64,000 nucleotides of DNA. Origin: Bacteroidota bacterium (lineage in GTDB: Bacteria; Bacteroidota; Bacteroidia; 2-12-FULL-35-15). Below the pieces are notes generated by a model that saw only the letters and a program-made list of their open reading frames with translations, made no database searches and had not been told where the DNA came from. Positions within the stretch are counted from its first letter, which is position 1. Every line of letters starts with the position of its first letter. The DNA is taken from contig JAZKBF010000028.1 of assembly GCA_040388745.1 (NCBI GenBank), forward strand, positions 55,418 through 119,417, in the 5' to 3' direction. The position numbers were made by a program, and so were the translations under genes. Below are positions 1 through 64,000 of the stretch, piece after piece.

Positions 1-285
1 TCTGAATAGTACTATTATAATAAACAAAACAAGGTAGATCCCAAAAATTATGAGAAAGCCCAAAGCATTATTATTTAAAAGGCCTCCAAAGTAAAACCCT
101 CCGCTGATACTTAAAAAAAACAGTAAAAAAAAGCCCAGTAATGCAATAATAATGGATGAAAATAACACGGCAGTTGTTTTCGCTATTTTTTCATAAGCGC
201 CAATTTTATAAAGTTGAATCTTGGCTTCAAAATAATCAACTAACATTTGCTTTATTTCTGAAAAAAAAGAGGGCTGGTCGTTCAT
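1..285 (-). CDS. partial (3' end beyond window) small membrane protein; start codon at 283-285 on the minus strand; two hydrophobic helices, resembles holin-X/DUF1469-like proteins that commonly pair with YtxH
   Basis: My own minus-strand translation from 285 begins MNDQPSFFSEIKQMLVDYFEAKIQLYKIGAYEKIAKTTAVLFSSIIIALLGFFF... and runs off the window. It is not in the ORF track because it has no stop within the window. Confidence 0.4.
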   Translation of the reverse strand, partial: MNDQPSFFSEIKQMLVDYFEAKIQLYKIGAYEKIAKTTAVLFSSIIIALLGFFLLFFLSISGGFYFGGLLNNNALGFLIIFGIYLVLFIIIVLFR

Positions 286-419
286 AGTTCAGGTAATGTA
301 ATATGTAATATTTAATACTTAATAGGCAATGTTAAGCTAAAATATAAGTCATCTGTTCATAATTATGAATTTCAATTATTACATATTAAATCTTAAATAT
401 TACTTACTTATGTTTCAGT

Positions 420-635
420 TTAATTTTTTAGATCTTCAAAAATGGTTTTTCCTTTTTCAAATTGTTCAGCCAGATCATCTTTAAATTTTGATGCTCCCTC
501 TTTCAGATCATTGATCAATTCATCTTTTTTGTCAGAGTTTAAAAAATACCCTATTGCAATACCCACAGCAGCGCCTGCTAAAAGCGCCAGTATTATTTTG
601 GAGTTGTTATTATCTTTCATCTTTTGTATGATCAA
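420..635 (-). CDS. YtxH-like (DUF948) small membrane-anchored protein
   Basis: 71 aa with an N-terminal TM segment (ILALLAGAAVGIAIGYFL) followed by a charged helical tail (KKDELINDLKEGASKFKDDLAEQFEKGK), which is typical YtxH architecture. Confidence 0.55.
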   Translation of the reverse strand: MIIQKMKDNNNSKIILALLAGAAVGIAIGYFLNSDKKDELINDLKEGASKFKDDLAEQFEKGKTIFEDLKN

Positions 636-686
636 TTATACTATAAAATTACTGTTTTTTATTTACCTTTAATTAAAATTTAGCAC

Positions 687-1772
687 ATGGCATATTTTGA
701 ATCAAATAAGTTAAAACAAATTGTTGCATTAGCGGTAATTATATTGCTTGGAAGCTTTTTATTTGTTACGGTATCGGGTTTTATACCTGCTTTTTTAGGA
801 GCTGTTATATTTTTTATTATTTGTTCTCCTCCCATGCTTTTTTTTATGAATAAATTAAAGCTGAAAAGAGGAATAGCAGTTGCACTTGTTCTTCTTTTGT
901 CATTTTTGGTAATTATAATTCCGGTATTTAGTGTTACCTATTTATTGATATCTAAAGTGTCTGCTATGTTCTCCGAATCTCATAATTTTTATGTGGAAAT
1001 TCAAAATCTTAATTCATTTATTAATACAAAATATGGTGTAAATATTTTAGCTCCGGAAAATTTAATGAAGCTGCAAACGGAGATCACCAATTTTATACCT
1101 AATTTATTGGGACAAACAATGAGTATCCTTGCTGACATTGCCATAATGTATTTTATTTTATTCTATTTGCTCTATACCGAAACATCAATGGAAAAAAGCA
1201 TTGTACGTTTTTTGCCATATACAACAGAAAATGCTCATTTATTTGCCAAAGAACTGGTATCTCAAACATATTCAAATGTAATAGGCGCCCCACTATTGGC
1301 GATAATTCAAGCAGGTTTTGCGATTTTAGGGTTTTGGATCTTTGGTTTAAATGAACCCGTGTTTTGGGGATTAATGTGTGGATTTTTATCTTTCATTCCA
1401 TTTGTGGGGTCGGCATTAGTATGGTTTCCTGCAGGTGTAATACTTGCATCCAGTGGTGCTTATTGGCAAGGGATCGCAATTTTAATTTACGGATTAGTCG
1501 TGATCATTAATGTTGATAATGTGTTTCGTTTTATTCTTCAAAAAAAAATTGCTGATATCCATCCTTTAGTAACTGTTTTTGGAGTGATCATTGGTTTGAA
1601 ATGGTTTGGCATACCCGGTATAATTTTTGGTCCATTATTAATTTCCTATTTTCTTATTATGATAAAAATATATCGAGCAGAGTATGGGAATAAAAATTAT
1701 ATGTCCTCTGAAACGGCCTTTAATAATGATAATTCCTCAATTGACAACTCTTCTGGAAATTTAAAATCCTGA
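687..1772 (+). CDS. AI-2E family transporter (PerM/UPF0118)
   Basis: 361 aa with about 8 predicted TM helices and the characteristic layout of AI-2E permeases (N-terminal TM pair, central loop, C-terminal TM bundle ending GPLLISYFLIMIK). Confidence 0.75.
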   Translation: MAYFESNKLKQIVALAVIILLGSFLFVTVSGFIPAFLGAVIFFIICSPPMLFFMNKLKLKRGIAVALVLLLSFLVIIIPVFSVTYLLISKVSAMFSESHNFYVEIQNLNSFINTKYGVNILAPENLMKLQTEITNFIPNLLGQTMSILADIAIMYFILFYLLYTETSMEKSIVRFLPYTTENAHLFAKELVSQTYSNVIGAPLLAIIQAGFAILGFWIFGLNEPVFWGLMCGFLSFIPFVGSALVWFPAGVILASSGAYWQGIAILIYGLVVIINVDNVFRFILQKKIADIHPLVTVFGVIIGLKWFGIPGIIFGPLLISYFLIMIKIYRAEYGNKNYMSSETAFNNDNSSIDNSSGNLKS

Positions 1773-1886
1773 GTAATTTAATTAGATAATTCGTCATTAC
1801 CGGTATTGTGTTATAATGCGAAGGTTTGATTTTTTGAAAGAACATTTTAAGTCTGAAAATTTATTTCTTCGAGGACGATTCTGTTT

Positions 1887-1996
1887 GCGTTAGGGATTGC
1901 AACGTAAATCCTTCCCTTCCGCTATTTGGCGGAAGGGAAGATTGAAGTGTAAAGCCCGCCCTTTTCCATTTGAGGAAAAGGAACGCCCAAATGAAT
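1887..1996 (+). repeat. copy 1 of a conserved two-hairpin element (candidate structured RNA / 3'UTR element)
   Basis: The blocks GCGTTAGGGATTGYAACGTAAATCC - hairpin - GATTGAAGTGTAAAGCCCGCC - hairpin - AACGCCCAAATGAAT are shared with 36418-36516. The hairpin stems differ in sequence but stay fully complementary (ttcccttccgc/gcggaagggaa and ccttttcc/ggaaaagg here). Confidence 0.5.
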
Positions 1997-2090
1997 AAAA
2001 TCCTCAATAGGAAATATTTCAGAAAACTTTAGCAACACACCCAGTTTCTAATGGATTGCTTATCTTTGTGAGGAATTAATACAAATAAAG

Positions 2091-3404
2091 TTGAAAACAA
2101 AAACGCTAAAAAAAAATAAAGTTAACGTAGTAACTCTTGGATGCTCTAAAAACATTGTGGATAGTGAAGTATTGATGGGGCAACTAAAAGCAAATAACTT
2201 TGATGTAACACACGAAAGCACACAGGACGATTCCAGTATTGTAATTATAAACACCTGCGGATTCATTGATAATGCAAAGCAGGAAAGTATTGACACTATC
2301 ATTCGTTATGCTAATGCAAAGGAAGCTGGTTTGGTTGATAAAGTATATGTTACAGGCTGTCTGAGTGAGCGTTACAGACCTGAATTGGAAAGAGAAATAC
2401 CCAATGTGGATGGTTACTTTGGGACACGTGAATTACCCCGTTTATTAAAAACATTAAAAGCAGATTATAAACACGAATTAGTAGGAGAACGATTATTAAC
2501 TACCCCGCATCATTATTCTTATTTTAAAATTTCGGAGGGATGTGACAGGCCTTGTTCGTTCTGTGCCATACCGTTAATGCGTGGTGCCCACGTTTCAAGA
2601 CCCATTGAGGAATTGGTAAAAGAAGCAAAACACCTTGCAAAGAACGGCACTAAAGAGTTAATGCTTATTGCCCAGGATCTGACGTATTATGGTTTGGATA
2701 TCTACAAAAAACGTAATTTATCTGAACTGCTTAAAAATCTTTCCGATGTAGAAGGCATAGAATGGATTCGTTTGCATTATGCCTTTCCAAGCGGGTTTCC
2801 TATGGATGCGCTGGATGTTATGAATGAGCGGTCAAATATATGTAAGTACCTGGATATGCCTCTTCAACACATTACTGATGACATGCTTAAGAGTATGCGC
2901 AGGGGGACTACCAAGCAAAAAACAATTGATCTGGTAAACAAAATTCGTGATAAAGTTCCCGGTATTGCCATCAGAACCACATTAATTGCAGGTTATCCGG
3001 GCGAAACAGCGAAGGATCATAAGGAGATGCTGGAGTGGATAGAACAAAGCCGTTTTGAGCGTTTAGGGATCTTTGCTTATTCCCATGAAGAAAATACTCA
3101 TGCATATTTATTGAAAGATAATGTTCCTGCAAAAACAAAACAACTTCGAACAGAAGCTGTAATGGCTTTACAACAAGGTATTTCATTGGACCTGAACCAA
3201 CAAAAAATTGGAAAAACGTTTAAGGTCCTTTTTGATAAGAAAGAAGGTGATTATTTTATCGGTCGTACCGAATTTGATTCACCTGAAGTGGATAATGAAG
3301 TGCTTGTAAGAGCAGATGAGGATTTTGTGCGTGTTGGTGATTTTGCAAATGTGGAAATTACTTCTGCAGAGGATTATGATCTGTATGGAAAAGTGGTAAA
3401 TTAG
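2091..3404 (+). CDS. rimO: ribosomal protein S12 methylthiotransferase RimO (radical SAM MTTase with TRAM domain); TTG start
   Basis: The N-terminal MTTase domain (VVTLGCSKNIVDSE, INTCGFID, VTGCL), the radical SAM CSFCAIP motif and a C-terminal TRAM domain align closely with E. coli RimO. Confidence 0.85.
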   Translation: MKTKTLKKNKVNVVTLGCSKNIVDSEVLMGQLKANNFDVTHESTQDDSSIVIINTCGFIDNAKQESIDTIIRYANAKEAGLVDKVYVTGCLSERYRPELEREIPNVDGYFGTRELPRLLKTLKADYKHELVGERLLTTPHHYSYFKISEGCDRPCSFCAIPLMRGAHVSRPIEELVKEAKHLAKNGTKELMLIAQDLTYYGLDIYKKRNLSELLKNLSDVEGIEWIRLHYAFPSGFPMDALDVMNERSNICKYLDMPLQHITDDMLKSMRRGTTKQKTIDLVNKIRDKVPGIAIRTTLIAGYPGETAKDHKEMLEWIEQSRFERLGIFAYSHEENTHAYLLKDNVPAKTKQLRTEAVMALQQGISLDLNQQKIGKTFKVLFDKKEGDYFIGRTEFDSPEVDNEVLVRADEDFVRVGDFANVEITSAEDYDLYGKVVN

Positions 3405-3444
3405 ATTTAATTGGCCGATCATTAAATTGAAAGGCCAATTTGAT

Positions 3445-4029
3445 TTAAATTTTACCTTCAAGCATTAATAATTTTGCTTTCAAAACCGTTATAACTGTTA
3501 AGCTGTCTGTTATCTCACCTGATTCTACCATTTTGTATAATTCGTTAAAATGAATTTTTCGAACTACCAATTGCTCATCATCTTCGGGCTCCGATTCTCC
3601 AAAGCTTAAGTCCTGAGCGATGTATAAGATACCAAATTCATCACTTGCTGAATTGCTCATGTGAACTTCTTGAATTTTGGTCCACTTATTGGCTGTTATA
3701 CCAGTTTCTTCAAGTAATTCGCGTTTAGCAGAATCCAATGCAGGCACATTGTGATCCCCTCCGCCTTCAGGGATTTCCCAAGAATATTGGTTTATCGGGT
3801 AACGATATTGACCAACGATCCATGTATTATAATCATTATCTAACGGTAAAATACCAATGGCTAAATTTTTAAAATGAACCACTGAATAAGTTCCCGGATT
3901 ACCATTTGGATTCAATACATCATGCTTTGTGAGGCCTATCCATGGCGAGTCATATATTTTTTCGGATGTTAATGTTGTCCAGGGATTCTCATGGTTCTGA
4001 ACGTGTTCTTCTTTCGTAGATTTAGCCAT
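3445..4029 (-). CDS. NUDIX hydrolase
   Basis: Nudix box GGDHNVPALDSAKRELLEETGI (G-x5-E-x7-REuxEExGu). Confidence 0.75.
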   Translation of the reverse strand: MAKSTKEEHVQNHENPWTTLTSEKIYDSPWIGLTKHDVLNPNGNPGTYSVVHFKNLAIGILPLDNDYNTWIVGQYRYPINQYSWEIPEGGGDHNVPALDSAKRELLEETGITANKWTKIQEVHMSNSASDEFGILYIAQDLSFGESEPEDDEQLVVRKIHFNELYKMVESGEITDSLTVITVLKAKLLMLEGKI

Positions 4030-4230
4030 ATTTTTTATTTTACCGGTACAAAATTACACTCTTTTTTGTTGTTAAATCGAAAAATTAACCACGGATTCAG
4101 TGATTTTAATCTCTTTTTTTTTGAGCAATTGTATATAAAAAGTTGTTTTAACAACTAATCTGTGGTAAATCGGATACTTAAACAAACACTAGTTGGTGCC
4201 TGTCCATAGAGTCGGTATTAAACTTAGTAG

Positions 4231-4331
4231 GTCATTGCGAAGGAGGTACGACTGAAGCAATCTCAAACAAGTATATGAGATTGTGGAGTTTATCCTGAGC
4301 CTGAGAAGGGGGCAAAAGCCCTCGCAATGAC
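4231..4331. repeat. nested palindromic REP/MITE-like element (GTCATTGCGA family)
   Basis: The outer arms gtcattgcgaagg / ccctcgcaatgac enclose an inner hairpin gcaatctca..tgagattg. A half-copy occurs at 29573-29612. Confidence 0.5.
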
Positions 4332-4435
4332 ATTCCATATTAAACAAACGATGATGAATCATGATTTTAAAACCCTTGAATCTGTGGCATATTTCGATTA
4401 AAGACAAACACTAATTATACTACCTTTGTATTCCA

Positions 4436-6061
4436 ATGATCACCATAAAAAAATCGAAAATACCATTAATTGAAACCGGACAATTTTCAAAATTGTTTCT
4501 TGATTATATCAATGGGGAACCTGTTTTGCGTAAGCTTTATGCGTATGAGCCTAAAATAGAGGGTTTTCATCAAGTCATAGATGATAAAGCAAAAGAAAAT
4601 ACAAACAGACCATTGCTTGTAACGGTATTAAAGGAGCAATATTCAACTATTGAGGCTTGCGAATTACAAAAAAGCAATATTGATCTTCTTCTTAATAAAA
4701 ACACATTCACTGTTTGTACTGGTCACCAACTATGCCTTTTTACAGGGCCTTTGTATTTTATTTATAAAATAATCTCCACTATTAATCTTGCCGAAACATT
4801 AAAAAAGAACTATCCTGACTATAATTTTGTTCCTGTTTATTGGATGGCAAGTGAAGATCATGATTTTGCAGAGGTTCAAAGCATTAATTTATTTGGAAAA
4901 AAAATATCCTGGAATGCAGATGCAAAAGGTGCTGTTGGTAATTTAAAAACGGATTCTTTGAATTTGGTGATTGATGAGTTAAAACAAATTTTAGGTGAAT
5001 CGGAAAATTCAAAGGAATTAATTCAACTTTTTACCGAGGCCTATTTAAAAAACTCAAACCTGTCGGATGCCACACGATATATGGTTCATCAACTGTTTGC
5101 TGATCATGGTTTAGTGATATTGGATGGGAATGATTCACGTTTGAAAAATGAATTTTCTGAGATCATTAAAGACGATATTATTAATAATACCAATTACAAA
5201 TTAGTTAACGAAACAATTTCAGAACTTGAAAAAGCTGGGCTTAAAGCACAGGTAAACCCGCGCGAGATCAATTGTTTTTATATGGTTGACAATATACGTG
5301 AGCGGATCGAACATATTCATAATGCCGCTTTAGAAGAGGGCAGGAGGGATGTATTCAATGTTGTAAACACTTCAATCACTTTTACAAAGGAGGAATTGCT
5401 TAAGGAGCTTACCGATCACCCGGAACGGTTTAGCCCCAATGTGGTATTGCGCCCGGTTTATCAACAAAAAATATTGCCCAATTTAGCATATATAGGCGGA
5501 CCCGGTGAATTAGCATATTGGTTGGAATACAAGAGGATGTTTGATCATCATAGCATCAATTTCCCGGTATTGATACCACGTAATTTTGCATTGCTGACCG
5601 ATGAAAAAACGAATCAACAAATTCAAAAATTAGGATTTACAATCAATGATCTTTTTAAAGATGTGGATGTATTGATCAAAGAATTTGTAAATAAAAATGC
5701 AAATTCCGAACTTTCATTAAAGGGAGAGGAAGAAAAAATTTCCAATGTTTTTGCTGAGGTTTCTCAAAAAGCAATGGCTGTAGATATAACATTAAAGGGA
5801 AGTGTAGAAGCTGAGCTACAAAAAGCTTTGAATGCTTTAAAAAATATAGAAAGCAAATTGATGCGTTCTGAAAAACAAAAACAAGAAACAAGCATCAACC
5901 AGATCAAAAAAGTAAAAGAAAAGTTTTTTCCTGAAGGCGCTTTACAGGAACGGTATGAAAATATGGCACCTTATTATTTAAGATCAGGTAAAAAGTTGAT
6001 TGCCGATTTAAAGGAGCAATTTGATCCGTTTGAGTTTGAAATGTTGATCTTGAAATATTAA
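4436..6061 (+). CDS. bshC: bacillithiol biosynthesis cysteine-adding enzyme BshC
   Basis: 541 aa. The core CTGHQLCLFTGPLYFIYKIISTINLAE..YPDYNFVPVYWMASEDHDFAEV matches the conserved BshC (YllA) block. The length is typical for BshC. Confidence 0.65.
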   Translation: MITIKKSKIPLIETGQFSKLFLDYINGEPVLRKLYAYEPKIEGFHQVIDDKAKENTNRPLLVTVLKEQYSTIEACELQKSNIDLLLNKNTFTVCTGHQLCLFTGPLYFIYKIISTINLAETLKKNYPDYNFVPVYWMASEDHDFAEVQSINLFGKKISWNADAKGAVGNLKTDSLNLVIDELKQILGESENSKELIQLFTEAYLKNSNLSDATRYMVHQLFADHGLVILDGNDSRLKNEFSEIIKDDIINNTNYKLVNETISELEKAGLKAQVNPREINCFYMVDNIRERIEHIHNAALEEGRRDVFNVVNTSITFTKEELLKELTDHPERFSPNVVLRPVYQQKILPNLAYIGGPGELAYWLEYKRMFDHHSINFPVLIPRNFALLTDEKTNQQIQKLGFTINDLFKDVDVLIKEFVNKNANSELSLKGEEEKISNVFAEVSQKAMAVDITLKGSVEAELQKALNALKNIESKLMRSEKQKQETSINQIKKVKEKFFPEGALQERYENMAPYYLRSGKKLIADLKEQFDPFEFEMLILKY

Positions 6062-6071
6062 AAAATCTATT

Positions 6072-6200
6072 CCCCTGACAGGGTTTCAAACCCTGTTAGG
6101 GGTAAATACACAATTTGAGTTTTTTGTAATAAAGGAATATTAAATCGATAGTTTTAGCAATTTTAAATAACCCTAACAGGGTTTGAAACCCTGTCAGGGG
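6072..6200. repeat. pair of inverted 30/31-nt palindromes (cccctgacagggtttcaaaccctgttagggg and its reverse complement) separated by ~68 bp
   Basis: 6072-6102 and 6171-6200 are exact reverse complements (the second is one base shorter). Each is itself a near-perfect hairpin. They lie in the bshC-queE intergenic region. Confidence 0.55.
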
Positions 6201-6211
6201 CTACAGCATAT

Positions 6212-6850
6212 ATGGAAACAAAACAAAAAGATAAAACATTATTGGAGCAAGGACTTGAATTACCATTGATGGAAGAATTTTATACCATTCAGGGGGAAGG
6301 TTTTCATTCCGGTAAACCTGCCTATTTTATTCGGGTTGGAGGGTGTGATGTAGGTTGCCATTGGTGTGATGTTAAAGAAAGTTGGGATGCCTCATTACAC
6401 CCTCTTACTGCTGTTGATATTATTGTAGATAATGCAGATAAATATCCTGCAAAGGCTGTAGTTGTTACAGGTGGAGAGCCAAGTATGTATAATTTAGAGT
6501 ACATTACCGGGCAATTTAAAAGCAAAGGCATACAAACATTTATTGAAACATCAGGTGCATATTTACTTACCGGAACATGGGATTGGGTTTGTCTTTCACC
6601 AAAAAAAACAAGTCTGCCATTAGCTGTGAATTTTAAAAAAGCAAATGAGTTAAAGATAATTGTTCACAATAAGAATGATTTTGAATGGGCAGAAAAGAAT
6701 GCCGTACAGGTCAATGGCGATTGTAAACTATTCCTTCAGCCTGAATGGAGCAAAGCAAAAGAAATGATGCCGCTTATTGTGGATTATGTGATGGCAAACC
6801 CGAAATGGAATGTATCCTTGCAAACGCATAAGTACATGAATATCCCATAA
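6212..6850 (+). CDS. queE: 7-carboxy-7-deazaguanine synthase QueE (radical SAM, short form)
   Basis: Contains QGEG, GGCDVGCHWCD (radical SAM cluster) and TGGEP, all conserved in B. subtilis-type QueE. Confidence 0.8.
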   Translation: METKQKDKTLLEQGLELPLMEEFYTIQGEGFHSGKPAYFIRVGGCDVGCHWCDVKESWDASLHPLTAVDIIVDNADKYPAKAVVVTGGEPSMYNLEYITGQFKSKGIQTFIETSGAYLLTGTWDWVCLSPKKTSLPLAVNFKKANELKIIVHNKNDFEWAEKNAVQVNGDCKLFLQPEWSKAKEMMPLIVDYVMANPKWNVSLQTHKYMNIP

Positions 6851-6888
6851 TTTAATTGTGGCTCAATAGTTGAATTAAAAATAACATT

Positions 6889-8838
6889 ATGAAAAAGTTT
6901 ATTGTCATAGCCCTTGTACTTTTTACAATACTTTCATGCAAGGCTCAAATGCCTCCGGGCGAATACACTTCAAAAAACAAAAAAGCGATCGCTTTATTTG
7001 AAAGTGCATTGGAATATTATAATGCCCGCAATGATGCAAAGGCGATGGAAGAATTAAAAAAAGCCATAGAGAAAGATCCTGCTTTTATTGAACCTCATTA
7101 TTTATTGGCTCAAATTTATACCGAAGCTAATAAGTTGCAGGATGCTATTGGTGAATATACAAAGGCGCTTCAGATCAATCCAACTTTCGATAAAAAAGCA
7201 TATTTTCTTCTTGCAAATATTGAAGTTTCAATAGGAAAATATGCGGATGCAAAATTGGATTATGAAACATTTTTGAAAAATAAAAACCTTAATCCGGATT
7301 CAAGAGATTTAGCTGAACACCAATTAAACAATTGTCTTTTTGCTATCGAAGCGTTGAAAAATCCTGTACCCTTCGCCCCTAAAAATATGGGTGAGGCTCT
7401 GAACTCTAACTTAGATGAGTATTTCCCTGCCATTACTGCCGATGATCTGACTTTTTTATATACCAGGAATAATCGTACCACTACCAGTCCTATGCAAGAA
7501 GATTTTTTAGTGAGTGAAAAAATAAATGGAGTTTGGACACCTGCAACATTTTTGGGTAGCGGAATTAATACCCCTGGTAATGAAGGAGCACCAAGCATTT
7601 CGGCCGATGGACAGATCTTGTTTTTTATTGCCTGTGCCGAAATGGATAATTCTTATGGCCCGAACCGCAAAGGATATGGAAGCTGTGATATCTTTTATTC
7701 TCAGAAAGTGGGTAGAAATTGGGCACGACCATATAATTTAGGCCCTGTTGTTAATACTAAATATTGGGAAACACAACCCTCATTTTCAGCGGATGGAAAA
7801 ACATTATATTTTGTAAGTAGTCGCCCGGGCGGTTTTGGTGGATCTGATATTTGGTTCTCCACTTTAAAAGAAGACGGTAGCTGGGGAGCTCCCACTAATA
7901 TTGGAAAAAAAATAAATACTGCCGGTAAAGAAGAATCTGTTTTTATTCACCCCGATGGCAATACGCTGTACTTCAGCTCAAACGGACATATTGGGATGGG
8001 TAAACTGGATATTTATGTGGTAAGAAAAAGTGTAAGCGGAGAATGGGGAACGCCTGTAAATTTGGGCTATCCAATAAATACATACAATGATGAAAATAGC
8101 TTATTGGTAAATGGAGCTGGCAATCTCGCTTATTTTGCTTCAAGCCGTGAGGGAGGTTTTGGTGGATTGGATCTGTACCAATTTGAATTATATGATGCCA
8201 TTCGTCCTGAAAAGATCACCTATGTGAAAGGTAAAGTATATGATGCAAAAACAAAACAACCTCTTGGTGCTCATTTTGAATTGATCGATCTGGAAACAGC
8301 AAAGCAGGTTATTATATCTGATGCAAACTCTGGTAATGGTGAGTTTTTGGTAACACTTCCCATCAATAAAAATTACGCTTTAAATGTTTCTCAAAGTGGT
8401 TATTTATTTTATTCGGCAAATTTTTCTTTGAAAGAATCAGTTGATAAAACAAAACCTTTTACAATGGATGTGCCTTTAGAACCAATAGATACGGGCAATG
8501 TAGTGGAGTTGAAAAATGTGTTTTTTGAAACTGCTAAATTTGATCTGAAACCCGAATCAAAAGTGGAGCTGAATAAATTAGTTGCTTTTTTAACTGTAAA
8601 CAAAACCTTACGTATCCAATTAAGCGGACATACGGATAATGTTGGTGATAAAAAGATGAATCAGCTATTGTCACAAAATCGGGCTAAATCGGTGTATGAA
8701 TATTTGATTGCCAATGGTATAGATTTGAAACGCCTTACTTACGTAGGTTATGGTGATACGAAACCAAAAGTTAAAAATGATACCGATGAAAACCGTGCTA
8801 TTAACAGACGTACGGAGTTTAAGGTGATTGGGAAATAA
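6889..8838 (+). CDS. OmpA-family protein with N-terminal TPR repeats and TolB/PD40-like beta-propeller repeats
   Basis: It has a signal peptide, TPR-like helices (aa 30-170), repeated PD40-like motifs (SxSADGxxLYFxSxR, seen three times), and a C-terminal OmpA domain (LSGHTDNVGD...NRRTEFKVI). Confidence 0.75.
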   Translation: MKKFIVIALVLFTILSCKAQMPPGEYTSKNKKAIALFESALEYYNARNDAKAMEELKKAIEKDPAFIEPHYLLAQIYTEANKLQDAIGEYTKALQINPTFDKKAYFLLANIEVSIGKYADAKLDYETFLKNKNLNPDSRDLAEHQLNNCLFAIEALKNPVPFAPKNMGEALNSNLDEYFPAITADDLTFLYTRNNRTTTSPMQEDFLVSEKINGVWTPATFLGSGINTPGNEGAPSISADGQILFFIACAEMDNSYGPNRKGYGSCDIFYSQKVGRNWARPYNLGPVVNTKYWETQPSFSADGKTLYFVSSRPGGFGGSDIWFSTLKEDGSWGAPTNIGKKINTAGKEESVFIHPDGNTLYFSSNGHIGMGKLDIYVVRKSVSGEWGTPVNLGYPINTYNDENSLLVNGAGNLAYFASSREGGFGGLDLYQFELYDAIRPEKITYVKGKVYDAKTKQPLGAHFELIDLETAKQVIISDANSGNGEFLVTLPINKNYALNVSQSGYLFYSANFSLKESVDKTKPFTMDVPLEPIDTGNVVELKNVFFETAKFDLKPESKVELNKLVAFLTVNKTLRIQLSGHTDNVGDKKMNQLLSQNRAKSVYEYLIANGIDLKRLTYVGYGDTKPKVKNDTDENRAINRRTEFKVIGK

Positions 8839-8888
8839 AATTCAATGAAAATTTCGGAAGCGCGATTGTTCCAACACAGCGCTAATTT

Positions 8889-10964
8889 TTAATACGCACC
8901 ATTCCGTTTACGAATGAACCATTCGAAGGTCAATAGGGAAAGCAATAAAAAGAAGATCCACTTTAAATTAATTAAGTCGGACAATTTTTTTTGAGAGTAG
9001 GATACTGATTTAATATCAGTACGGCTGTTTAACTTTTTAGCTATTAATTCTAATTCGTTTGGATAGACCATTTCGCCATCATGCTTTTTAGCGATGCTGT
9101 AAAGCAATTGATGATCGGCAATTGTATTGGTTAATTCAACCTGTAATGCACTTACGCTAAATTCACCATTCTGTAGGTAAATCTTTTCTCCTACTTTAAC
9201 TTTGGCTTCGAATTTATATTCTCCCGTAGGCATCATTCCTGCATTTAAGCGATAGCCATTATTAGTTTTACTAAATGTATACAGGAATTTTTTATTCTCT
9301 GAATTACTGATCGTGATACTTACTTCCGGCTCATTTATTAATTCATAACTTTCGTTATATACTTCGGCTTCTAGCTCAATTGCCTCGTTTTCGAGGAAAT
9401 TATTTTTCCCTGTAATTTTAAAAAAGCTTTTATCCACTTTCACCGAAAGATATTGAACCGTTTTCGAGATCAACTCATCAAATAAAATATGATTACCGTT
9501 CGAAGCAAAATCCTGTAAACGCCATTTCCAGATACCCTCACCGGACAATATTGCGGTTTTGTTTTCGCCTGAAGTATTAAAAAATAACAAAGGTGTTTTA
9601 GTATCTACTATTCCAATACGTTGATAAAATAATACATTGCTGCTGTTTTCGTTTGGATAAGTTCCATAAGGGCAAACCAATGCAGGAAAACTTCTTACAG
9701 CTTTACTTAAGTTGTCGCTTATCGTAAATAAAGGGAAATTTTGTTCCAATACAACTTCGCATTCATTTGTCCTTTGTGCGTTGGATGCTATCGTCAGATC
9801 ACTTTTTAAGATAGTAGAAGCCCCGGAAAATGCCCAAACGGGGATATTGGATGCATTTATTTCATTGATGATTTTAGCAGCAGGATTCCTTGAATTTGGT
9901 AATTGATGAAGAATTACAAGATTGTATTTTTTTAAAGGCTTGTCGAAATTATCAAGGGTATAACTTTCCACTTCATAATTTTGATTTCCTTCTAATGATT
10001 CTTTTATTGCTGCGATATCTGGGTGAGGAGCATCTGCCAGAATTAATACTTTTTGTCTTGCATCCAGTACATCAATAAAAACATCGCGGACATTGTTGAT
10101 AGAGCTTGCTTCTTCCGAAAGTGAAGATAGCCTTATGGTATAGCGTTGCAAGCCAATTTCCTTTGCTTCTAATAAAACAGGAATGGTGGTAGTAAAGGCA
10201 TCAGAATTAAAATTAATTGTTTGCGTAAAAAGTGTTGCTTCGCCTTTTTTGATAGTAAGAGTTGTTGTTTTTCCTTTTAATTGTTTTGCATTTACAATTA
10301 TCTCCATCGGGAATTTATTTCCTAAATAAGCCAAGCGGTTGTGCTCTACTTTTAGGAGAACAATGTCTTTTTTAATGGTTGTATCCCCCAGGGCAACAGT
10401 ATAAACCGGCACTTTTATTTTTTCGGAAGAATATAGCGGATGTGCTCCTTTATTATATAATCCATCACTTGCAAGCACCACTGCTCCAATGTTTCGGTTA
10501 CTATAACGTGTTTCAATTTCGTTGAATAACTCAGAAATATCAGTTTGTTTTTCATTTAACGTTAATGAATCAGCTACATTTACTTCCTTTACTTTATCAG
10601 CAAATGAATATAATCTTACTTCGTATTTATCATCTAATTCATCAATTAATTTTTGTAAATTTTGTTTGTATTCTTTTTTATAAAAAGCAGAATCTTTACC
10701 CGCGATCAGAGATTCTGAATTATCCTGAGCTACAATAATAACAGGTTTTTCAACCTCTCTGTTTACAGTTTTTAATAAGGGAGAAAGTAATAAGAAGGAA
10801 AGAATTGTAACAACCGAAAAACGAAAAGCAGCCATCAGCCGCACCATCCAAACAGATAGTTCGTTTAATTTTTTATCACGATAATATAAAATACCCGAAT
10901 AAATAATACCTGCAACAATGCAGAATACTATGAACCATGATGGGTATTCTGTTACTATATTCAT
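8889..10964 (-). CDS. membrane-anchored vWA-domain protein (BatA/BatB-like MIDAS)
   Basis: There are two N-terminal TM helices. The MIDAS motif VIIVAQDNSESL (DxSxS) and the downstream VVLASDG..VPVYTVALGD block are present. A long beta-rich C-terminal region follows. Confidence 0.55.
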   Translation of the reverse strand: MNIVTEYPSWFIVFCIVAGIIYSGILYYRDKKLNELSVWMVRLMAAFRFSVVTILSFLLLSPLLKTVNREVEKPVIIVAQDNSESLIAGKDSAFYKKEYKQNLQKLIDELDDKYEVRLYSFADKVKEVNVADSLTLNEKQTDISELFNEIETRYSNRNIGAVVLASDGLYNKGAHPLYSSEKIKVPVYTVALGDTTIKKDIVLLKVEHNRLAYLGNKFPMEIIVNAKQLKGKTTTLTIKKGEATLFTQTINFNSDAFTTTIPVLLEAKEIGLQRYTIRLSSLSEEASSINNVRDVFIDVLDARQKVLILADAPHPDIAAIKESLEGNQNYEVESYTLDNFDKPLKKYNLVILHQLPNSRNPAAKIINEINASNIPVWAFSGASTILKSDLTIASNAQRTNECEVVLEQNFPLFTISDNLSKAVRSFPALVCPYGTYPNENSSNVLFYQRIGIVDTKTPLLFFNTSGENKTAILSGEGIWKWRLQDFASNGNHILFDELISKTVQYLSVKVDKSFFKITGKNNFLENEAIELEAEVYNESYELINEPEVSITISNSENKKFLYTFSKTNNGYRLNAGMMPTGEYKFEAKVKVGEKIYLQNGEFSVSALQVELTNTIADHQLLYSIAKKHDGEMVYPNELELIAKKLNSRTDIKSVSYSQKKLSDLINLKWIFFLLLSLLTFEWFIRKRNGAY

Positions 10965-11120
10965 TAATTAATATTTTGTGCACTCCAAAGAAAGTCATGG
11001 TAAGGACTTTGCAAGGGAAATGGAAAATTTATAAAATCATTTTTTATCTTAACGATCATAAAGATCAACGTTCCAACTACACTCAGATTCGTAAATTCGT
11101 AATTGTTCGTTATTTGTAAA

Positions 11121-11867
11121 TTATGTTAGCATCCCGCCACATACATTAATTACTTGCCCTGTAATGTAGGTACTCATGTCGGAAGCTAAAAATACAGTTG
11201 CATTTGCTACATCATCTGCAGTCCCGCCACGTTTCAATGGAATTGATTCTCTCCATCCTTCCACAACTTTTGGATCAAGAGCGGCAGTCATTTCCGTTTC
11301 AATAAAACCCGGAGCAATTGCATTACTGCGGATATTGCGCGAACCTAATTCCAATGCAATAGATTTTGTGAAACCGATAATACCTGCTTTTGATGCTGCG
11401 TAATTTGATTGTCCTGCATTACCTTTTATTCCAACTACCGAGCTCATATTAATGATAGAACCTTTACGCTGCTTCAACATTGGTTTTGTAATGGCCTTAG
11501 TTAAATTAAATACCGATTTTAAATTGGCATTCATTACTTCATCCCATTGTTGTTCACTCATGCGCATCAGTAATGTATCTCTGGTAATACCAGCATTATT
11601 CACTAATACATCAACAGTACCAAAATCAGAAATTACAGCATTTACCAGTTCTTCTGCGGCCTTAAAATCAGCAGCATCCGATTGATAACCTTTCGCTTTT
11701 ATACCAAAAGCCTCCAGCTCTTTTTCAAGTGCCAGCCCTTTTTCGATTGACGATAAATAGGTGAAAGCGATGTTGGCACCATGTTCAGCAAATTTTATAG
11801 CAATGCCACGTCCAATACCTCGTGAAGCACCTGTAATTAAAGCAGTTTTACCTTCTAATAATTTCAT
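11121..11867 (-). CDS. fabG: 3-oxoacyl-[ACP] reductase FabG (SDR)
   Basis: TGASRGIGRGIA Rossmann motif, NNAG, and the YxxxK catalytic motif (YAASKAG). The length is 248 aa. Confidence 0.8.
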   Translation of the reverse strand: MKLLEGKTALITGASRGIGRGIAIKFAEHGANIAFTYLSSIEKGLALEKELEAFGIKAKGYQSDAADFKAAEELVNAVISDFGTVDVLVNNAGITRDTLLMRMSEQQWDEVMNANLKSVFNLTKAITKPMLKQRKGSIINMSSVVGIKGNAGQSNYAASKAGIIGFTKSIALELGSRNIRSNAIAPGFIETEMTAALDPKVVEGWRESIPLKRGGTADDVANATVFLASDMSTYITGQVINVCGGMLT

Positions 11868-12038
11868 AATAATTTTAATTAACGGTCAATTAGTTGTTTT
11901 AAGGATTTCAAAGATATAGAGAAAAAGCCTGAAAATAAAACAAAAAGCGCTTTACAATCACCTATAAAGCTTTCGTTATATCTGTATTTAAAATCCAAAC
12001 AGCTCAATATGAATTTAACTCAGCTTTAGTAAGCTTTA

Positions 12039-12833
12039 TTAAAAAGCAAATGAAATAAAAGCTCCTATAGATAAACTTTTTGCTTTAGAGTAAACTTCCC
12101 CGCTTTCAGTTAATGCTCCATAAAGTTTGCTATTTCTGTTATAAGTAACCTTAGTGATATTCCAATCGCGGTTGCTTGAAAAGTATTCTCCGATTAAACA
12201 AAAGGAAATATTTTTATGCTTGTATTTTACTTTTGTGCCAATATTGCCTGTCCAAACGCTTTTTGCAGGACGAATACATATACCTTCAGTTGAATAACTG
12301 ATAGTATCGCCTTCATTTGTAATCGACTTAGCGCTTCCTCCAAAACCAGTATATCCATAAGGATTAGAATGACTTGTGATCAATTTTGACACTCCAGCAA
12401 AAGGTTCAAAACTTATACCTTTAATGTTTTTGTAGAATAACGGAATTTCAGTGCTTATTCTCAAGGGAATTCTAAAATAGGCGCTTTCTTCTAGTGATAC
12501 GCTGGAAGATGATTCTCCGAGTGGATCATTTATTCTTACACCGCAATAATAAGTATGGCGTAACAACCCTGTTTCAAAAGCGACATTTCTGTAATTAAAA
12601 GAAGTCAATATACCAATATAAGGGTCGCTATTAACACAGCCTTGAATAACACCATTGGAGTGCACCCTGTCTGGATAACCTATAGTTATGCCCGATTCTG
12701 CAGCAATGGAAAATTTCTTTTTATTCTTTGGTTGGATGCTGGTGGTGTCTTGCGAAAATAATAAAATTGGCGTTACCGTAATAGCTATTAAAAGAAGTTG
12801 TTTTATTTTAGCAGGTACATTCATTAATATCAT
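12039..12833 (-). CDS. hypothetical outer-membrane beta-barrel protein
   Basis: It has a signal peptide, alternating amphipathic beta strands and a C-terminal aromatic residue (..ISFAF). Confidence 0.4.
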   Translation of the reverse strand: MILMNVPAKIKQLLLIAITVTPILLFSQDTTSIQPKNKKKFSIAAESGITIGYPDRVHSNGVIQGCVNSDPYIGILTSFNYRNVAFETGLLRHTYYCGVRINDPLGESSSSVSLEESAYFRIPLRISTEIPLFYKNIKGISFEPFAGVSKLITSHSNPYGYTGFGGSAKSITNEGDTISYSTEGICIRPAKSVWTGNIGTKVKYKHKNISFCLIGEYFSSNRDWNITKVTYNRNSKLYGALTESGEVYSKAKSLSIGAFISFAF

Positions 12834-13172
12834 TCGTTAGTTGAAACTATGTACTTTAGTACAAGACTTTCAGTTCTACAAATATTTTATTCTAGTTAAT
12901 TGTGCCTTGGTCGATGATAGATGGTACTCTATGAGGATTGCAGAAAGACTGGAAGTCTTTCTGCAACACAACCTATGCACTTTCAGTTGCATTAATCTAT
13001 ATTTTGGTTCAATGGATGTTTTTTAGTTAGGTTCATATTTTTTTTAAGTAGAACTATCTAATTGCATCTAATGGGTAAGCAAGATTCTTTACATAGTCTT
13101 TACATAAAAAATCAAGAACAAAAATGAACTGTTTTGATAATTATAAAGGAGACCTAAATAATTTTGTTAGCT

Positions 13173-14093
13173 TTAATCAACTCTGTTTGCGTGATGATGT
13201 GGGCTTTCTTTTCTTGCATCATCTGCAATAGCTTTTGCCATTGCTGTTCCGATATCAGCAGGGGAGTCAACAACAATGATTCCGCAAGCACGTAAAATTT
13301 TCTTTTTTGCTTCCGCTGTATCATCATCACCGCCAACAATAGCACCTGCATGTCCCATGGTACGGCCTTTTGGTGCAGTTTCTCCTGCAATAAATCCAAC
13401 CACAGGTTTACGGTTACCATCAGCTTTGATCCAGCGTGCTGCATCTGCTTCAAGGTTTCCACCAATTTCCCCGATCATTATAATTCCTTGTGTATCCGGA
13501 TCGTTCATTAATAGTTCAACGGCCTCTTTTGTGGTAGTTCCAATTATTGGATCTCCACCAATACCAATAGCAGTAGTAATTCCTAAGCCTGCTTTCACAG
13601 TTTGGTCAGATGCTTCATACGTTAATGTTCCTGATTTAGAAACAATGCCTATTGTGCCTTTTTTGAAAACAAAGCCTGGCATAATACCTACTTTTGCTTC
13701 ATCAGCCGAAATAACACCCGGACAATTAGGGCCGATTAAGCGACAATCTCTTCCTTTTAAATATTCCTTAACAGCTATCATATCCCTGATAGGAATACCT
13801 TCTGTAATACAAATGATCACTTTAATTCCAGCTTCAGCGGCTTCCATAATTGCATCAGCAGCAAAAGCCGGAGGTACAAAAATTATAGAAACATCTGCTC
13901 CAGCCTTATCTACAGCTTCTTTCACAGTATTAAATATAGGGCGCTCCAAATGCTGTGCTCCTCCTTTTCCTGGCGTAACTCCACCAACAACGTTGGTGCC
14001 GTATTCTATCATTTGACCAGCATGGAATGTACCTTCAGTACCAGTGAAACCTTGTACAATTACTCTTGATTGTTTATTTACTAATACACTCAT
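13173..14093 (-). CDS. sucD: succinyl-CoA synthetase alpha subunit
   Basis: Start VIVQGFTGTEGTFH, the phosphohistidine loop MGHAGAIV, and GPNCPG. The protein aligns end to end with SucD. Confidence 0.9.
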   Translation of the reverse strand: MSVLVNKQSRVIVQGFTGTEGTFHAGQMIEYGTNVVGGVTPGKGGAQHLERPIFNTVKEAVDKAGADVSIIFVPPAFAADAIMEAAEAGIKVIICITEGIPIRDMIAVKEYLKGRDCRLIGPNCPGVISADEAKVGIMPGFVFKKGTIGIVSKSGTLTYEASDQTVKAGLGITTAIGIGGDPIIGTTTKEAVELLMNDPDTQGIIMIGEIGGNLEADAARWIKADGNRKPVVGFIAGETAPKGRTMGHAGAIVGGDDDTAEAKKKILRACGIIVVDSPADIGTAMAKAIADDARKESPHHHANRVD

Positions 14094-14334
14094 ATTTGGA
14101 ATTGTTGAATTTTAGAATTGTTGATTAAATAATTTAATGATACTTGTTTTTTTGAGTTTGCTAAAGTAAAGTTTTATGTGGGTATTACAAAGCATTTTAA
14201 GATTTTTAATATATTTTCAGCATTTCTTTGCTTTAGTGTTTCAATTTTTTTGTATTATTATAACTTATAAAAATTTATATTTCAATTTTTACTGAACAAG
14301 GGTATATTAACAAACATTATAAGCTCATTTAAAA

Positions 14335-15735
14335 TTGAATACTTCACTTATAATTAACGACACTATTGTAGCTCTGGCTACACCTCAGGGGATTGGCGCA
14401 ATTGGTGTGATCCGCCTTTCAGGTGATAAGGCTATTGATATTTGTAATTCGGTTTTCGGGACTAAAAGTCTCAAAAAAAAGGACCTAAACAAGCAGGGAT
14501 CTCATACCATTCATTTTGGTGTTATTCACGATGGTGAAGTAATTATCGATGAAGTGCTGGTTAGTCTTTTTAAAACCCCTCATTCCTATACAAGTGAAAA
14601 TACGGTAGAAATATCCTGCCATGGCTCTAAATTCATTCAACAGCAGATCATTCAACTTTTCATAAAGCGTGGAGCCCGTATGGCTAATCATGGTGAATTT
14701 ACTTTGCGTGCTTTTTTGAACGGGAAATTAGATCTATCGCAAGCTGAAGCTGTTGCCGATCTTATATCATCTAATTCCGCTTCCTCACATCAGATTGCGA
14801 TTCAGCAAATGAGAGGTGGATTTTCGAGCAAAATAAAATTGCTTAGGCAAAATCTTATTGACTTTGCCTCACTTATTGAATTGGAACTTGATTTTAGTGA
14901 AGAAGATGTAGAGTTTGCTGACCGGACAGATCTGAAAAAATTAGTTAGCAGCATTCAGCGAATTGTTCAGCGATTGATCGATTCTTTTGAGGTTGGAAAC
15001 GTAATTAAAAATGGGATACCTGTTGCTATCGTGGGGAAACCCAATGCAGGGAAATCAACTCTTTTAAATGTGTTGCTTGAAGAAGACAGAGCTATTGTTT
15101 CTGAAATACCGGGTACTACAAGGGATGTGATCGAAGATGAGCTAAATATTGATGGAGTACTGTTTCGTATAATTGACACTGCAGGAATTCGGGAAACCAA
15201 TGATATTATTGAATCTATTGGCGTTGAGAAAACATTCGAACAAATTAAATTATCTTCTATTGCCATTTATCTATTTGATGCGCATGAAATTACTTCTTCC
15301 GAATTAAGATTGATCGTTGAAGACCTTAAGCCACATTTACACAACTCCCAATTGGTATTGGTTGCTAATAAAATTGATAAAGAAGACCTTGAATACATCA
15401 AACGTGAGTTTAATGAGTTTCCGGATATGCTTTTTATATCGGCCAAAGAACGTACCCATATTGATGAATTTAAAAAACACCTGGTCGATTTATTCGATAG
15501 CCGTATTGTAAATATTACTGAAACAATTGTTACCAATTCCCGTCACGTAGAGGCGTTGCGTCACACCAACACTGCATTGATAAAAGTATTAGAAGGTTTG
15601 AATCAGAACGTTACCGGTGATTTCCTGGCTATGGACATTCGTCAGGCATTACATTATTTAGGAACTATAACAGGCGAAATTTCATCAGATGATTTACTTG
15701 CGAATATTTTTTCCAGGTTTTGCATTGGAAAATAG
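14335..15735 (+). CDS. mnmE: tRNA modification GTPase MnmE (TrmE); TTG start
   Basis: N-terminal DTIVALATPQGIGAIGVIRLSG, G1 box GKPNAGKST, DTAGIRE, NKID, and the C-terminal CIGK tetrapeptide. Confidence 0.9.
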   Translation: MNTSLIINDTIVALATPQGIGAIGVIRLSGDKAIDICNSVFGTKSLKKKDLNKQGSHTIHFGVIHDGEVIIDEVLVSLFKTPHSYTSENTVEISCHGSKFIQQQIIQLFIKRGARMANHGEFTLRAFLNGKLDLSQAEAVADLISSNSASSHQIAIQQMRGGFSSKIKLLRQNLIDFASLIELELDFSEEDVEFADRTDLKKLVSSIQRIVQRLIDSFEVGNVIKNGIPVAIVGKPNAGKSTLLNVLLEEDRAIVSEIPGTTRDVIEDELNIDGVLFRIIDTAGIRETNDIIESIGVEKTFEQIKLSSIAIYLFDAHEITSSELRLIVEDLKPHLHNSQLVLVANKIDKEDLEYIKREFNEFPDMLFISAKERTHIDEFKKHLVDLFDSRIVNITETIVTNSRHVEALRHTNTALIKVLEGLNQNVTGDFLAMDIRQALHYLGTITGEISSDDLLANIFSRFCIGK

Positions 15736-15822
15736 TTTTTGCTTCTAATGGTTGATAATGATCTGTAGTTTTAGATTGTCATAAATAACTGCTTTTGATA
15801 CATTTTATTAAGCCCTAACCAG

Positions 15823-17238
15823 ATGCCTCAAAACAAATACGATGAATCCAAGATCGGAATTGATGCCTTTCCGGCTCATGCTTATTTTAAGAGTCTGGCC
15901 GAAACAATTCCTCATATTTTATTTATTGCAAACCCTGTAAACTTTCGCATTGAATATATCAATAGGCTCCCATCAGGTGCTCCTCTTGAAAGTTTAATAG
16001 GCAAAGAAATGTTTGATTTTATTTGGCCTGAATACATTGAAGTATTTAAGAAAAGAATACAAGAAGTAAAAGATTCAGGGAAGTCTGGTACATTTGATGT
16101 AGAAGTTGCCCCGCCAAATAATCCTCAGGAAAAAGCATGGTATCGTACCCATATTTCTATGGTATATGACTCTGAAAATTCAACCTCAAGTATAATGTTT
16201 CTGTCTGAAAATATTACAGAAAGTAAACGCACCGAGCTTGATAATATTAATAAAAGTGAACGGATAAAAGCCATTATTAATAATACAAACGATATCATTT
16301 GCTCCATTGATTGCGATCATAATTTAATGGAATTTAACTCCATGTTTGCCAACGTGGTAAAGAAAGGCTTTGGCATTGAAATGCAACCTGGAATGTCGGT
16401 GTTGCAATTTGTTGATCCGGCTAAGCACGAACACTTAAAGGCAATTTATAAAAGAGTTGAAAAAGGAGAAATTTATTGTGATATCGAAAGTTTTCATACC
16501 CTCAATGGTCATGAAGTTTACAATGAAACGAGTTATAATCCTATCTATGATGTTGATAAAAAAATTATTGGCATTAATATATTTTCAAAAGACATCACCG
16601 AACGTGTAAAAAGTGAACAGAAAATAAAAAATGCTTTAAAGGAAAAAGAAGTTCTTTTGGCAGAAATTCATCACCGGATAAAAAACAACCTTGCAATGGT
16701 TTCCAGTTTGTTGCAATTGCAGGAAATGAATATAGATAATGCGGAAGTTAAGGAAGCGCTTGCTTTAAGCCGTAAACGAATAAAATCAACCGCTTTGATT
16801 CATGAACTTTTATACAGAAGCGAATCTTTTCAAAACGTTAAATTGAAAGATTATTTAACAGAGCTATTTCATCTTTTAAAAATGAATGTTAATACTTTGC
16901 TGCTATTAAAAGGAGATGAAGTTACAATGAATCTCTTCACTGCTATGCCGCTGGGATTGATGCTTAATGAAATTATGCTGAACTCTTTCAAACATTCATA
17001 TAATGAAAAAAGTAAAGGTCAGATCGAGATCTCTATCATTCCTTTGGCAAGCAAATTAATGATCTATTATTCCGATTTTGAAGGAAGTTTTCCTGATGCC
17101 ATTGATTTCAAAAATTCGAAAACAACCGGTTTAACTCTTATTCATACATTTGCTGAGCAATTAAATGGGAGTGTTGAGCTTGTGAGTAAAACACCTCCTA
17201 AATATTTAATTCAACTACCGTTAAATGAAAACCAATAA
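15823..17238 (+). CDS. PAS-domain sensor histidine kinase (HisKA_2-type)
   Basis: Two PAS-like regions are followed by the H-box EIHHRIKNNLAMVSSLLQLQ (HisKA_2) and an HATPase_c region. Confidence 0.75.
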   Translation: MPQNKYDESKIGIDAFPAHAYFKSLAETIPHILFIANPVNFRIEYINRLPSGAPLESLIGKEMFDFIWPEYIEVFKKRIQEVKDSGKSGTFDVEVAPPNNPQEKAWYRTHISMVYDSENSTSSIMFLSENITESKRTELDNINKSERIKAIINNTNDIICSIDCDHNLMEFNSMFANVVKKGFGIEMQPGMSVLQFVDPAKHEHLKAIYKRVEKGEIYCDIESFHTLNGHEVYNETSYNPIYDVDKKIIGINIFSKDITERVKSEQKIKNALKEKEVLLAEIHHRIKNNLAMVSSLLQLQEMNIDNAEVKEALALSRKRIKSTALIHELLYRSESFQNVKLKDYLTELFHLLKMNVNTLLLLKGDEVTMNLFTAMPLGLMLNEIMLNSFKHSYNEKSKGQIEISIIPLASKLMIYYSDFEGSFPDAIDFKNSKTTGLTLIHTFAEQLNGSVELVSKTPPKYLIQLPLNENQ

Positions 17239-17587
17239 AAAGGTACTTATTGCCGAAGATGAATTGTTGATCGCTAAAGTTTTACGGATGCAATTGGAAA
17301 AATTGGGATTTGTAGTTGAAAACGTTGTGCATGCTGATGAAGCGTTCAATAAGGTTAAAGAAATGCAACCCGATGTAATTATTTTAGATGTGTGTTTGAA
17401 AAATAAAACCTGCGGACTGGAAGCTGGAAAAAAAATCAGGGATGCAGGAATTGAAACGCCTATCATCTTTACCACCGGTAATTCTTACGAAAACACACTT
17501 CAACTTATGAACGATATTAAATACTCCACGATATTAAGTAAACCGGTGGAATTTGATCATTTGCTTCATTTGATCAATCAATTGTAA
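17225..17587 (+). CDS. single-domain response regulator (receiver only)
   Basis: 120 aa, KVLIAEDE...DVIILDVCL receiver fold. It overlaps the kinase gene by 14 nt. Confidence 0.7.
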   Translation: MKTNKKVLIAEDELLIAKVLRMQLEKLGFVVENVVHADEAFNKVKEMQPDVIILDVCLKNKTCGLEAGKKIRDAGIETPIIFTTGNSYENTLQLMNDIKYSTILSKPVEFDHLLHLINQL

Positions 17588-17695
17588 ACAAACAGCCTCG
17601 GAGGTTGCTTATAGAGTATAAGCTATTGTTTATTTTCAAGAATTAATTACTTTTAGTATTTAAGAATAAACTTTTAATTGAGCGAATAATAAGCA

Positions 17696-19303
17696 ATGAA
17701 AAGGGAAGACAAGGAAAAAGCAACTGATCAGGTGATCGAACAAACTTTGGCAGAGCAAAAGGCTTATTGCAAAAGGTCGAAGGATATCACCATTGATAAT
17801 ATCATTTACGATACAATTTACCTCGAAAAGAAAAGATTAAAAAACAAGAAAAATTCAAAACATAACAGGACTGAAATTGTGTTTTGGTCCGATATGGAAA
17901 GGCGTTTTTATTCTGCCAATTCAATCGAGAAAGAAGAGATCTTAAAAGAAATAATCGAAAATTATGCAGTAGAGATAGCAGGCGGTTACAATCCAAAGGT
18001 GTATAACTTTGCTATCAAAATTGTACCTTATCTGTTAAAAGCTATTTTAGTGAAAGAGCCTCTTTGGAAGCTCTTTTCGAAAAAAGGAAAAGAGAAGATC
18101 AACAAAAATATTGACATTTCAGGACCTCTTGATAAGATCCTTCATCTTAGTAAAATTGGAACGTTAATAGTGACTCCAACTCATCAAAGTAATTTTGATA
18201 GTATCGTTATTGGCTATTCTACCTTTATTACCGGCCTTCCCCCAATGATATACGGTGCCGGGCTCAACCTCTTTACTAATCCTATACTTAGCTATATGAT
18301 GACCAACCTTGGGGCATATAAAGTTGATAGGGAGAAAAAGAATGATCTGTATAAAGATGTGTTGAAAAATTACGCATCTATAAGCCTGGAATATGGCTAT
18401 CATAACCTTTTTTATCCAGGAGGGACACGAAGCCGAAGTGGGAAAATTGAGGAGCAATTGAAACTGGGTTTATTGGGTAGTGGTCTTTCCACATTTATTA
18501 AAGGAGCGAAGGAGGGTAAAAAGAAAAATATTTATGTAGTACCTTGTACCATTAATTATGAGTTATGTCTGGAAGCGCGCGATCTTATTGAGGAGTATTT
18601 GGTAGAGGAAGGAAGCCGGCAATTCATTTTGCCAAATGATTCATCTAATAAGATCAAAAACATATTGGCATTTGCAAAAAAAACGGTTAAAGTTGACACC
18701 CGAATAGCTGTTTGCTTTGGTGAGCCTTTGGATATTTTTGGTAATGAAGTGAATGAGGAGGGTATCAGTATTGATAACCATTCCAGACCTATTGATATCG
18801 ACAAATATATTTTGGTTGATGGTGTTCCTGATTTTTCATTTCAAAGAGACCGGGTATACACTTCTATTTTAGGAAATAAAATATTAAAATCTTTCTTAAA
18901 GAATAGTGTCGTTATGGATACCCATTTGTTGTCCTATGCATTGTTCAAAATATTTCAAAAAAAGTATCCCTTCAGCAACGTATTTAAGCTGGTATCTACA
19001 TTTGGAGCGGAGTGCAATAAGGAATTATTGTTAGAAACGGTCGGCTTTTTAAAAGAAATTCTGTTTAAGAAAAGAGATAACGGAGAATTGAAATTAGGTA
19101 GCGTGATCTCTACAAAATCTGTTGAGGAAATTATTTCTCATGCAAAAAGGCAGCTAACTTCATATCACGGAGAAAGTGTGTTACACGAACAAAATGGTTT
19201 GTTTATAAGCAACGATTTGATAACACTTTATTACTATCACAATAAATTAACTCCTTACGGACTCGAAAAAGATTTAAATTTATGGCTACATCAAAAAGTG
19301 TAA
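17696..19303 (+). CDS. PlsB-like glycerol-3-phosphate acyltransferase
   Basis: GPAT motif I PTHQSNFDS (HxxxxD), motif II GAYKVDR, motif III FYPGGTRSRSGK, motif IV VVPCTINYE. It is 535 aa, overlaps gpsA, and is likely co-transcribed with it. Confidence 0.65.
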   Translation: MKREDKEKATDQVIEQTLAEQKAYCKRSKDITIDNIIYDTIYLEKKRLKNKKNSKHNRTEIVFWSDMERRFYSANSIEKEEILKEIIENYAVEIAGGYNPKVYNFAIKIVPYLLKAILVKEPLWKLFSKKGKEKINKNIDISGPLDKILHLSKIGTLIVTPTHQSNFDSIVIGYSTFITGLPPMIYGAGLNLFTNPILSYMMTNLGAYKVDREKKNDLYKDVLKNYASISLEYGYHNLFYPGGTRSRSGKIEEQLKLGLLGSGLSTFIKGAKEGKKKNIYVVPCTINYELCLEARDLIEEYLVEEGSRQFILPNDSSNKIKNILAFAKKTVKVDTRIAVCFGEPLDIFGNEVNEEGISIDNHSRPIDIDKYILVDGVPDFSFQRDRVYTSILGNKILKSFLKNSVVMDTHLLSYALFKIFQKKYPFSNVFKLVSTFGAECNKELLLETVGFLKEILFKKRDNGELKLGSVISTKSVEEIISHAKRQLTSYHGESVLHEQNGLFISNDLITLYYYHNKLTPYGLEKDLNLWLHQKV

Positions 19304-20307
19304 CAGTTATCGGTGGGGGATCATTTGGTACTGCCATTGCGTACCTTTTGGCTGCGAACAATGAGAAAGTGAAGATATGGTTGAGAGACGAAGCTATTGT
19401 TAATTCAATAAATACCCTGCACGAAAACTCAAGATATGCTCCCGGAGTTATTTTGCCTTCCTCAATTATTGCAACTTCTAATCTTGAATATGCAATTGCA
19501 GATTCTTCTTTAATATTCGTTAGTATTCCCAGTAAATCATTTAGAAAAGTAGCTACTGAAATAGGTAAATACGTGAAAGGCGACCAGATACTGATCACTA
19601 CAACAAAAGGCTTTGAGCAGGATACTTTTAAATCGATGACTGAATTATTAGCTGAAGAAACTCCTTGCCTGAAAATTGGAGCGTTGAGTGGTCCTAATTT
19701 TGCTTTTGAAATTCTAAGCGGAATGCCTGTAGGTAGCGTAATTGCAAGTAGATTTAATGAGGTAATTGAAAAAGTGCAGGAAGCCTTGGGTGGTAAAACC
19801 ATCCGGATATATGGCAACGAAGATGTTTGTGGTGTTGAATTAGCGGGTGCCTTGAAAAATATATATGCTATTTGTGCAGGTATAATTCAGGCAGGTGGTT
19901 TTGGTGAAAATGCTAAGAGCCTAATGATAGCAAGGGCATTGAGTGAAATGAGCCGGTTCGCATTTTATTTTAAAGCAAATCCTTCTACTTTTTTAGGGCT
20001 TGCAGGTGTTGGTGATTTAATTGCTACTTGTAATTCGGAGCTAAGTAGAAATTTTAGAATTGGCCGAAAAATTGTTGAAGGTTTATCACTTGAAGACGCG
20101 ATAACAAGCATTGGACAGGTAGCCGAAGGTGTTTATACGCTTAAAGCAGTTAAAGAAAAGGCTGATAGCCTTGGAATTGAAATGCCTATTGTAAATGCAA
20201 CATATAAAATTGTTTATGAAAATCAAACTATTCCAATGGTGTTAGAAGAACTAATGTCAATACCACATAGGAAGGATATTGAATTTAAATTTACATGTCC
20301 TGATTGA
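19282..20307 (+). CDS. gpsA: NAD(P)H-dependent glycerol-3-phosphate dehydrogenase
   Basis: VTVIGGGSFGTAIA Rossmann motif and the GpsA-specific blocks LSGPNFAFE and GLAGVGDLIATC. Confidence 0.85.
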   Translation: MATSKSVTVIGGGSFGTAIAYLLAANNEKVKIWLRDEAIVNSINTLHENSRYAPGVILPSSIIATSNLEYAIADSSLIFVSIPSKSFRKVATEIGKYVKGDQILITTTKGFEQDTFKSMTELLAEETPCLKIGALSGPNFAFEILSGMPVGSVIASRFNEVIEKVQEALGGKTIRIYGNEDVCGVELAGALKNIYAICAGIIQAGGFGENAKSLMIARALSEMSRFAFYFKANPSTFLGLAGVGDLIATCNSELSRNFRIGRKIVEGLSLEDAITSIGQVAEGVYTLKAVKEKADSLGIEMPIVNATYKIVYENQTIPMVLEELMSIPHRKDIEFKFTCPD

Positions 20308-20391
20308 GAAAAAATATTTTTATAATAAACTTTATATAAGTTAAAATACATTATAATGTTTACAACGAAATTGATGGTTAAAATGCTTACA

Positions 20392-20457
20392 CACACTTTC
20401 TCGACAAGCTCGAAATGACCATGCGCGCGGTCATTTCGAGCTTGTCGAGAAAGTGTG
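20392..20457. repeat. perfect 66-nt palindrome (GTCATTTCGAGC..GTCGAGAAAG family)
   Basis: cacactttctcgacaagctcgaaatgacc-atgcgcgc-ggtcatttcgagcttgtcgagaaagtgtg. The same family occurs at 27923-27981 and 35411-35584. Confidence 0.6.
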
Positions 20458-20508
20458 GCTGGCTATCTTAATGAATTTACTTATATAAAGTAAAATATAT
20501 ATTGTTGG

Positions 20509-21084
20509 ATGAAAGATTTAAAAAAACACAATTTAATATTGGCTTCAAAATCTCCACGAAGGCAGTATTTGATGAAAGAACTGGGATTAGATTTTGAGGT
20601 ACACACAAAAGATGTTGATGAAAGTTTTCCTGAAAATTTAAAAGCTCAGGAAATACCGCTTTATTTATGTCAGAAAAAGGCTGACGCTTTTGATGAAGAG
20701 CTAACCGATAACACCGTTGTAATAACGGCAGATACTATTGTTTGGATAGATAATCAGGTACTCAATAAACCTGAAAATTTTGACGATGCTGTGCGAATGC
20801 TGAAGCTACTCTCAGGTAAAAAGCATGAAGTATATACAGGAGTTTGTTTGAGATCAAAACATAAGACAAAAACATTTTATGCCTTAACCAACGTTTATTT
20901 CAAAGAATTATCACAAGAAGAAATAGAATATTATATCAATAATTTCAATCCATACGATAAAGCAGGGGCTTACGGTGCTCAGGAGTGGATCGGTTATATT
21001 GCTGTTGAGAAAATTGAAGGCTCCTATTTTAACGTGATGGGGCTTCCAGTAAGAGAATTATACGAAGAGTTATTGAAATTTTAA
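20509..21084 (+). CDS. maf: Maf-like nucleoside triphosphate pyrophosphatase
   Basis: LILASKSPRRQYLMKELGL..., ITADTIV, and an overall Maf fold across 191 aa. Confidence 0.85.
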   Translation: MKDLKKHNLILASKSPRRQYLMKELGLDFEVHTKDVDESFPENLKAQEIPLYLCQKKADAFDEELTDNTVVITADTIVWIDNQVLNKPENFDDAVRMLKLLSGKKHEVYTGVCLRSKHKTKTFYALTNVYFKELSQEEIEYYINNFNPYDKAGAYGAQEWIGYIAVEKIEGSYFNVMGLPVRELYEELLKF

Positions 21085-21186
21085 CAATTACATATTGCAT
21101 TTTTTATTGAACGATCCTTTATTGATAATAACTTACCAAAAGCAGTCAGTTTTTATTCCATTGGAATTTACTAACTTTGCATCCCA

Positions 21187-22521
21187 ATGAAAAAAGTCGC
21201 ATTCCATACATTAGGCTGTAAGCTGAACTTCTCAGAAACATCCACCATTGCACGTTTGTTTGAAGATCAAGGCTACAAAAAGGTTGATTTTAAAGAACCT
21301 TCTGATGTATATGTTATCAACACATGTTCCGTTACAGCCAATGCTGATAAGGAATGTAAACAAATTGTTAAAGCCGCATTGAATGTTTCACCTGATGCAT
21401 ACGTTGTAGTTGTTGGATGTTATGCGCAATTAAAGCCCGAAGAGATTTCTAATATTGAAGGAGTTGATCTGGTACTTGGTGCTTCCGAAAAATTCAAATT
21501 ACTCAATTATTTAAACGATTTAACTAAAAAATCAAAAGCCGAAATTTATAGCTGTGAAATTGAAGAAGCGAATTTTTTTGTAGATGCTTACTCTTTTGGC
21601 GACCGCACACGTGTTTTCCTTAAAGTACAGGATGGTTGTGATTACAACTGTTCATTCTGCACTATTCCATTAGCCCGTGGCAGCAGTCGTAGCGATACTG
21701 TTATAAACGCAGTAAAAAACGCTCATGATATTGCAAAGCAGAATGTAAAAGAGATCGTACTTACCGGTGTTAATCTGGGCGATTTTGGAAACAACGAGTC
21801 GAAAACAAGCAACCGTAAAGAAGAAACTTTTTTTGATCTGGTAAAAGAATTGGATAAGGTAGAAGGTATAGAGCGTTTTCGCATCTCTTCTATTGAACCT
21901 AATTTATTAAAAGATGAAATTATTGAATATGTAGCGCAATCAAAACGTTTTGTTCCTCATTTTCATATCCCATTACAATCGGGTAGCAATAAAATGTTGA
22001 AGGCTATGCGCAGACGTTATTTGCGTGAATTGTATTCGGAGCGTGTTGCAAAAATTAAAACATTAATGCCACAATGTTGTATTGGAGTGGATGTGATCGT
22101 GGGCTTTCCAGGTGAAACAGAAGAGGATTTTTTAGAAACGTACAACTTTTTAAATGAACTTAATATTTCCTACCTGCACGTATTCACTTATTCCGAGCGT
22201 GATAATACGGATGCAATTAATTTAAAAGATGCCGTTCCTGTTGCTATTCGCAAAAAACGCAACAAAATGTTACGCATACTTTCTGCAAAAAAAATACGTC
22301 ATTTTTACGAACAACATTTAGGAAATACATTTACAGTATTATTTGAAGGTGATAACAAAGATGGCTTTATGCATGGCTTTACAGATAATTATATCAAAGT
22401 AAAAACTCCATTTAATCCTGATTTTGTTAATCAATTAAAACAGGTTACTCTTAAAGAATTGGATGCTGATGGATCCGTGTTGGTCAATCATTATGCTGAA
22501 GAAACTTCTTCAATAGCCTAA
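21187..22521 (+). CDS. mtaB: tRNA t6A37 methylthiotransferase MtaB
   Basis: KVAFHTLGCKLNFSET, DVYVINTCSVT, VVGCYAQ and CSFCTIP closely parallel B. subtilis MtaB (YqeV). Confidence 0.8.
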   Translation: MKKVAFHTLGCKLNFSETSTIARLFEDQGYKKVDFKEPSDVYVINTCSVTANADKECKQIVKAALNVSPDAYVVVVGCYAQLKPEEISNIEGVDLVLGASEKFKLLNYLNDLTKKSKAEIYSCEIEEANFFVDAYSFGDRTRVFLKVQDGCDYNCSFCTIPLARGSSRSDTVINAVKNAHDIAKQNVKEIVLTGVNLGDFGNNESKTSNRKEETFFDLVKELDKVEGIERFRISSIEPNLLKDEIIEYVAQSKRFVPHFHIPLQSGSNKMLKAMRRRYLRELYSERVAKIKTLMPQCCIGVDVIVGFPGETEEDFLETYNFLNELNISYLHVFTYSERDNTDAINLKDAVPVAIRKKRNKMLRILSAKKIRHFYEQHLGNTFTVLFEGDNKDGFMHGFTDNYIKVKTPFNPDFVNQLKQVTLKELDADGSVLVNHYAEETSSIA

Positions 22522-22586
22522 AAAATAATAATTGTTTTTTGAAGACTAATTCCATTCGAAATAACAGCATTATTTCTAAAAAAACA

Positions 22587-23123
22587 TTAATTCAATTCAG
22601 TATTTGATAGTATGTTCTTATCATTATCAAAGAGTTGAAGCACCCAGTTCGGTGTTTTTTTGTTTAGGTTGGTCACCCCCGAATTGATAAGGACTTCCAT
22701 TAATGCCTGAGGCTCATCTTTTTTCCAAACTAAGCCTTTTGTCACTCCCACTGCCATTATCGTTCCATTCTGCTCAAATGTATGCAGGCAATACAGCCAT
22801 TTATCATCCCAACCAACAGTTTCAAGTTTAACATTAAATTTTGTTCCTAGTTTTATCGGTTTTTTATGAATTATTTTTTGAGAACCCAAAATCGGAGCCA
22901 GTCGTTTTTTTACAATGGCATTAAAAAAATTGGTCCTGGCTATCATTTCCCAGCGAATAAAATCCATATACACAAAATACTTGTGAGAGGTCATTACTCT
23001 GAGACCTTCACAATCGAACACCCCAACTCGATATGATCTTGTATAAACGTCCTCAAAGGAAAGTTTTTTTTGAAATTTACCACCAATTAAAATTCGGAAT
23101 AGGCGGTACCAGTAATATATCAT
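22587..23123 (-). CDS. hypothetical protein (possible hotdog-fold thioesterase-like)
   Basis: 178 aa. The assignment rests only on size and a beta-rich central region. There are no diagnostic motifs. Confidence 0.35.
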   Translation of the reverse strand: MIYYWYRLFRILIGGKFQKKLSFEDVYTRSYRVGVFDCEGLRVMTSHKYFVYMDFIRWEMIARTNFFNAIVKKRLAPILGSQKIIHKKPIKLGTKFNVKLETVGWDDKWLYCLHTFEQNGTIMAVGVTKGLVWKKDEPQALMEVLINSGVTNLNKKTPNWVLQLFDNDKNILSNTELN

Positions 23124-23354
23124 AAAAATAAAGCTTGTTTTTTTCTTATCGATCCGGTAAATCGATTATGATTTTCTTCTGGCAAATATAGTTTATTTGC
23201 TCTCTATCATAGTGATTTAAAATGTATAAATCAACCCATTTTTAATAAGTCTAAAAACTTTAATTTTTTCAACAAAAAAAAAGGTAACTCGTTAAATTCC
23301 AATAGCTTATTATTAACAGCCTGAACATGGCTTAAATGCAATCAAGCATCTCAC

Positions 23355-23362
23355 TATATTTG
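23355..23362 (+). promoter_or_regulatory. candidate Bacteroidetes -7 promoter box (TAtaTTTG) upstream of the SMC-like module
   Basis: It matches the TAnnTTTG consensus of the Bacteroidetes sigma-A -7 element and lies ~30 nt upstream of ATG 23393. No clear -33 TTG is present. Confidence 0.3.
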
Positions 23363-23392
23363 GTTCTCAAATAATTTTGAAACTCAAAAAAG

Positions 23393-26080
23393 ATGCTAAC
23401 ACGAATTTCTCTTATTAACTCCAAAGGCTACGGTAAAGCCGAAATGAAACTCGACAATTGTGATTCAATGCAGTTAGTTGGTCCGAATAACATTGGAAAA
23501 AGTACATTGATCTATGCTTTGAACTTTTTATTTGTTGTTGACGGGCAAAAAATGTCCTTCAGTGGTCAGCGAAAAGGCGATAAAGAAACGATCCATCACT
23601 ACTTTCCAACTCATAACAAGAGTTTTTTAATATTCGAAATAAATAAATTGGGCTATTACTGTATCCTTGTAAAAAGGAACACAGATGGCGAATTAGAATA
23701 TTACAAAATTGACAGTGAATATGATGAAGAGTATTTCTTCGAAAATGAAGGTGCTCACCAACGTTTATTGAATTTTGATGAAGTAATTGGAAAACTTCTT
23801 GAAAAAGGTATTGTGCATAGTAAATTCGCTACTAAATCAGATGTGTTTAATTTGGTTTATCACCGCGGTACGAAGAACAATGCAGTAGTTTGGTTGGAAG
23901 ATACCGTAAAAGCAGATGGTTTGAGTAATAACTTTTCGAAGGTGTATCGTTATTTGATCAACTCCAAATTGATCACTAACAAAACCCTTAAAGAGTCATT
24001 GATCATTGCGGATAATCGTGAGAACGAAGGCTTGAACTTCTCTCAGAAAAACAAAAAAGATATTACCGATCTATTACGTATCAATGAAGAAATAAAAAGT
24101 ATTAAGTCGGTACGCACTGATTTCCTTGAGTTTCGTGAGTCGGTAAAAGTATATAATTCAAAAACCAGGATAGTAAGTGAGTTAATATCCGCATTCAACA
24201 GTTCATACACTGCTGCTATTCCTGAGTTAGAAATTTCTTCTATTGAAAGAGGTAGACACATTGCCGCTGTTCACAACGAGATCAATGAGATATTAAAGCC
24301 TAAGGAATTAAATTATGCTTCTTATATCGGTGAAAAAAATGCCGATGTAAAAAACAAAACTAATTTGTTGGCTGAAAAGCAAGCTGCTTTGAACGAAATT
24401 CAAAAGTATGAAAGCGTTGATTTTTTAAAAGAATCTTTACGTAATTTAGATAAGGACCGCAAGGATATCGAAACTCGTTTTACTACTATTGAGATTCAAA
24501 AATTATCAAGCAAGCAATTGGAAATGCGTATTGATAAGTTAAATTATCAAATTGCATCTCTCGAAAATCAGATCGATAACTATAATAATTTATTGATTCA
24601 CAAAATTTCGGATAACGAAGAAGTGAAACAATTATTGAATTCTGTGCTTTCTGAGCAGGTTACCAGCTTGCCAAGTAAACAGATCAAAAAGCCGATCAAA
24701 AAAATATCTGATAAGTTATTAGCAATTTTTGATGGCGAAATTGATATCACTAAAGGCATTACCTTGAAAGAATTCAAATCAGTTAAAGAACTGAAAGACG
24801 AATTGAAAGGCTTGCTGATAGAGAAAAAACAAACTGAAGAACTATTAAAAACAGTTGTTGACAAAGAAAAAATTGATTCGAAATTAAAAGTTATTTTAAA
24901 TGAGATTGAATTAATTAAAGAGAAAGTAAAACTTATTGAGAGCAAACCTGCTTTAGAAAAGCAGATCCGTTCAATAACAGATGATATCAAAACCCTTACG
25001 CTTGAAAAGAAAGAGCTCGAAGAGTTTTTGAGTTCATTGGTTAAAGAGATTTCTCAAAAACAAATAATGTATGACAAACTGCAGGAAGAAAAACGCGGTT
25101 TGGAAGGACGTGTTAGAGAATTGAAAGAACGTAAAATTGAAGTGGAAGCGATCAATTTAGCTCCTACGGATTACGAAACAAATGATAACCTTGATTATAT
25201 CTTTTCTAAAATTCAAATCCATCAAAAAGACAGGATTGAATTGAAAGTTAAGAAAGACGCTACTTTTGATAATTTGAAATATCGTTTACGCAATAGCAGT
25301 GCAGACATAGAACAATTCATAAGTTTTGTTGAAGATGAAATTGCTTGTTTAGCAGATAAAGAACGTAGTATTGATGGTTTATTATCCAGTATTTCTACAC
25401 AGTTTGCAAACCCTGCATACACCTTGTTAAAGCGTTATGAGGAGTTCAAACAATTTGTGTATACAAAATTCAACGAAAAACTTTCTCAAACACGTATCTC
25501 CAATATCGAATCAATGAAAATTGATCTGTTGGATAATGAGCGTATCATTGGAGAGTTGAAGAAGATCGCTTCAATCCAGGAGTTTAACGGACAAATGAGT
25601 TTTGAATTTGACCAATCAGAAAATTTAAAAGTTCTGAACGCTTATTTGGACAGCGGTAAAAGAGTAAGCTTTGATGAATTATTTAACATCGAATTACTTC
25701 TTCATATCAAAGGAACTGATAAGCGTGTGGATCTTGCAAACCAGGTAGAATCAGATGGTACCGATCGTATGATCCGTTTGGTAATGATCATGTCAATTAT
25801 CAACAGACTTGCAGTAACCGATGAGCAAAATAAAATTGCTTTATTTATTGATGAGGTTGCAACAATTGATAAACAAAACCGTCCGGAGATCGTGAAATTT
25901 TGTAAGGAGCATAATTTCCTTCCAATTTTTGCTGCACCTGATGCTGTTGAAGGATTTAATAAATATTATTTTATTTACCCGTCAAAAGGTAAGATCAATA
26001 TCAGCGAAAAACAAAATGCTGTTATTGTGGAAAGAAATGGAACAGTTCAACCTATTACAAAAATAACAAAAAGTAAATAA
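23393..26080 (+). CDS. MukB/MksB/JetC-type SMC-like condensin ATPase (895 aa)
   Basis: N-terminal Walker A GPNNIGKST (nt 23480-23506). A ~450-aa Glu/Lys/Leu-rich coiled-coil region follows. The C-terminal head carries ESDGTDRMIRLVMIMSI (compare MukB LSTGEAIGTGMSILVMVV) and LFIDEVATID...LPIFAAPD (compare MukB LFLDEAARLD...LIIAAPEN). Confidence 0.6.
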   Translation: MLTRISLINSKGYGKAEMKLDNCDSMQLVGPNNIGKSTLIYALNFLFVVDGQKMSFSGQRKGDKETIHHYFPTHNKSFLIFEINKLGYYCILVKRNTDGELEYYKIDSEYDEEYFFENEGAHQRLLNFDEVIGKLLEKGIVHSKFATKSDVFNLVYHRGTKNNAVVWLEDTVKADGLSNNFSKVYRYLINSKLITNKTLKESLIIADNRENEGLNFSQKNKKDITDLLRINEEIKSIKSVRTDFLEFRESVKVYNSKTRIVSELISAFNSSYTAAIPELEISSIERGRHIAAVHNEINEILKPKELNYASYIGEKNADVKNKTNLLAEKQAALNEIQKYESVDFLKESLRNLDKDRKDIETRFTTIEIQKLSSKQLEMRIDKLNYQIASLENQIDNYNNLLIHKISDNEEVKQLLNSVLSEQVTSLPSKQIKKPIKKISDKLLAIFDGEIDITKGITLKEFKSVKELKDELKGLLIEKKQTEELLKTVVDKEKIDSKLKVILNEIELIKEKVKLIESKPALEKQIRSITDDIKTLTLEKKELEEFLSSLVKEISQKQIMYDKLQEEKRGLEGRVRELKERKIEVEAINLAPTDYETNDNLDYIFSKIQIHQKDRIELKVKKDATFDNLKYRLRNSSADIEQFISFVEDEIACLADKERSIDGLLSSISTQFANPAYTLLKRYEEFKQFVYTKFNEKLSQTRISNIESMKIDLLDNERIIGELKKIASIQEFNGQMSFEFDQSENLKVLNAYLDSGKRVSFDELFNIELLLHIKGTDKRVDLANQVESDGTDRMIRLVMIMSIINRLAVTDEQNKIALFIDEVATIDKQNRPEIVKFCKEHNFLPIFAAPDAVEGFNKYYFIYPSKGKINISEKQNAVIVERNGTVQPITKITKSK

Positions 26081-26083
26081 GAG

Positions 26084-27277
26084 ATGAAGGCTGAACCAAG
26101 AACCATACTGCGCTTTTTACTGGAGTATTTTGATATTATCAACGAATTGTATGAAACACAATCGAAAGGTGGTGTAATTCCTTATGAAACATTGAATCTC
26201 ATTACATCTAAGCACAACACGGATATTAAGTCGCAGTTGATTGACTATAAAATATTAAGTTCGGTTAATGATAATTACGAAATACGAACTGTTTACTATA
26301 ACCTGATCGAGTTTATTTTAAGTGAGTTCAAACCATTATTGCCTGAAACAATTGAAAAATATCATGTTTCAATTTCTGAATTATTCCGTAAAATTAAGGA
26401 AAACATTAATGGGGATAAAGTAATCTTAAATCAGCGATTAACTGAATTGGCTAATGAAATAAGGACATTCTATGAAATGGTAGAAAAAAATACCATTAGC
26501 TTATTGAATGAAACCCGCGAATTAAAAGCCAACGTTAAGAAAATTGATTACAGAGAAAAGATCGTTAGAGCCTCCCGCTGGATTGACGAATATATTATTC
26601 CTTTGAATAAAATCCTGGATATCAATCATAGTGCCTCTATTGCCAATAAATTATACGACATTTCTGAATATTCAAATAAATACCGTTTGAATTGCGATGA
26701 TGAAAGTACACGTGTATTGTTTGAAAAGCTTTATTTTCAATTGATACAAGTGAATGATAATTTGTTGCGCCAGTCGAAAATATTAACGACTGAATTATTA
26801 CCACTTATCGAGCGTATCCGCACCGAATCGATCATTTTAACAGGTTGGATCACATTCTTAAAAAATCCTTATAAGCAAAAGGTTCCTCCAATGTTTGAAT
26901 CGAAAAGAACGAATATCTATTCAAACAATACCTTCTTTAATGCTTCGGAAATATTCGAACAATTTAAAAATGAAACGGATATTTATTTTGAAGATGAAAT
27001 AAATACAGAGGAAAAGTGGATCTTCGATAAAGATTTTTTTACCAACAAATTAAAATCTAATTTACCTGTAGAGGATTTTTTTAAGTGGTGTAACAAAACG
27101 TTGAAAGAAGAATATAAAAAAGTGGAGATTGAAAAATTCTTTGCCTTAACTACCCTTGCCTTTGATGAGGACATTGAACGGGACTTTGGTAAAACTCCTG
27201 AATTCGACAAAATAAAAATTAACGATTTAACATTAACAGTTCCCAAAATAACAATCAATAAACATGGAATTTCCTAA
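26084..27277 (+). CDS. hypothetical protein, putative kleisin-like (MukF/MksF/JetA-like) partner of the SMC-like ATPase
   Basis: 397 aa. The start lies 3 nt after the ATPase stop. The protein is mostly helical and its N-terminus (EPRTILRFLLEYFDIINELY..GVIPYETL) resembles a winged helix. The assignment comes from position and size only. Confidence 0.5.
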   Translation: MKAEPRTILRFLLEYFDIINELYETQSKGGVIPYETLNLITSKHNTDIKSQLIDYKILSSVNDNYEIRTVYYNLIEFILSEFKPLLPETIEKYHVSISELFRKIKENINGDKVILNQRLTELANEIRTFYEMVEKNTISLLNETRELKANVKKIDYREKIVRASRWIDEYIIPLNKILDINHSASIANKLYDISEYSNKYRLNCDDESTRVLFEKLYFQLIQVNDNLLRQSKILTTELLPLIERIRTESIILTGWITFLKNPYKQKVPPMFESKRTNIYSNNTFFNASEIFEQFKNETDIYFEDEINTEEKWIFDKDFFTNKLKSNLPVEDFFKWCNKTLKEEYKKVEIEKFFALTTLAFDEDIERDFGKTPEFDKIKINDLTLTVPKITINKHGIS

Positions 27278-27788
27278 TCACCATCGCCAAATTGTAGAAG
27301 ATCTAATGAGTGGTAAATTTATTTTACCTTCTGAACGTACGTTTGCAGTTTTAAGAGATAACGAACAATCGTACACCTATTTCTTTAAAGCATCATTCAA
27401 TTATGATCTAAAGATCACTCAGGATTTTGTTTACCTGGTTTCAGATGAATCAAATGAAATGTTATCACGTGATGTATGTATTTTTATTGCTCTTTTAAGC
27501 TATGAGCTTGACCGCGATGGAAAAAATTTTTTAGAAAGGATTCAATTCAGTGAGTTTGAGATCGAAGAAATTGAAAATTACTTTACCAACTCATCATATA
27601 TTGATTTGATCTTATCAAACAAACAATTGAAGGACGCAGACTCCCGTAAAAACTTTATCAATACACTAAACCGTAGAAATATCATCGAAAAAACTGCTGA
27701 TAGCCGTTTTGTGTTTACATCAGCACATAAATTCTTTATGGACTTTGCAGCGGATATTGTGAAGTTTGAAAATGTAGAAAAAGAGTAA
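27264..27788 (+). CDS. hypothetical acidic protein, MukE/MksE/JetB-like
   Basis: 174 aa, overlapping the upstream gene by 14 nt. The segment NEQSYTYFFKASFNYDLKITQDFVYLVS parallels MukE [28 protein letters not shown]. Confidence 0.5.
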   Translation: MEFPNHHRQIVEDLMSGKFILPSERTFAVLRDNEQSYTYFFKASFNYDLKITQDFVYLVSDESNEMLSRDVCIFIALLSYELDRDGKNFLERIQFSEFEIEEIENYFTNSSYIDLILSNKQLKDADSRKNFINTLNRRNIIEKTADSRFVFTSAHKFFMDFAADIVKFENVEKE

Positions 27789-27824
27789 TACCACACTCAT
27801 TTTCATCGTTATAACAAAGTATAG

Positions 27825-27860
27825 ACCTGACAGTTTTTTAAAACCTGTCAGGTCTTTTCT
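27825..27860 (+). terminator. rho-independent terminator of the three-gene module
   Basis: gacctgacag-ttttttaaaa-cctgtcaggtc hairpin followed by ttttct. Confidence 0.6.
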
Positions 27861-27922
27861 GTTTAGCTTTGTTGTAATATGATTGGATAAATATTTTTAT
27901 CTGAGTTTTAAATCCACCCATC

Positions 27923-27981
27923 TTTCTCGACTCCGCTCGAAATGACAACGCGCCTGGTCATTTCGAGCGGAGTCGAGAAAG
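27923..27981. repeat. palindromic repeat (GTCATTTCGAGC..GTCGAGAAAG family)
   Basis: ctttctcgactccgctcgaaatgac-aacgcgcctg-gtcatttcgagcggagtcgagaaag. Confidence 0.6.
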
Positions 27982-28066
27982 CGCCAAGAGCTGAATGAAT
28001 CAAAGGTTTTGAATATGTAATTGGTAGAAAATAGAATGAAATTTTGAAATGAAGAAATCGATAACT

Positions 28067-29098
28067 CTACATAAACCGATTATCAATATCGATCTCCTTA
28101 AAAGTTTTCTTTCCTCTTAAATAGTAATCAGCAATAATACTGTGTCTATACACAGCTGTGGTAGTATGTTGTTTTATTTGTTCCTTCAATAGGTTTCGCT
28201 TTTTTAATGTTTTACCAAACGATGCGTAAAAACTAAAATGAGCTTTTATTACTGCGGTAAAGCTGCTGAACTGTCCTGAAAACAGAAACTTCGAGCCGGC
28301 AATGCCATCCAGTAAAAAGCGGATGAATAATTTCAAATAGAAATATTCAGGTGGATGATTTTTAGAAAGCAGCATTAAATTATTACGAAAATTTAAAAAT
28401 GTTTTATAAGGATTCGTTTTATTTAATGTTCCTCCGCCAACGTGGTACACAGTTGATTCAGCACAATACATAACTTTGTAACCATAATTTTTCAAGCGCC
28501 AGCACAGATCAATTTCTTCCATGTGCGCAAAAAAATCTTCATCAAAACCTTCAATTTTGTGGTAATATTCGGCCCTTACAAATAAACAGGCTCCTGTGGC
28601 CCAGAATATTTCCCGGGTATCATTATACTGCCCTTTATCTTCTTCAATAGTTGAAAAGATCCGGCCACGACAAAAGGGGTAAGCATATTTGTCAATAAAA
28701 CCGCCCGCTGCACCGGCATATTCAAAATGTGTTTTTTTGTTATAGTCTTTTATCTTCGGCTGACATGCGGCAATGGATGTATCGTTATCCATCAGTTTAA
28801 TTATTGGTTCTATCCAATTAGAGGAAACTTCCACATCAGAGTTAAGTAATACATAATATTCTGCACTAACGAGTTTTAATGCATCGTTATAACCTTTGGC
28901 AAATCCTCCATTAATAGTGTTTTTAATGATCTTTACCTGGGGATAGTTTGTTGTGAGAAAGGATACTGAATCATCGGTTGACGCATTGTCAGCAACTATT
29001 ATTTGGGTGTCTGAAGCATTGTTTGCAATTACTGATGGTAAAAATTTTTCGAGAAAATTTTTACCATTCCAATTTAAGATAACTACTGCAACCTTCAT
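28067..29098 (-). CDS. family 2 glycosyltransferase
   Basis: N-terminal VVILNWNGKNFLEKFLPSV...ADNASTDDS (GT2 DxD region), 343 aa. Confidence 0.8.
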   Translation of the reverse strand: MKVAVVILNWNGKNFLEKFLPSVIANNASDTQIIVADNASTDDSVSFLTTNYPQVKIIKNTINGGFAKGYNDALKLVSAEYYVLLNSDVEVSSNWIEPIIKLMDNDTSIAACQPKIKDYNKKTHFEYAGAAGGFIDKYAYPFCRGRIFSTIEEDKGQYNDTREIFWATGACLFVRAEYYHKIEGFDEDFFAHMEEIDLCWRLKNYGYKVMYCAESTVYHVGGGTLNKTNPYKTFLNFRNNLMLLSKNHPPEYFYLKLFIRFLLDGIAGSKFLFSGQFSSFTAVIKAHFSFYASFGKTLKKRNLLKEQIKQHTTTAVYRHSIIADYYLRGKKTFKEIDIDNRFM

Positions 29099-29138
29099 AA
29101 AACAAATGTAATGGAAATAGTATTAAGTAAACAAACTG

Positions 29139-29486
29139 CTATTGTTTTGGTTTTAAAAATTCACCGTCTATGATCAATAATTTTACGCTATTTCTTGAAA
29201 TAGAACGATGTGAGCTTAGATCATCAGAAACAACATAGGTCATTCCTTTTGTAAGTGTAACCTTCTCTCCGTTTTTAAGTTCACTTATAAAACTACCTTC
29301 TAAACAATGAACAATATGTCCTTTTTGGCACCAGTGGTCAGCTAAATAATTTTCGGAATACTCCACCACACGAATTCTTAGTCCATCCATTTGTATGGTT
29401 TGCCAATACGATGTTCCTGTTTCACCCTTATGTTCGGTTTTTTCTACTTTGTCCCAGGCTATTGTTTGAAATGGTATAGTATACAT
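29139..29486 (-). CDS. cupin-domain protein
   Basis: 115 aa with a small beta-barrel pattern and His residues (HWCQKGHIVHCLEG) consistent with a cupin metal site. Confidence 0.55.
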   Translation of the reverse strand: MYTIPFQTIAWDKVEKTEHKGETGTSYWQTIQMDGLRIRVVEYSENYLADHWCQKGHIVHCLEGSFISELKNGEKVTLTKGMTYVVSDDLSSHRSISRNSVKLLIIDGEFLKPKQ

Positions 29487-29572
29487 TAGACTTTATATAT
29501 TTAATTTATTAAAATACCTGCCCGACTGAATAACATCAGTCGTTCGGGCGGGATTTAATGCCTGTTTGGAGC

Positions 29573-29612
29573 GTCATTGCGAGACTTTTCAGCCGCAGCA
29601 ATCTCAAACAAC
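29573..29612. repeat. half-copy of the GTCATTGCGA nested palindrome
   Basis: gtcattgcgagacttttcagccgcagcaatctcaaacaac matches the left arm and inner stem of 4231-4331. Confidence 0.45.
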
Positions 29613-29631
29613 TATCAAATAATATCAAAAA

Positions 29632-31131
29632 CTACCTCGGACTACGAAAATTTTCATCTGCATTTCCGCCAAAATGGTTAGGGGCTTTTTCATTATCCAG
29701 ATTAGTGGATGGAGTATCACGCTTATGAATTAGAAGTTCCCATCGGGTATTATTTATTTCACCTTGTGCAGTGGAATGTATCAATGAATATTTATTGGTA
29801 ACCAGATCGGGGTTATAGAATACAAATTTTTTATTTGATTGTTTGTTTCCGGGGTAAGTCAATGAAAGAGATTTATCATATAAGCTATAATACTCCCATA
29901 TTTCGTAGGGGTAGGCGCTCGGCTCCACATCCATTTTGGTTCGTTGGTCCGGACGTCCATATTGCAAATATACCCGGCCTCGGTCTGTGTCATACCCTTT
30001 TAGGCTGTATGTTCCAAACTCTTTATTTACTTTCATTACTTCCTTATAATATTCTAACCACATTAACTGAGGTTCCAATTCATTACGTGATTTCCAAAAA
30101 TTATAAAAGAACTTTTGCATCAACTCTAAATTTTTGCCTTTTACTTGATTTGCTGCATATTGGATTTCTGAATTACTTGATATTGGCCGTAACGATCTTA
30201 TATAATCTGATAGTGTATCTACACTGGTATAGCTTGTAACAAAGGTATTGGTTACATTAACTGATTTTAGATCTTCAATACTTAATTGTCCTTGTGAGTT
30301 TTTTCGTTGAATGAAATAGCTGCGTTCTGCCTGTATTTTGTTTTCTTTATCTCTTAACTCAACTATCAAATTATAATTACCCGATGGTAGTTTTTCAATA
30401 TTGAACTCAGCAAGTAATATATTCACATCATTGGCTGTTTGTTTCGAAAACGCACTATAATCATTGAGTTTTACTTTTTTTTCGGAGGATTCTAAAAAAT
30501 AATTCAAAACTATTTTTTCACCCTCTCCAATTATTTTTTTTGCATTATATATTTCCGCATAGAATCTGAGTTTATCTATATTTTCAGGGTAAAACGTTGA
30601 AACATAGGGCACAAGGTCATAACCGCTTTTTGTTAAAATACTTGGAGTAGAAGATTTTACGTACGATTCCAATGTTTGAATATCAGAGATAGCAACTTTA
30701 GTTTCCTGAAAATCAATAGTAATTGGCATTGTAGTAACAAATGGTTTATCCAAAACCTTGTTTTTATCCGCTATTGAAATATCCATGTTGTAAGTTCCAT
30801 TTGCTAAGGTAAAACGCTGCTGGTCAATGAAATTTGGATATGCTTTAGTGGTATCATCTGTTTCCGGACTGTTTAAGGTATATTTTTGTGCATTTTTGAT
30901 TTCGCCATTTTGACTGAAGCTAATGGTGATATCAACCGCTCCCTGGTATTTTCCGGTAGCGTTTTTAACAAACGTTACCGAATTACCGATCACCGACAAG
31001 TACGTTTCGATATAGGGGCCCTTAGCTGGCACATTAAAGGTAGCATACGTTAAATATGCGGTAACATTGTTTGCATTGGTAGCAAATGTCGCCAATAACA
31101 CAAAACATACTAAAATAAGGCGTTTTTTCAT
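29632..31131 (-). CDS. secreted hypothetical protein with a GWxTD-like domain
   Basis: It has a signal peptide, and its C-terminal region KGYDTDRGRVYLQYGRPD resembles the GWxTD-domain signature. Confidence 0.5.
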   Translation of the reverse strand: MKKRLILVCFVLLATFATNANNVTAYLTYATFNVPAKGPYIETYLSVIGNSVTFVKNATGKYQGAVDITISFSQNGEIKNAQKYTLNSPETDDTTKAYPNFIDQQRFTLANGTYNMDISIADKNKVLDKPFVTTMPITIDFQETKVAISDIQTLESYVKSSTPSILTKSGYDLVPYVSTFYPENIDKLRFYAEIYNAKKIIGEGEKIVLNYFLESSEKKVKLNDYSAFSKQTANDVNILLAEFNIEKLPSGNYNLIVELRDKENKIQAERSYFIQRKNSQGQLSIEDLKSVNVTNTFVTSYTSVDTLSDYIRSLRPISSNSEIQYAANQVKGKNLELMQKFFYNFWKSRNELEPQLMWLEYYKEVMKVNKEFGTYSLKGYDTDRGRVYLQYGRPDQRTKMDVEPSAYPYEIWEYYSLYDKSLSLTYPGNKQSNKKFVFYNPDLVTNKYSLIHSTAQGEINNTRWELLIHKRDTPSTNLDNEKAPNHFGGNADENFRSPR

Positions 31132-31249
31132 TTAAAATTATTTTTTGAAGCGTTTCTTTGAAACAACTGAATATCTACAAAGTTAAGCAATAAATATTTT
31201 TTTTCCTTTTTATATCTATTAAATCAAAAAAATACTACTTTTGTCGTCT

Positions 31250-31334
31250 GGAGAAATGGCAGAGTGGTCTATTGCGGCAGTCTTGAAAACTGTTGAGGGT
31301 TATACCTCCTGGGGTTCGAATCCCTATTTCTCCG
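31250..31334 (+). tRNA. tRNA-Ser (anticodon UGA)
   Basis: Manual fold: acceptor GGAGAAA/TTTCTCC plus discriminator G, a 3-bp D stem (GCA/TGC), anticodon stem GCAGT/ACTGT with loop CTTGAAA (anticodon TGA), a long variable arm GAGGGTTATACCTCC, and T arm TGGGG-TTCGAAT-CCCTA. No CCA is encoded. Confidence 0.85.
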
Positions 31335-31351
31335 CTGAAAAATGCAAAAAA

Positions 31352-31390
31352 AGTCCCGATATCATTGAGATATCGGGACTTTTTTTGTTT
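31352..31390 (+). terminator. rho-independent terminator after the tRNA
   Basis: agtcccgatatc-attga-gatatcgggact followed by TTTTTTT. Confidence 0.6.
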
Positions 31391-31502
31391 TCAGAAAAGG
31401 CGTTTTGGTGGGAGGAGGGGCAGCTAATTTTTTATTTATTTCTCCCTTCATCCAATTTTGGTGTTTCTCTCATTAGCTCATACTAGTAATTACGATTCAT
31501 AA

Positions 31503-32570
31503 TTACCTGCTAATTACTATTTTTTCATAAGCCTTAAATCGAAAATCACTTCCCTCTACTTCAATAAAATACATTCCGTTTGGAAGTTCTGTAATTAACC
31601 TGATATTAGTAACCTGGGCATTTACAGATTCAGAATGTACTACTTGCCCTAAAGAATTGTAAAGCCTGATAAAACGAATGCTTCTATTAGTTCCAAAAGA
31701 AATAGTTATTTCATCTTTTGCCGGATTTGGAAAAACGAAAATGGAATTAGCAAAGGATACCTCCATTATAGAGGCAATTTTATCAGGATTGAACAATTGT
31801 GCTTGGTAAATCTCTTTTGTTGTATTATTTTGAACAAATACGACTACCCGAAGCTCCTCAATGTTCTTTATTTTATTAAGTGTCCAGTTGATGAGAGTTG
31901 AATCAGAACCATTAATGGCAGTATTTACTAAAACCATTCCATCTGCATCAGGAAGCATTTTGCGCATTACGTATTCGTACGAAGTTTCGCTGTTGCTTCC
32001 CGGGGAAGCTGAATAAGAGCTTTTCAAAACATTTTTTTCAATAACTACGATGTGCGCTACTAAATTTTCTCCCGAATTAGAAGCATCTGCTGATGTAAAC
32101 TTAAACGAACCGCTTAACTGGTTTCCATTTAATATAAAATTTGTTGATTGAATAATATACTTTGGCGCAACAGCAGCGCGATTGCCAACAATTGAAGAAA
32201 TGGCCGAGGTAAAAACGGTTGACGGACCATCATATACATTCCCATCCATTATAGAATAGGGAACACCACTTACTGCATAATAACCTACTCTTTGGTCAGA
32301 TTCAGTTGTATTGTCCCAATACATTGAATCATTGGAATAGGGAAACGAAGTATGGTAAGCAACTGCACAGCAAATGGTTGAGTTGTTGTTTACATGATCA
32401 TATATAAGAGGGCTATAGCTTGCACAGGGCGGACAACTCGAATTTGTGAATTGTTCTATCAAAACCACCCGCTGTTGAGCAAAGCCGATAATATTGACAA
32501 AAAATAATAGAAGAAAGGGGGAAATATATTTTTTCATTTTTTTTAATTTTAACCACCCATGGATAAACAA
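31503..32570 (-). CDS. T9SS C-terminal-domain (Por_Secre_tail) secreted protein
   Basis: It has a signal peptide, and the last ~80 aa (..VTNIRLITELPNGMYFIEVEGSDFRFKAYEKIVISR) have the T9SS type A sorting-domain pattern. Confidence 0.65.
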   Translation of the reverse strand: MFIHGWLKLKKMKKYISPFLLLFFVNIIGFAQQRVVLIEQFTNSSCPPCASYSPLIYDHVNNNSTICCAVAYHTSFPYSNDSMYWDNTTESDQRVGYYAVSGVPYSIMDGNVYDGPSTVFTSAISSIVGNRAAVAPKYIIQSTNFILNGNQLSGSFKFTSADASNSGENLVAHIVVIEKNVLKSSYSASPGSNSETSYEYVMRKMLPDADGMVLVNTAINGSDSTLINWTLNKIKNIEELRVVVFVQNNTTKEIYQAQLFNPDKIASIMEVSFANSIFVFPNPAKDEITISFGTNRSIRFIRLYNSLGQVVHSESVNAQVTNIRLITELPNGMYFIEVEGSDFRFKAYEKIVISR

Positions 32571-32904
32571 AATAAATAAACGCAGATAACACCGATAATT
32601 ATTGCGGACAAAAATTTAAAAACTTATTTTATCATAAAAATATGATAAAAACAGATAAAATCATATTTAATCCTAATCAATCTGCGTCATCTGCGTTCTA
32701 TTCAATTACAGAATTTAGTAAAATTAAAACATTATCCTCCAATTTACGTTACTCTCCCGGGGATTATTTTTTGATGTGATATTTATACAAAATAAAGATA
32801 ACTTTGAGACCCTTGATCGGCATAATTCCGATAAAAAAATAAAAAAACAATTACCCTGTATCTTTTTAAAACTTTAGCGTTATATACATGAGTTTGAAAC
32901 ATTT

Positions 32905-33480
32905 TTGCAATTTATGATTGAAACCTCGAAATATCATTTAACAAAAACCGACCTGGCCAATGAACAGGGTTTGATCGATGCTGCGAAAAAAAATCCGAAA
33001 GATTTCGCTGTTCTTTACGAGGCTTATTACGAACAGATATTCAGGTATATCTATCAACGTTTAGACAATAAAGAACATGCTTTTGATGCCACTCAGCAAG
33101 TGTTTTTAAAAGCGATGGATAATTTACATAAATATGAATACAGGGGTGTACCTTTTGCATCATGGTTATACCGAATTGCTTTTAGTGAGTTAAATAATTT
33201 GTTTCGTCAGCAAAAGGCCCAACGTACTGTAAATATTGATTCTGTTAGTGTTTATACTATTATCGGAGAAATTGAGGAAAGCAAGATCGATCAGTATCAT
33301 GATAAAATAGTTTCAATTATCTCAGAACAATTAGAGGAAGACCAGTTACAATTAATAGAGATGCGCTTTTTTGAAAAACGTTCGTTCAAAGAAATAGCTG
33401 AAATACTTGATATTACAGAAAACAATGCAAAAGTGAAAACATACAGGGTTTTGGACATTTTGAAAAAGAGTTTAAAGTAA
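32905..33480 (+). CDS. ECF-subfamily RNA polymerase sigma-70 factor
   Basis: Region 2 (YEAYYEQIFRYIYQRL, FASWLYRIAFSE) and region 4 HTH (SFKEIAEILDITENNAKVKTYRVLDILK). Confidence 0.8.
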   Translation: MQFMIETSKYHLTKTDLANEQGLIDAAKKNPKDFAVLYEAYYEQIFRYIYQRLDNKEHAFDATQQVFLKAMDNLHKYEYRGVPFASWLYRIAFSELNNLFRQQKAQRTVNIDSVSVYTIIGEIEESKIDQYHDKIVSIISEQLEEDQLQLIEMRFFEKRSFKEIAEILDITENNAKVKTYRVLDILKKSLK

Positions 33481-33590
33481 AAACGTCTTTCTGTCTCTGT
33501 TGTGGAAATAATGAAAAATTCGAAAAATAAAATATAAACTAAACTACCTAAAAGCCTTATTTTTTCAAGAGACTTGATGGTTCAAATAAA

Positions 33591-35309
33591 ATGAAAAGAA
33601 AAACAAACATCAATCGCCCTGAAATGAAGTCAGAAGAGATTTCGAAGGGTAAAAATTTTGATTCGATTTTAAAAAAGCAAGTAACAGTAACGAAACCTTT
33701 ATTCAAAAAAACTTGGTTTTTATCAAGTGTGGTTATTGCTACTGTTGCTGTTATCACTGCAATTTCGTTATTAACCAAGAACCCGGAAAACGATAATGCG
33801 GCAACAAAACCTGCCACCACTATAAATGCTGACAATGCTGTATTAACAGAATTTTATAAAAAGGAAGAAGCCAAACCTACTATTAATCCACCATTGGAAG
33901 GTGTGAATGTCCCTTATAAAATTTATAAAGTAATTGCAGAAAAAGGTGCAACACTTGACTTTAAAACAGGATCAAAAATAGTGATCCCCAAAAATACTTT
34001 TGTTGATGAAAACGGAAAGCTCCTGAAAGGTGAAGTGGAATTGCGTTACCGCGAATTTCATGACGCAGTTGATTTTTTTGTTGCCGGAATTCCGATGACC
34101 TATGATAGTGCAGGACAGCGTTATCACTTTGAATCAGCCGGAATGATGGAAATGCTGGCTTATCAAAATGATAAACCGGTAAATGTTGCACCCGAAAAAT
34201 CAATCAATATAGAACTTGCATCCAATTATAAAGGCACCGAATATAATTTATATAAGCTGGATACGGTTAGAAATAATTGGTCGTGTTTAGGAAAGGATAA
34301 AGTTGTTGCAAAGGCAGAAAAGCCTGGATCAGTGGCTTCTTTAGGCAAACAGTTGGATCAGATCGAAGAAACATCAGAATACAAAACAATTGAAACTAAA
34401 AAAGTAGTTGTACAAAAAGAGAAAGAAGTAAAAATTGCATCGTTACCAAAATTAAATCCTGAACCTAAAAAACCGGAAGAGGCTAAAAAAGACAAATACA
34501 CTTTTAATATTGACGTGAACCCGAAAGAATACCCCGAACTAGCTGTTTATAAAGGTGTTCTATTTGAAGTGGGCAATGAAAATAAAAATTTTACAAGTTC
34601 AATGTATGATGAAACTTGGGAAGAAGCAATAATTAAAGATGGAACTAAAAAAGGAGAAAATTATTTATTAACCTTAAAGAAAGATTCAAAGAAATACGAC
34701 ATAGTTGTTTACCCTGTATTTGAAGGCAAAAATTATGAAAAAGCAGTAAGTGATTTTCAAGGGAAATTCGCAAAATACAATGTAGCACTTGAAAAACGTA
34801 AAGTGGATGAAATAAAAATTGAAGAAGAATATCAGTCGAAATTACTAGCCTTGCAAAAACAACAGAAAGAATTGGAGCTGAAATGGAAAGAAGCAGAAGC
34901 CAATCAATTCAAATTAATGAGTACAGATGAAAAAGTGAAAAGAATGTTTGCGGTGAATAGTTTTGGGGTGTATAACTGCGATAAACCATCTTTATATCCA
35001 AAAGGTGTTTCGTGTTTTGCTAATTTGACAAATGAAAAGGATAGTAAGTTGATGTGTTATGATGTTTTTTTAGTTGACCGTGCAAAAAATGGATTATTCA
35101 GTTATACTAAAAATCCGATCACCCAATTTTCATTTGATCCAAAATCTACTAATTTATTGTGGACTGTCGATAACGGTGTCTTGTATTGGTTAAAACCAGA
35201 GCAATTCAGTGCTATTAAAAATTCGGAAGAAATGAGCAATTTGAAAATGAACAGAGCGGATCAAAAATTTAAAACTGCCGATGAAATAAAAGAGTTTTTT
35301 AATTTTTAA
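33591..35309 (+). CDS. hypothetical single-pass membrane protein downstream of the ECF sigma factor (possible non-FecR anti-sigma or sigma-regulated protein)
   Basis: 572 aa. A TM helix at about aa 42-62 follows a short basic N-terminus. A large extracytoplasmic domain contains a KE-rich coiled segment. Confidence 0.5.
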   Translation: MKRKTNINRPEMKSEEISKGKNFDSILKKQVTVTKPLFKKTWFLSSVVIATVAVITAISLLTKNPENDNAATKPATTINADNAVLTEFYKKEEAKPTINPPLEGVNVPYKIYKVIAEKGATLDFKTGSKIVIPKNTFVDENGKLLKGEVELRYREFHDAVDFFVAGIPMTYDSAGQRYHFESAGMMEMLAYQNDKPVNVAPEKSINIELASNYKGTEYNLYKLDTVRNNWSCLGKDKVVAKAEKPGSVASLGKQLDQIEETSEYKTIETKKVVVQKEKEVKIASLPKLNPEPKKPEEAKKDKYTFNIDVNPKEYPELAVYKGVLFEVGNENKNFTSSMYDETWEEAIIKDGTKKGENYLLTLKKDSKKYDIVVYPVFEGKNYEKAVSDFQGKFAKYNVALEKRKVDEIKIEEEYQSKLLALQKQQKELELKWKEAEANQFKLMSTDEKVKRMFAVNSFGVYNCDKPSLYPKGVSCFANLTNEKDSKLMCYDVFLVDRAKNGLFSYTKNPITQFSFDPKSTNLLWTVDNGVLYWLKPEQFSAIKNSEEMSNLKMNRADQKFKTADEIKEFFNF

Positions 35310-35410
35310 TGTATTCGACCGTTATCCCGTGCGGGATAAAAAGGCCATGGTTATGCTGAATTTATTTCAGCATCTAACGAGATCCTGAATAAAGTTCAGG
35401 ATGTCCACAG

Positions 35411-35584
35411 GATGTCATCCCGAGCGGAGCCGAGGGATCTTTTTATTGGTTGCATGAAACTTTTCGTGCGCTCAGTCATTTCGAGCCTGTCGAGAAACGT
35501 GCGCCAGCTTAAATGGGAAGTTCTAATAGTTCCAAAGCCCACGCGCGCTGTCATTTGGAGCGGAGTCGAGAAACATGCGTAAGC
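35411..35584. repeat. three tandem degenerate half-units of the GTCATTTCGAGC..GTCGAGAAA repeat family
   Basis: gtcatcccgagcggagccgagggatc, gtcatttcgagcctgtcgagaaacg and gtcatttggagcggagtcgagaaaca, spaced about 65-75 bp apart. Confidence 0.55.
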
Positions 35585-35681
35585 TTTCATTCTGCCATCG
35601 TTATAGTTTAAATAGAATTTTTAAAAAGATTCTCAGTACAAAAAATATTGAATTGTAAAATGAATAGGGCAGGGGCAGGTT

Positions 35682-36317
35682 ATGAAAAAATATAAATTCT
35701 TTTTGTTTTTTATTTTCATCACCAGCCTCGCTTTTTCTCAAAAAAAGGAAACAAAGAATCATGGCACAATTAAAATTTCTAAAGTAAAACCTGATTCAAT
35801 CTATATTAAAGCTGAAATGAACTTTCAGCAATTTCAGGAGGGAAACAAAACAAGCTCCAAACCAATTACAGTTCCTCTTAATAGAGTGATCGTCCCATTT
35901 CCAAAGGCCCCGGACAATACTATTCCGTTTGATTACAATCAATTCTGCGCTAAAAATATTAAAATCAAAAAGAGTGATTTAGGAGATAAAATTTCAGATA
36001 CCATTCGTATTCAAGTGAGAATTTTAGATAATGGGAAGGCATATTATAAGGATCTAACTCCTTTAATGGTTTTGAGTGGCGTTCCGGCTTATTATGATAA
36101 AAAGATGAACGCCTATAAATTAGATGCGATCCATTGGAAATGCCTGAGTGCCTTGAAAGAGATTGAACAATGGGCACCGGCATATACTGTGGTTGAGGTA
36201 AGAGAAAAATTTAAAAAAGTAATTGTAATAAAACCCAAAAAGAAAGTTCTTTCCGCTGTTGGAATTTTAACGCTTGTGTTTTCTACAATACCATTTGAGG
36301 AATTAAAACCTGAATAA
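35682..36317 (+). CDS. hypothetical secreted protein
   Basis: It has a signal peptide (FFLFFIFITSLAFSQ). No recognisable motifs. Confidence 0.45.
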   Translation: MKKYKFFLFFIFITSLAFSQKKETKNHGTIKISKVKPDSIYIKAEMNFQQFQEGNKTSSKPITVPLNRVIVPFPKAPDNTIPFDYNQFCAKNIKIKKSDLGDKISDTIRIQVRILDNGKAYYKDLTPLMVLSGVPAYYDKKMNAYKLDAIHWKCLSALKEIEQWAPAYTVVEVREKFKKVIVIKPKKKVLSAVGILTLVFSTIPFEELKPE

Positions 36318-36417
36318 AATTAACCCAATCGATAAAACTATTAATTGCCACCGCATAATAAATAAAATTGTAGAAGACTTTAATAGAAGTATTCAATGCC
36401 CTTCCAAAGATAATGCC

Positions 36418-36516
36418 GCGTTAGGGATTGTAACGTAAATCCTTTTCTGTTTAGAAAAGATTGAAGTGTAAAGCCCGCCACTTTCTCTTTTAAGAAAGTG
36501 GAACGCCCAAATGAAT
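36418..36516 (+). repeat. copy 2 of the conserved two-hairpin element (candidate structured RNA)
   Basis: Same conserved flanks as 1887-1996. The hairpins here are ttttct/agaaaa and ccactttct/agaaagtgg, which are compensatory changes relative to copy 1. Confidence 0.5.
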
Positions 36517-36574
36517 TTGATTTAGAACAATTGTATTATTAATTGACCTCAGGTCAATGAGGTGAGGATTAAAT

Positions 36575-37117
36575 TTACAACCCTATATTAACTCCAATTC
36601 TAATGATAGGATTTTGATAAGGAGTATAAGCCGATTCGGTAAAATTATACAATATCATCCCTACAATAGCCGAATTGCCACCAAAACGCTGGATATAGCC
36701 AACACCTCCGAGTATACTCACAACATCAACACGTCTCGAAGGGATAAAATCGAAAGCTTCAAGGTTTAGATATTCGTACTCACCATGACCAAATAAATAA
36801 TCTGTAAAAAGGTATCTGCCAAACAAGCGACCTCCATATACGTTCGTTTCCAGATCATAATACATATCCCTATAATGATAGTATTGATAGGTAACACCCA
36901 CTCCGGCCGAAAATTTATCAGTGATACGATATCCAACCAAAGGTGAAATTTCTACAAAAGTGGAAGTTCCAAACTGCAGTCCTAAATTTCCTCCGAAATA
37001 CACTTTATCCCAAATGTTTGTTTTAGGTGGATGTTTTCGGATCATTGAGCTATCCTGAGCCATACCATTGATAGAAAATAGTACAACCCACAAAAATATT
37101 TTTATTTTTAATTGCAA
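36575..37117 (-). CDS. outer-membrane beta-barrel (porin-family) protein
   Basis: It has a signal peptide and eight amphipathic beta strands with aromatic girdles. Confidence 0.5.
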   Translation of the reverse strand: MQLKIKIFLWVVLFSINGMAQDSSMIRKHPPKTNIWDKVYFGGNLGLQFGTSTFVEISPLVGYRITDKFSAGVGVTYQYYHYRDMYYDLETNVYGGRLFGRYLFTDYLFGHGEYEYLNLEAFDFIPSRRVDVVSILGGVGYIQRFGGNSAIVGMILYNFTESAYTPYQNPIIRIGVNIGL

Positions 37118-37188
37118 TGGAATAGGTATTAGTTATCGTAAAATTAACAAAAAATGTGTTCCTTTGAAAAAAACAAAACGGATAAATT

Positions 37189-37899
37189 ATGAATATTATT
37201 GTAACAGGTGCAAGTCGCGGAATTGGATATGAATTAGTTAAACTATTAAGCACTGATTCAAAAAATACCGTGATCGCTATATCCCGCAATGGTTCTAAAT
37301 TAGATCAATTAAAGGATGAGTGTTTGTCGCAAAATTCTTCCGCAAATGTGATGCCAATTGTTTGTGATCTTAGCGATAAAAATGCTATTGAAGGGTTGGT
37401 TTCTGAATTAACAAAAAAAATAAGATCAGTTAATATATTGATCAATAATGCCGGAGCCTTGGTTAACAAGCCATTCGACACTATTTCAACTGCTGATTTA
37501 GAATATATATATAATGTAAATGTATTTTCTGTTGTAAGATTAATTCAAGGCATATTTCCTCTTTTGGATTTAAAACACAGATCGCATATTGTTAACATCA
37601 GCAGTATGGGCGGATTTCAGGGTAGCGCAAAATTTGCTGGTTTATCCGCTTATAGTTCCAGTAAAGCAGCCTTGGCATGCTTAACCGAATGCCTCGCTGA
37701 AGAATTTAGAGAGAAAAACATTGCTTTCAACTGTCTTGCATTAGGCGCAACACAAACCGAAATGTTGAACGAAGCTTTCCCCGGTTATAAAGCGCCACTT
37801 ACAGCGGATAAAATGGCTGCCTTTATTGCTGATTTCTCACTGAATGCGCATCAGTTTATGAATGGTAAAATTATTCCTGTATCGCTGAGTACACCGTAA
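37189..37899 (+). CDS. SDR-family oxidoreductase
   Basis: TGASRGIGYEL, NNAG, and the YSSSK (YxxxK) catalytic motif. Confidence 0.8.
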   Translation: MNIIVTGASRGIGYELVKLLSTDSKNTVIAISRNGSKLDQLKDECLSQNSSANVMPIVCDLSDKNAIEGLVSELTKKIRSVNILINNAGALVNKPFDTISTADLEYIYNVNVFSVVRLIQGIFPLLDLKHRSHIVNISSMGGFQGSAKFAGLSAYSSSKAALACLTECLAEEFREKNIAFNCLALGATQTEMLNEAFPGYKAPLTADKMAAFIADFSLNAHQFMNGKIIPVSLSTP

Positions 37900-37904
37900 A
37901 ATAA

Positions 37905-39971
37905 TTATCTCGGGTACTCCACTCTCAAATGGTATACATTCATTAACTTTTTCTTGAATATTTTTTTCAAGGTGTAAATGTCTTTAAACGTAATATCAGA
38001 ATTCATAAATTGATTTTGTTCAATTTGTGTATTGATTATAAGATCCACTATACTGTCGATACTGTCAACATCATATTTTTTTAAACTTCGTGATGCCGCT
38101 TCTACAGAGTCTGCCATCATTAACACAGCTGTTTCCTTCGAAAAAGGAATAGGTCCTGGATATCGAAATTTTTCAATATCAATTTTTTCATCCGGAAAAG
38201 CATTTTGAAAAGAACGATAGAAATAAGCGGTTATAGTAGTTCCATGATGAGTGCGAATAAAGTCAATAATTTGTTCAGGTAAATTATTCCTTTTCGCAAT
38301 TTCAATTCCTTTAATAACGTGTCCGATAATGATTGCAGCACTTTCATCATAATTTAGATCTTCGTGTGGATTAATACCACTCGCCTGGTTTTCTATAAAA
38401 TACATTGGCATTTCCATTTTCCCAATATCATGATACAACGCTCCGGTACGCACCAATAAAGCATTCCCGCCAATAGAATAAATAGCTTCTTCTGCAAGAT
38501 TTGCAACTTGTAATGAATGTTGAAATGTGCCTGGTGCACGTGATGCAAGCTCTCTCAATAGTTTTCCATTGGTGTCGGATAACTCCAATAGTGAAACATC
38601 AGAAATAAATCCGAATATTTTTTCAAAAACAAAGATCAATGGATAAGAAAATAAGGTGAGCATCGCACTGATACCAAACCATGCGAAATCATGCCAGGTC
38701 ATAACATCAATGCCGCCTTCCTGAATAATAGTGATGCCTATAAATGCAAGACTATAGGTTAAAAATATCAGAGCAGCCGAAATAAAGATCTGTGATCGGT
38801 TGTGCATATTCACGATGCTGAATATTGCCATCATGCCTGTAACTAATTGTATAAATGCGAATTCAAAGCGGCTCGGTGCCATAAACGAAATAATAAGAAC
38901 TGTTATTAGATGCACAAACAGGGCAATGCGTGTATCATAGAAGGCACGGATAATGATCGGTAAAATGCAAAAAGGCAAAAGATAAATACTAAACGATTGT
39001 GTATTTATCGACAGGCGGGTCATCAATACTTGAAGAATAATGAGAAGTAAAATGAAAATGATCTTTGTATTGTCTAAAAAAATATCATTGCGAAAAAATG
39101 CCAGAAATACTATTAATAATGCTAAACATAGGGTAACGATCAATATTTGTCCTAGTAAAATAAAAAAATAACTGACCGTTCCTCCGGCTTGTTCTTCATA
39201 TTCCCATTTTAATGATTGAAGTAATTGAAATTTTTTCGCATCAATAATGTCTCCCTTCGAAACAATACTTTGATCCTTTAAAATAATATCACGTGATGGG
39301 GAAATATCATCAATAGCCTGTTTTAGAACCTTGTCGGATGTTTCTTTGTCGTAAAAAAGAGAATGCGCAATGCTGTTTTCCAGTAATGGTAAAATAAATT
39401 TCGCATCTACTTTGCTTTCATTTTCGCGAAGCTGTTCATGCACATATTCATAAGCTGAAGTAATGGTATGAAAATCTTTAAGATCGTGTTCTTCGGCAAC
39501 ATTATAATTCAATACATATATCGAATAATCGCTAGGTTTATTCTCAATAATATCCGTGGGTTCAATAATTCCTTTGCTGTAAATAGAATCAAGTATTTTT
39601 ACTGCAAGAGCAAGGTTTTTTTCTTTTGATTTTTTGTTTTTTTTGTCATCCCATTTGGCTGCAAATTCTGTTGTTAATAGCAATTTTCTGGCATCTACAA
39701 TCGAATTGTCATATTTAAAATAGGGCTTCGCACTTTTAATTATCTCCGCTTTTTCAATTTCCAATTCATCCGTTGATTTTTTAATTGCGAAATCAAATGG
39801 GGCGATCAGATCTTCGTGATACCAAGGTTTACCTTTTAGATTTTGAAACTCATATTGAAATTTTCCTTGTTTCGGAAATATATATACAATTGCAGCAATA
39901 CCAATAACGATAAGCATGCATTTGTATATTATCGGGTGTCCGTGACGAATAAATGAGATAATCTTTTTCAA
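37905..39971 (-). CDS. 7TM receptor with intracellular HD hydrolase domain (HDIG protein)
   Basis: An N-terminal extracellular region is followed by seven TM helices (aa ~260-450). The C-terminal HD domain carries ..LYHDIGK.. and ..IIGHV... Confidence 0.75.
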   Translation of the reverse strand: MKKIISFIRHGHPIIYKCMLIVIGIAAIVYIFPKQGKFQYEFQNLKGKPWYHEDLIAPFDFAIKKSTDELEIEKAEIIKSAKPYFKYDNSIVDARKLLLTTEFAAKWDDKKNKKSKEKNLALAVKILDSIYSKGIIEPTDIIENKPSDYSIYVLNYNVAEEHDLKDFHTITSAYEYVHEQLRENESKVDAKFILPLLENSIAHSLFYDKETSDKVLKQAIDDISPSRDIILKDQSIVSKGDIIDAKKFQLLQSLKWEYEEQAGGTVSYFFILLGQILIVTLCLALLIVFLAFFRNDIFLDNTKIIFILLLIILQVLMTRLSINTQSFSIYLLPFCILPIIIRAFYDTRIALFVHLITVLIISFMAPSRFEFAFIQLVTGMMAIFSIVNMHNRSQIFISAALIFLTYSLAFIGITIIQEGGIDVMTWHDFAWFGISAMLTLFSYPLIFVFEKIFGFISDVSLLELSDTNGKLLRELASRAPGTFQHSLQVANLAEEAIYSIGGNALLVRTGALYHDIGKMEMPMYFIENQASGINPHEDLNYDESAAIIIGHVIKGIEIAKRNNLPEQIIDFIRTHHGTTITAYFYRSFQNAFPDEKIDIEKFRYPGPIPFSKETAVLMMADSVEAASRSLKKYDVDSIDSIVDLIINTQIEQNQFMNSDITFKDIYTLKKIFKKKLMNVYHLRVEYPR

Positions 39972-40192
39972 TGCGGGAATTATTAATGATTACGAAGTTA
40001 ATTATTTTTATCGTTCTTATGTAATGCTCGAACTATTTCAACATATTTTATTCACAATATCTAATTTCTTAAGGATTTTTTTTTTAACATTTTCGAAATT
40101 AAAGTTCATAAATATTATTATTAAATCCCTTTATATAGTTAAATTTGAACTCGATTTATACCAGTAATAAATAACATTTTAAATAAAAAATA

Positions 40193-41371
40193 ATGAAAGA
40201 AGTTTATATCGTATCGGCTGTTCGTACGCCATTAGGAAGTTTTGGTGGGTCATTGGCAGGTATACCGGCAACAAAATTGGGTGCCATAGCAATTAAAGGT
40301 GCAGTTTCTAAAGCAGGTCTTGATGGGAAAGAAGTTCAGGAAGTATATATGGGTAGCGTAATACAGGCTAATTTGGGACAGGCACCTGCTCGTCAGGCTT
40401 CTAAATATGCAGGTTTGCCCGATAGCGTACAATGTACCACTATCAATAAAGTATGTGCTTCAGGAATGAAATCTGTTATGGTTGGAGCTCAAAGTATTAT
40501 GTGTGGTGATGCTGATGTTGTAGTGGCCGGTGGAATGGAAAATATGAGTCAGGTACCTTTTTATTCTGAAAACATGCGTTGGGGGAATAAATATGGTAAT
40601 GTGGTTATGATTGATGGATTGGCGAAAGATGGGTTAGTAGATTGTTACCATAATTATCCAATGGGTAATGCTGCTGATCTTTGTGCAAAAGAATATAATA
40701 TAACCCGCGAACAGCAGGATGCTTTTGCAATTCAATCCTATTCACGATCAAAAGCTGCATGGGCTGCGGGTAAATTCAATGACGAAATCGTTCCCGTTGA
40801 AATACCTCAACGTAAAGGAGATCCAATCATTTTCAAAGAAGACGAAGAATATAAAAATGTGAAGTTTGATAAGATCCCGGAATTAAAACCTGCATTTACC
40901 AAAGATGGTACTGCTACTGCTGCCAATTCTTCTACAATGAACGATGGTGCAGCTGCACTTGTTTTAATGAGTAAGGAAAAAGCAGAGGAGTTGGGACTAA
41001 AGCCTATCGCTATTCTTCGTGGATATGCCGATGCAGAGCAAGCTCCGGAGTGGTTTACCACAGCTACTTCTTTGGCTGTTATTAAAGCCGTTGCGAAAGC
41101 CGGCTTAGAAATGAACGACATCAATTATTTTGAATTGAACGAAGCTTTTTCAGTTGTTGGATTAGTGAATATGCAAATCATGAAATTGGATCCTGAAAAA
41201 GTAAACGTTAATGGTGGTGCTGTTTCATTAGGCCATCCATTAGGCTGTTCCGGTGCACGTATCATTGTTACATTAATTAATGTGTTGAAACAAAACAAAG
41301 CGAAATACGGTGCTGCCGGAATCTGCAATGGTGGTGGTGGTGCAAGTGCTGTTGTTATTGAATTGGTTTAG
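40193..41371 (+). CDS. acetyl-CoA C-acetyltransferase (thiolase II)
   Basis: VYIVSAVRTPLGSFGG, NKVCASGMK (active-site Cys), and the C-terminal GHPLGCSGAR / CNGGGGA. Confidence 0.9.
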   Translation: MKEVYIVSAVRTPLGSFGGSLAGIPATKLGAIAIKGAVSKAGLDGKEVQEVYMGSVIQANLGQAPARQASKYAGLPDSVQCTTINKVCASGMKSVMVGAQSIMCGDADVVVAGGMENMSQVPFYSENMRWGNKYGNVVMIDGLAKDGLVDCYHNYPMGNAADLCAKEYNITREQQDAFAIQSYSRSKAAWAAGKFNDEIVPVEIPQRKGDPIIFKEDEEYKNVKFDKIPELKPAFTKDGTATAANSSTMNDGAAALVLMSKEKAEELGLKPIAILRGYADAEQAPEWFTTATSLAVIKAVAKAGLEMNDINYFELNEAFSVVGLVNMQIMKLDPEKVNVNGGAVSLGHPLGCSGARIIVTLINVLKQNKAKYGAAGICNGGGGASAVVIELV

Positions 41372-41457
41372 TTTTAATAGACACAAGATAAAAGGATCAA
41401 GCCAGAAGAAAAAAGAACCAAGAATATAGAACCAAGAGCCAAGAAATATGTATAGTC

Positions 41458-42276
41458 TTGAATCTTGATTCTTTAATCTTGAATCCCAAAAGAATGTACG
41501 GAATATGTAATTTAAGCATTGTGCCTTGTAGAAAGGAGCCTTCCGACAGAAGTGAAATGGTTACTCAGCTTTTGTTTGGTGAGCATTTTCATGTTTTAGA
41601 AACTCAGGAAAAATGGTGCCGTATTAAAATTACGTATGATAATTACGAATGCTGGATCGATAAAAAACAATTTTTACCGATCGAGCAACATACCTACGAC
41701 CTTCTTAATTCAACCGAAAATTATTATAGTAATGACTTGGTACAGATCATTATGGATAATAAAACCTCTACTCTTTTTCCGATTGTAATTGCCAGCACAC
41801 TCCCCAATTTTTATAATAACGAATGTATTATAGAAAACCAAAGTTATAACTATGAAGGTTCTAATGTCAGTTCGCATTTGCAGGCAGACAGCTGGCGGAT
41901 GGGTGTTTTGGAAACAGCCCTTATGTATTTGAATACACCATATTTGTGGGGTGGTAAAACTCCTTTCGGAATAGATTGTTCCGGCTTTACCCAAATGGTA
42001 TATAAGCTCAATGGAATAAAATTAAAGCGTGATGCCTACCAACAGGCTGAACAAGGCGAAACATTGAGTTTTGTTGAAGAAGCCGAGCCCGGTGATTTAG
42101 CTTTTTTTGATAATGAAGAAGGAAAAATAGTTCATGTAGGCATTGTGATGGATGATAATAAGATCATTCATGCATCTGGTAAGGTGCGCATTGATGGCTT
42201 TGATCATCAAGGTGTTTTTAATAATGATAAAAAAGAATATTCCCACCGTTTACGTTTGTTGAAGAGGATTGTGTGA
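41458..42276 (+). CDS. NlpC/P60 (C40) peptidase with N-terminal SH3b-like domain; true start possibly ATG 41494
   Basis: GIDCSGFTQMVYKLNG (catalytic Cys), a His-containing C-terminal region, and an SH3b-like GICNLSIVPCRKEPSDRSEMVTQLLFGE near the N-terminus. Confidence 0.75.
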   Translation: MNLDSLILNPKRMYGICNLSIVPCRKEPSDRSEMVTQLLFGEHFHVLETQEKWCRIKITYDNYECWIDKKQFLPIEQHTYDLLNSTENYYSNDLVQIIMDNKTSTLFPIVIASTLPNFYNNECIIENQSYNYEGSNVSSHLQADSWRMGVLETALMYLNTPYLWGGKTPFGIDCSGFTQMVYKLNGIKLKRDAYQQAEQGETLSFVEEAEPGDLAFFDNEEGKIVHVGIVMDDNKIIHASGKVRIDGFDHQGVFNNDKKEYSHRLRLLKRIV

Positions 42277-42334
42277 TCCACACAATTTTCTTGTTTAGGT
42301 GCAATCTTTTAGTTGAAAAAAAATTTGAATAATT

Positions 42335-43003
42335 CTAATCAATTTTTATTGTAATAGATTCTCCTAAAAAATGAGGCTCTTTGTGCAGGATATACAAATC
42401 CAAAACTGCTTTGAATTTTGCAATATATTCTCGAAACCGTGTCTTAGTTGAAAACCGGTTTGGAACATCTTTCGCATTAAAACCAACAGCATTCATCTTA
42501 TAATAATTTGCGATGAACACTGCTCTCTGGTTATGAAAGGCTTGTGAAATAACTGTTACATTTTTTTGTTTGAAAATTTTAAGGCAACGTACCATCGAAT
42601 CCAAAGTTCTGAAACCTGCATAATCCAGCGTTATACAGCTGTCCGGAATACCTTTTGAAATAAGGGCATCACGCATATCAGTTGCTTCGTCATATTCTTT
42701 TTTATGATTATCACCGCTTACAATAATGTGTTTTATTTTTCCCGCTTTATATAGCTCTGCAGCAGCTTCAATACGATATTTGAAAAATAAATTTTCATGC
42801 CCGTTACGCAATAATTTGCTGGCACCCAATAATATTGCAACATCATTGTTTGGAATTTTATCCACTTCTGAAAATAATTGCTGACGTGTACTTTTAATGA
42901 TCCAGTAATTACTTGAGAGGATTGAAATACCCAATATTAGCAACAAGAATAAAGCACTGATAATTATCTTTTTGAAGGAAATACGTTTAAGTTTTTGAAA
43001 CAT
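42335..43003 (-). CDS. SanA/YdcF-like DUF218 protein
   Basis: An N-terminal TM anchor is followed by DUF218-like DVAILLGAS...IIVSGDNH. Confidence 0.6.
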   Translation of the reverse strand: MFQKLKRISFKKIIISALFLLLILGISILSSNYWIIKSTRQQLFSEVDKIPNNDVAILLGASKLLRNGHENLFFKYRIEAAAELYKAGKIKHIIVSGDNHKKEYDEATDMRDALISKGIPDSCITLDYAGFRTLDSMVRCLKIFKQKNVTVISQAFHNQRAVFIANYYKMNAVGFNAKDVPNRFSTKTRFREYIAKFKAVLDLYILHKEPHFLGESITIKID

Positions 43004-43069
43004 ATAAAGGTTGGAAATCTAATGAGACTATTGCTTTTCAGATAAGTGATTTTAAAAATGTTATGTTTG

Positions 43070-43945
43070 TTAATTCAAAAACAATTCAACCAAAACAAAC
43101 ACAGCAAACACAACACTTGCAATACCATTGGTAGTAAAAAAAGCAATATTTACTTTACTTAGATCATTGGGTTTAACAAGCGTATGCTGATAGATAAGCA
43201 ACCCAATAAAAACAATTGTCCCCATCCAATACCATGTATTAAAATGCGCGTAAAAACCTGCATAAATAATGAATGAAGCACTCACAATGTGAAATGCAGT
43301 TGATAGCATCAATGCACCTTTTTTGCCTAACCAAACAGGTATAGACTTTAAGTTTTTTGATTTGTCAAACTCTTCATCCTGCAAGGCATAAATAATATCA
43401 AAACCACTCACCCAAAATAATACAGCGAAAGAAAAAAATAAAGGCAGCCAATCAAATTCCCCTGTAACAGCAAGGTATGCACCAATAGGAGCCAACGATA
43501 AACCTATTCCTAAGATCACATGACACAATGCTGTGAATCGTTTGGTAAGGCTGTAACCCAATACCACTGCCAAAGCTACTGGTGATAAATAAAAACAGAT
43601 AGAATTTATAAAATAAGTAGTGAATATAAAGAGTAAGCAGTTAGCAATAACAAATAACAATGCTGATTGTGCTTTTACTGCACCTGCAGGGATTTCACGA
43701 ATAGCAGTTCGTATATTTTGTTCATCAATTTTTCTGTCGATATACCTGTTGAAAGCCATGGCAGCGCTGCGTGCAAATACCATGCATAAAATTATTAATA
43801 AAAATAACTTAATATCAAATGTTTTTTCAGTGAAATGAATTGCCAGAAAATATCCAATTATCGCAAAAGGCAAAGCAAATATCGTATGACTGAATTTAAT
43901 CAAGGACAAATAATTGCTGACCGTTTTAGTTGATGTTAGTGTCAT
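43070..43945 (-). CDS. UbiA-family prenyltransferase
   Basis: Nine TM helices and the NRYIDRKID (NxxxDxxxD) prenyl diphosphate-binding motif. Confidence 0.75.
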   Translation of the reverse strand: MTLTSTKTVSNYLSLIKFSHTIFALPFAIIGYFLAIHFTEKTFDIKLFLLIILCMVFARSAAMAFNRYIDRKIDEQNIRTAIREIPAGAVKAQSALLFVIANCLLFIFTTYFINSICFYLSPVALAVVLGYSLTKRFTALCHVILGIGLSLAPIGAYLAVTGEFDWLPLFFSFAVLFWVSGFDIIYALQDEEFDKSKNLKSIPVWLGKKGALMLSTAFHIVSASFIIYAGFYAHFNTWYWMGTIVFIGLLIYQHTLVKPNDLSKVNIAFFTTNGIASVVFAVFVLVELFLN

Positions 43946-43947
43946 TA

Positions 43948-44220
43948 TTAGTGTCTGAAATAATTAATAATAATAACCGCCAGGATAAGTAAAACAGGAG
44001 AGGAGCTTAACAGCAAACCAATAATTCCCGGAGTGAATTTTTTTGTGTTAATTTCTTTTTGAGTATCAATAAAAATATAGATACAAGAACAGATCATACC
44101 AATAAACCCGATGGGTAACGCAAATATTGGTGCTCCTGTTATCGGGGAGATACAAAGCAAAGCAGTAATAATGCCGATTGCAATGGCTACCTTTCCTAAA
44201 ATGTTTAATTTTTTTTCCAT
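43948..44220 (-). CDS. small integral membrane protein, translationally adjacent to the UbiA gene
   Basis: 90 aa with three hydrophobic helices. The stop lies 2 nt before the UbiA start. Confidence 0.4.
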   Translation of the reverse strand: MEKKLNILGKVAIAIGIITALLCISPITGAPIFALPIGFIGMICSCIYIFIDTQKEINTKKFTPGIIGLLLSSSPVLLILAVIIINYFRH

Positions 44221-44374
44221 AGAATTTTCAACTTTACAAAATTACCAATTTTTTTGGCTCTTATTTTGTAGTATTAAAATAATTGCAGAAGAATTGTTTC
44301 ATGTATAACTTAATGGCATTGAGTTACCTTTCTTTAATTTATCTTACTTTTGATGTCATAAATTTCAGATAAAA

Positions 44375-45004
44375 ATGAAAATTTTTTTAACAATCATATA
44401 TTCTTTTTTTTCATTGATCACCTTTGCTCAGGCTGATTCAATTGCCTATTCGCGTGATTATGAGTTTACTGAAGGTGTTTTTTTAACCATAGATCAATTC
44501 AAAAATAACGATCCGATACCCAAGTCATCAATTATTTCAGGTATTCCAAAAAGTCAGCTTGATTTTTTGAAGCAGGCAATTGAGCAAAAAAATATTTTTT
44601 ATACCGATTTAAAAGGTGTTGAGCAAAAGGTTGAAACAGCAAGTGTATGGGGCTATTGTCAAAACAGGTCCGTTTATATTAATTTTAATAAACAATTTAA
44701 TAAACTGAATGTGATCGGAACTTTATGCCACTTCACTGCAATGGTAGCCATTTCCGTTGGTTTTCATGATCCAATGGGCTATGGTTTGAATAATATGGTT
44801 GATGAATTAAGGCAGTATGTTTTTGATACTCAAACCAACAAAATCTTTGATTTTAATGCAAAGAACATGGAGATATTGCTAAAACGCGATACTGATCTAT
44901 ACGATCAATTTATGGCTCTGAAAAAGCGCGAAAAGCCTGATGCCATATTTGTTTATCTCCGTAAATTCAACGAAAAGCACCCGCTTTATATGTTTAAGAA
45001 ATGA
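44375..45004 (+). CDS. hypothetical secreted protein
   Basis: It has a signal peptide (IFLTIIYSFFSLITFAQA). No motifs. Confidence 0.45.
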   Translation: MKIFLTIIYSFFSLITFAQADSIAYSRDYEFTEGVFLTIDQFKNNDPIPKSSIISGIPKSQLDFLKQAIEQKNIFYTDLKGVEQKVETASVWGYCQNRSVYINFNKQFNKLNVIGTLCHFTAMVAISVGFHDPMGYGLNNMVDELRQYVFDTQTNKIFDFNAKNMEILLKRDTDLYDQFMALKKREKPDAIFVYLRKFNEKHPLYMFKK

Positions 45005-45547
45005 TTTAATGTTCGATATTACATAATTGAGCATGAAAACAGCAAAATTTTTTAATAATTTAGAATTTACCACCTATTTATTTACAAAAAAAACATTCCC
45101 TCTACCAGTTTTTTTTAAATTATTGCTAATAATCGTGATTTTTTAACTAGATATCGAAATAGTCGCCTGCTTTTTATAGATTTTTGATTCGTTAGGAATT
45201 TTGGAGTTAAATTAAAATCTTTTCGATGTAAAGTTCTTATTATCAGTTATTTGTATTGATGAATTGCTCTTTTTCCCTTCCTGTTAATTTTTCGACAAAC
45301 TCCTATTTTATCTATTTTAACGGAAGAAAAAGCACCCTGAAATATTCTTGAAATTAAAATTGTTGATAAAATTGTTAACAAATAATAAACATTTAAGTGT
45401 TTGATTTTCATGTATTTGAGTTTGATTTGCCCTGTTTTTTCATAAAAAAGCAATGTGTGTGTATAACTTTATTTCCGACTTTTTCGTATATTTCAGAAAT
45501 AAATCCGGGGATTTAATATTAGTTATAGGAAATTTTGTAATTGTAAT

Positions 45548-48500
45548 ATGGGAAATATTTATTCTTCCATGATTAATATTAAAAAAGTCATTGCAACATT
45601 AAAAATGATGCTTATAGCATCGCTTTTAGTTGTATCTGATGGTTTTAATAATTTTTCGTTTGCGCAGAGTCCTCAAATCTATACATCATCTAATACATTT
45701 ACTGTTCCTGCTTGTGTTTCTTCCATAACTATTGAAGTTGTTGGTGGAGGCGGTTCAGGTGGAGGTAATGGAGGCGGTGGTGGCGGTGGAGGAGGATATT
45801 CCAGTGGAACTTTTGCGGTTACTGCAGGTGCTAATCTGGCTGTAACAGTTGGAGGGGCGGGCACTACAACCAGTGTAGCTGCACTTATTTCAGCTACAGG
45901 CGGAGTTAATGGCGGAAGTGTTTCCAATCCCACAATTGGTGGTGGTGGTGCAGGTGGCGTAGGTTCAGGAGGCTCGGTCAATCGTACAGGAGGAACAGGC
46001 GGGGGAGGATATTATACGTATTTCGGAGGTGGTGGTGCAGGGGCTGCAGGTTCAGCCGGAGGAGGTAGTAATGGTGGTGATGTTATTGCATGGACAGGTA
46101 GTAATTGTTTGCAGCCAGGTGGTTCTGCCGGAGCCGGTGGCGGTGCACCGGGTGGAAACGGTGGTAAAGGTGCAGGTTTTACTGAAGGTACTTGTACTAC
46201 AAGCAATCCGGCTGCTGTTGGTGTGAACTATGGCGGTGGCGGTGGCGGTGGAAATGGTAATGGAGGTGCTGCTCAAGCTGGTGCCGGAGGTTATTGTAAA
46301 ATTTCATGGACTGCAAATCCTGCAATTGCAACTAATACGATAAGTGCGGCTCAAACTATTTGTTCTGGAGTTGTTCCGGCTGCATTGGCAGGATCTACTC
46401 CAACAGGAGGTAGTGGAGCTTATACTTATTTATGGGAATCTTCAACAACAAGTGCAGGAGCTGGTTTTGCCGCTGCATCAGGTACTAACACCAATATTGG
46501 CTATATTCCTCCTGCTTTAACGGCAACCACATGGTATAGAAGAACTGTGTATTCTGGCGGATGTACCGATGTTTCTGCAGCCATTGAAAAAACTGTTAAT
46601 CCAATACCTACAGTAACTACCGCAGCAACTGCTTCTACATGTAGTGGAACCGGCCCAAATATTGCTTTAACAGCAAGTGTGGCAAGTACTTTTACCTGGA
46701 CCATAGGAACAAATCCCGGTGCTATTACCGGAGCAAGTGCCAGTTCGGGATCTCCCATTAATCAAACACTTACTAATCCAAGTAATTCATCATCAAATGC
46801 CATACAATATCTTGTTACTCCTACTTCAACAGGAGGTTCATGTGTTGGTTCAGCTTATACAATAACTGTAACAGTAAACCCCAAACCCGCAATTTCTAAT
46901 GCTTCAACTAAGACGATATGTACTTCCACAGGTACAGCGATCACATTGGCTGCCAACGGTGTAAGTAGCACCTATGCCTGGACGTTGGGAGCAATAACAG
47001 GTGGTATCACGGGAGCAAGCGCCACGAGTGGATCTACTATTAGCCAAACGCTCGTCAATCCAAGTAATACAACTGACGGTACGGTGCCATACCTTGTTAC
47101 TCCCACTTCAACAACAGGTTCATGTGTGGGTGTTGCTTATACAATAACGGTAACTGTTACTCACGCTCCTACAATGACCAATGTATCCACATCTACGATA
47201 TGTAGTGGAACAGCATCCGGGATAACATTAACTGCAAATGAAGCAAGTACTTTTGCCTGGACAATAGGAACCAACGCAGGTGGCATCACAGGTGCCAGTG
47301 CCGGCTCTGGTTCCAATATGAGTCAAACGCTTACCAATCCAAGCAATTCAGCTGTCAATACCATACAATATATTGTTACACCTACTTCAACAGCAGGTGC
47401 TTTATGTTCTGGGCCTTCTTATACTATGACTGTAACGGTTAATCCTAAGCCGGCTGTAAACAATGCTGCAACTGGTTCAACTTGTAGTGGAACAGGTCCG
47501 AATTTTGCATTAACAGCCACTGCTGCCAGTACTTTCACTTGGACAGTTGGGACAATAACAGGTGCGATAACCGGAGCCAGTAATAGTTCGGGAACCCCTA
47601 TTAATCAAACGCTTACAAATCCAAGTAATGCAACAGATGGTACCGTACAATATCTCATAACCCCCACTTCAACAACGGGTACATGTGTAGGGGCTGTTTT
47701 CTCATTGGTTGAAACAGTTAACCCAACACCGGCAGTTACTAGTGCAGCCACAAAAACGATATGTACAGCCACTGGTACAGCCATAACATTAGCCGCAAGT
47801 GCACCAAGTAATTTTGCCTGGACATTAGGCGCGATAACAGGTGGAATTACCGGGGCAAGCGCCACTAATGGAGCTGCTATTAGTCAAACGCTCACTAATC
47901 CAAGTAATACCGGGGATGGAACCGTGCCATATCTTGTTACCCCAACTTCTACAACCGGTTCCTGTGTTGGTAATGCTTCAACAATAACTGTAACAGTAAC
48001 TCATGCACCAACAATAACCAATGCTGCAGCAGCTTCAATATGTAGCGGAACCGCAACAGGCATTACTTTAACTGCAAATGAAGCAAGTACATTTGCATGG
48101 ACCATAGGGTCAAATCCTGGCGGCATTACTGGTGCAAGTGCCGGCTCAGGCTCTAATATGAGCCAAACGCTTACTAATCCAAGCAATGCAACAGCAAACA
48201 CCATACAATATATTGTTACCCCTACTTCAACTGCAGGCGCTTTATGTGCTGGTCCCGCTTTTACTATAACGGTAACAGTGAATCCAAAACCGGTAGTTAC
48301 AACTGCAGCAACTGATCCTACTTGTAATGGAACCGGACCGAATATCTCATTAACAGCGACTGCGCCAAGTTCTTTTGCCTGGACGATTGGAACGATAACT
48401 GGTGCCATTACTGGAGCCAGTAACAGTTCAGGCGCTACTATTAATCAAACACTTACTAATCCAAGCACAACAACGGCAGGTACGGTGCAGTATCTGGTTA

Positions 48501-51500
48501 CACCCACTTCAACAACAGGTTCATGTGTTGGAGTTGCATATACAATCACGGTAACAGTAAATCCGGAACCAATTGCTATATTTACCGGAGGCGCTAACCA
48601 AACAGTATGCTCTGGAGTTGCACTTCCAACTCCAATTGCGCTTGGTACAAGTAACAGCATTGCAGGAACAACATTTGCCTGGACAAGAGATAATACAACA
48701 AATGTTACTGGTACTACAAGTGGTTCAGGAAATATCTCAGCTCTGGTATTGACCAACATAACCACTTCGCCACAAACGGTAACTTTTACAATAACACCAA
48801 CGGGCCCCACTCCAACCTTTTGTATAGGTGCAACAATAACCACAACTGTTGTGGTAAATCCAATCCCGGTATTAAACAGTAGTTTGACAATACCTGCAAT
48901 TTGTAATGGAAACACATTGTCTTATGGTGCCACCAGTGCAACTTCAGGTGCAACATTTGCATGGACTCGTGCTGCGGTTACTAATATTACACCGGCAACA
49001 TCATCCGGAACAGGCAATGTAAGTGAAGCATTAACGAATGGATCTGGTTCTCCCGGAGCACCCATCAATGTTACTTATGTGTATACAACTACAGCAAATG
49101 GTTGCAGTAATGCAGGACAAAACGTTGTGGCAACAGTAAATGTACTTCCAATTGGAACCATCACTAACAGTGCACAAACCATTTGTTCAGGAGCAACATT
49201 TTCAACAATGGTTTTAGGTACCAGTAATGGTGTTACTTCCACTACTTTTACCTGGACCAGAAATAATGGTGCTATAACAGGTATTGGAGCAAGTGGGTCG
49301 GGTGGAAGTATTGGAGGAGTTGCATTAACAAATACAACTGGTTCAGACCAAACAATAACATTTACAATAACACCATCCTGTTCCGGTGCCAATTTAACTG
49401 CTACAATTTTAGTTCGAGCAAGTATTGTATTAAATAGCACATTATCTCCACCTGCAATTTGCAGTGGCGCTACTTTTGCTTATACACCAACAAGCGCAAC
49501 CGGTGGCGCTACTTTCGCATGGACCCGTCCTGTCGTATCAGACATATCATCACCGGGAGGGGCTTCTGGCGCTGGCAGTGTAAGCCAGGTGTTAAATAAT
49601 AGCAGCACTAATAGCATTAATGTTACTTATGTATACACAACTACAAATCCAGGAACAGGCTGTAGTAATGCTGGAGAGAATGTAGTTGTAGCGGTTGAAA
49701 AAGCACCTGTGGCAGCAGGAACAATAAGCGGTACCCCTTTAATATGCCAGGCACAAACATACTCTTATTCGGTGCCGGCAATACAAAATGCCACCACTTA
49801 TACCTGGAGTTATTCCGGAACCGGAGTTACTATAAATGGATCAACATCAAACATAACGGTTTCTTTTTCAACTTCAGCTACATCAGGCAATCTAACGGTA
49901 AGAGGAACCAATAGTTGTGGAAATGGAACGATATCTGCCAACTATGCCATTGGGTTAAATGCTAATGCCACAATTGCTTTGACATCAACTGCAGGAACTA
50001 ATTTCCAAACCGTTTGTGTAAATATTCCGATAGCGGATATTACTTATTTGGTTGGAGGTGGCGGAACAGGTGCAGGAGTTACTGCATTGCCTACCGGGAT
50101 CTCAAGTTCTTTTAGCGGCAGCACGTTGACAATCAGTGGTACTCCTACTGTGGTTGGGACTTTCCCTTATACAATAACTACAACAGGAACCTGTATTCAA
50201 ACCAGTGCAGCCGGAAGCATTATAATTGCTCCTCTTCCAACATTAAACAGTTCATTGGCCCCTCCGGCAGTGTGTAGTAATTCAACTTTCAATTACACAC
50301 CAACAAGTCCGGTTTCAGGTGCAACATTCACCTGGACAAGAGCTGCGGTAGCAGGGATAAGTAATGGAGCAAACAGTGGTACTGGTAATCCTGGTGAAAT
50401 TCTTTACAATACTACTTTAACAGCAGTAAATGTTACCTATGTTTATACTGTAGTTGCTAATGGTTGTTCAAGTGCTTCAATCTCCAATGTTGTAGTTTCA
50501 GTAAAGCCACAGGCTTTATTAAGTAGTTCACTTACACCACCGGCTATTTGCAGTGGAATAGCATTTACGTATACCCCTGCAAGCGCAACAGCTGGTTCAT
50601 CTTTTGCATGGGCAAGAGCCGCAACAGGAGGGATCAGCCAGGCAGCCAACAGTGGCACAGGCGATCCGAACGAAATATTAACCAATACAACAGCTACTAC
50701 TGTTAATGTTACTTATGTTTATACGATCACTGCTACGGGGTGTAGTTATAATCAAAATGTTGTTGTACCGGTAACACCAACCCCAACATTAAGCAGTTCA
50801 TTAAATCCTCCTGCAGCTTGCAGTGGAGTTGCAGTGAACTATACACCAACCAGTGCAACTCCGGGGGCATCGTTCACCTGGACAAGAGCTGTAGTAGCCG
50901 GTATAAGCAATGGTGCTGGAAGCGGTACTGCCAACCCTTTCGAAACACTTACAAATACAACAACTTTAGCGGTTAACGTAACTTATATTTATACAGTAAC
51001 AGCCAATAGTTGCACCAATCTGACCACTTTCAGTGTAATTGTTCCTATAAATCCAAGGCCAACCTTAAACACCACCTTAACTCCTCCCGCAATATGTAGT
51101 GGTACCGTTTTTAGTTATGTCCCCGGCAGTGCAGTGGCAGGTTCAACATTTGCTTGGGCAAGAGCAGCAATTGGTGGTATAAGCAATCCAGCGGCTAATA
51201 ATACAGGTAATCCATCAGAAACGCTTACCAACACTTCAACAGCTCCGATCAATGTTACATACGTTTATACAACTGCCGCCAACGGATGCAGCTTTGATCA
51301 AAGTGTGGTTGTAACGGTAAATCCGAAACCAACGCTAAACAGTAGTTTGGCACCTACAGTATGTAGTGGCTACACCTTTAACTATGTGCCGACAAGTGCA
51401 ACAGCTGGTGCTTCATTTACATGGACAAGAGCGGTAGTAGTAGGAATCAGCAATGGAGCAGGAAGCGGATCAGGTTCTCCTTCAGAGATCCTTACCAATA

Positions 51501-54500
51501 CTACAACAGCATCTGTAAGTGCTACTTACATTTATACTGTATCGGCTAATAGTTGCGTAAATGCAACTACTTTTAGCGTGATCGTTAATGTATTTCCAAG
51601 GCCAACCTTAAGCAGTACATTAACGCCCGGAGCAATATGCAGCAATGTCATTTTCAATTACACACCCGCAAGCGCCATCGGAGGGGCAACATTTGCCTGG
51701 GCAAGAGCCGCAATACCTGGTATCAGTAATGCCGCTAACAATGGTGTAAATAATCCTGCCGAAACCCTTATCAATACAACAGCTGCTCCGGTAAATGTTA
51801 CATATATTTATACAACATCAGCGAATGGTTGCAGTTTTGATCAAAACGTGATCGTAACGATAAACCCTAATCCTACTTTAAACAGTAGTTTAACACCAAC
51901 GGTTTGTAGTGGGGCTGCTTTTAATTATACCCCTACAAGTGCAACAGCGGGTGCATCATTTGCATGGACAAGGGCAGTAGTAGCCAATATCAGCAATGGA
52001 GCAGGTAGTGGTACAGGTGCTCCATTTGAAACACTTTATAATACTACAACAGTTTCCGTTAATGTAACCTACATTTATACAGTTGCTGCCAATGCATGTA
52101 CAAATGCTACAACTTTTAGTGTAGTTGCTACTGTTTATCCTGCGCCTACATTAAGCAGCACATTAACACCTGCTGCAATTTGCAGTAATACTATTTTCAA
52201 TTATCCCCCTTCAAGTGCAATAGGCGGGGCTACTTTTTCATGGTCAAGAGTTGCGGTGGGAGGTATCAGCAATGCAGCAAACAGCGGCATCAACAATCCG
52301 AACGAAACCCTGATCAATACTTCAACGGTTCCTGTAAATGTTGTTTACGTCTACACAACTACTGCCAATGGTTGCAATAATAATCAAAATGTAATTGTAG
52401 CAGTAAATCCAAAGCCAGTACTAAACAGTAGTCTAACGCCAACAGTATGCAGTGGAGCATCTTTCAATTACACCCCCACAAGTGCAACACCGGGAACAAC
52501 ATTCACATGGACAAGAGCCGCAGTAGCAGGTATCAGTAATGGCGCGAACAGTGGTTCAGGTACTCCATTTGAAACTCTTTTTAATACCACAGGTGCTTCA
52601 GTGGATGTTACTTATATTTATACACTTTCGGCTAATGGTTGTACCAATGCAACAACATTTAGTGTGGTTGCCACCGTTTACTCAAATCCAACATTAAGCA
52701 GTACAACAACACCTCCTGCAATTTGTAGTGCTACTCTTTTTTCTTACGTGCCATCAAGTTCAACTGGTGGAGCAACATTCTCGTGGTCAAGAGCTACAGT
52801 GCCGGGTATCAGCAATGCATCAAGTAGTGGCACAAACAATCCGAATGAAACACTTACCAATACATCAACGGCTCCTATCAATGTTACCTATATTTATACG
52901 ACTTCTGCCAATGGTTGCAATAATAATCAAAACGTAATTGCAACTGTTAATCCAACACCGGCATTGAACAGTAACCTGACACCATCAGTATGTAGCAATT
53001 CTACCTTTAATTATACACCAACAAGTGCTACTGCAGGTGCCACATTTACATGGACAAGAGCTGCCGTAGGTGGCATTAGTAATGGAGCGGGTAGCGGCAG
53101 CGGCTCTCCATTCGAAACACTTATCAATACAACAGCAGCTCCTGTAACAACCACTTATATTTTTACTGTAACCGCTAATCTTTGTACAAATGCAGCAACA
53201 TTCAGTGTAGTAGTTACGGTAAATCCAAGGCCTGCATTAAGCAGTGCGCTTACTCCTCCGGCAATTTGTAGTGGTACTGTTTTTAGTTACGCACCAACAA
53301 GTGCAACGGCAGGGGCTACATTCCCCTGGAACAGAGCAGCAGTAGGAGGTATCAGCAATGCAGCTAATAACGGTACAGGTAATCCGAGCGAAACCCTTAA
53401 TAATACAACAACAGCTCCTGTTAATGTTACTTATATTTATTCAACTACTGCCAATGGTTGCTTTTTTGATCAAAGTGTAGTGGTAACGGTAAATCCAAGA
53501 CCTGCATTAAACAGTAGTCTTACACCATCAGTTTGCAGCAATTCTGCTTTTAATTATACCCCAACAAGTGCAACCGCTGGTGCTACATTTACATGGACAA
53601 GAGCAACAGTTGCCGGTATCAGCAATGGAGTGGGAAGTGGGGCTGGTTCTCCTTTCGAAACCCTTATTAATACAACCGCTAATCCTGTAAATGTTACTTA
53701 TATTTTTACAGTAACCGCTAATTTATGTACAAATGCAACCACTTTCAGTGTTGTTGCAACTGTAAATCCAAGACCAACACTAAGCAGTGGTTTAACTCCT
53801 CCTGCAATTTGCAGTGGTACTGCTTTTAATTATTCTCCAACAAGTGCAACAGCAGGTGCAACATTTCCATGGGCAAGAGCGGCCGTTGGAGGTATCAGCA
53901 ATGCAGCGAATAATGGCACTGGTGATCCGGGCGAAACATTAATTAATACTACAACAACTCCGATCAATGTTACTTATGTTTATTCAACAACTGCAAACGG
54001 TTGCTTTTTTGACCAGAATGTTGTAGTAATTGTTAATCCAACACCGGCATTGAACAGTAACCTGGCGGTAGCGGTATGTAGCCACATCACCACTTTTAAT
54101 TATACACCAACAAGTGCCACACCGGGCGCAACATTTACCTGGACAAGAGCGGTAGCTGCAAATATCAGTAATGGCGCGGGAAGTGGTTCAGGCTCTCCGT
54201 CTGAAGTTCTTTTCAATATCACAGCTGCCCCGGTAACTTGTACTTATATTTTTACCGTTACCGCTAATACATGTGTAAATCCAACTACTTTCAGTGTAGT
54301 GGTTACAGTGAATCCAAGGCCATTGTTAAGTAGTTCATTAACACCTCCTGCAATTTGTAGCGGTACAGCTTTCAGTTACATACCGGCAAGTGCAACCACC
54401 GGTTCAACCTTCCCATGGTTTCGTGCTGCCGTTCCGGGTATCAGCAATCCTGCCACCAGTGGTACAGGTAATCCGAGCGAAGTATTAAGCAATACCACCA

Positions 54501-57500
54501 CCACTCCGATAAATGTTACATATACATATGGAGTAACAGCTAATGGTTGCCAGGTTAATAACAATGTAATTGTAACCGTATATCCGCCTCCAACATTAAA
54601 CAGTACATTAGCTCCTGGTGGATATTGCTCTAATTCCCAACAAGGCTATGTTGTTAGTTACACACCTTCAAGTGCAACACCCGGAGCAACGTATACCTGG
54701 ACAAGAGCCGTGGTAGCTGGTGTGAGTGCAGGCGCAGGCAGCGGATCTGGTAATATATATGAAGGACTAAATAATACAACATCAGCTAATATTAATGTTA
54801 CCTATGTTTATACAGTGACAGCTAATGGTTGTACAAACCCAACAACCTATAATGTAGTTATTGTATTATATCCTAGTCCGGTATTAAGCACCAGTACGGC
54901 TCCACCTGCAATTTGTAGCGGAACTGCTTTCAATTATGTGCCATCAAGTTCAGTAGCAGGTACAACATTCACCTGGTGGCGCGGAACTACTACTGGTATA
55001 AGTCAGCCAGCGAGCAGTGGTTCTGGTAATCCCATCGAAGTGCTTACCAATTTATCAACCTTTCCTGTTGTGGTTGTTTATTTGTTTAGAGGAATAGCAA
55101 ATGGATGCCGTTATGATGTAAATGTGAACCTTACAGTTAATCCGGAACCATCATTAAGCAGTACAATTACGCCTCCGGCAATATGTAACAATACAGCTTT
55201 CAGTTATATACCAACAAGTGATATAGTAGGTGCAACATTTGCATGGACAAGAGCGGCAGTAGCAGGTATCAGTAATCCGGCCGGAAGTGGTACGGGTAAT
55301 CCAAATCAAATACTTATCAATACTACCACGGCTCCTGTAAATGTTACCTATGTTTACACGATATCCGCAAATGCCTGTACAAGTTTAACAACATCGAGTG
55401 TAGTGGTATCCGTAAATCCAAACCCCGGATTTACAAGTAGTTTAACCCCTCCTGCAATTTGCAGTGGTACTGCATTTAATTACTCTCCTACAAGTGGAAC
55501 AGCCGGGGCATTGTTTACCTGGTCCAGAGCGGCAGTGGTGGGTATAAGTAATATGGCTGCCAGTAGTATCGGTAATCCCAATGAAGTACTTATAAATACA
55601 ACAGCAGCTCCTGTAAATGCTACTTATACCTATAGTATATCAGCAAATGGTTGTACAAATCCTACAACATTTAATGTAATAGTAAGTGTAAATCCAAACC
55701 CAACATTAACGAGTACACTAACTCCCCCGATAATTTGTAGTGATTCGGTTTTTAATTATGTACCAACAAGTGCAGTAACAGGCGCAACGTTTAGTTGGGT
55801 AAGACAAGCTGTGGTGGGTATAAGCAATGCACCCGGCAGTGGAACATTCAATCCGAATGAAACTCTTGTAAATACCACAACCGGTACTATAAATGTTACC
55901 TACGTTTATACAGTATCAGCAAATGGTTGCGCTAATCCAACTACTTACAATGTTGTGGTTGCTGTAAAAATTTGTGCTTGTAATCATTCATTAAGCAGCA
56001 GTTTAACGCCTCCAGCTATTTGTAGTAGCACTCCATTTAATTACATACCAACAAGCTCCTCACCGGGAGCTTCATTTACCTGGACAAGAGCCGTAGTAGC
56101 CGGTATCACCAACGCGGCAGGAACGGGTTCCGGTAATCCTAACGAAACGCTTATCAATACTACTGTTGCTCCTATTAATGTTACCTATATTTATTCGGTT
56201 ACTATGATCTGTACAAATCCAATAACGTATAGTGTAGTAGTTAGGGTAAACCCAAGTCCAACATTAACAAGTACATTAACGCCTCCCGCTATATGTAGCG
56301 GAATAGCCTTCAGCTATACTCCATTAAGTGGAACAACAGGCTCAACATTTCCATGGACAAGAGCGGTGATATCCGGGCTTAGCAATCCATTTGGAAGTGG
56401 TACCGGCAATCCATCGGAAGTACTTACCAATACATCATCATCACCTATAAATGTCACTTATGTTTACAATGTAACTGCCAATGGTTGCAGTAACGGTCAA
56501 AATGTAGTTGTAACGGTAAATCCAAAACCAACATTAAGCAGCACATTAGCACCTCCAGCGGTTTGTAGTGGTGTTGTTTTCAATTATTCCCCAACCAGTT
56601 CAACTGGCGGGGTCTTATTTTCCTGGACAAGAGCAGCGGTTGCGGGTATCAGCAATGTAGCCGCAAGTGGTACGGGTAATCCTGCTGAAACACTTATCAA
56701 TACAACTGCAGCTCCTAAAAATGTAACGTACATTTATACATTATCAGGCAGTGGATGTGTGAATGCAACAACCTATAGTGTAGTTGTTGCAGTAAATCAG
56801 GAACCAACCTTAAGCAGTACACTATCACCGCCTGCAATTTGCAGTGGCTCCACTTTCTACTATACACCAACAAGTGCAACAAGTGGTGCTACTTTTACAT
56901 GGACACGAGCAGCTGTAGTAGGCATAAGCAATCCTGCCACTTTCGGTTCAGCCGACCCGATTGAAACGCTTATTAATACCACCTCTGTTCCTAAAAATGT
57001 TACTTATGTTTATACGTTATCTGCTTTCGGCTGTGTAAACTCAACAACTTACAGTGTGGTTGTTGTTGTAAATCCAACACCTTTATTAAGCAGTGTTACA
57101 TTACCTCCGGCAATATGTACAGGCACTGTTTTTAGCTATGTACCAACAAGTGCAACAGTTGGCGCCTCATTTGCATGGGACAGAGCTGCGGTTATAGGGA
57201 TAAGTAATGTTGCCGCCACAGGTACAGCTAATCCGTCCGAAACACTTGTTAATACTACTTCAGGTCCTGTAAATGTTACTTATGTTTATACCTTAACGGC
57301 AAACGCTTGTACAAATGCAACAACATATAACGTAGTTGTAACTGTAAAGCCAACACCGATCCTGAGCAGCCTTTTAACTCCTCCGGCAATTTGCAGCGGT
57401 GCAACTTTTAATTATACACCTACAAGTGCAACAGCTGGTACCACTTTTTCATGGGCAAGAGCAGTGGTAGCAGGCATCAGCAATGTGGCTGCCAGCGGAT

Positions 57501-60500
57501 CCGGCAATCCGGCCGAAGTACTTGCCAATACAACTACAAACCCTGTAAATGTTACCTACATTTATACATTAACGGCTAACAGCTGCGCAAACCCAAGTAC
57601 TTATAGTGTTGTGGTTCAGGTAAATCCTGTGCCCATCTTTATCAGTAGTTTAACCCCTCCTTCCATTTGCAGTAATACAGCTTTCTATTATACGGCAATA
57701 AGCTCAACGGCCGGTGCATCATTCTCATGGACAAGAGCAGCTGTAGTTGGTATCAGTAATCCAGCAACCAGTGGCACTGGCGATCCGATCGAAACGCTTA
57801 TTAATACAACCACTATTCCGAAAAACGTTACGTATGTTTATACAGTATCAGCTAATGGTTGTACAAATGCAAGTACTTATAGTGTGGTTGTTATAGTAAA
57901 TCCAATACCTACGTTAGGCAGTGTTTTATTACCTCCTGCTATATGCAGTGGTGCATCTTTTAGTTATACAGCAACCAGTGTTACAGCGGGTGCAACCTTT
58001 GCCTGGACAAGAGCAGCAGTAATAGGGATAAGCAATGCAGCAGCAACTGGTGCCGGGAATGTGAGCGAAATACTTACAAATACAACTGTAGCACCAATAA
58101 ATGTTTCTTATATTTATACAGTATCAGCCAATGGTTGCACAAATGCAACTCTCTATAATGTTGTGGTTCGTGTAAATCCAACACCAACATTAAGCAGCAC
58201 ATTAGCTCCTCCTCCGGTATGTAGTGATTCTGTTTTTAATTACACTCCAACCAGTCCGGTTGCAGGCACCACTTTCACATGGACAAGAGCTGCAGTGGCA
58301 GGTATCAGCAATCCGGCAGCCAGCGGTAGTGGTAATCCGAACGAATCGCTTACCAATACAACAGCAAGTCCTATAAACGTTACTTACATTTATACTTTAT
58401 CAGCTAATGGTTGCTTGGGCGCTACAACTTACAATGTAGTTCTTAATGTGAGAGTAGCTTGTCAATGTAATCATTCATTAAGCAGTAGTTTAACACCTCC
58501 GGCAGTTTGTAGTGGTATCGTTTTCAGTTATGCACCTACAAGTTCATCACCGGGTGCAACATATACATGGTCAAGGGCTTTGGTAACAGGCATTAGTAAC
58601 GCAGCAAGCAGCGGTGCCACTAATCCCAACGAAATTCTTATCAATACCACCAGCGCTCCGGTAAATGTTACCTACATTTATTATGTAACAGCTAATGCCT
58701 GTACAAATCTAAATAGCTTTAGTGTAGTTGTGATCATAAATCCAAGACCACTTTTAAGCAGTACATTAACACCAGCTGCAATATGCAGCGGAACAACTTT
58801 CAATTACATTCCGGCAAGTGAAACTTCAGGTGCTTCTTATACATGGAGCAGAGCAACCGTTACAGGTATTAGCAATTCGATCGGTAGTGGTTCAGGTAAT
58901 CCGAATGAAACACTTATCAATACACTCACAACGCCTGTAAATGTTACTTACATTTATACAATTTCCGCTAATGCCTGTAGTTTTAATCAGAGTGTAGTTG
59001 TTGCTATTAATCCTACTCCAACATTGAGCAGTAGTTTGGCACCTCCGGCAATTTGCAGTGGTACTGCTTTCAATTACTCACCTACAAGTGGAACAACAGG
59101 TGCCTCTTTTACCTGGACAAGGGCCGCGGTAGCAGGCATCAGCAATGGGCTGAATAATGGCACTGGGAATCCTGGTGAAGTACTTATTAATACAACGGTA
59201 AATCCAATAAATGTTACTTATGTTTTCAGCTTATCTGCTAATAGCTGTCCGGGTGGAACAACCTATAGCGTGGTTGTTCGCGTAAACCCTTTACCAACAT
59301 TAAGCAGCACTTTAACACCTTTAGCAATATGTAGCGGTGCAGCATTTAGTTATATTCCAACAAGTAACACAACAGGTACTTCCTTTGCCTGGACAAGAGC
59401 AACGGTAGCAGGTATCAGCAATGTTGCCGGACTGGGAACGGACAATCCAAATGAAACACTCAACAATACAATAGCATCCAATGTAAATGTTACTTATATT
59501 TATACATTATCGGCTAATGGTTGCACCAATGCCAGCACTTTTAGCGTTGTGGTTCCTGTTACAGCTGCCCCAACATTAAGCAGTAGTTTAGCACCGCCTG
59601 CAATATGCAGTGGTACACCTTTTACTTACGGGCCAACAAGCGCAACATCAGGTGCGTCCTTTGCATGGACCAGAGCTGCAGTGGCGGGCATCAGCAATAT
59701 AGCCGCCAGTGGTACTGGTAATCCAAACGAAACACTTACCAATACAGCGTCTACCGCTATAAATGTTACTTATGTTTATACAGTTTCCGCGAATGGTTGT
59801 ACCAATCCAACTACATACAATGTTGTAGTTACAGTTAATCTATTGCCAACATTAAGCAGCAGTTTAGCACCCTCAGCAATATGCAGCAGTGCACTCTTTA
59901 ATTACACTGCAACAAGTGCAACAGGTGGAGCATCATTTACCTGGACAAGAGCAGTTGTTGCCGGTATAAGCAATGCCGCGGGCAGCGGAACCGGCAATCT
60001 GAATGAAACGCTTATCAATACAACAAACAGTTCAGTAAATGTTACTTATGTATATTCGGTAACAGCAAATGGCTGTACAAACCCTACTACTTATAGTGTA
60101 GTTATCCTTGTTAATCCTGCGGCAACATTAAGCAGCACATTAACGCCTTCAGCAATTTGCAGTGGTACGGTTTTTAATTATTCACCTTCATCTTTAACCA
60201 CTGGGGCAACATTTGCCTGGGCAAGAGCTGCAGTTGCCGGTATAAGCAATACAGCAGGGGGAAATGCTGGTAATCCAAATGAGGTACTTACGAATACAAC
60301 CACAGCTCCAATAAATGTTACTTATGTGTATTCGGTAACAGCCAATGGTTGTTTAAATCCAACAACTTACAATGTTGTGGTTCCCGTGAACCCAACACCT
60401 GCATTAAGTAGTAGTTCAAGTCCTCCTGCAATATGCAGCGGTACTGTTTTTAGTTATGCTCCAACAAGTGCCACAACCGGTGCCACCTTCTTATGGACAA

Positions 60501-63500
60501 GAGCGGTGGTAGCTGGTATCAGCAATATAGGAGGTAGTGGAGCAGGTAATCCGAATGAAACCATTATAAATACAACAGCAGCTTCTGTAAATGTTACTTA
60601 CATCTATACGGTAACTGCTAATCTTTGCGCCAATGCCACCACTTATAATGTTGTGGTTGCCATAACGCCATCACCAACGCTAAGCAGCAGTTTAGCACCT
60701 CCTGCATTTTGCAGTGGCACTCCTTTTAATTACACACCTTTATGTCCAACATCAGGTGCCTCATTTACATGGACAAGAGCAGTGGTAGCAGGTATCAGCC
60801 AGATAGCGAGCAGTGGAACCGGTAACCCGAATGAAACACTTACAAACCTTACCATCGCTTCTGTAAATGTGACCTATATTTATACTGTTTCAGCAAATGG
60901 CTGTACAAACCCAACAACCTTCAGTGTAGTTGTTCCGGTAACGGCAGCACCAACATTAAGCAGCAGTTTAGCTCCTCCGGCATTTTGCAGTGGCACGGCT
61001 TTCAGTTATACACCTTTGAGTGCAACAGTTGGTGCAACATTTGCATGGACAAGAGCGGTAGTAGCCGGCATCAGTAATTTAGCAAACAGTGGCACCAACA
61101 ATCCAAATGAAGTATTGACCAATACAACAACTGCACCCGTAAATGTTACTTATGTTTATACTGTATCTGCTAATGGTTGCGCCAATGCTACTACTTTTAG
61201 TGTTGTTGTTCCTGTAAATCCAATACCGGTGTTAAACAGTAGTTTAGCACCTCCGGCAATATGCAGTGGTACTCCTTTCGCTTACGGACCAACAAGTGCA
61301 ACTACAGGTGCCTTATTTGCATGGACAAGAGCTGCAGTATCAGGTATCAGCAATATAGCAAGTAATGGAACAAGCAATCCGAATGAAACGCTTATCAATA
61401 CAACAACAGCTGGCGTAAATGCTACTTATGTTTATACTGTAACTGCTAATGGCTGTACAAATGCCAGCACTTTTAATGTTGTGGTTACAGTATATCCTGC
61501 ACCAATTTTAAGCAGCAGTTTAACGCCCCCAACAATATGCAGTGGTAATGCTTTCAGTTATACTCCTGCAAGCGCAACACCAAGTGTAGCATTTGCCTGG
61601 ACAAGAGCATTGGTAACGGGCATCAGCAATATATCAAATAGTGGTGCGGGTAATCCGAACGAAATACTCACCAACACCACTGCAAACCCTGTAAATGTTA
61701 CTTACGTATATACTTTATCTGCTAATGGATGTACTAATCCAATAACTTTTAGTGTGGTTGTAACGGTTACCCCTGCACCAACATTAAGCAGTACATTAAC
61801 TCCTCCTGCAATTTGCAGTTCAACGCTTTTCAATTATTCGCCAACAAGTTCAACTCCCGGGGCAACTTTTACCTGGACCAGAGGAGTAGTAGGAGGTATC
61901 AGTCAGCCGGCCGGCAGTGGTACCGGTGATCCAAACGAAGCACTTACCAATACAACCGGGGCCCCTATAAATGTTACTTATGTTTATACAGTATCAATTA
62001 ATCTTTGTACAAATCCAACTACTTACAATGTAGTTGTATCTGTAATTTTAGCTCCAACATTAAATAGCAGTTTAGCGCCTCCTACAATATGTACCGGCTC
62101 TCTTTTTAGTTATGCGCCTACAACTGCAACACCACCGGCTGCATTCTCATGGACAAGAGCCGCTGTAGCGGGAATCAGTGAAATAGCAGGCAGTGGTACC
62201 GGTAATCCAAGCGAAATTCTTACCAATACAACAACATCACCTATAAATGTTACTTACCTGTATACTGTATCCGCCAATGGCTGTGTAAATTCAACGGCTT
62301 ATAGTGTAGTTGTTACCGTTAGCCCAAAACCAACCTTGAGTAGTACCTTATCCCCTCCGGCAGTTGTTTGTGGCGCTCCTTTTAACTACACACCTTTAAG
62401 CGCAACAGGAGGCGCGGCATTCTCATGGACAAGAGGAGTGGTTGTGGGTATCAGCAATATAGCGGGTAGTGGCACAAATGATCCTAATGAAGTACTAACC
62501 AATACAACGGATAATCCAATAAACGTTACGTATGTTTATTCTGTATCTGCTAACGGTTGTACTAATCCAACAACCTTTAGTGTGGTGGTTGCTGTAAGCC
62601 CAACACCTACATTAAGCAGTAGTTTATCACCTCCTGCATTTTGTAGTGGTACTGCATTCAGTTACACACCTACTAGTGCAACTGTAGGCGCAACATTTGC
62701 ATGGACAAGAGCGGTGGTATTGGGTGTAAGCAATAGTGCAAGCGCTGGGGCAAATAATCCCAACGAAATCCTTACAAATACAGTAACAGTTCCTGTAAAT
62801 GTCAAATATGTTTATACAGTATCTGCAAACGGTTGTACTAACGCAACAAACTTTAATGTAATTGTTCCGGTTAATCCAAACCCGACTTTAAACAGCACTG
62901 CAACACCTCCTGGAATATGTAGTGGCAGCGTGTTCAGCTATGCGCCAACAAGCGCAACAACCGGTTCAACTTTTTCCTGGACCAGAGCTTCAGTTGCAGG
63001 AATTAGTCAAATAGCCGGTAGTGGCTTTACTAATCCGCTTGAAACACTCACAAATACAACAGCTGCTTCTGTAAATGTAACTTACATTTATACTGTTTCT
63101 GCTAATACTTGTACCAATGCTACAACATTTAATGTAGTGGTTACTGTTTATGCAAACCCATTGTTAACCAGTAGTTTAACTCCTCCTGCAGTGGTGTGTG
63201 GTGCTGCTTTTAATTACTCTCCAACAAGTACCACTTCAGGTGCAGCATTTGGATGGACAAGAGCGGTAGTAGCAGGTATCAGCAATATAGCAGCCAGCGG
63301 TGCAGGTAATCCAAGCGAAACGCTGAACAATACAACTATAAATCCTATAAATGTTACTTATGTTTATACCGTTGCCGCTAATGGTTGCACAAATGCTACA
63401 ACCTTTAATGTGGTTGTGGCAGTGAACCCAACTCCAATATTAAGCAGCACATTAACCCCTCCTGCAATTTGTAGTAATACTTCTTTCACCTATACTCCCT

Positions 63501-64000
63501 CAAGTGCAACAGTAGGAGCATCCTTCGGATGGACCAGGGCAGTGGTTGCGGGTATCAGCCAAACTGCAGGCAGTGGGTCGGGTAACCCTTTGGAAACACT
63601 TACGAATACAACAATAGCTCCTGTAAATGTTACTTATATTTATACCCTGTCAGCTAACGGTTGTACAAATCCAACGACTTATAGTGTGGTTGTTAAAGTG
63701 AACCCTATACCAACATTAAACAGCAGCTCAACCGCTCCTGCAATTTGTAGCGGCACAGCTTTCAGTTATGCGCCAACAAGTGCAACCATAGGATCATCGT
63801 TTTCCTGGACAAGAGCCGCAGTAATAGGTATCAGCAATATATCGGGCAGTGGCACAGGAAATCCTAATGAAACCCTTTCAAATACAACACAAGCTTCAAT
63901 AAATGTTACCTACATTTATACTGTTTCCGCTGATGGTTGTACAAATGCAACAACTTTTAACGTGGTTGTTGCTGTAAATCCAACCCCAACATTAAGCAGC
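45548..64000 (+). CDS. partial (3' end beyond window) giant repetitive cell-surface protein of more than 6,150 aa: signal peptide, Gly-rich N-terminal domain, then ~65 tandem ~90-aa two-Cys Ig/PKD-like domains; probable T9SS-secreted SprB-like adhesin
   Basis: Reading frame 2 (ATG 45548, alternative ATG 45569) has no stop codon that I could find through to 64000 when read by hand. There is a 270-280-bp periodicity with the consensus LTPPAICSGTAFNYTPTSATAGATFTWTRAAVAGISN..SGTGNPNETLINTT.APVNVTYIYTVSANGCTN.TTF.VVVTVNP.PTLSS. Confidence 0.8.
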   Translation, partial: MGNIYSSMINIKKVIATLKMMLIASLLVVSDGFNNFSFAQSPQIYTSSNTFTVPACVSSITIEVVGGGGSGGGNGGGGGGGGGYSSGTFAVTAGANLAVTVGGAGTTTSVAALISATGGVNGGSVSNPTIGGGGAGGVGSGGSVNRTGGTGGGGYYTYFGGGGAGAAGSAGGGSNGGDVIAWTGSNCLQPGGSAGAGGGAPGGNGGKGAGFTEGTCTTSNPAAVGVNYGGGGGGGNGNGGAAQAGAGGYCKISWTANPAIATNTISAAQTICSGVVPAALAGSTPTGGSGAYTYLWESSTTSAGAGFAAASGTNTNIGYIPPALTATTWYRRTVYSGGCTDVSAAIEKTVNPIPTVTTAATASTCSGTGPNIALTASVASTFTWTIGTNPGAITGASASSGSPINQTLTNPSNSSSNAIQYLVTPTSTGGSCVGSAYTITVTVNPKPAISNASTKTICTSTGTAITLAANGVSSTYAWTLGAITGGITGASATSGSTISQTLVNPSNTTDGTVPYLVTPTSTTGSCVGVAYTITVTVTHAPTMTNVSTSTICSGTASGITLTANEASTFAWTIGTNAGGITGASAGSGSNMSQTLTNPSNSAVNTIQYIVTPTSTAGALCSGPSYTMTVTVNPKPAVNNAATGSTCSGTGPNFALTATAASTFTWTVGTITGAITGASNSSGTPINQTLTNPSNATDGTVQYLITPTSTTGTCVGAVFSLVETVNPTPAVTSAATKTICTATGTAITLAASAPSNFAWTLGAITGGITGASATNGAAISQTLTNPSNTGDGTVPYLVTPTSTTGSCVGNASTITVTVTHAPTITNAAAASICSGTATGITLTANEASTFAWTIGSNPGGITGASAGSGSNMSQTLTNPSNATANTIQYIVTPTSTAGALCAGPAFTITVTVNPKPVVTTAATDPTCNGTGPNISLTATAPSSFAWTIGTITGAITGASNSSGATINQTLTNPSTTTAGTVQYLVTPTSTTGSCVGVAYTITVTVNPEPIAIFTGGANQTVCSGVALPTPIALGTSNSIAGTTFAWTRDNTTNVTGTTSGSGNISALVLTNITTSPQTVTFTITPTGPTPTFCIGATITTTVVVNPIPVLNSSLTIPAICNGNTLSYGATSATSGATFAWTRAAVTNITPATSSGTGNVSEALTNGSGSPGAPINVTYVYTTTANGCSNAGQNVVATVNVLPIGTITNSAQTICSGATFSTMVLGTSNGVTSTTFTWTRNNGAITGIGASGSGGSIGGVALTNTTGSDQTITFTITPSCSGANLTATILVRASIVLNSTLSPPAICSGATFAYTPTSATGGATFAWTRPVVSDISSPGGASGAGSVSQVLNNSSTNSINVTYVYTTTNPGTGCSNAGENVVVAVEKAPVAAGTISGTPLICQAQTYSYSVPAIQNATTYTWSYSGTGVTINGSTSNITVSFSTSATSGNLTVRGTNSCGNGTISANYAIGLNANATIALTSTAGTNFQTVCVNIPIADITYLVGGGGTGAGVTALPTGISSSFSGSTLTISGTPTVVGTFPYTITTTGTCIQTSAAGSIIIAPLPTLNSSLAPPAVCSNSTFNYTPTSPVSGATFTWTRAAVAGISNGANSGTGNPGEILYNTTLTAVNVTYVYTVVANGCSSASISNVVVSVKPQALLSSSLTPPAICSGIAFTYTPASATAGSSFAWARAATGGISQAANSGTGDPNEILTNTTATTVNVTYVYTITATGCSYNQNVVVPVTPTPTLSSSLNPPAACSGVAVNYTPTSATPGASFTWTRAVVAGISNGAGSGTANPFETLTNTTTLAVNVTYIYTVTANSCTNLTTFSVIVPINPRPTLNTTLTPPAICSGTVFSYVPGSAVAGSTFAWARAAIGGISNPAANNTGNPSETLTNTSTAPINVTYVYTTAANGCSFDQSVVVTVNPKPTLNSSLAPTVCSGYTFNYVPTSATAGASFTWTRAVVVGISNGAGSGSGSPSEILTNTTTASVSATYIYTVSANSCVNATTFSVIVNVFPRPTLSSTLTPGAICSNVIFNYTPASAIGGATFAWARAAIPGISNAANNGVNNPAETLINTTAAPVNVTYIYTTSANGCSFDQNVIVTINPNPTLNSSLTPTVCSGAAFNYTPTSATAGASFAWTRAVVANISNGAGSGTGAPFETLYNTTTVSVNVTYIYTVAANACTNATTFSVVATVYPAPTLSSTLTPAAICSNTIFNYPPSSAIGGATFSWSRVAVGGISNAANSGINNPNETLINTSTVPVNVVYVYTTTANGCNNNQNVIVAVNPKPVLNSSLTPTVCSGASFNYTPTSATPGTTFTWTRAAVAGISNGANSGSGTPFETLFNTTGASVDVTYIYTLSANGCTNATTFSVVATVYSNPTLSSTTTPPAICSATLFSYVPSSSTGGATFSWSRATVPGISNASSSGTNNPNETLTNTSTAPINVTYIYTTSANGCNNNQNVIATVNPTPALNSNLTPSVCSNSTFNYTPTSATAGATFTWTRAAVGGISNGAGSGSGSPFETLINTTAAPVTTTYIFTVTANLCTNAATFSVVVTVNPRPALSSALTPPAICSGTVFSYAPTSATAGATFPWNRAAVGGISNAANNGTGNPSETLNNTTTAPVNVTYIYSTTANGCFFDQSVVVTVNPRPALNSSLTPSVCSNSAFNYTPTSATAGATFTWTRATVAGISNGVGSGAGSPFETLINTTANPVNVTYIFTVTANLCTNATTFSVVATVNPRPTLSSGLTPPAICSGTAFNYSPTSATAGATFPWARAAVGGISNAANNGTGDPGETLINTTTTPINVTYVYSTTANGCFFDQNVVVIVNPTPALNSNLAVAVCSHITTFNYTPTSATPGATFTWTRAVAANISNGAGSGSGSPSEVLFNITAAPVTCTYIFTVTANTCVNPTTFSVVVTVNPRPLLSSSLTPPAICSGTAFSYIPASATTGSTFPWFRAAVPGISNPATSGTGNPSEVLSNTTTTPINVTYTYGVTANGCQVNNNVIVTVYPPPTLNSTLAPGGYCSNSQQGYVVSYTPSSATPGATYTWTRAVVAGVSAGAGSGSGNIYEGLNNTTSANINVTYVYTVTANGCTNPTTYNVVIVLYPSPVLSTSTAPPAICSGTAFNYVPSSSVAGTTFTWWRGTTTGISQPASSGSGNPIEVLTNLSTFPVVVVYLFRGIANGCRYDVNVNLTVNPEPSLSSTITPPAICNNTAFSYIPTSDIVGATFAWTRAAVAGISNPAGSGTGNPNQILINTTTAPVNVTYVYTISANACTSLTTSSVVVSVNPNPGFTSSLTPPAICSGTAFNYSPTSGTAGALFTWSRAAVVGISNMAASSIGNPNEVLINTTAAPVNATYTYSISANGCTNPTTFNVIVSVNPNPTLTSTLTPPIICSDSVFNYVPTSAVTGATFSWVRQAVVGISNAPGSGTFNPNETLVNTTTGTINVTYVYTVSANGCANPTTYNVVVAVKICACNHSLSSSLTPPAICSSTPFNYIPTSSSPGASFTWTRAVVAGITNAAGTGSGNPNETLINTTVAPINVTYIYSVTMICTNPITYSVVVRVNPSPTLTSTLTPPAICSGIAFSYTPLSGTTGSTFPWTRAVISGLSNPFGSGTGNPSEVLTNTSSSPINVTYVYNVTANGCSNGQNVVVTVNPKPTLSSTLAPPAVCSGVVFNYSPTSSTGGVLFSWTRAAVAGISNVAASGTGNPAETLINTTAAPKNVTYIYTLSGSGCVNATTYSVVVAVNQEPTLSSTLSPPAICSGSTFYYTPTSATSGATFTWTRAAVVGISNPATFGSADPIETLINTTSVPKNVTYVYTLSAFGCVNSTTYSVVVVVNPTPLLSSVTLPPAICTGTVFSYVPTSATVGASFAWDRAAVIGISNVAATGTANPSETLVNTTSGPVNVTYVYTLTANACTNATTYNVVVTVKPTPILSSLLTPPAICSGATFNYTPTSATAGTTFSWARAVVAGISNVAASGSGNPAEVLANTTTNPVNVTYIYTLTANSCANPSTYSVVVQVNPVPIFISSLTPPSICSNTAFYYTAISSTAGASFSWTRAAVVGISNPATSGTGDPIETLINTTTIPKNVTYVYTVSANGCTNASTYSVVVIVNPIPTLGSVLLPPAICSGASFSYTATSVTAGATFAWTRAAVIGISNAAATGAGNVSEILTNTTVAPINVSYIYTVSANGCTNATLYNVVVRVNPTPTLSSTLAPPPVCSDSVFNYTPTSPVAGTTFTWTRAAVAGISNPAASGSGNPNESLTNTTASPINVTYIYTLSANGCLGATTYNVVLNVRVACQCNHSLSSSLTPPAVCSGIVFSYAPTSSSPGATYTWSRALVTGISNAASSGATNPNEILINTTSAPVNVTYIYYVTANACTNLNSFSVVVIINPRPLLSSTLTPAAICSGTTFNYIPASETSGASYTWSRATVTGISNSIGSGSGNPNETLINTLTTPVNVTYIYTISANACSFNQSVVVAINPTPTLSSSLAPPAICSGTAFNYSPTSGTTGASFTWTRAAVAGISNGLNNGTGNPGEVLINTTVNPINVTYVFSLSANSCPGGTTYSVVVRVNPLPTLSSTLTPLAICSGAAFSYIPTSNTTGTSFAWTRATVAGISNVAGLGTDNPNETLNNTIASNVNVTYIYTLSANGCTNASTFSVVVPVTAAPTLSSSLAPPAICSGTPFTYGPTSATSGASFAWTRAAVAGISNIAASGTGNPNETLTNTASTAINVTYVYTVSANGCTNPTTYNVVVTVNLLPTLSSSLAPSAICSSALFNYTATSATGGASFTWTRAVVAGISNAAGSGTGNLNETLINTTNSSVNVTYVYSVTANGCTNPTTYSVVILVNPAATLSSTLTPSAICSGTVFNYSPSSLTTGATFAWARAAVAGISNTAGGNAGNPNEVLTNTTTAPINVTYVYSVTANGCLNPTTYNVVVPVNPTPALSSSSSPPAICSGTVFSYAPTSATTGATFLWTRAVVAGISNIGGSGAGNPNETIINTTAASVNVTYIYTVTANLCANATTYNVVVAITPSPTLSSSLAPPAFCSGTPFNYTPLCPTSGASFTWTRAVVAGISQIASSGTGNPNETLTNLTIASVNVTYIYTVSANGCTNPTTFSVVVPVTAAPTLSSSLAPPAFCSGTAFSYTPLSATVGATFAWTRAVVAGISNLANSGTNNPNEVLTNTTTAPVNVTYVYTVSANGCANATTFSVVVPVNPIPVLNSSLAPPAICSGTPFAYGPTSATTGALFAWTRAAVSGISNIASNGTSNPNETLINTTTAGVNATYVYTVTANGCTNASTFNVVVTVYPAPILSSSLTPPTICSGNAFSYTPASATPSVAFAWTRALVTGISNISNSGAGNPNEILTNTTANPVNVTYVYTLSANGCTNPITFSVVVTVTPAPTLSSTLTPPAICSSTLFNYSPTSSTPGATFTWTRGVVGGISQPAGSGTGDPNEALTNTTGAPINVTYVYTVSINLCTNPTTYNVVVSVILAPTLNSSLAPPTICTGSLFSYAPTTATPPAAFSWTRAAVAGISEIAGSGTGNPSEILTNTTTSPINVTYLYTVSANGCVNSTAYSVVVTVSPKPTLSSTLSPPAVVCGAPFNYTPLSATGGAAFSWTRGVVVGISNIAGSGTNDPNEVLTNTTDNPINVTYVYSVSANGCTNPTTFSVVVAVSPTPTLSSSLSPPAFCSGTAFSYTPTSATVGATFAWTRAVVLGVSNSASAGANNPNEILTNTVTVPVNVKYVYTVSANGCTNATNFNVIVPVNPNPTLNSTATPPGICSGSVFSYAPTSATTGSTFSWTRASVAGISQIAGSGFTNPLETLTNTTAASVNVTYIYTVSANTCTNATTFNVVVTVYANPLLTSSLTPPAVVCGAAFNYSPTSTTSGAAFGWTRAVVAGISNIAASGAGNPSETLNNTTINPINVTYVYTVAANGCTNATTFNVVVAVNPTPILSSTLTPPAICSNTSFTYTPSSATVGASFGWTRAVVAGISQTAGSGSGNPLETLTNTTIAPVNVTYIYTLSANGCTNPTTYSVVVKVNPIPTLNSSSTAPAICSGTAFSYAPTSATIGSSFSWTRAAVIGISNISGSGTGNPNETLSNTTQASINVTYIYTVSADGCTNATTFNVVVAVNPTPTLSS

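Follow-up and report, generated by a model that had tools for sequence, protein, structure and literature searches.

The two conserved elements at positions 1887-1996 and 36418-36516 of the window (the 64-kb stretch of DNA analysed here), both on the + strand, are copies of Flavo-1 (RF01705), a family already known, and our observations on its homologues suggest that Flavo-1 is a dispersed intergenic repeat rather than a regulator of neighbouring genes. We think it probable that the copies belong to a structure-maintained repeat of the REP/ERIC kind, in which a symmetric rod is a candidate protein-binding site and the neighbouring genes are incidental. The window copies themselves most likely have no particular connection with the AI-2E transporter gene, with rimO or with the adjoining hypothetical genes.

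The two window copies of Flavo-1

Flavo-1 was defined in 2010 by comparative genomics (Weinberg et al. 2010, PMC2864571); almost all of its members were recorded in Flavobacteria, and other Bacteroidetes or Spirochaetes accounted for a few. It is typed by Rfam as "Gene; sRNA" and, by abundance, is one of the leading 'sRNA' families in databases, without an assigned function. Scanning of the whole window at the Rfam gathering thresholds gave three matches, one to a tRNA and two to Flavo-1. Copy A matched at 1882-1965 (56.6 bits, E-value 1e-9) and copy B at 36410-36484 (52.9 bits, E-value 1e-8), both above the gathering cut-off of 42 bits for the family and both over model positions 1-76 of 76, that is, the full Flavo-1 model. 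This comparison had been proposed in the first-pass annotation, which also considered that only these two copies might exist, with no homologues elsewhere; many homologues were found, and the conserved, structured element that it described is upheld as a Flavo-1 match with real covariation. A third copy in the 64-kb window was found neither by a permissive Rfam scan nor with an extended covariance model.

The 17-nt arm pattern of the element has four exact matches and one match with a single mismatch in the window, against 0.42 expected, and none of 100 shuffles reached five matches, so its occurrence in the window is not a matter of chance. The folding z-scores of the two copies were -6.5 and -4.0 with RNA parameters and -6.8 and -5.3 with DNA parameters, and their predicted RNA fold energies were -48 and -28 kcal/mol. 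Both copies share with the published family (Weinberg et al. 2010, PMC2864571) the hairpin with two symmetric internal loops and the arms GAUUG...AAAUCC and GAUUG...AAAGC, and the window would probably fall within its taxonomic range (Bacteroidota, some Spirochaetota). By sequence, the closest relatives of the window copies lie in a Bacteroidia MAG.

The 34% G+C of the window and a giant PKD-repeat ORF also fit Bacteroidota. This ORF (45503-64000, + strand) runs without a stop to the window end, over at least 6,160 aa, with a G+C of ~0.42 against 0.34 elsewhere and a GC skew that changes sign, and nine PKD_5 stretches (PF19406) and one PKD_6 domain lie within its first 3,000 aa; the product is a very large surface protein rich in repeats, of the SprB/adhesin type. 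The sole tRNA in the window is a tRNA-Ser (anticodon TGA) at 31250-31335 on the + strand.

Direct reading and alignment bore out the three sequence blocks by which the two-copy element had originally been recognised: block 1 (GCGTTAGGGATTG[C/T]AACGTAAATCC) is common to both copies, and blocks 2 and 3 (GATTGAAGTGTAAAGCCCGCC and AACGCCCAAATGAAT) are identical in both. The hairpins are unlike in sequence and length yet, as had been noted, perfectly complementary, with all four stems fully paired. In copy A, the stem of hairpin 1 is TTCCCTTCCGC/GCGGAAGGGAA (11 bp) and that of hairpin 2 is CCTTTTCC/GGAAAAGG; in copy B, the corresponding stems are TTTTCT/AGAAAA (6 bp) and CCACTTTCT/AGAAAGTGG. With P1 as the closing helix, P2 as the main hairpin and P3 as an optional variable hairpin, the two copies are composed as follows.

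Copy A
1887..1891, + strand: P1 5' strand GCGTT, paired with 1982-1986 in the minimum-free-energy fold (P1 covaries in homologues)
1893..1911, + strand: P2 5' arm, GG followed by GATTGCAACGTAAATCC (Rfam Flavo-1 alignment; arm pattern at 1895-1911)
1912..1939, + strand: variable terminal stem-loop of P2 (11-bp stem as read, 12 pairs in the RNA fold)
1940..1957, + strand: P2 3' arm GATTGAAGTGTAAAGCCC (Rfam alignment and arm pattern)
1960..1981, + strand: P3 hairpin CCTTTTCC/GGAAAAGG (RNA fold and homologues; beyond the Rfam match end at 1965)
1982..1986, + strand: P1 3' strand AACGC (fold and pair covariation)
1987..1996, + strand: conserved single-stranded tail CCAAAT, then GAAT (flank logo; the tail lies within the microvirus indel described below)

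Copy B
36418..36422, + strand: P1 5' strand GCGTT (sequence, RNA and DNA folds)
36424..36442, + strand: P2 5' arm, GG followed by GATTGTAACGTAAATCC (Rfam alignment and arm pattern)
36443..36458, + strand: variable terminal stem-loop of P2, 6 bp (sequence and RNA fold)
36459..36476, + strand: P2 3' arm GATTGAAGTGTAAAGCCC (Rfam alignment and arm pattern)
36478..36501, + strand: P3 hairpin CCACTTTCT/AGAAAGTGG (RNA fold and homologues; beyond the Rfam match end at 36484)
36502..36506, + strand: P1 3' strand AACGC (homologues and RNA fold)
36507..36516, + strand: conserved tail CCAAAT, then GAAT (sequence and flank logo)

Three-way-junction architecture of the family

Folded on the + strand, the complete Flavo-1 module of ~100 nt forms a three-way junction. 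As seen in ~130 homologues, it consists of the 5-bp closing helix P1 (GCGNN/NNCGC), the hairpin P2, the optional variable hairpin P3 and a CCAAAU tail. In the Rfam alignment, P2 comprises the helices GGG/CCC and UU/AA, a 2-bp central helix and AAUC/GAUU, which are set apart by a 1x1 mismatch and two symmetric 3x3 GNA/GNA loops. P2 is thereby a rod of pseudo-two-fold symmetry, capped by a free-form, perfectly paired terminal stem-loop that varies in sequence and length across the family. Since the two conserved flanks pair with each other in this alignment, their resemblance, which had earlier been taken for an internal duplication, is instead the pseudo-two-fold symmetry of one helix whose two strands they form.

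The public Flavo-1 model is truncated: it covers P2 only and ends just past the 3' arm, so that P1, the second hairpin (P3), the tail and AACGCCCAAAT fall outside it. Because GCGTT and AACGC pair as a closing helix, the whole element is a three-way junction, and both window copies take up this junction in their minimum-free-energy fold, under RNA as well as DNA parameters. Family membership is the same here as in the published work, whereas P1, the optional P3 and the CCAAAU tail lie outside the published P2-only description.

A scan with the two-arm pattern yielded 13 viral stretches and at least 117 genome stretches. Perfectly pairing 5-mers, the 3' one followed by CC, were present in 80 of the 124 non-identical copies among the matches listed, and P1 occurred there in at least ten Watson-Crick variants, namely GCGTT/AACGC (34), GCGTG/CACGC (14), GCGCC/GGCGC (5), GCATT/AATGC (4) and others. 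The stretch between P2 and the 3' strand of P1 holds the additional hairpin and measures from 0 to ~100 nt among these matches. In the 75 type-I copies among them, the tail after P1 reads CC and then A, A, A and T at 65, 84, 80 and 60%, respectively, the CC being invariant owing to the selection rule for type-I copies. A second form without the extra hairpin (yTAGCCCn...nGGGAAAtAGCTCCtAAAA; 25 of 124 copies among the matches listed) is found in Flavobacterium and Chryseobacterium and retains a 3-bp closing helix.

The helices are supported by covariation. In an alignment of 59 sequences, which were chosen for a pairing P1, 95.4% of cells pair and double changes occur at 15 of 24 pairs, a result equalled by none of 500 shuffles. 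The covariance model then built from this set gave 136 matches, in which 94.6% pair, against 37-59% in slid controls, with double changes at 20 of 24 pairs. The P2 arm pairs also covary, varying between GC, CG, AU and UA, and one position is G-C 43 times and A-U 15 times. Two further structural proposals were rejected. A pseudoknot of the CCAAAU tail with the U-rich loops was suggested by the AUUUG that each loop of copy A contains, but their complementarity was equal to that of reversed-tail and shuffled-loop controls, and a tRNA-like reading of P1 plus CCA finds no discriminator base, with A as the third tail base in only 65% of copies.

Genomic context and dispersal

The upstream + strand ORFs lie at 687..1772 (copy A) and 35682..36317 (copy B), and the genes beside the two copies, which encode an AI-2E transporter, RimO and hypothetical proteins, are unrelated. 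The first-pass annotation had pointed out that both copies have the same orientation and lie about 100-120 nt past a + strand gene stop. The distances are indeed 115 nt (A) and 101 nt (B), but the placement is coincidental, as the flanks scored across the family are random and orthologous rimO loci are without the element.

Across the family, the orientation of Flavo-1 relative to neighbouring genes is random. Among the matches listed, the relation to the nearest long ORFs was tandem sense in 27 cases, tandem antisense in 29, convergent in 17 and divergent in 17, and the left gene was co-oriented in 51 cases and opposed in 55, with 50 and 57 on the other side; these counts rest on 106-107 scorable flanks and crude ORF calling (longest ORFs, not a gene finder). 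They agree with a transcriptome study of F. psychrophilum, which reported 128 Flavo-1 copies, placed 'indistinctly' sense or antisense to transcribed regions and in many cases not transcribed. The bias of element orientation against local GC skew, taken as a sign of the replication strand, was weak (69:44, p=0.02, among the matches listed). In a Dokdonia chromosome, the gaps between the genes of an operon, read from the sequence as thiC-thiE-thiD, are occupied by two oppositely oriented copies. Genes for LeuRS and ABC-F were considered as recurrent neighbours and dismissed; they occur within the same 8-kb windows, but at inconsistent distances and in inconsistent orientations.

We found no sign of a promoter or an intrinsic terminator belonging to the element. 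The aligned flanks contained no conserved upstream column or motif among the matches listed, the Bacteroidota -7 box TAnnTTTG was present upstream in sense of 18 of 116 copies against 22, 14 and 24 in control positions and hence not enriched, and sigma-70-type matches were at chance level. Neither window copy has a + strand terminator-like site, P3 is followed by AACGCCCAAAU, and the random orientation likewise speaks against a terminator.

At 80 metagenome loci (~420 kb) encoding RimO proteins 72-92% identical to that of the window, no Flavo-1 was detected with the extended model, nor with Rfam in the 20 closest. In the closest of these relatives (L132, L134 and L135; RimO ~90% identical), ftsY ends ~10-20 nt before rimO, and the window has in its place an upstream AI-2E transporter gene and a 318-nt gap (1773-2090) that holds copy A. 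Judged from this gene order, copy A is located at a break in ftsY-rimO synteny, a rearrangement point. Since the upstream gene of the relatives is a different one, no clean empty site is definable at rimO. No synteny of the window with other element-bearing loci was found.

Two copies occur in the 64-kb window and at least eight in one MAG, and the density is very different among related genomes. Close pairs within 1 kb, among the matches listed, are head-to-head in 13 cases and tail-to-tail in one. At least five of the head-to-head pairs have a gap of 39-41 nt between the matches, with ~45 nt between the P1 starts:

L072, 4552-4790: head-to-head doublet
L072, 6765-7001: head-to-head doublet
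L047, 1905-2132: head-to-head doublet
L070, 2414-2644: head-to-head doublet
L110, 2376-2621: head-to-head doublet

These constant-gap doublets come from at least three different genomes. Close pairs are found irrespective of gene context, with AT-rich spacers that are not conserved in sequence, and the two halves of the doublets differ. Same-orientation tandem arrays were also seen, with four copies at L105 6366-7235 and three at L100 6971-7465. A search for a partner gene between close pairs returned a thiE-like and one GIY-YIG-like ORF (both by sequence reading) and no recurrent candidate; the GIY-YIG-like ORF had no second occurrence among 1,940 ORFs.

Several observations count against a dispersed repeat. 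There are no target-site duplications, a matching 3-4-mer at any offset being found in at most 3-4 of 78 copies, about the shuffled expectation. Copies within a genome are not near-identical, as the window copies, and those within one MAG, differ throughout their variable stems, and so do not point to recent transposition. Some Flavo-1 copies are old and conserved. The weak GC-skew bias, and the U-G tolerance and array signals described below, also count against this reading.

In termite-gut Spirochaetales MAGs (L019, L075, L087, L098, L114 and L121), copies, some near-identical, lie at contig ends, and the L087 contig has one at both ends; in these genomes, Flavo-1 is repeated closely enough to break assemblies. 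Copies on contigs binned outside Bacteroidota, in MAGs of Saccharibacteria (L036, L055), Rhizobium (L049) and Erythrobacter (L050), are likely to reflect mis-binned contigs.

The viral matches indicate that Flavo-1 is enriched in Microviridae genomes, which account for 9 of the 13 and share a common capsid cluster. Pfam Phage_F capsid and Rep matches were obtained for L001, L005, L009 and L012, and L212, L216-L218, L230, L231, L237 and L248 are relatives of L012 that also bear the element. Copies in three of these genomes are located as follows.

L001, 3590-3681: Flavo-1 copy, antisense to the genes
L005, 4865-4977: Flavo-1 copy, antisense to the genes
L012, 758-828: Flavo-1 copy

In the L002 microvirus lineage, the space between the capsid gene and the following ORF is occupied by a minimal Flavo-1 in sense orientation; P3 is missing from it and its terminal stem measures 3 bp, yet P1, the arms and the tail are intact. 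Its position is fixed across relatives with capsid identities from 100% down to ~64%, in increasingly divergent forms. In L001 and L005, Flavo-1 directly follows the Rep gene and is antisense to every gene; it is unable to act there via mRNA or the packaged strand. The gain or loss of a whole module is visible in one pair of genomes: L247 (at ~4740) is without exactly the 78-nt element found in L237 at 3505-3583 (CGTCAGG...CCCAAATA), and the flanks GTTGCGTG and AAAATAAAC are conserved, the first G of the closing helix coming from the flank. No papers linking Flavo-1 to microviruses were found in the searched literature. Most of the set L212-L248 also share a G+C-rich imperfect palindrome of the GCGCGCGTGCG type in the first ~60-130 nt after the capsid stop, which could be a terminator or replication signal.

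Taken together, the random orientation, the lack of a promoter or terminator, the uneven density and the gain and loss of whole modules argue for a dispersed repeat and not for a regulator of its neighbours.

Transcription, strand and related repeats

The complementarity of the dissimilar hairpins had been read as evidence for an RNA. The complementarity itself stands, but the step to RNA is weak, as G-U is nearly absent and stem tips are swapped for palindromes. Among the matches listed, the variable stems contain 1003+498 Watson-Crick pairs (1,501), 9 G-T and 3 A-C, and at one locus in five Flavobacterium species the core is invariant and the distal terminal stem is replaced by unrelated perfect palindromes. 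Template switching at quasi-palindromes gives 'compensated' changes without selection on RNA, and DNA-level palindrome maintenance can explain both the near-absence of G-U and the swapped tips. The low wobble and the swapped palindromes of the variable stems hint at a DNA-level role, as does the Microviridae share of the viral matches (9 of 13), with the element sense to the genes in one lineage and antisense in L001 and L005. The MITE/REP-like alternative mentioned in the first-pass annotation is at least as likely as an sRNA. Other features are bound to one strand: at one position of the arms C-G alternates with U-G, the latter in 10 of 59 and 20 of 135 sequences, a strand-specific, RNA-like tolerance, and the purine-rich loops of P2 are strand-specific as well.

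It is unlikely, in our judgement, that the copies are free-standing sRNA genes, each transcribed and processed to a stable ~100-nt RNA that acts in trans via a protein partner and whose 5' and 3' ends P1 would join. Such RNAs would agree with the strand-specific covariation, the long-range helix P1 included, with the U-G tolerance in the arm and with sheared G-A pairs in the GNA/GNA loops, which, as read from the sequence, are possible only on this strand. On the F. psychrophilum arrays, where 13 copies were sampled, the sense signal of most increased together with that of tRNA-Cys in late growth (stationary samples) and on agar; a stable RNA species would behave in this way, although cross-hybridisation among copies could contribute. 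In exponential liquid culture, however, copies 0008 and 0011 were at the array floor (3.9) and copy 0001 was at ~4, copies 0001, 0003, 0006 and 0011 run antisense to a segment that is expressed, and the authors of the study place many matches outside transcribed regions. A promoter at a fixed or enriched position and a terminator are missing, antisense copies lie inside operons and against all genes of two microviruses, and G-U is nearly absent from the variable stems. Our distribution data do not bear out the label 'sRNA gene'.

No better prospects attach to a cis-acting mRNA element that is active only in sense, as a 3'-end stabiliser or decay barrier or as a 5'-leader element, its antisense copies being inert by-products. 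Consistent with this, a sense copy, the one with the exchanged stem tips, is kept in five Flavobacterium species (L022, L090, L093, L108 and L067) in the 5' leader of one gene, a lipoprotein-like ORF (by sequence reading) of ~147-166 aa. In three species this copy lies 10-15 nt before the predicted start, and in the remaining two the distance is -3 and the copy overlaps the start; four of the five have a conserved TTTG...TAACTTTG promoter ahead of it. The location of both window copies 101-115 nt past a + strand stop, the very stable fold, the structured-RNA-like accumulation in starved cells and the sense copy after the capsid gene in the L002 lineage point the same way. Yet sense and antisense are equal on both sides of the element (51/55 and 50/57), which is unexpected if sense were favoured, the conserved loops and tail are much more elaborate than a decay barrier requires, and the orthologous rimO loci do without copy A.

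We give little credence to a site that works only as folded ssDNA, either as a complementary-strand priming signal or as a recombination site for a tyrosine recombinase or HUH enzyme, which ssDNA phages would borrow on the model of integron attC or the CTX phage attachment site: the Microviridae share of the viral matches (9/13), the fixed position across a microvirus clade (capsid identity 64-100% to the query), the minimal phage version with P1, arms and tail intact, the almost purely Watson-Crick stems and a plan that may be likened to attC would suit it, but in L001 and L005 the element is opposite the gene strand and hence off the packaged strand, chromosomal doublets hold both orientations within 100 nt among the matches listed, the GC-skew bias is weak, there is no linked recombinase gene, and the P1 5' strand fits GTTRRRY in the commonest variant only. 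The doublets in both orientations and the weak skew argue against any strict tie to the replication strand.

The attC sites of integrons resemble the plan of Flavo-1 in their conserved symmetric boxes and variable terminal structure. Both fold as a single strand in which two such boxes are placed symmetrically and the central positions are unpaired, and in both the structure is conserved above the sequence. Membership of Flavo-1 in the attC class was nevertheless rejected, as there are no cassette arrays and no intI nearby, and the window copies lie 34 kb apart among unrelated housekeeping genes. A match to the RYYYAAC/GTTRRRY boxes was likewise discarded; the 5' GCGTT varies to GCGTG, GCGCC, GCGCA and GCATT, and the match is lost in many variants.

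The dispersed-repeat reading that we prefer has counterparts among known bacterial repeats. The REP/REPIN elements of Proteobacteria, which are associated with RAYT, are likewise high-copy intergenic repeats in either orientation, often within operons, with a fold conserved above sequence, inverted doublets and no target-site duplications. A REP, however, is an imperfect palindrome of 20-40 nt that carries a 5' GTAG-type motif, whereas Flavo-1 is a ~100-nt three-way junction with a core conserved across phyla and no GTAG-type motif. Its doublets differ in being head-to-head with an AT-rich spacer (~45 nt between P1 starts), and no RAYT-like gene is linked to it, as judged from the ORFs between a few close pairs. 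ERIC/IRU and Correia/NEMIS elements are also structured repeats, of ~100-150 nt, in transcribed intergenic regions in both orientations, and they affect RNA when co-transcribed. They differ in their long terminal inverted repeats, in the target duplications of Correia and in copies that are alike in sequence, whereas Flavo-1 copies share the core only and have no target-site duplication. From MITEs, Flavo-1 is set apart by the lack both of target-site duplications and of near-identical copies within a genome.

For such a dispersed, structure-maintained repeat, the conserved symmetric rod would be the putative binding surface of a dimeric trans-acting protein, which may recognise the folded single strand either in transient ssDNA or in RNA where a copy is transcribed in sense. 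The variable stems would then be mere spacers, presumably held as perfect palindromes by DNA-level processes, and the module would spread and persist in the manner of REP and ERIC elements. We advance more tentatively, as a possibility that falls short of an even chance, a stronger reading in which Flavo-1 is not an sRNA gene but an ancient, cross-phylum, REP-like module of folded single strand, which comes and goes as one unit, forms head-to-head doublets, has been taken up and retained by ssDNA microviruses of Bacteroidota and offers its rod as the site of a putative dimeric enzyme, perhaps a recombinase or transposase, or else a host DNA-structure protein.

As a finding in the window, two further copies of a catalogued family are ordinary. 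The three-way-junction architecture, the head-to-head doublets and the presence in Microviridae go beyond the published description of Flavo-1. If confirmed, these results would mean that annotation pipelines should drop sRNA-gene calls for Flavo-1 loci, and a search for the binding protein would be the obvious route to the function of the family.

Follow-up and report, generated by a model that had tools for sequence, protein, structure and literature searches.

A compact three-gene MksBEF-type operon of Bacteroidota, very probably descended from a nuclease-bearing, Wadjet-like ancestor

The window, meaning the whole 64-kb stretch of DNA analyzed here, belongs to an uncultured Bacteroidota genome and contains three genes, B, F, and E, whose features are collected in Table 1. 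According to the ORF list, they are co-directional and follow one another in the order B-F-E. The TAA stop codon of B is followed by GAG and then by the ATG of F, a spacing of 3 nt, whereas F and E share 14 nt (ATGGAATTTCCTAA). Two putative -7 boxes, TATATTTG at 23355-23362 and TAATTTTG at 23372-23379, precede the start codon of B by 14-31 nt and would serve as the promoter; they were judged as Bacteroidetes-type TAnnTTTG boxes, a sigma-70 consensus scan being uninformative for the host phylum. The terminator-like hairpin (27823-27855) starts 35 nt past the E stop codon and has the arms AGACCTGACAG...CTGTCAGGTCT, followed by TTTTCTGTTT in the U-rich context UUUUCUGUUU; its folding energy is -21.4 kcal/mol (z = -6.1), and 0 of 200 shuffles fold as well. 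Beyond it lies a palindrome of 30+30 nt (27922-27981). Related copies of this palindrome occur at 35414-35433 and 35550-35569. Both flanks of the trio consist of housekeeping genes, with acyltransferase, GpsA, Maf, MtaB-like radical-SAM enzyme, and thioesterase genes on one side and a GT2 glycosyltransferase gene on the other, and no defence or mobile-element genes were seen there. The first-pass annotation had described this tight coupling on the + strand, a promoter-like box, a strong terminator, a repeat element, and a site between housekeeping genes, all of which were borne out.

Table 1. Features of the B-F-E operon, in window coordinates
Feature	Position	Strand	Evidence
Putative promoter: two TAnnTTTG boxes, Bacteroidetes-type -7	23355..23379	+	Direct sequence reading
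Gene B: 895-aa SMC-like ATPase, MukB/MksB/JetC type	23393..26080	+	ORF, AF2 model, Foldseek, hhalign
Walker A GPNNIGKST of B, aa 30-38	23480..23506	+	Sequence; invariant in 26-sequence family alignment
C-terminal head motifs of B	25748..25870	+	Sequence; 26-sequence family alignment
Gene F: 397-aa putative kleisin, MukF/MksF/JetA-like	26084..27277	+	ORF, model architecture, fold matches
Gene E: 174-aa MksE-family subunit, KITE-type	27264..27788	+	Pfam PF21980
Intrinsic-terminator-like hairpin plus U-rich tract	27823..27868	+	RNA fold, inverted repeat

Protein B is, as judged from its predicted structure, an SMC-like ATPase of the MukB/MksB/JetC type. The AF2 model (pLDDT 71) combines split heads with a small hinge and two long helical arms, arranged as an N-terminal head (~aa 1-215), an arm (218-399), the hinge (~400-468), a second arm (469-697), and a C-terminal head (705-860). 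In a Foldseek search against the PDB, the top four matches were all MukB (E 2.7e-15 to 2e-13), followed by Rad50 (fifth, 9e-11), JetC (4e-10), and Smc5/6 (1e-8); Pfam returned weak P-loop matches only. The C-terminal head carries a signature-like ESDGTD (aa 786-791), a Walker B plus D-loop ALFIDEVATID (aa 816-826), and PIFAAPD (aa 844-850), and S787, D788, G789, T790, F818, I819, D820, and E821 are invariant in the family alignment. The hinge contains a conserved FDGEIDI (aa 446-452), and B has no CxxC zinc hook because residues 400-468 include no cysteine.

The two partners were assigned with unequal firmness. By its full-length profile match, protein E is an MksE-family subunit: it aligns with Pfam MksE (PF21980) at E 7.5e-21 and 75.6 bits over profile positions 2-161 of 163. 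The same domain is present in all E homologues among the matches listed, some of which NCBI names 'condensin complex protein MksE'. Protein F is modeled with an N-terminal winged helix (aa 8-81), a helical bundle (87-260), a disordered linker (261-315), and a C-terminal helix/beta domain (316-387). This architecture is MukF-like, and MukF is the best specific fold match, with weak scores; the C-terminal winged helix that defines kleisin-cap binding is modeled at low confidence. The initial readings thus fared differently: the quoted head motifs LFIDEVATID and PIFAAPD of B, its MukB-like class, and the MukE-like class of the third protein held, while for the middle protein as kleisin the architecture agrees and the fold scores remain weak.

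We then considered how widely the arrangement is shared. The same-strand order B-F-E is retained in every long-enough locus from ~80 species-level Bacteroidota genomes, most of which also keep the 14-nt F/E overlap, a conservation of arrangement far beyond chance. Among the ORF clusters around the family loci, B, F, and E alone are universal. The family is present in at least 272 species genomes, and across ~35 species the identities of B, F, and E follow that of the adjoining mtaB, with mtaB-B-F-E synteny retained down to 55% B identity. Within the window's nuclease-less clade, the trio has been inherited vertically beside housekeeping genes, which contradicts the annotation's view that the module is unusual for the lineage. 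Estimates of dN/dS are 0.02-0.05 for all three genes, with dS near saturation, and point to strong purifying selection. Together with full-length genes and the complete set of ATPase motifs, they suggest that the trio of this clade is still functional. No copy of F was found on plasmids or viruses.

No JetD-like or G gene adjoins the trio or occurs elsewhere in the 64-kb window; the nuclease-free B-F-E order noticed at first is real, and it is conserved across family loci. A fourth gene, new here, appears in deeper relatives: a 260-aa gene G between B and F, giving the order B-G-F-E, with sizes such as B(886)-G(264)-F(403)-E(174). This is a cyclic permutation of the canonical jetA-B-C-D (F-E-B-G in our lettering). 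All 30 metagenomic G relatives adjoin B and/or F in B-G-F-E order within contig reach, and across these and eight genomic G-bearing loci G was never found to stand alone. Among 14 G proteins, 10 matched Pfam JetD_C (best E 2.3e-5), weakly, with scores close to the Pfam threshold or under it, and 11 matched DUF7281; a sequence search returned no solved structure. G has an invariant CxxENxxxF glutamate, DxDxxGL, and LEQ, including Toprim-type E and DxD motifs, and is probably a Toprim/JetD_C-like protein and the plasmid-cleaving effector. The four-gene form moves between genomes by horizontal transfer and is sited among restriction-type genes: its F proteins from Chryseobacterium, Aequorivita, Daejeonia, and a Chitinophagales MAG share 92-96% identity, and the neighbors of the operon include Vsr, HNH, a methylase fragment, RhuM, and IS1595. 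Some G-bearing loci occupy ordinary chromosomal settings, so context alone cannot separate defence from housekeeping.

The direction of change is given by a B+F+E tree (neighbor-joining, midpoint-rooted, without support values), in which G-bearing loci are basal or paraphyletic. A locus with G (L078) and one without (L080) are syntenic on both sides, with nucleotide identities of 88-89%, and the exact difference between them is the G gene; no remnant of G was found in the three-gene loci. G was lost at least twice, once by clean deletion between syntenic loci. These comparisons show, at the level of gene content and sequence, an ancestral family operon of four genes, B-G-F-E, that is predicted to have been nuclease-bearing and Wadjet-like, and place the window trio as its predicted nuclease-less derivative within a large clade without G. 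The locus very probably encodes an MksBEF-type complex descended from a Wadjet-like ancestor.

The ancestral form has the same subunit set as Wadjet/JetABCD (MksBEFG, EptABCD): besides the MukB-like ATPase it includes a kleisin-like protein, a subunit of the MksE/JetB type, and a Toprim JetD_C-like protein. One of the best fold matches of B is JetC, and G of the relatives matches Pfam JetD_C. The window operon differs in lacking JetD/MksG, and the family's order is B-(G)-F-E rather than jetA-B-C-D. The subunits are also all smaller, with B at ~880-900, F at ~400, E at ~175, and G at ~260 aa, compared with approximately 1100 (JetC), 480, 230, and 400 aa in Wadjet. PADLOC Wadjet models detected none of the window's B, F, and E; on the four-gene form they missed F and G and gave marginal JetC/JetB matches for B and E. 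NCBIfam and PDB sequence searches missed the subunits of the window as well. Plasmid pSR76 of Salinibacter ruber (NZ_CP030360.1) carries the closest canonical-order relative found, an uncharacterized and equally compact operon that encodes four proteins of 410, 216, 879, and 231 aa in the order F-E-B-G (WP_118841687/86, WP_162891597, WP_118841684). With hhalign, B matched its 879-aa ATPase (prob 98.6, E 6e-16) and G its counterpart (prob 98.2, E 3e-14), while F (prob 57, E 1e-4) and gene E (E 0.023) were marginal; the fourth gene of Persicobacter pPP6 also matched G (prob 95). Unlike the window trio, the pSR76 operon is plasmid-borne, adjoins DUF262 and thermonuclease genes, and retains its nuclease. 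The compact four-gene Wadjet-like operon behind the family is previously unclassified.

Two nuclease-less complexes offer functional precedents. The MksBEF proteins of Pseudomonas aeruginosa are larger than those of the window, and their order is F-E-B rather than B-F-E. That system, which co-exists with SMC-ScpAB, likewise lacks MksG. Its three subunits form a chromosomally encoded MukBEF-like complex that has been implicated in chromosome organization and segregation (PMC7485682, PMC11894783). Wadjet-group members without the nuclease are known, among them MukBEF, which has turned into a housekeeping condensin (PMC7617805). In structure, B is matched best by E. coli MukB, and F has MukF as its best specific match, but MukB has 1486 aa against 895, the order is mukF-E-B, and by hhalign B aligns with MukB over the N-terminal head only (prob 24%), while the F and E families have no match to MukF and MukE.

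From the families to which the subunits are assigned, two copies of B would join at the small hinge, with ATP bound between their MukB-like heads. As the kleisin, F would bridge the head and neck of B and form a dimer through the N-terminal winged helix; the KITE subunit E would attach to the linker of F, and the complex would entrap DNA and extrude loops. After deletion of G from the ancestral operon in several lineages, including the window's large clade, the remaining trio would act as a condensin-like chromosome organizer and, without the nuclease, would not restrict plasmids by cleavage. Our best reading of the window trio is a complex of the MksBEF type that functions without a nuclease, probably in a condensin-like way; such a role, judged by analogy with P. 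aeruginosa MksBEF and E. coli MukBEF, stands at about even or a shade better.

The first-pass annotation had left defence and condensin open. The relatives show the ancestor to have been a four-gene Wadjet-like operon. The trio could continue to defend against plasmids or other mobile DNA by entrapping small circular DNA as Wadjet does, and then silencing or mis-segregating the plasmid or recruiting a nuclease whose gene lies at another site in the genome, a reading that we regard as possible but doubtful. It would fit the Wadjet gene content of the ancestor, the mobility of the four-gene form, and the equal sizes of B, F, and E in both forms, with no added domains, and a G-like or other nuclease could sit beyond the 64 kb seen. 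Against it, G occurs only inside B-G-F-E operons in the 30 metagenomic and eight genomic loci found to carry it, the trio's flanks contain no defence or mobile-element genes, and long vertical inheritance at the mtaB divergence rate is atypical of defence systems. Known Wadjet immunity, moreover, depends on JetD/MksG cleavage (PMC10123090, PMC7617805).

A quite improbable alternative is that this Bacteroidia lineage relies on the trio as its main or only chromosome condensin, in place of SMC-ScpAB, which MukBEF has likewise replaced in enterobacteria. The vertical inheritance of the trio, its synteny with housekeeping genes, and the strong constraint on it would suit such a role, but many Bacteroidota genomes carry an SMC annotation, and the family is small, with 111 clusters at the 50% identity level in a set of 1.84 billion representatives. 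Its known spread amounts to at least those 272 species, with no named Bacteroides or Muribaculum member seen in the homologue searches. The first-pass annotation had presumed that Bacteroidetes normally use SMC-ScpAB, which would make the trio an accessory set. In favor of the sole-condensin reading, two papers report finding no homologue of known condensins in two Bacteroidales species and urge a search for divergent ones (PMC10197239, PMC11894783); the trio's subunits are divergent enough to evade the sequence searches above.

It is very unlikely that B is a DNA-repair ATPase (Rad50/SbcC, RecN, or RecF-like) with unrelated accessory proteins, despite the Rad50 fold match, a weak SbcC-like P-loop match in PHROGs, and homologues named 'SbcCD ATPase subunit': MukB is the best match, MukB and JetC outrank Rad50 on our reading of the fold search, the zinc hook is missing, no SbcD/Mre11 partner gene occurs in the window or among the conserved flanking ORFs, the conserved partner is a Pfam MksE protein, and relatives carry a JetD_C-like gene. 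That the trio is merely a decaying remnant left by effector loss is hardly credible, for although the nuclease gene is gone, all three reading frames are unbroken in dozens of species, dN/dS is low, catalytic motifs are invariant, and the trio-retaining clade spans divergence to ~72% protein identity.

As a nuclease-less derivative of a Wadjet-like operon, the window trio may be a naturally occurring example of defence machinery taken over for chromosome maintenance.

A mechanical ORF list reproduced the three tightly coupled + strand genes that the first-pass annotation had proposed as an accessory MukBEF/MksBEF-like module (see table), including the 3-nt gap between B, the SMC-like ATPase gene, and F, the putative kleisin gene, and the 14-nt overlap between F and E, the MksE-family gene. 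The boundaries proposed there also stood. Two Bacteroidetes-type TAnnTTTG boxes, promoter-like in sequence, lie 14-31 nt upstream of B, and 35 nt past E a hairpin (-21.4 kcal/mol, z -6.1) is followed by a U-rich tract (UUUUCUGUUU). Just downstream of this terminator is a perfect-centred 30+30-nt palindrome (CTTTCTCGACTCCGCTCGAAATGAC...GTCATTTCGAGCGGAGTCGAGAAAG) that, with related single arms 7.5 kb away, looks like a REP-like dispersed element. GC content around the operon is uniform (~0.32). Housekeeping genes flank the operon, as first described: upstream, those for an acyltransferase, GpsA, Maf, an MtaB-like radical-SAM enzyme, and a thioesterase; downstream, those for a GT2 glycosyltransferase, a GWxTD protein, and a T9SS-sorted protein. 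The reported absence of a JetD/MksG nuclease likewise held, as the operon contains no fourth gene and tblastn returned no match in the 64-kb window.

Coordinates of features in the window and in related loci from other genomes or plasmids (numbered L0xx and L1xx)
Feature	Sequence	Position	Strand	Details
B	window	23393-26080	+	895 aa
F	window	26084-27277	+	397 aa
E	window	27264-27788	+	174 aa
Palindrome	window	27922-27981		
Palindrome-related single arm	window	35414-35433		
Palindrome-related single arm	window	35550-35569		
Stop-free frame	window	45503-64000	+	>6,166 aa
Rfam Flavo-1 RNA motif	window	1882-1965	+	56.6 bits
Rfam Flavo-1 RNA motif	window	36410-36484	+	52.9 bits
tRNA	window	31250-31334	+	
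Salinibacter ruber pSR76 operon	L126	4983-10814		F-E-B-G order; 410-216-879-231 aa
Persicobacter psychrovividus pPP6 operon	L127	5263-11547		F-E-B-G order; 396-179-1233-285 aa
B and F parted by insertion	L018	3495-7910		4.5-kb insertion
Four-gene form, defence-island-like surroundings	L090	1-6127		
Four-gene form, defence-island-like surroundings	L093	5435-6509		
Four-gene form, defence-island-like surroundings	L094	3715-6553		
Four-gene form, defence-island-like surroundings	L094	12055-12645		
Four-gene form, defence-island-like surroundings	L095	108-998		

Elsewhere in the window, the two Flavo-1 copies and the tRNA are consistent with a Bacteroidota origin. The single stop-free frame runs past the window end, begins with a signal-peptide-like N-terminus, and coincides with a rise in GC from ~0.33 to ~0.43; it probably encodes a giant secreted repeat or adhesin protein.

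The AlphaFold2 model of B (pLDDT 71) forms an SMC-like hairpin in which N-terminal and C-terminal head halves are accompanied by two arms (helical arm 218-399, return arm 469-697) and a small hinge (~400-468), itself modeled at low confidence and containing a conserved FDGEIDI motif. When this model was searched against the PDB with Foldseek, the four best-scoring chains were all MukB (E 2.7e-15 to 2e-13), followed by Rad50 (9e-11), JetC (from 4e-10), and Smc5/6 (from 1e-8), in agreement with the split-headed MukB/MksB/JetC-type ATPase proposed at the outset. The family shows no variation in Walker A, the signature-like SDGT, or Walker B (FIDE). By sequence, B returned nothing above sub-threshold P-loop matches in Pfam, NCBIfam, and PADLOC, and no match to the sequences of solved structures, even with a 26-sequence profile. 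The suspected MukE-like nature of the third protein was borne out by Pfam MksE (PF21980), which covers E at nearly full length (E 7.5e-21, 75.6 bits, cut-off 27); this label is already present in public databases.

Kleisins of the MukF/MksF/JetA type comprise an N-terminal winged-helix dimerisation domain, a neck-binding bundle, a flexible linker, and a cap-binding C-terminal winged helix. In the model of F, residues 8-81 form a winged helix, 87-260 a long helical bundle, and 261-315 a disordered linker, with a small helix/beta domain at the C-terminus. This MukF-like layout is in keeping with the earlier assignment of the middle protein as the kleisin, which stays putative: the model is mediocre (pLDDT 58.6 overall, ~80 for residues 10-250), and F matched nothing in any sequence library. 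A profile of F retrieved 111 clusters from 1.84 billion representative proteins, all of ~390-420 aa and none tied to a named family, and Pfam scans of the most distant relatives gave no link to DUF3375 or MukF. Overall, the subunit identities are strong for B and E and moderate for F. PDB sequence searches of B, F, E, and G (a ~260-aa gene of relatives, described below), by single sequence and by profile, gave coiled-coil noise or nothing; NCBIfam, PADLOC, and PHROGs assigned no specific family to the three window proteins. Some of the homologues numbered P0171-P0239 (F) and P0312 (B) carry Pfam PF28010.1 / PF28007.1, which are newer than the Pfam copy scanned, and curated families for the F and B subunits may already exist as PF28010 / PF28007.

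On its ATPase and KITE subunits, the locus fits the MukBEF-like (Mks/Wadjet) group. That group is ordered kleisin-KITE-ATPase(-nuclease), whereas the window and all related loci read ATPase-kleisin-KITE, the B-F-E order recognized in the first reading. Wadjet proper carries JetD/MksG in its operon; the window operon lacks it, whereas sister loci encode G. The Wadjet PADLOC models (JetA, JetB, JetC) matched none of the three proteins. MukBEF proper was set aside, as Pfam Muk matches were absent, hhalign detected no similarity between the F and E families and E. coli MukF and MukE, and B aligned to MukB with a probability of 24% over the N-terminal head alone. For Rad50/SbcC-Mre11/SbcD, residues 400-468 of B contain no cysteine and hence no CxxC zinc hook, and no locus has an SbcD-like neighbor; with MukB ranking above Rad50 in Foldseek, the missing hook argues against a RecN/SbcC/RecF-type ATPase, an alternative raised by the first-pass annotation. 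Canonical SMC-ScpAB can be dismissed, given no more than a sub-threshold P-loop match to SMC_N (13.8 bits, cut-off 40), no SMC hinge domain, partners that are neither ScpA nor ScpB in Pfam, and no bacterial Smc among the top structural matches of B.

An unexpected fourth gene came to light in related loci. One cluster of F relatives includes the cultured isolates Chryseobacterium sp. RR2-3-20, Aequorivita lutea, and Daejeonia sp. YH14, whose operon is B(886)-G(264)-F(403)-E(174). The ~260-aa G insert occurs in 5 of 80 species loci, and a metagenome scan with the G alignment recovered 30 further copies, all adjoining B and/or F and arranged B-G-F-E as far as the contigs reach; these systems include ones whose B is just 28% identical to that of the window. 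G bears an invariant CxxENxxxF glutamate, HxYG, DxDxxGL, and a terminal LEQ. Pfam JetD_C was matched by 10 of 14 members (best E 2.3e-5) and DUF7281 by 11 of 14 (best E 1.2e-6), and NCBIfam returned nothing. The G profile also aligned to the fourth genes of the pSR76 (prob 98.2, E 3e-14) and pPP6 (prob 95) plasmid operons. On these motifs, domain matches, and alignments, G is by sequence a compact Toprim/JetD-type protein.

Both plasmid operons follow the canonical order, are unannotated, and have an ATPase and/or fourth gene homologous to the B and G families; around the pSR76 operon lie DUF262 and thermonuclease genes, and around the pPP6 operon HigB and AAA ATPases. Homology between B and the pSR76 ATPase is clear (prob 98.6, E 6e-16 across 725 columns), and the first gene of that operon aligns weakly to F (prob 57, E 1e-4). 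The B/F/E/G family thus belongs to the Wadjet group as a compact branch. Its B-G-F-E operon is F-E-B-G (jetABCD) cyclically permuted, with the F-E and B-G pairs still adjacent. The family escapes present detection: PADLOC makes no call, and even a four-gene relative gave marginal matches alone (JetB2 3.8e-4, JetC at or above 0.006). Most members of this compact family would also be missed under the size limits set in a recent Wadjet survey (MksB over 890 aa, MksF 400-1200 aa; PMC7617805). Nuclease-less members of the Wadjet group are already recognized (PMC7617805). In the literature searched, which left out the MksBEF subfamilies of Petrushenko et al. 2011, we found no description of the permuted operon, the compact G nuclease, recurrent G loss, or fixation of the three-gene form.

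In a neighbor-joining tree of concatenated B, F, and E, midpoint-rooted and without support values, G-bearing loci are basal and paraphyletic, and the window falls within a large G-less clade. G is present in all of the outgroup-like plasmid systems and in all of the most divergent metagenomic ones, pointing in the same direction as the tree, namely that G is ancestral and was later lost. Direct evidence for its deletion comes from a single pair: L078 carries G and L080 does not, both flanks are syntenic at 88-89% nucleotide identity, and the difference is exactly the G gene. Searches of the window and of the three-gene loci turned up neither G nor a G remnant. The tree, this pair, and the lack of remnants together imply at least two losses of G, and the tree puts their probable number at about five; B, F, and E were intact and constrained after each.

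Close homologues of the trio all come from uncultured Bacteroidota MAGs, and a one-genome-per-species scan found F relatives in at least 272 species genomes, a lower bound set by the two peptide patterns used. Among the 80 fetched loci, every one that is long enough has B-F-E on a single strand, most with the same 14-nt F/E overlap. Clustering of the flanking ORFs returned B, F, and E as the sole universal members, followed by upstream mtaB in 34 loci, and the mtaB-B-F-E synteny is still present at 55% B identity. Across ~35 species, the identity of B, F, and E (72-100%) parallels that of mtaB (79-99%), and pairwise dN/dS is 0.02-0.05 for each of the three genes, with dS near saturation. As the order is conserved, identity tracks mtaB, and dN/dS is low, the trio in the window's clade is a functional, vertically inherited operon. 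The earlier impression that the module is unusual for its lineage was therefore mistaken. A decaying remnant is discounted by intact B, F, and E, the same dN/dS values, and invariant ATPase motifs.

Two oddities emerged among these loci. In one species (L018), the insertion between B and F contains two large secreted-protein genes (318 and 1149 aa), and B, F, and E remain intact. Five operon-bearing MAGs (L020, L043, L068, L077, and L083) are titled Chitinophaga pinensis, Competibacteraceae, Bifidobacteriaceae, or Bifidobacterium; their B, F, and E, and in some loci the adjacent genes, closely match other Bacteroidota MAGs, and the records look mislabelled or mis-binned.

SMC complexes of the Wadjet group provide plasmid-killing immunity when paired with the nuclease and organize chromosomes without it, as in MukBEF and Pseudomonas MksBEF. 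To our knowledge, no route from plasmid-killing complex to chromosome organizer, or the reverse, is known. The isolate four-gene form behaves as a mobile defence system. Across different families and orders, represented by Chryseobacterium, Aequorivita, Daejeonia, and a Chitinophagales MAG, its F is 92-96% identical, indicating recent horizontal transfer. Its neighbors include Vsr, an HNH_2 endonuclease, a DNA-methylase fragment, AAA_14/DUF4143, RhuM, an IS1595 transposase, a 1348-aa AAA_11/AAA_12 helicase, and an AAA ATPase. Other four-gene loci lie in ordinary contexts. In contrast, the window-type three-gene form is flanked by housekeeping genes, and no F copy of this form was found in 72,556 plasmids (tblastn) or IMG/VR viral contigs.

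By analogy with MukBEF and Wadjet, B would dimerise at its hinge, F would dimerise and connect one head's cap to the other's neck, and E would bind the F linker; ATP binding would then open a gate, leading to DNA entrapment and loop extrusion (PMC7617805). In the four-gene ancestor, stalling on small circular DNA may have activated G for cleavage, and without G the complex could still load onto and fold DNA. The most economical reading, to which we give an even chance or slightly better, is that the trio would play a condensin-like role on the chromosome, similar to Pseudomonas MksBEF and MukBEF. The main rival has the trio acting against mobile DNA, either independently of a nuclease or through one supplied in trans; with island-like surroundings for its four-gene kin on one side and its own housekeeping flanks on the other, we regard this as unlikely, if worth entertaining. 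A bolder form of the condensin-like reading is more doubtful still: an SMC complex for plasmid defence would have shed its nuclease and afterwards been domesticated as the lineage's main, perhaps only, chromosome condensin. As for a co-occurring SMC-ScpAB, which the first-pass annotation presumed, no SMC-sized Walker A ORF beyond the family itself was found in ~1.3 Mb of loci extending 10 kb to either side of the matches.

The subunits are unusually small (about 895, 400, 175, and 260 aa), a size that may lend itself to structural and single-molecule studies. The family also presents a graded living series, from a mobile four-gene form through chromosomal four-gene forms and a recent clean G deletion to a long-fixed three-gene clade, which makes the defence-to-condensin transition directly testable. 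The window comes from a lineage of uncultured Bacteroidia of freshwater and groundwater; among the homologues listed, none was a named Bacteroides or Muribaculum. Two published studies report finding no homologue of known condensins in two Bacteroidales species, and divergent systems of the B-F-E kind bear on the puzzle that some Bacteroidota lack a recognizable one (PMC10197239; PMC11894783). If the trio is indeed a domesticated main condensin, it would repeat the origin of MukBEF independently and far more recently, with the intermediates still alive, and divergent, search-escaping MksBEF-like complexes would fill part of the 'missing condensin' gap in Bacteroidota.

Follow-up and report, generated by a model that had tools for sequence, protein, structure and literature searches.

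A stop-free reading frame of more than 18 kb in a Bacteroidota contig encodes a giant, probably T9SS-secreted surface protein

Is a reading frame of more than 18 kb that runs off the end of its source a gene, and if so, what might its product do? This question is raised by a 64-kb window of Bacteroidota DNA (the window being the whole stretch of 64,000 nucleotides that was analysed), in which a sequence-only reading had counted more than 6,150 codons (>18.4 kb) without a stop. Automated translation of positions 45548–64000 (18,453 nt, divisible by 3) agreed with this count, giving 6,151 codons and no stops. The stop preceding the ORF in frame is a TAA at 45500. The remaining five frames of the same region contain 210–520 stops, and their longest open run is 158 codons. 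Given a stop probability of 0.057 per codon from base composition, a run of 6,151 codons would lack stops with a probability of ~1e-157. The same reading had noted that the giant ORF is invisible in the ORF list. This is indeed the case: within 45548–64000 the list contains only an antisense ORF of 156 aa (48445–48915), since by design it leaves out any ORF extending beyond the source. Annotation pipelines that need a stop within the window would miss the giant gene.

The GC content of this region is 43%, versus 34% elsewhere in the window. An independent short-read contig of 9.6 kb from SRR26324622 (Logan) was retrieved through an exact match to the 209-aa gene upstream and agrees with window positions 38581–48172 at 100% identity. 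It ends at 48172, 875 codons into the giant gene, and confirms the sequence without extending it in the 3' direction. No exact or orthologous protein entry was returned for the N-terminal 1,000 aa, the best match being 57% identical. A scan of GTDB representatives, which do not include the window genome itself, with a recurring 20-mer picked up an ortholog together with further giant homologs, as tiles of 8 kb. The ortholog comes from a Bacteroidia MAG (JAURXZ010000049.1). It aligns collinearly across all 6,151 residues with a single 1-aa gap, at 91.1% amino acid and ~86% nucleotide identity. Comparison of the two genes gave a dN/dS of 0.081 (dS 0.60). Every unit of the main repeat array described below is under purifying selection (50/50; dN/dS 0.03–0.16 against the ortholog), and all modules are constrained as well. 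Overall, the window ORF is a genuine gene under strong conservation, and its product is a very large, probably surface-located protein.

Tandem repeats are prone to mis-assembly, and the strain's only other assembly breaks within the gene, at 48172. We therefore weighed the explanation that the ORF arose from faulty assembly or is a stop-free repeat array that does not code for protein. Its probability is close to nil, given the chance expectation above, a dN/dS of 0.08 across all units, strong Pfam matches and a confident AF2 model. The sequence-only reading had also raised the worry that the repeat array had collapsed in the assembly. Nucleotide identity between units is 47–81%, and the longest exact repeat in the window array does not exceed 26 nt. 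In addition, the unit count over the shared stretch is identical in the independent MAG, which comes from another species. These sequence comparisons make repeat collapse within the window unlikely.

The gene is preceded by an AT-rich intergenic region of 543 bp (45005–45547, forward strand; 24.7% GC), a putative promoter or 5' UTR that corresponds to the 540-bp stretch pointed out earlier. No Bacteroidota -7 motif (TAnnTTTG) is present within 45005–45547. The ATG at 45548 encodes MGNIYSSMINIKK..., and the second in-frame ATG, at 45569, is an alternative start. The start codon and a predicted Sec signal peptide (aa 1–41) occupy 45548–45670 on the forward strand. Features of the signal peptide include a KK n-region, the hydrophobic core MMLIASLLVV and the cleavage motif SFA|QS; the ortholog retains all three, as well as both Met positions. 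The earlier call of an N-terminal signal peptide stands as far as these features go, but the N-terminus quoted for it (MINIKK...) begins at the ATG at 45569, not at 45548. Together, these features point to an N-terminal Sec signal peptide on the giant protein.

The window protein contains 61 PKD_5 (PF19406) units in three groups (7 + 4 + 50) and one PKD_6 domain, all encoded on the forward strand. The first seven units, of ~93 aa, form a three-unit super-repeat at aa ~346–1005 (46583–48562) and start at aa 352, 445, 539, 633, 726, 819 and 913; in the ortholog, this seven-unit stretch matches itself at an offset of 840 nt with 80% identity. Four mixed PKD_5 units follow at aa ~1006–1392 (48563–49723), with unit HMM matches at 1016–1112, 1113–1208, 1205–1300 and 1299–1392, two of the four being of the main-array type. 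Within aa 1–1600, Pfam detected 11 PF19406 stretches. A PKD_6 domain at aa ~1387–1463 (PF19408, E 8e-15) and an Ig-like domain at aa ~1464–1569, which gave a weak He_PIG match (E 0.08), are encoded by 49724–50254.

The main array then runs off the window end (aa 1570–6151; 50255–64000) and consists of 50 seamless PKD_5 units of 90–96 aa, as delineated by the unit HMM, TRF and Pfam. The unit HMM matches lie head to tail and score 82–152 bits. PF19406 exceeded its gathering score in each of four protein segments (E 3e-106, 4e-80, 3e-104 and 1e-67; 11–18 stretches each). TRF places the repeat period at 276 bp (92 aa), which corrects the 270 bp given previously. Two conserved Cys are found in each main-array unit, and Thr and Ser make up 30% of the protein. 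An AF2 model of three units (pLDDT 93) is all-beta, with Ig-like beads. An NCBIfam search of the window protein gave no matches.

Between the signal peptide and the repeats, residues 42–255 (45671–46312, forward strand) form a glycine-rich head, a Gly_rich_2/TNF-like and polyglycine-lattice module that is predicted to be the distal binding tip. Its Pfam match to Gly_rich_2 (PF21722) scores just above the cut-off, and it is accompanied by the fold of phage fibre tips. The closest known counterparts are the TNF-like, glycine-rich tail-fibre tips of cyanophage Pam3 (gp24; PDB 7ypx) and mycobacteriophage Bxb1 (gp33/gp29), together with the ALK/LTK glycine-rich domain. Whereas the phage module is the C-terminal tip of a trimeric fibre, the head described here lies N-terminally in a T9SS protein of cellular origin; no chaperone gene was seen. 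With its fold as in phage tail-fibre receptor-binding tips, the head is likely a ligand-binding module.

The head is followed by an Ig-like domain of the Ig_7/RemA type (aa 256–345; 46313–46582, forward strand), which phmmer matched to residues 801–882 of Flavobacterium johnsoniae RemA (PDB 8gl6_D) with an E-value of 2.3e-18. Small T9SS proteins of ~560 aa that combine Gly_rich_2, Ig_7 and Por_Secre_tail (P0023, P0036, P0040) are 50–62% identical to the window head and first Ig domain. These proteins are short and have type A tails, whereas in the window protein this head tops a stalk of ~9,000 aa, with a type B end in the ortholog. The idea that the head evolves faster was rejected, since omega between the window gene and the ortholog is 0.087 in the head and 0.077 in the stalk. 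The similarity of these values means that there is no sign of receptor-driven diversification between the two species.

How would such a protein reach the cell surface? The organism uses the T9SS, as indicated by a small type A cargo protein, Omp28-like with a Por_Secre_tail, encoded at 31503–32570 on the reverse strand (PF18962, E 5.1e-12); the T9SS C-terminal domain previously assigned to this protein is confirmed by the match. A possible PorE/CHU_0125-like gene lies at 6889–8838, with a score under the curated cut-offs. The core genes sprA and gldKLMN are absent from the 64-kb window.

The 3' end of the gene in the window strain was not recovered by exact lookup, the scan of GTDB representatives or a scan of metagenomes with the recurring 20-mer. 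The metagenome scan did yield a JGI contig (L041) that completed the 3' end of the ortholog. Joining the MAG to this 98.8%-identical contig gave a composite ortholog of 9,692 aa with 83 seamless units. Upstream of the join, the JGI contig has a 1-nt frameshift (an extra G), and its gene-upstream end carries 93 unrelated nt. Higher-order repeats were considered as a threat to the ortholog length and rejected: the sole find was one old segmental duplication of 10 units in the tail region, and its copies are only 77–82% identical at the nucleotide level, so that a join at 98.8% identity is not threatened. The composite ortholog is longer than any of the best 150 repeat-type matches among 1.84 billion representatives; these matches reach 7,694 aa at most.

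The C-terminus of the ortholog matches CHU_C (PF13585; E 1.9e-25, profile positions 1–86) and TIGR04131 (57.4 bits; cut-off 35). The type B C-terminal domain for which the sequence-only reading had proposed to look is thus present in the 91%-identical ortholog. The same CHU_C end is found in L045, whose C-terminal piece (P0121) was the best match in a search with the C-terminal 557 aa of the ortholog (87% identity), and in P0241, a giant homolog from another Bacteroidota MAG (Kiruna_bin-09443). P0121 and L045 could not be assigned as the window strain's own 3' part, as they have no overlap with the window and come from a different sample. By orthology, we infer that the window gene shares the ortholog's 3' end and its type B domain.

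Alternatively, the gene might end differently in the window strain, through a truncation, a pseudogene past the window or a type A tail, and the picture of a 9,700-aa type B protein would then be void. In addition to the unrecovered 3' end, this explanation can draw on the frameshift in L041, a conspecific of the ortholog, and on the 10-unit duplication, whose copy number could vary. Smaller PKD_5 relatives do have type A tails, which shows that members of the family can differ in the type of their end. Against this stand perfect collinearity and a uniform dN/dS of 0.08 through the last window codon, together with the common Ig_7–PKD–Ig–CHU_C module that ends all three lineages (ortholog, L045 and Kiruna homolog). 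We consider a different end very unlikely.

Type B cargo proteins are anchored at the surface by binding to PorP-like proteins, and they depend on cognate shuttles (PMC9143113, PMC12618676). The ortholog contig stops 35 nt past the stop codon. In L045, a PorP/SprF gene (TIGR03519; 220.8 bits, cut-off 90.55) is located 510 nt downstream, and in Kiruna_bin-09443 a PorP_SprF gene (E 2e-65) follows the CHU_C end of P0241. For L022, a conserved downstream ORF suggests that a PorP/SprF gene probably lies downstream as well. The partner in the relatives has a GldN-like C-terminal region (PF19841, E 1e-9), although the GldN match is partial and falls far short of the NCBIfam cut-off (23.7 against 85.9 bits). 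Cys is missing altogether from the L045 partner; the single Cys of the Kiruna partner is internal, and its tail is Cys-free. By analogy with these relatives, a partner gene would be expected downstream of the window gene, and the window protein may be anchored at the surface through its product.

Given this partner, could the protein be a motility adhesin of the SprB type, loaded by a PorP/SprF-like carrier onto a helical GldK/GldN track and driving gliding? The sequence-only reading had favoured a T9SS/gliding surface adhesin such as SprB. Like SprB of F. johnsoniae (6,497 aa), the window protein is a giant Ig-repeat filament with a Sec signal; as in SprB, a type B C-terminal domain is present in the ortholog and a PorP/SprF partner is encoded downstream in the relatives. 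The GldN-like region could allow that partner to dock on the track; RemA, which the N-terminal Ig domain matches, is itself a gliding adhesin; and helical movement is known for some non-SprB type B adhesins (Fjoh_4750). However, the repeats differ. The SprB repeat PF13573 was found in none of the segments searched with Pfam (aa 1–3000, 3001–4817 and 4818–6151), and the absence of this repeat from 6,151 residues whose repeats are PKD_5 places the protein outside the SprB family. In SprF, an invariant Cys-X-Cys in the C-terminal tail forms a disulfide bond with GldK, and sustained movement along the track depends on it (PMC12635249), whereas the relatives' partner has a GldN-like extension in place of this motif. 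A role in gliding is therefore not established. Nor is the gliding machinery the destination of all type B cargo; no gld or spr genes were found near the giant gene within the window, and no context resembling sprC/sprD was seen. Thus, of the earlier proposal, the T9SS adhesin is supported through the ortholog and the assignment to SprB is not; we regard an SprB-type motility adhesin as doubtful.

A second comparison is with GhpA, the grappling hook protein of Aureispira (5,898 aa; PDB 9flu, 9flv, 9fly, 9flp and 9g8b). In a Foldseek search with the three-unit model, the best bacterial matches were five GhpA fragments, with TMq ~0.5 and 20–24% identity. GhpA, too, is a giant cargo of the T9SS; it has a long stalk of 52 Ig-like repeats, disulfides, glycans on a Thr/Ser-rich surface and a PorP homolog encoded downstream. 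These properties recall the high Thr+Ser content and the paired Cys of the window protein, and the downstream PorP homolog of its relatives. If copies of the window protein assembled side by side, as the trimeric state of phage heads with the same fold might suggest, the resulting multimeric stalk could be rigid and serve to catch prey or partner cells. Homology to GhpA by sequence was nevertheless rejected: the three-unit profile found no chain among PDB sequences at E <= 0.001, GhpA included. Moreover, GhpA carries a distal hook module where the window protein has a glycine-rich head. The ghpA locus also has both ghpB (PorP) and ghpC (PorE) downstream, whereas the PorP gene in L045 is followed by an arginase gene on the other strand and not by PorE. 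A GhpA-like grappling hook is consequently improbable.

A further close likeness is to giant PKD-like, T9SS type B proteins of Bacteroidota MAGs, such as P0241 (7,694 aa; CAINDA010000044.1). P0241 has the same stalk plan of mixed PKD_5 units, PKD_6 plus Ig, and a long array of ~92-aa PKD_5 units, with 50–54% identity over ~6,100 aa. Its C-terminal module is 51% identical to that of the ortholog and comprises two Ig_7-like domains, a PKD domain and two Ig-like domains, then CHU_C; its downstream gene encodes a PorP/SprF–GldN protein. In contrast, its head is unrelated and lacks Gly_rich_2, and the protein is shorter than the 9,692-aa ortholog. The giant gene is a large new example of a kind of adhesin already known in Bacteroidota.

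Our preferred reading, to which we assign a probability of roughly 0.8, is that the gene encodes a secreted T9SS filament of ~100 Ig-like beads with a phage-tail-fibre-like head, acting as a long-reach adhesin. The Sec signal peptide would direct the protein to the periplasm, where the T9SS translocon would recognise a type B sorting domain at the C-terminus, as found in the ortholog. The protein would then be handed over to a cognate outer-membrane barrel of the PorP/SprF family, such as those encoded downstream in two relatives, and be held non-covalently at the surface. Its stalk of ~100 Ig-like beta-sandwich domains, mostly ~92-aa PKD_5 units with a Cys pair, could extend several hundred nm; scaling from GhpA (240 nm per 5,898 aa) suggests ~0.4 um. 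Since the anchor is C-terminal, the N-terminal end would be distal, and the TNF-like, glycine-rich head at this tip would likely bind a ligand. The net function may be long-reach adhesion to surfaces, particles or other cells.

A bolder proposal is that such proteins form a distinct class of T9SS appendage, with a stalk of ~0.4 um (far beyond SprB and GhpA), interchangeable heads (here of the phage-fibre type), a cysteine-free PorP/SprF–GldN fusion carrier and non-covalent GldK/GldN coupling. We consider this unlikely as it stands; if true, non-covalent coupling of the carrier to the GldK/GldN ring or track would be an alternative to the SprF–GldK disulfide. Knowledge of T9SS adhesins is unchanged in kind. 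By orthology, at ~9,700 residues, the protein would exceed in size both of the characterised giant T9SS filaments, SprB and GhpA, and it offers a testable picture of a long-reach adhesin with a conserved stalk, a conserved type B anchor module and a swappable distal head.

Translation from the ATG at 45548 gave 6,151 codons and no in-frame stop through to 64000, in agreement with the sequence-only reading, which had followed the frame by hand. The remaining five frames each hold 210–520 stops over this 18.45 kb, with a longest open run of 158 codons. Given the local base composition, one codon in 17–18 should be a stop, so the chance of the giant open frame is ~1e-157. The ORF listing for this stretch shows only a 156-aa antisense ORF; the giant ORF is absent because the tool leaves out any ORF extending past the source, confirming the earlier suspicion that the ORF track was blind to it. 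The nearest in-frame stop on the 5' side lies at 45500, followed by in-frame ATGs at 45548 and 45569. The ortholog described below has Met at both positions, and the peptide previously quoted as starting from 45548 (MINIKK...) actually begins at the second ATG. The upstream intergenic region (45005–45547; 543 bp, 24.7% GC) contains no canonical Bacteroidota TAnnTTTG motif, so it is at most a putative promoter.

Three independent lines establish the giant ORF as a real gene. First, a short-read assembly of run SRR26324622 yielded one contig 100% identical to window 38581–48172. Second, a collinear ortholog is present in contig JAURXZ010000049.1 of the GTDB-representative MAG 'Bacteroidia bacterium E10_metabat.bin.7', in which three consecutive 8-kb tiles match window 45435–64000 at 85–86% nucleotide identity; the two proteins are 91.1% identical across all 6,151 residues, with one gap of one residue. 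Third, dN/dS between window and ortholog is 0.081 at a dS of 0.60 (Nei-Gojobori) and uniform along the gene, and omega is 0.03–0.16 for each of the 50 main-array units.

The concern that the tandem repeats had collapsed during assembly did not hold within the window. Its units are 40–87% identical to one another in protein and 47–81% in DNA, and the longest exact DNA repeat among them is at most 26 nt. By their sequences, the repeats are old and diverged. Orthologous units are 91% alike and paralogous units 60%, which, together with this divergence, argues that collapse inside the window is unlikely and that the array is older than the divergence of the two species.

The window protein begins with a signal peptide (aa 1–41; KK n-region, hydrophobic core, cleavage motif SFA/QS) and a glycine-rich head (aa 42–255) that matches nearly the whole PF21722 Gly_rich_2 profile (25.0 bits, cut-off 24.3). 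Over the head, at window 46000–46500, GC reaches 50% and the GC skew is strongly positive (+0.32), both attributable to GGN codons and no evidence of foreign origin. An Ig-like domain follows (aa 256–345), matching Flavobacterium johnsoniae RemA (PDB 8gl6_D, E 2e-18), then seven PKD_5 units of ~93 aa each (aa ~346–1005), four mixed PKD_5 units (aa ~1006–1392), PKD_6 plus one further Ig-like domain (aa ~1387–1569), and the main array of 50 seamless PKD_5 units of 90–96 aa (aa 1570–6151; 276-bp period). Every main-array unit shows a pattern, two Cys among it, that hardly varies between units. Thr makes up 17.5% of the protein and Ser 12%, and only ~3% of residues are charged. An NCBIfam search with it returned no matches. 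Short 'C-x-C-N/T-H' insertions at a few unit boundaries supply an extra Cys pair every 7–24 units; they lie at aa 3476 and 4305 in the window protein (about nt 55973 and 58460) and at aa 3475, 4304, 6514, 7433, 8352 and 8998 in the ortholog, positions being conserved between the two species.

Several other loci in the window were annotated. A 649-aa protein (6889–8838, +) has TPR, PD40 beta-propeller and OmpA in the order reported for PorE, a T9SS component; its assignment is ambiguous because T9SS_PorE (337 bits, cut-off 600) and CHU_0125_OmpA (341 bits, cut-off 620) score about equally, both below cut-off. Three consecutive ORFs at 23393–27788 (+), of 895 aa (weak AAA_29 N-terminus), 397 aa (no Pfam match) and 174 aa (MksE, E 7.5e-21), look like a Mks/Wadjet-type condensin set. 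A GWxTD-domain protein (29632–31131, −) adjoins an Omp28-like protein whose T9SS tail is of type A (31503–32570, −), and an ECF-type sigma factor lies at 32905–33480.

The ortholog's third tile ends before any stop in the frame is reached (7,965 codons). JGI metagenome contig Ga0105164_10002446 is 98.8% identical to the last 6.1 kb of these tiles and adds 5.2 kb; the composite joined on this overlap encodes 9,692 aa and stops 35 nt from the contig end. Upstream of the join, the JGI contig carries an additional G within a G-run, a change that would put the giant gene out of frame, and its end on the upstream side in gene orientation consists of 93 nt of unrelated sequence; both differences are probably assembly errors or population variants. 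The composite tail, beyond the window, contains a segmental duplication of a ~10-unit block (aa ~7090–7920 versus ~8010–8840; offset 919 aa; 75–90% aa and 77–82% nucleotide identity), the only higher-order repeat found and too diverged to threaten the overlap. The ortholog's main array comprises 83 seamless units. Beyond it lie a pair of Ig_7-like domains, one PKD domain and another pair of Ig-like domains, and the protein closes with a complete CHU_C domain (PF13585, E 1.9e-25; TIGR04131, 57 bits, cut-off 35). Extension to the 3' end and a type B sorting domain were therefore obtained for the ortholog; in the window strain itself, the gene's 3' end lies beyond the window. Judged from the ortholog's length, the window would carry ~63% of a ~29-kb gene.

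Joined end to end, the tiles of Kiruna_bin-09443 gave a frame of 6,929 codons in which repeat units interrupted at a tile junction continue in phase on the next tile. An exhaustive search of representatives recovered the complete protein containing this reconstruction, P0241; its 7,694 aa are the maximum among the 150 best-scoring proteins of 1.84 billion representatives. P0241 shares the stalk (50–54% identity) and C-terminal module (51%) but has an unrelated N-terminal head, and the family therefore looks modular, with stalk and anchor conserved and tip variable. In a closer relative, ENA scaffold L045 encodes a C-terminal piece (P0121) 87% identical to the ortholog's C-terminus. Type A tails occur on smaller PKD_5 proteins.

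Downstream of P0241's CHU_C end lies a PorP_SprF gene (E 2e-65) whose product resembles GldN in its C-terminal region, and in L045 such a gene (6314–7714) follows the giant gene at a distance of 510 nt; a 467-aa ORF, probably of this kind too, occupies the place at locus L022. The partner gene, which lies outside the window, thus encodes a PorP/SprF barrel and a GldN-like C-terminal region in one protein (PF11751 + PF19841), a fusion with no mention in PMC12635249. SprF is coupled to the gliding track by a C-tail CxC disulfide to GldK (PMC12635249). The relatives' carriers have no cysteine in the tail and only partial GldN similarity (PF19841, E 1e-9; TIGR03523, 23.7 bits, cut-off 85.9); the L045 copy lacks cysteine altogether and so cannot use this disulfide. 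A gliding role is thus not supported, nor is membership of the SprB family, whose repeats were detected nowhere in the window protein.

For surface anchorage, type B cargo attach to PorP-like barrels, and SprB binds SprF (PMC9143113); such cargo need cognate PorP/SprF shuttles, the CTD dictates final location, and some type B adhesins move helically while others are static (PMC12618676). These findings, with those on SprF coupling, make a four-step model the best supported. The giant protein would be exported by Sec, translocated by the T9SS through its type B CTD, and retained on a cognate PorP/SprF-family carrier, and its long Ig-bead stalk would present the glycine-rich head distally as a predicted binding module.

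A three-unit stalk model is all-beta (pLDDT 93). Generic Ig arrays aside, Foldseek matched it best to five GhpA fragments (TMq ~0.5, 20–24% identity); GhpA is a grappling-hook protein that Aureispira secretes through the T9SS. The unit profile matches no PDB sequence at E <= 0.001, so the predicted likeness to GhpA is one of fold only. Scaled from GhpA (240 nm for 5,898 aa), the stalk may reach ~0.4 µm. The earlier proposal of a T9SS surface adhesin is supported by way of the ortholog, and the giant gene product would be an unusually large member of a kind already known, the giant T9SS type B Ig-repeat adhesins.
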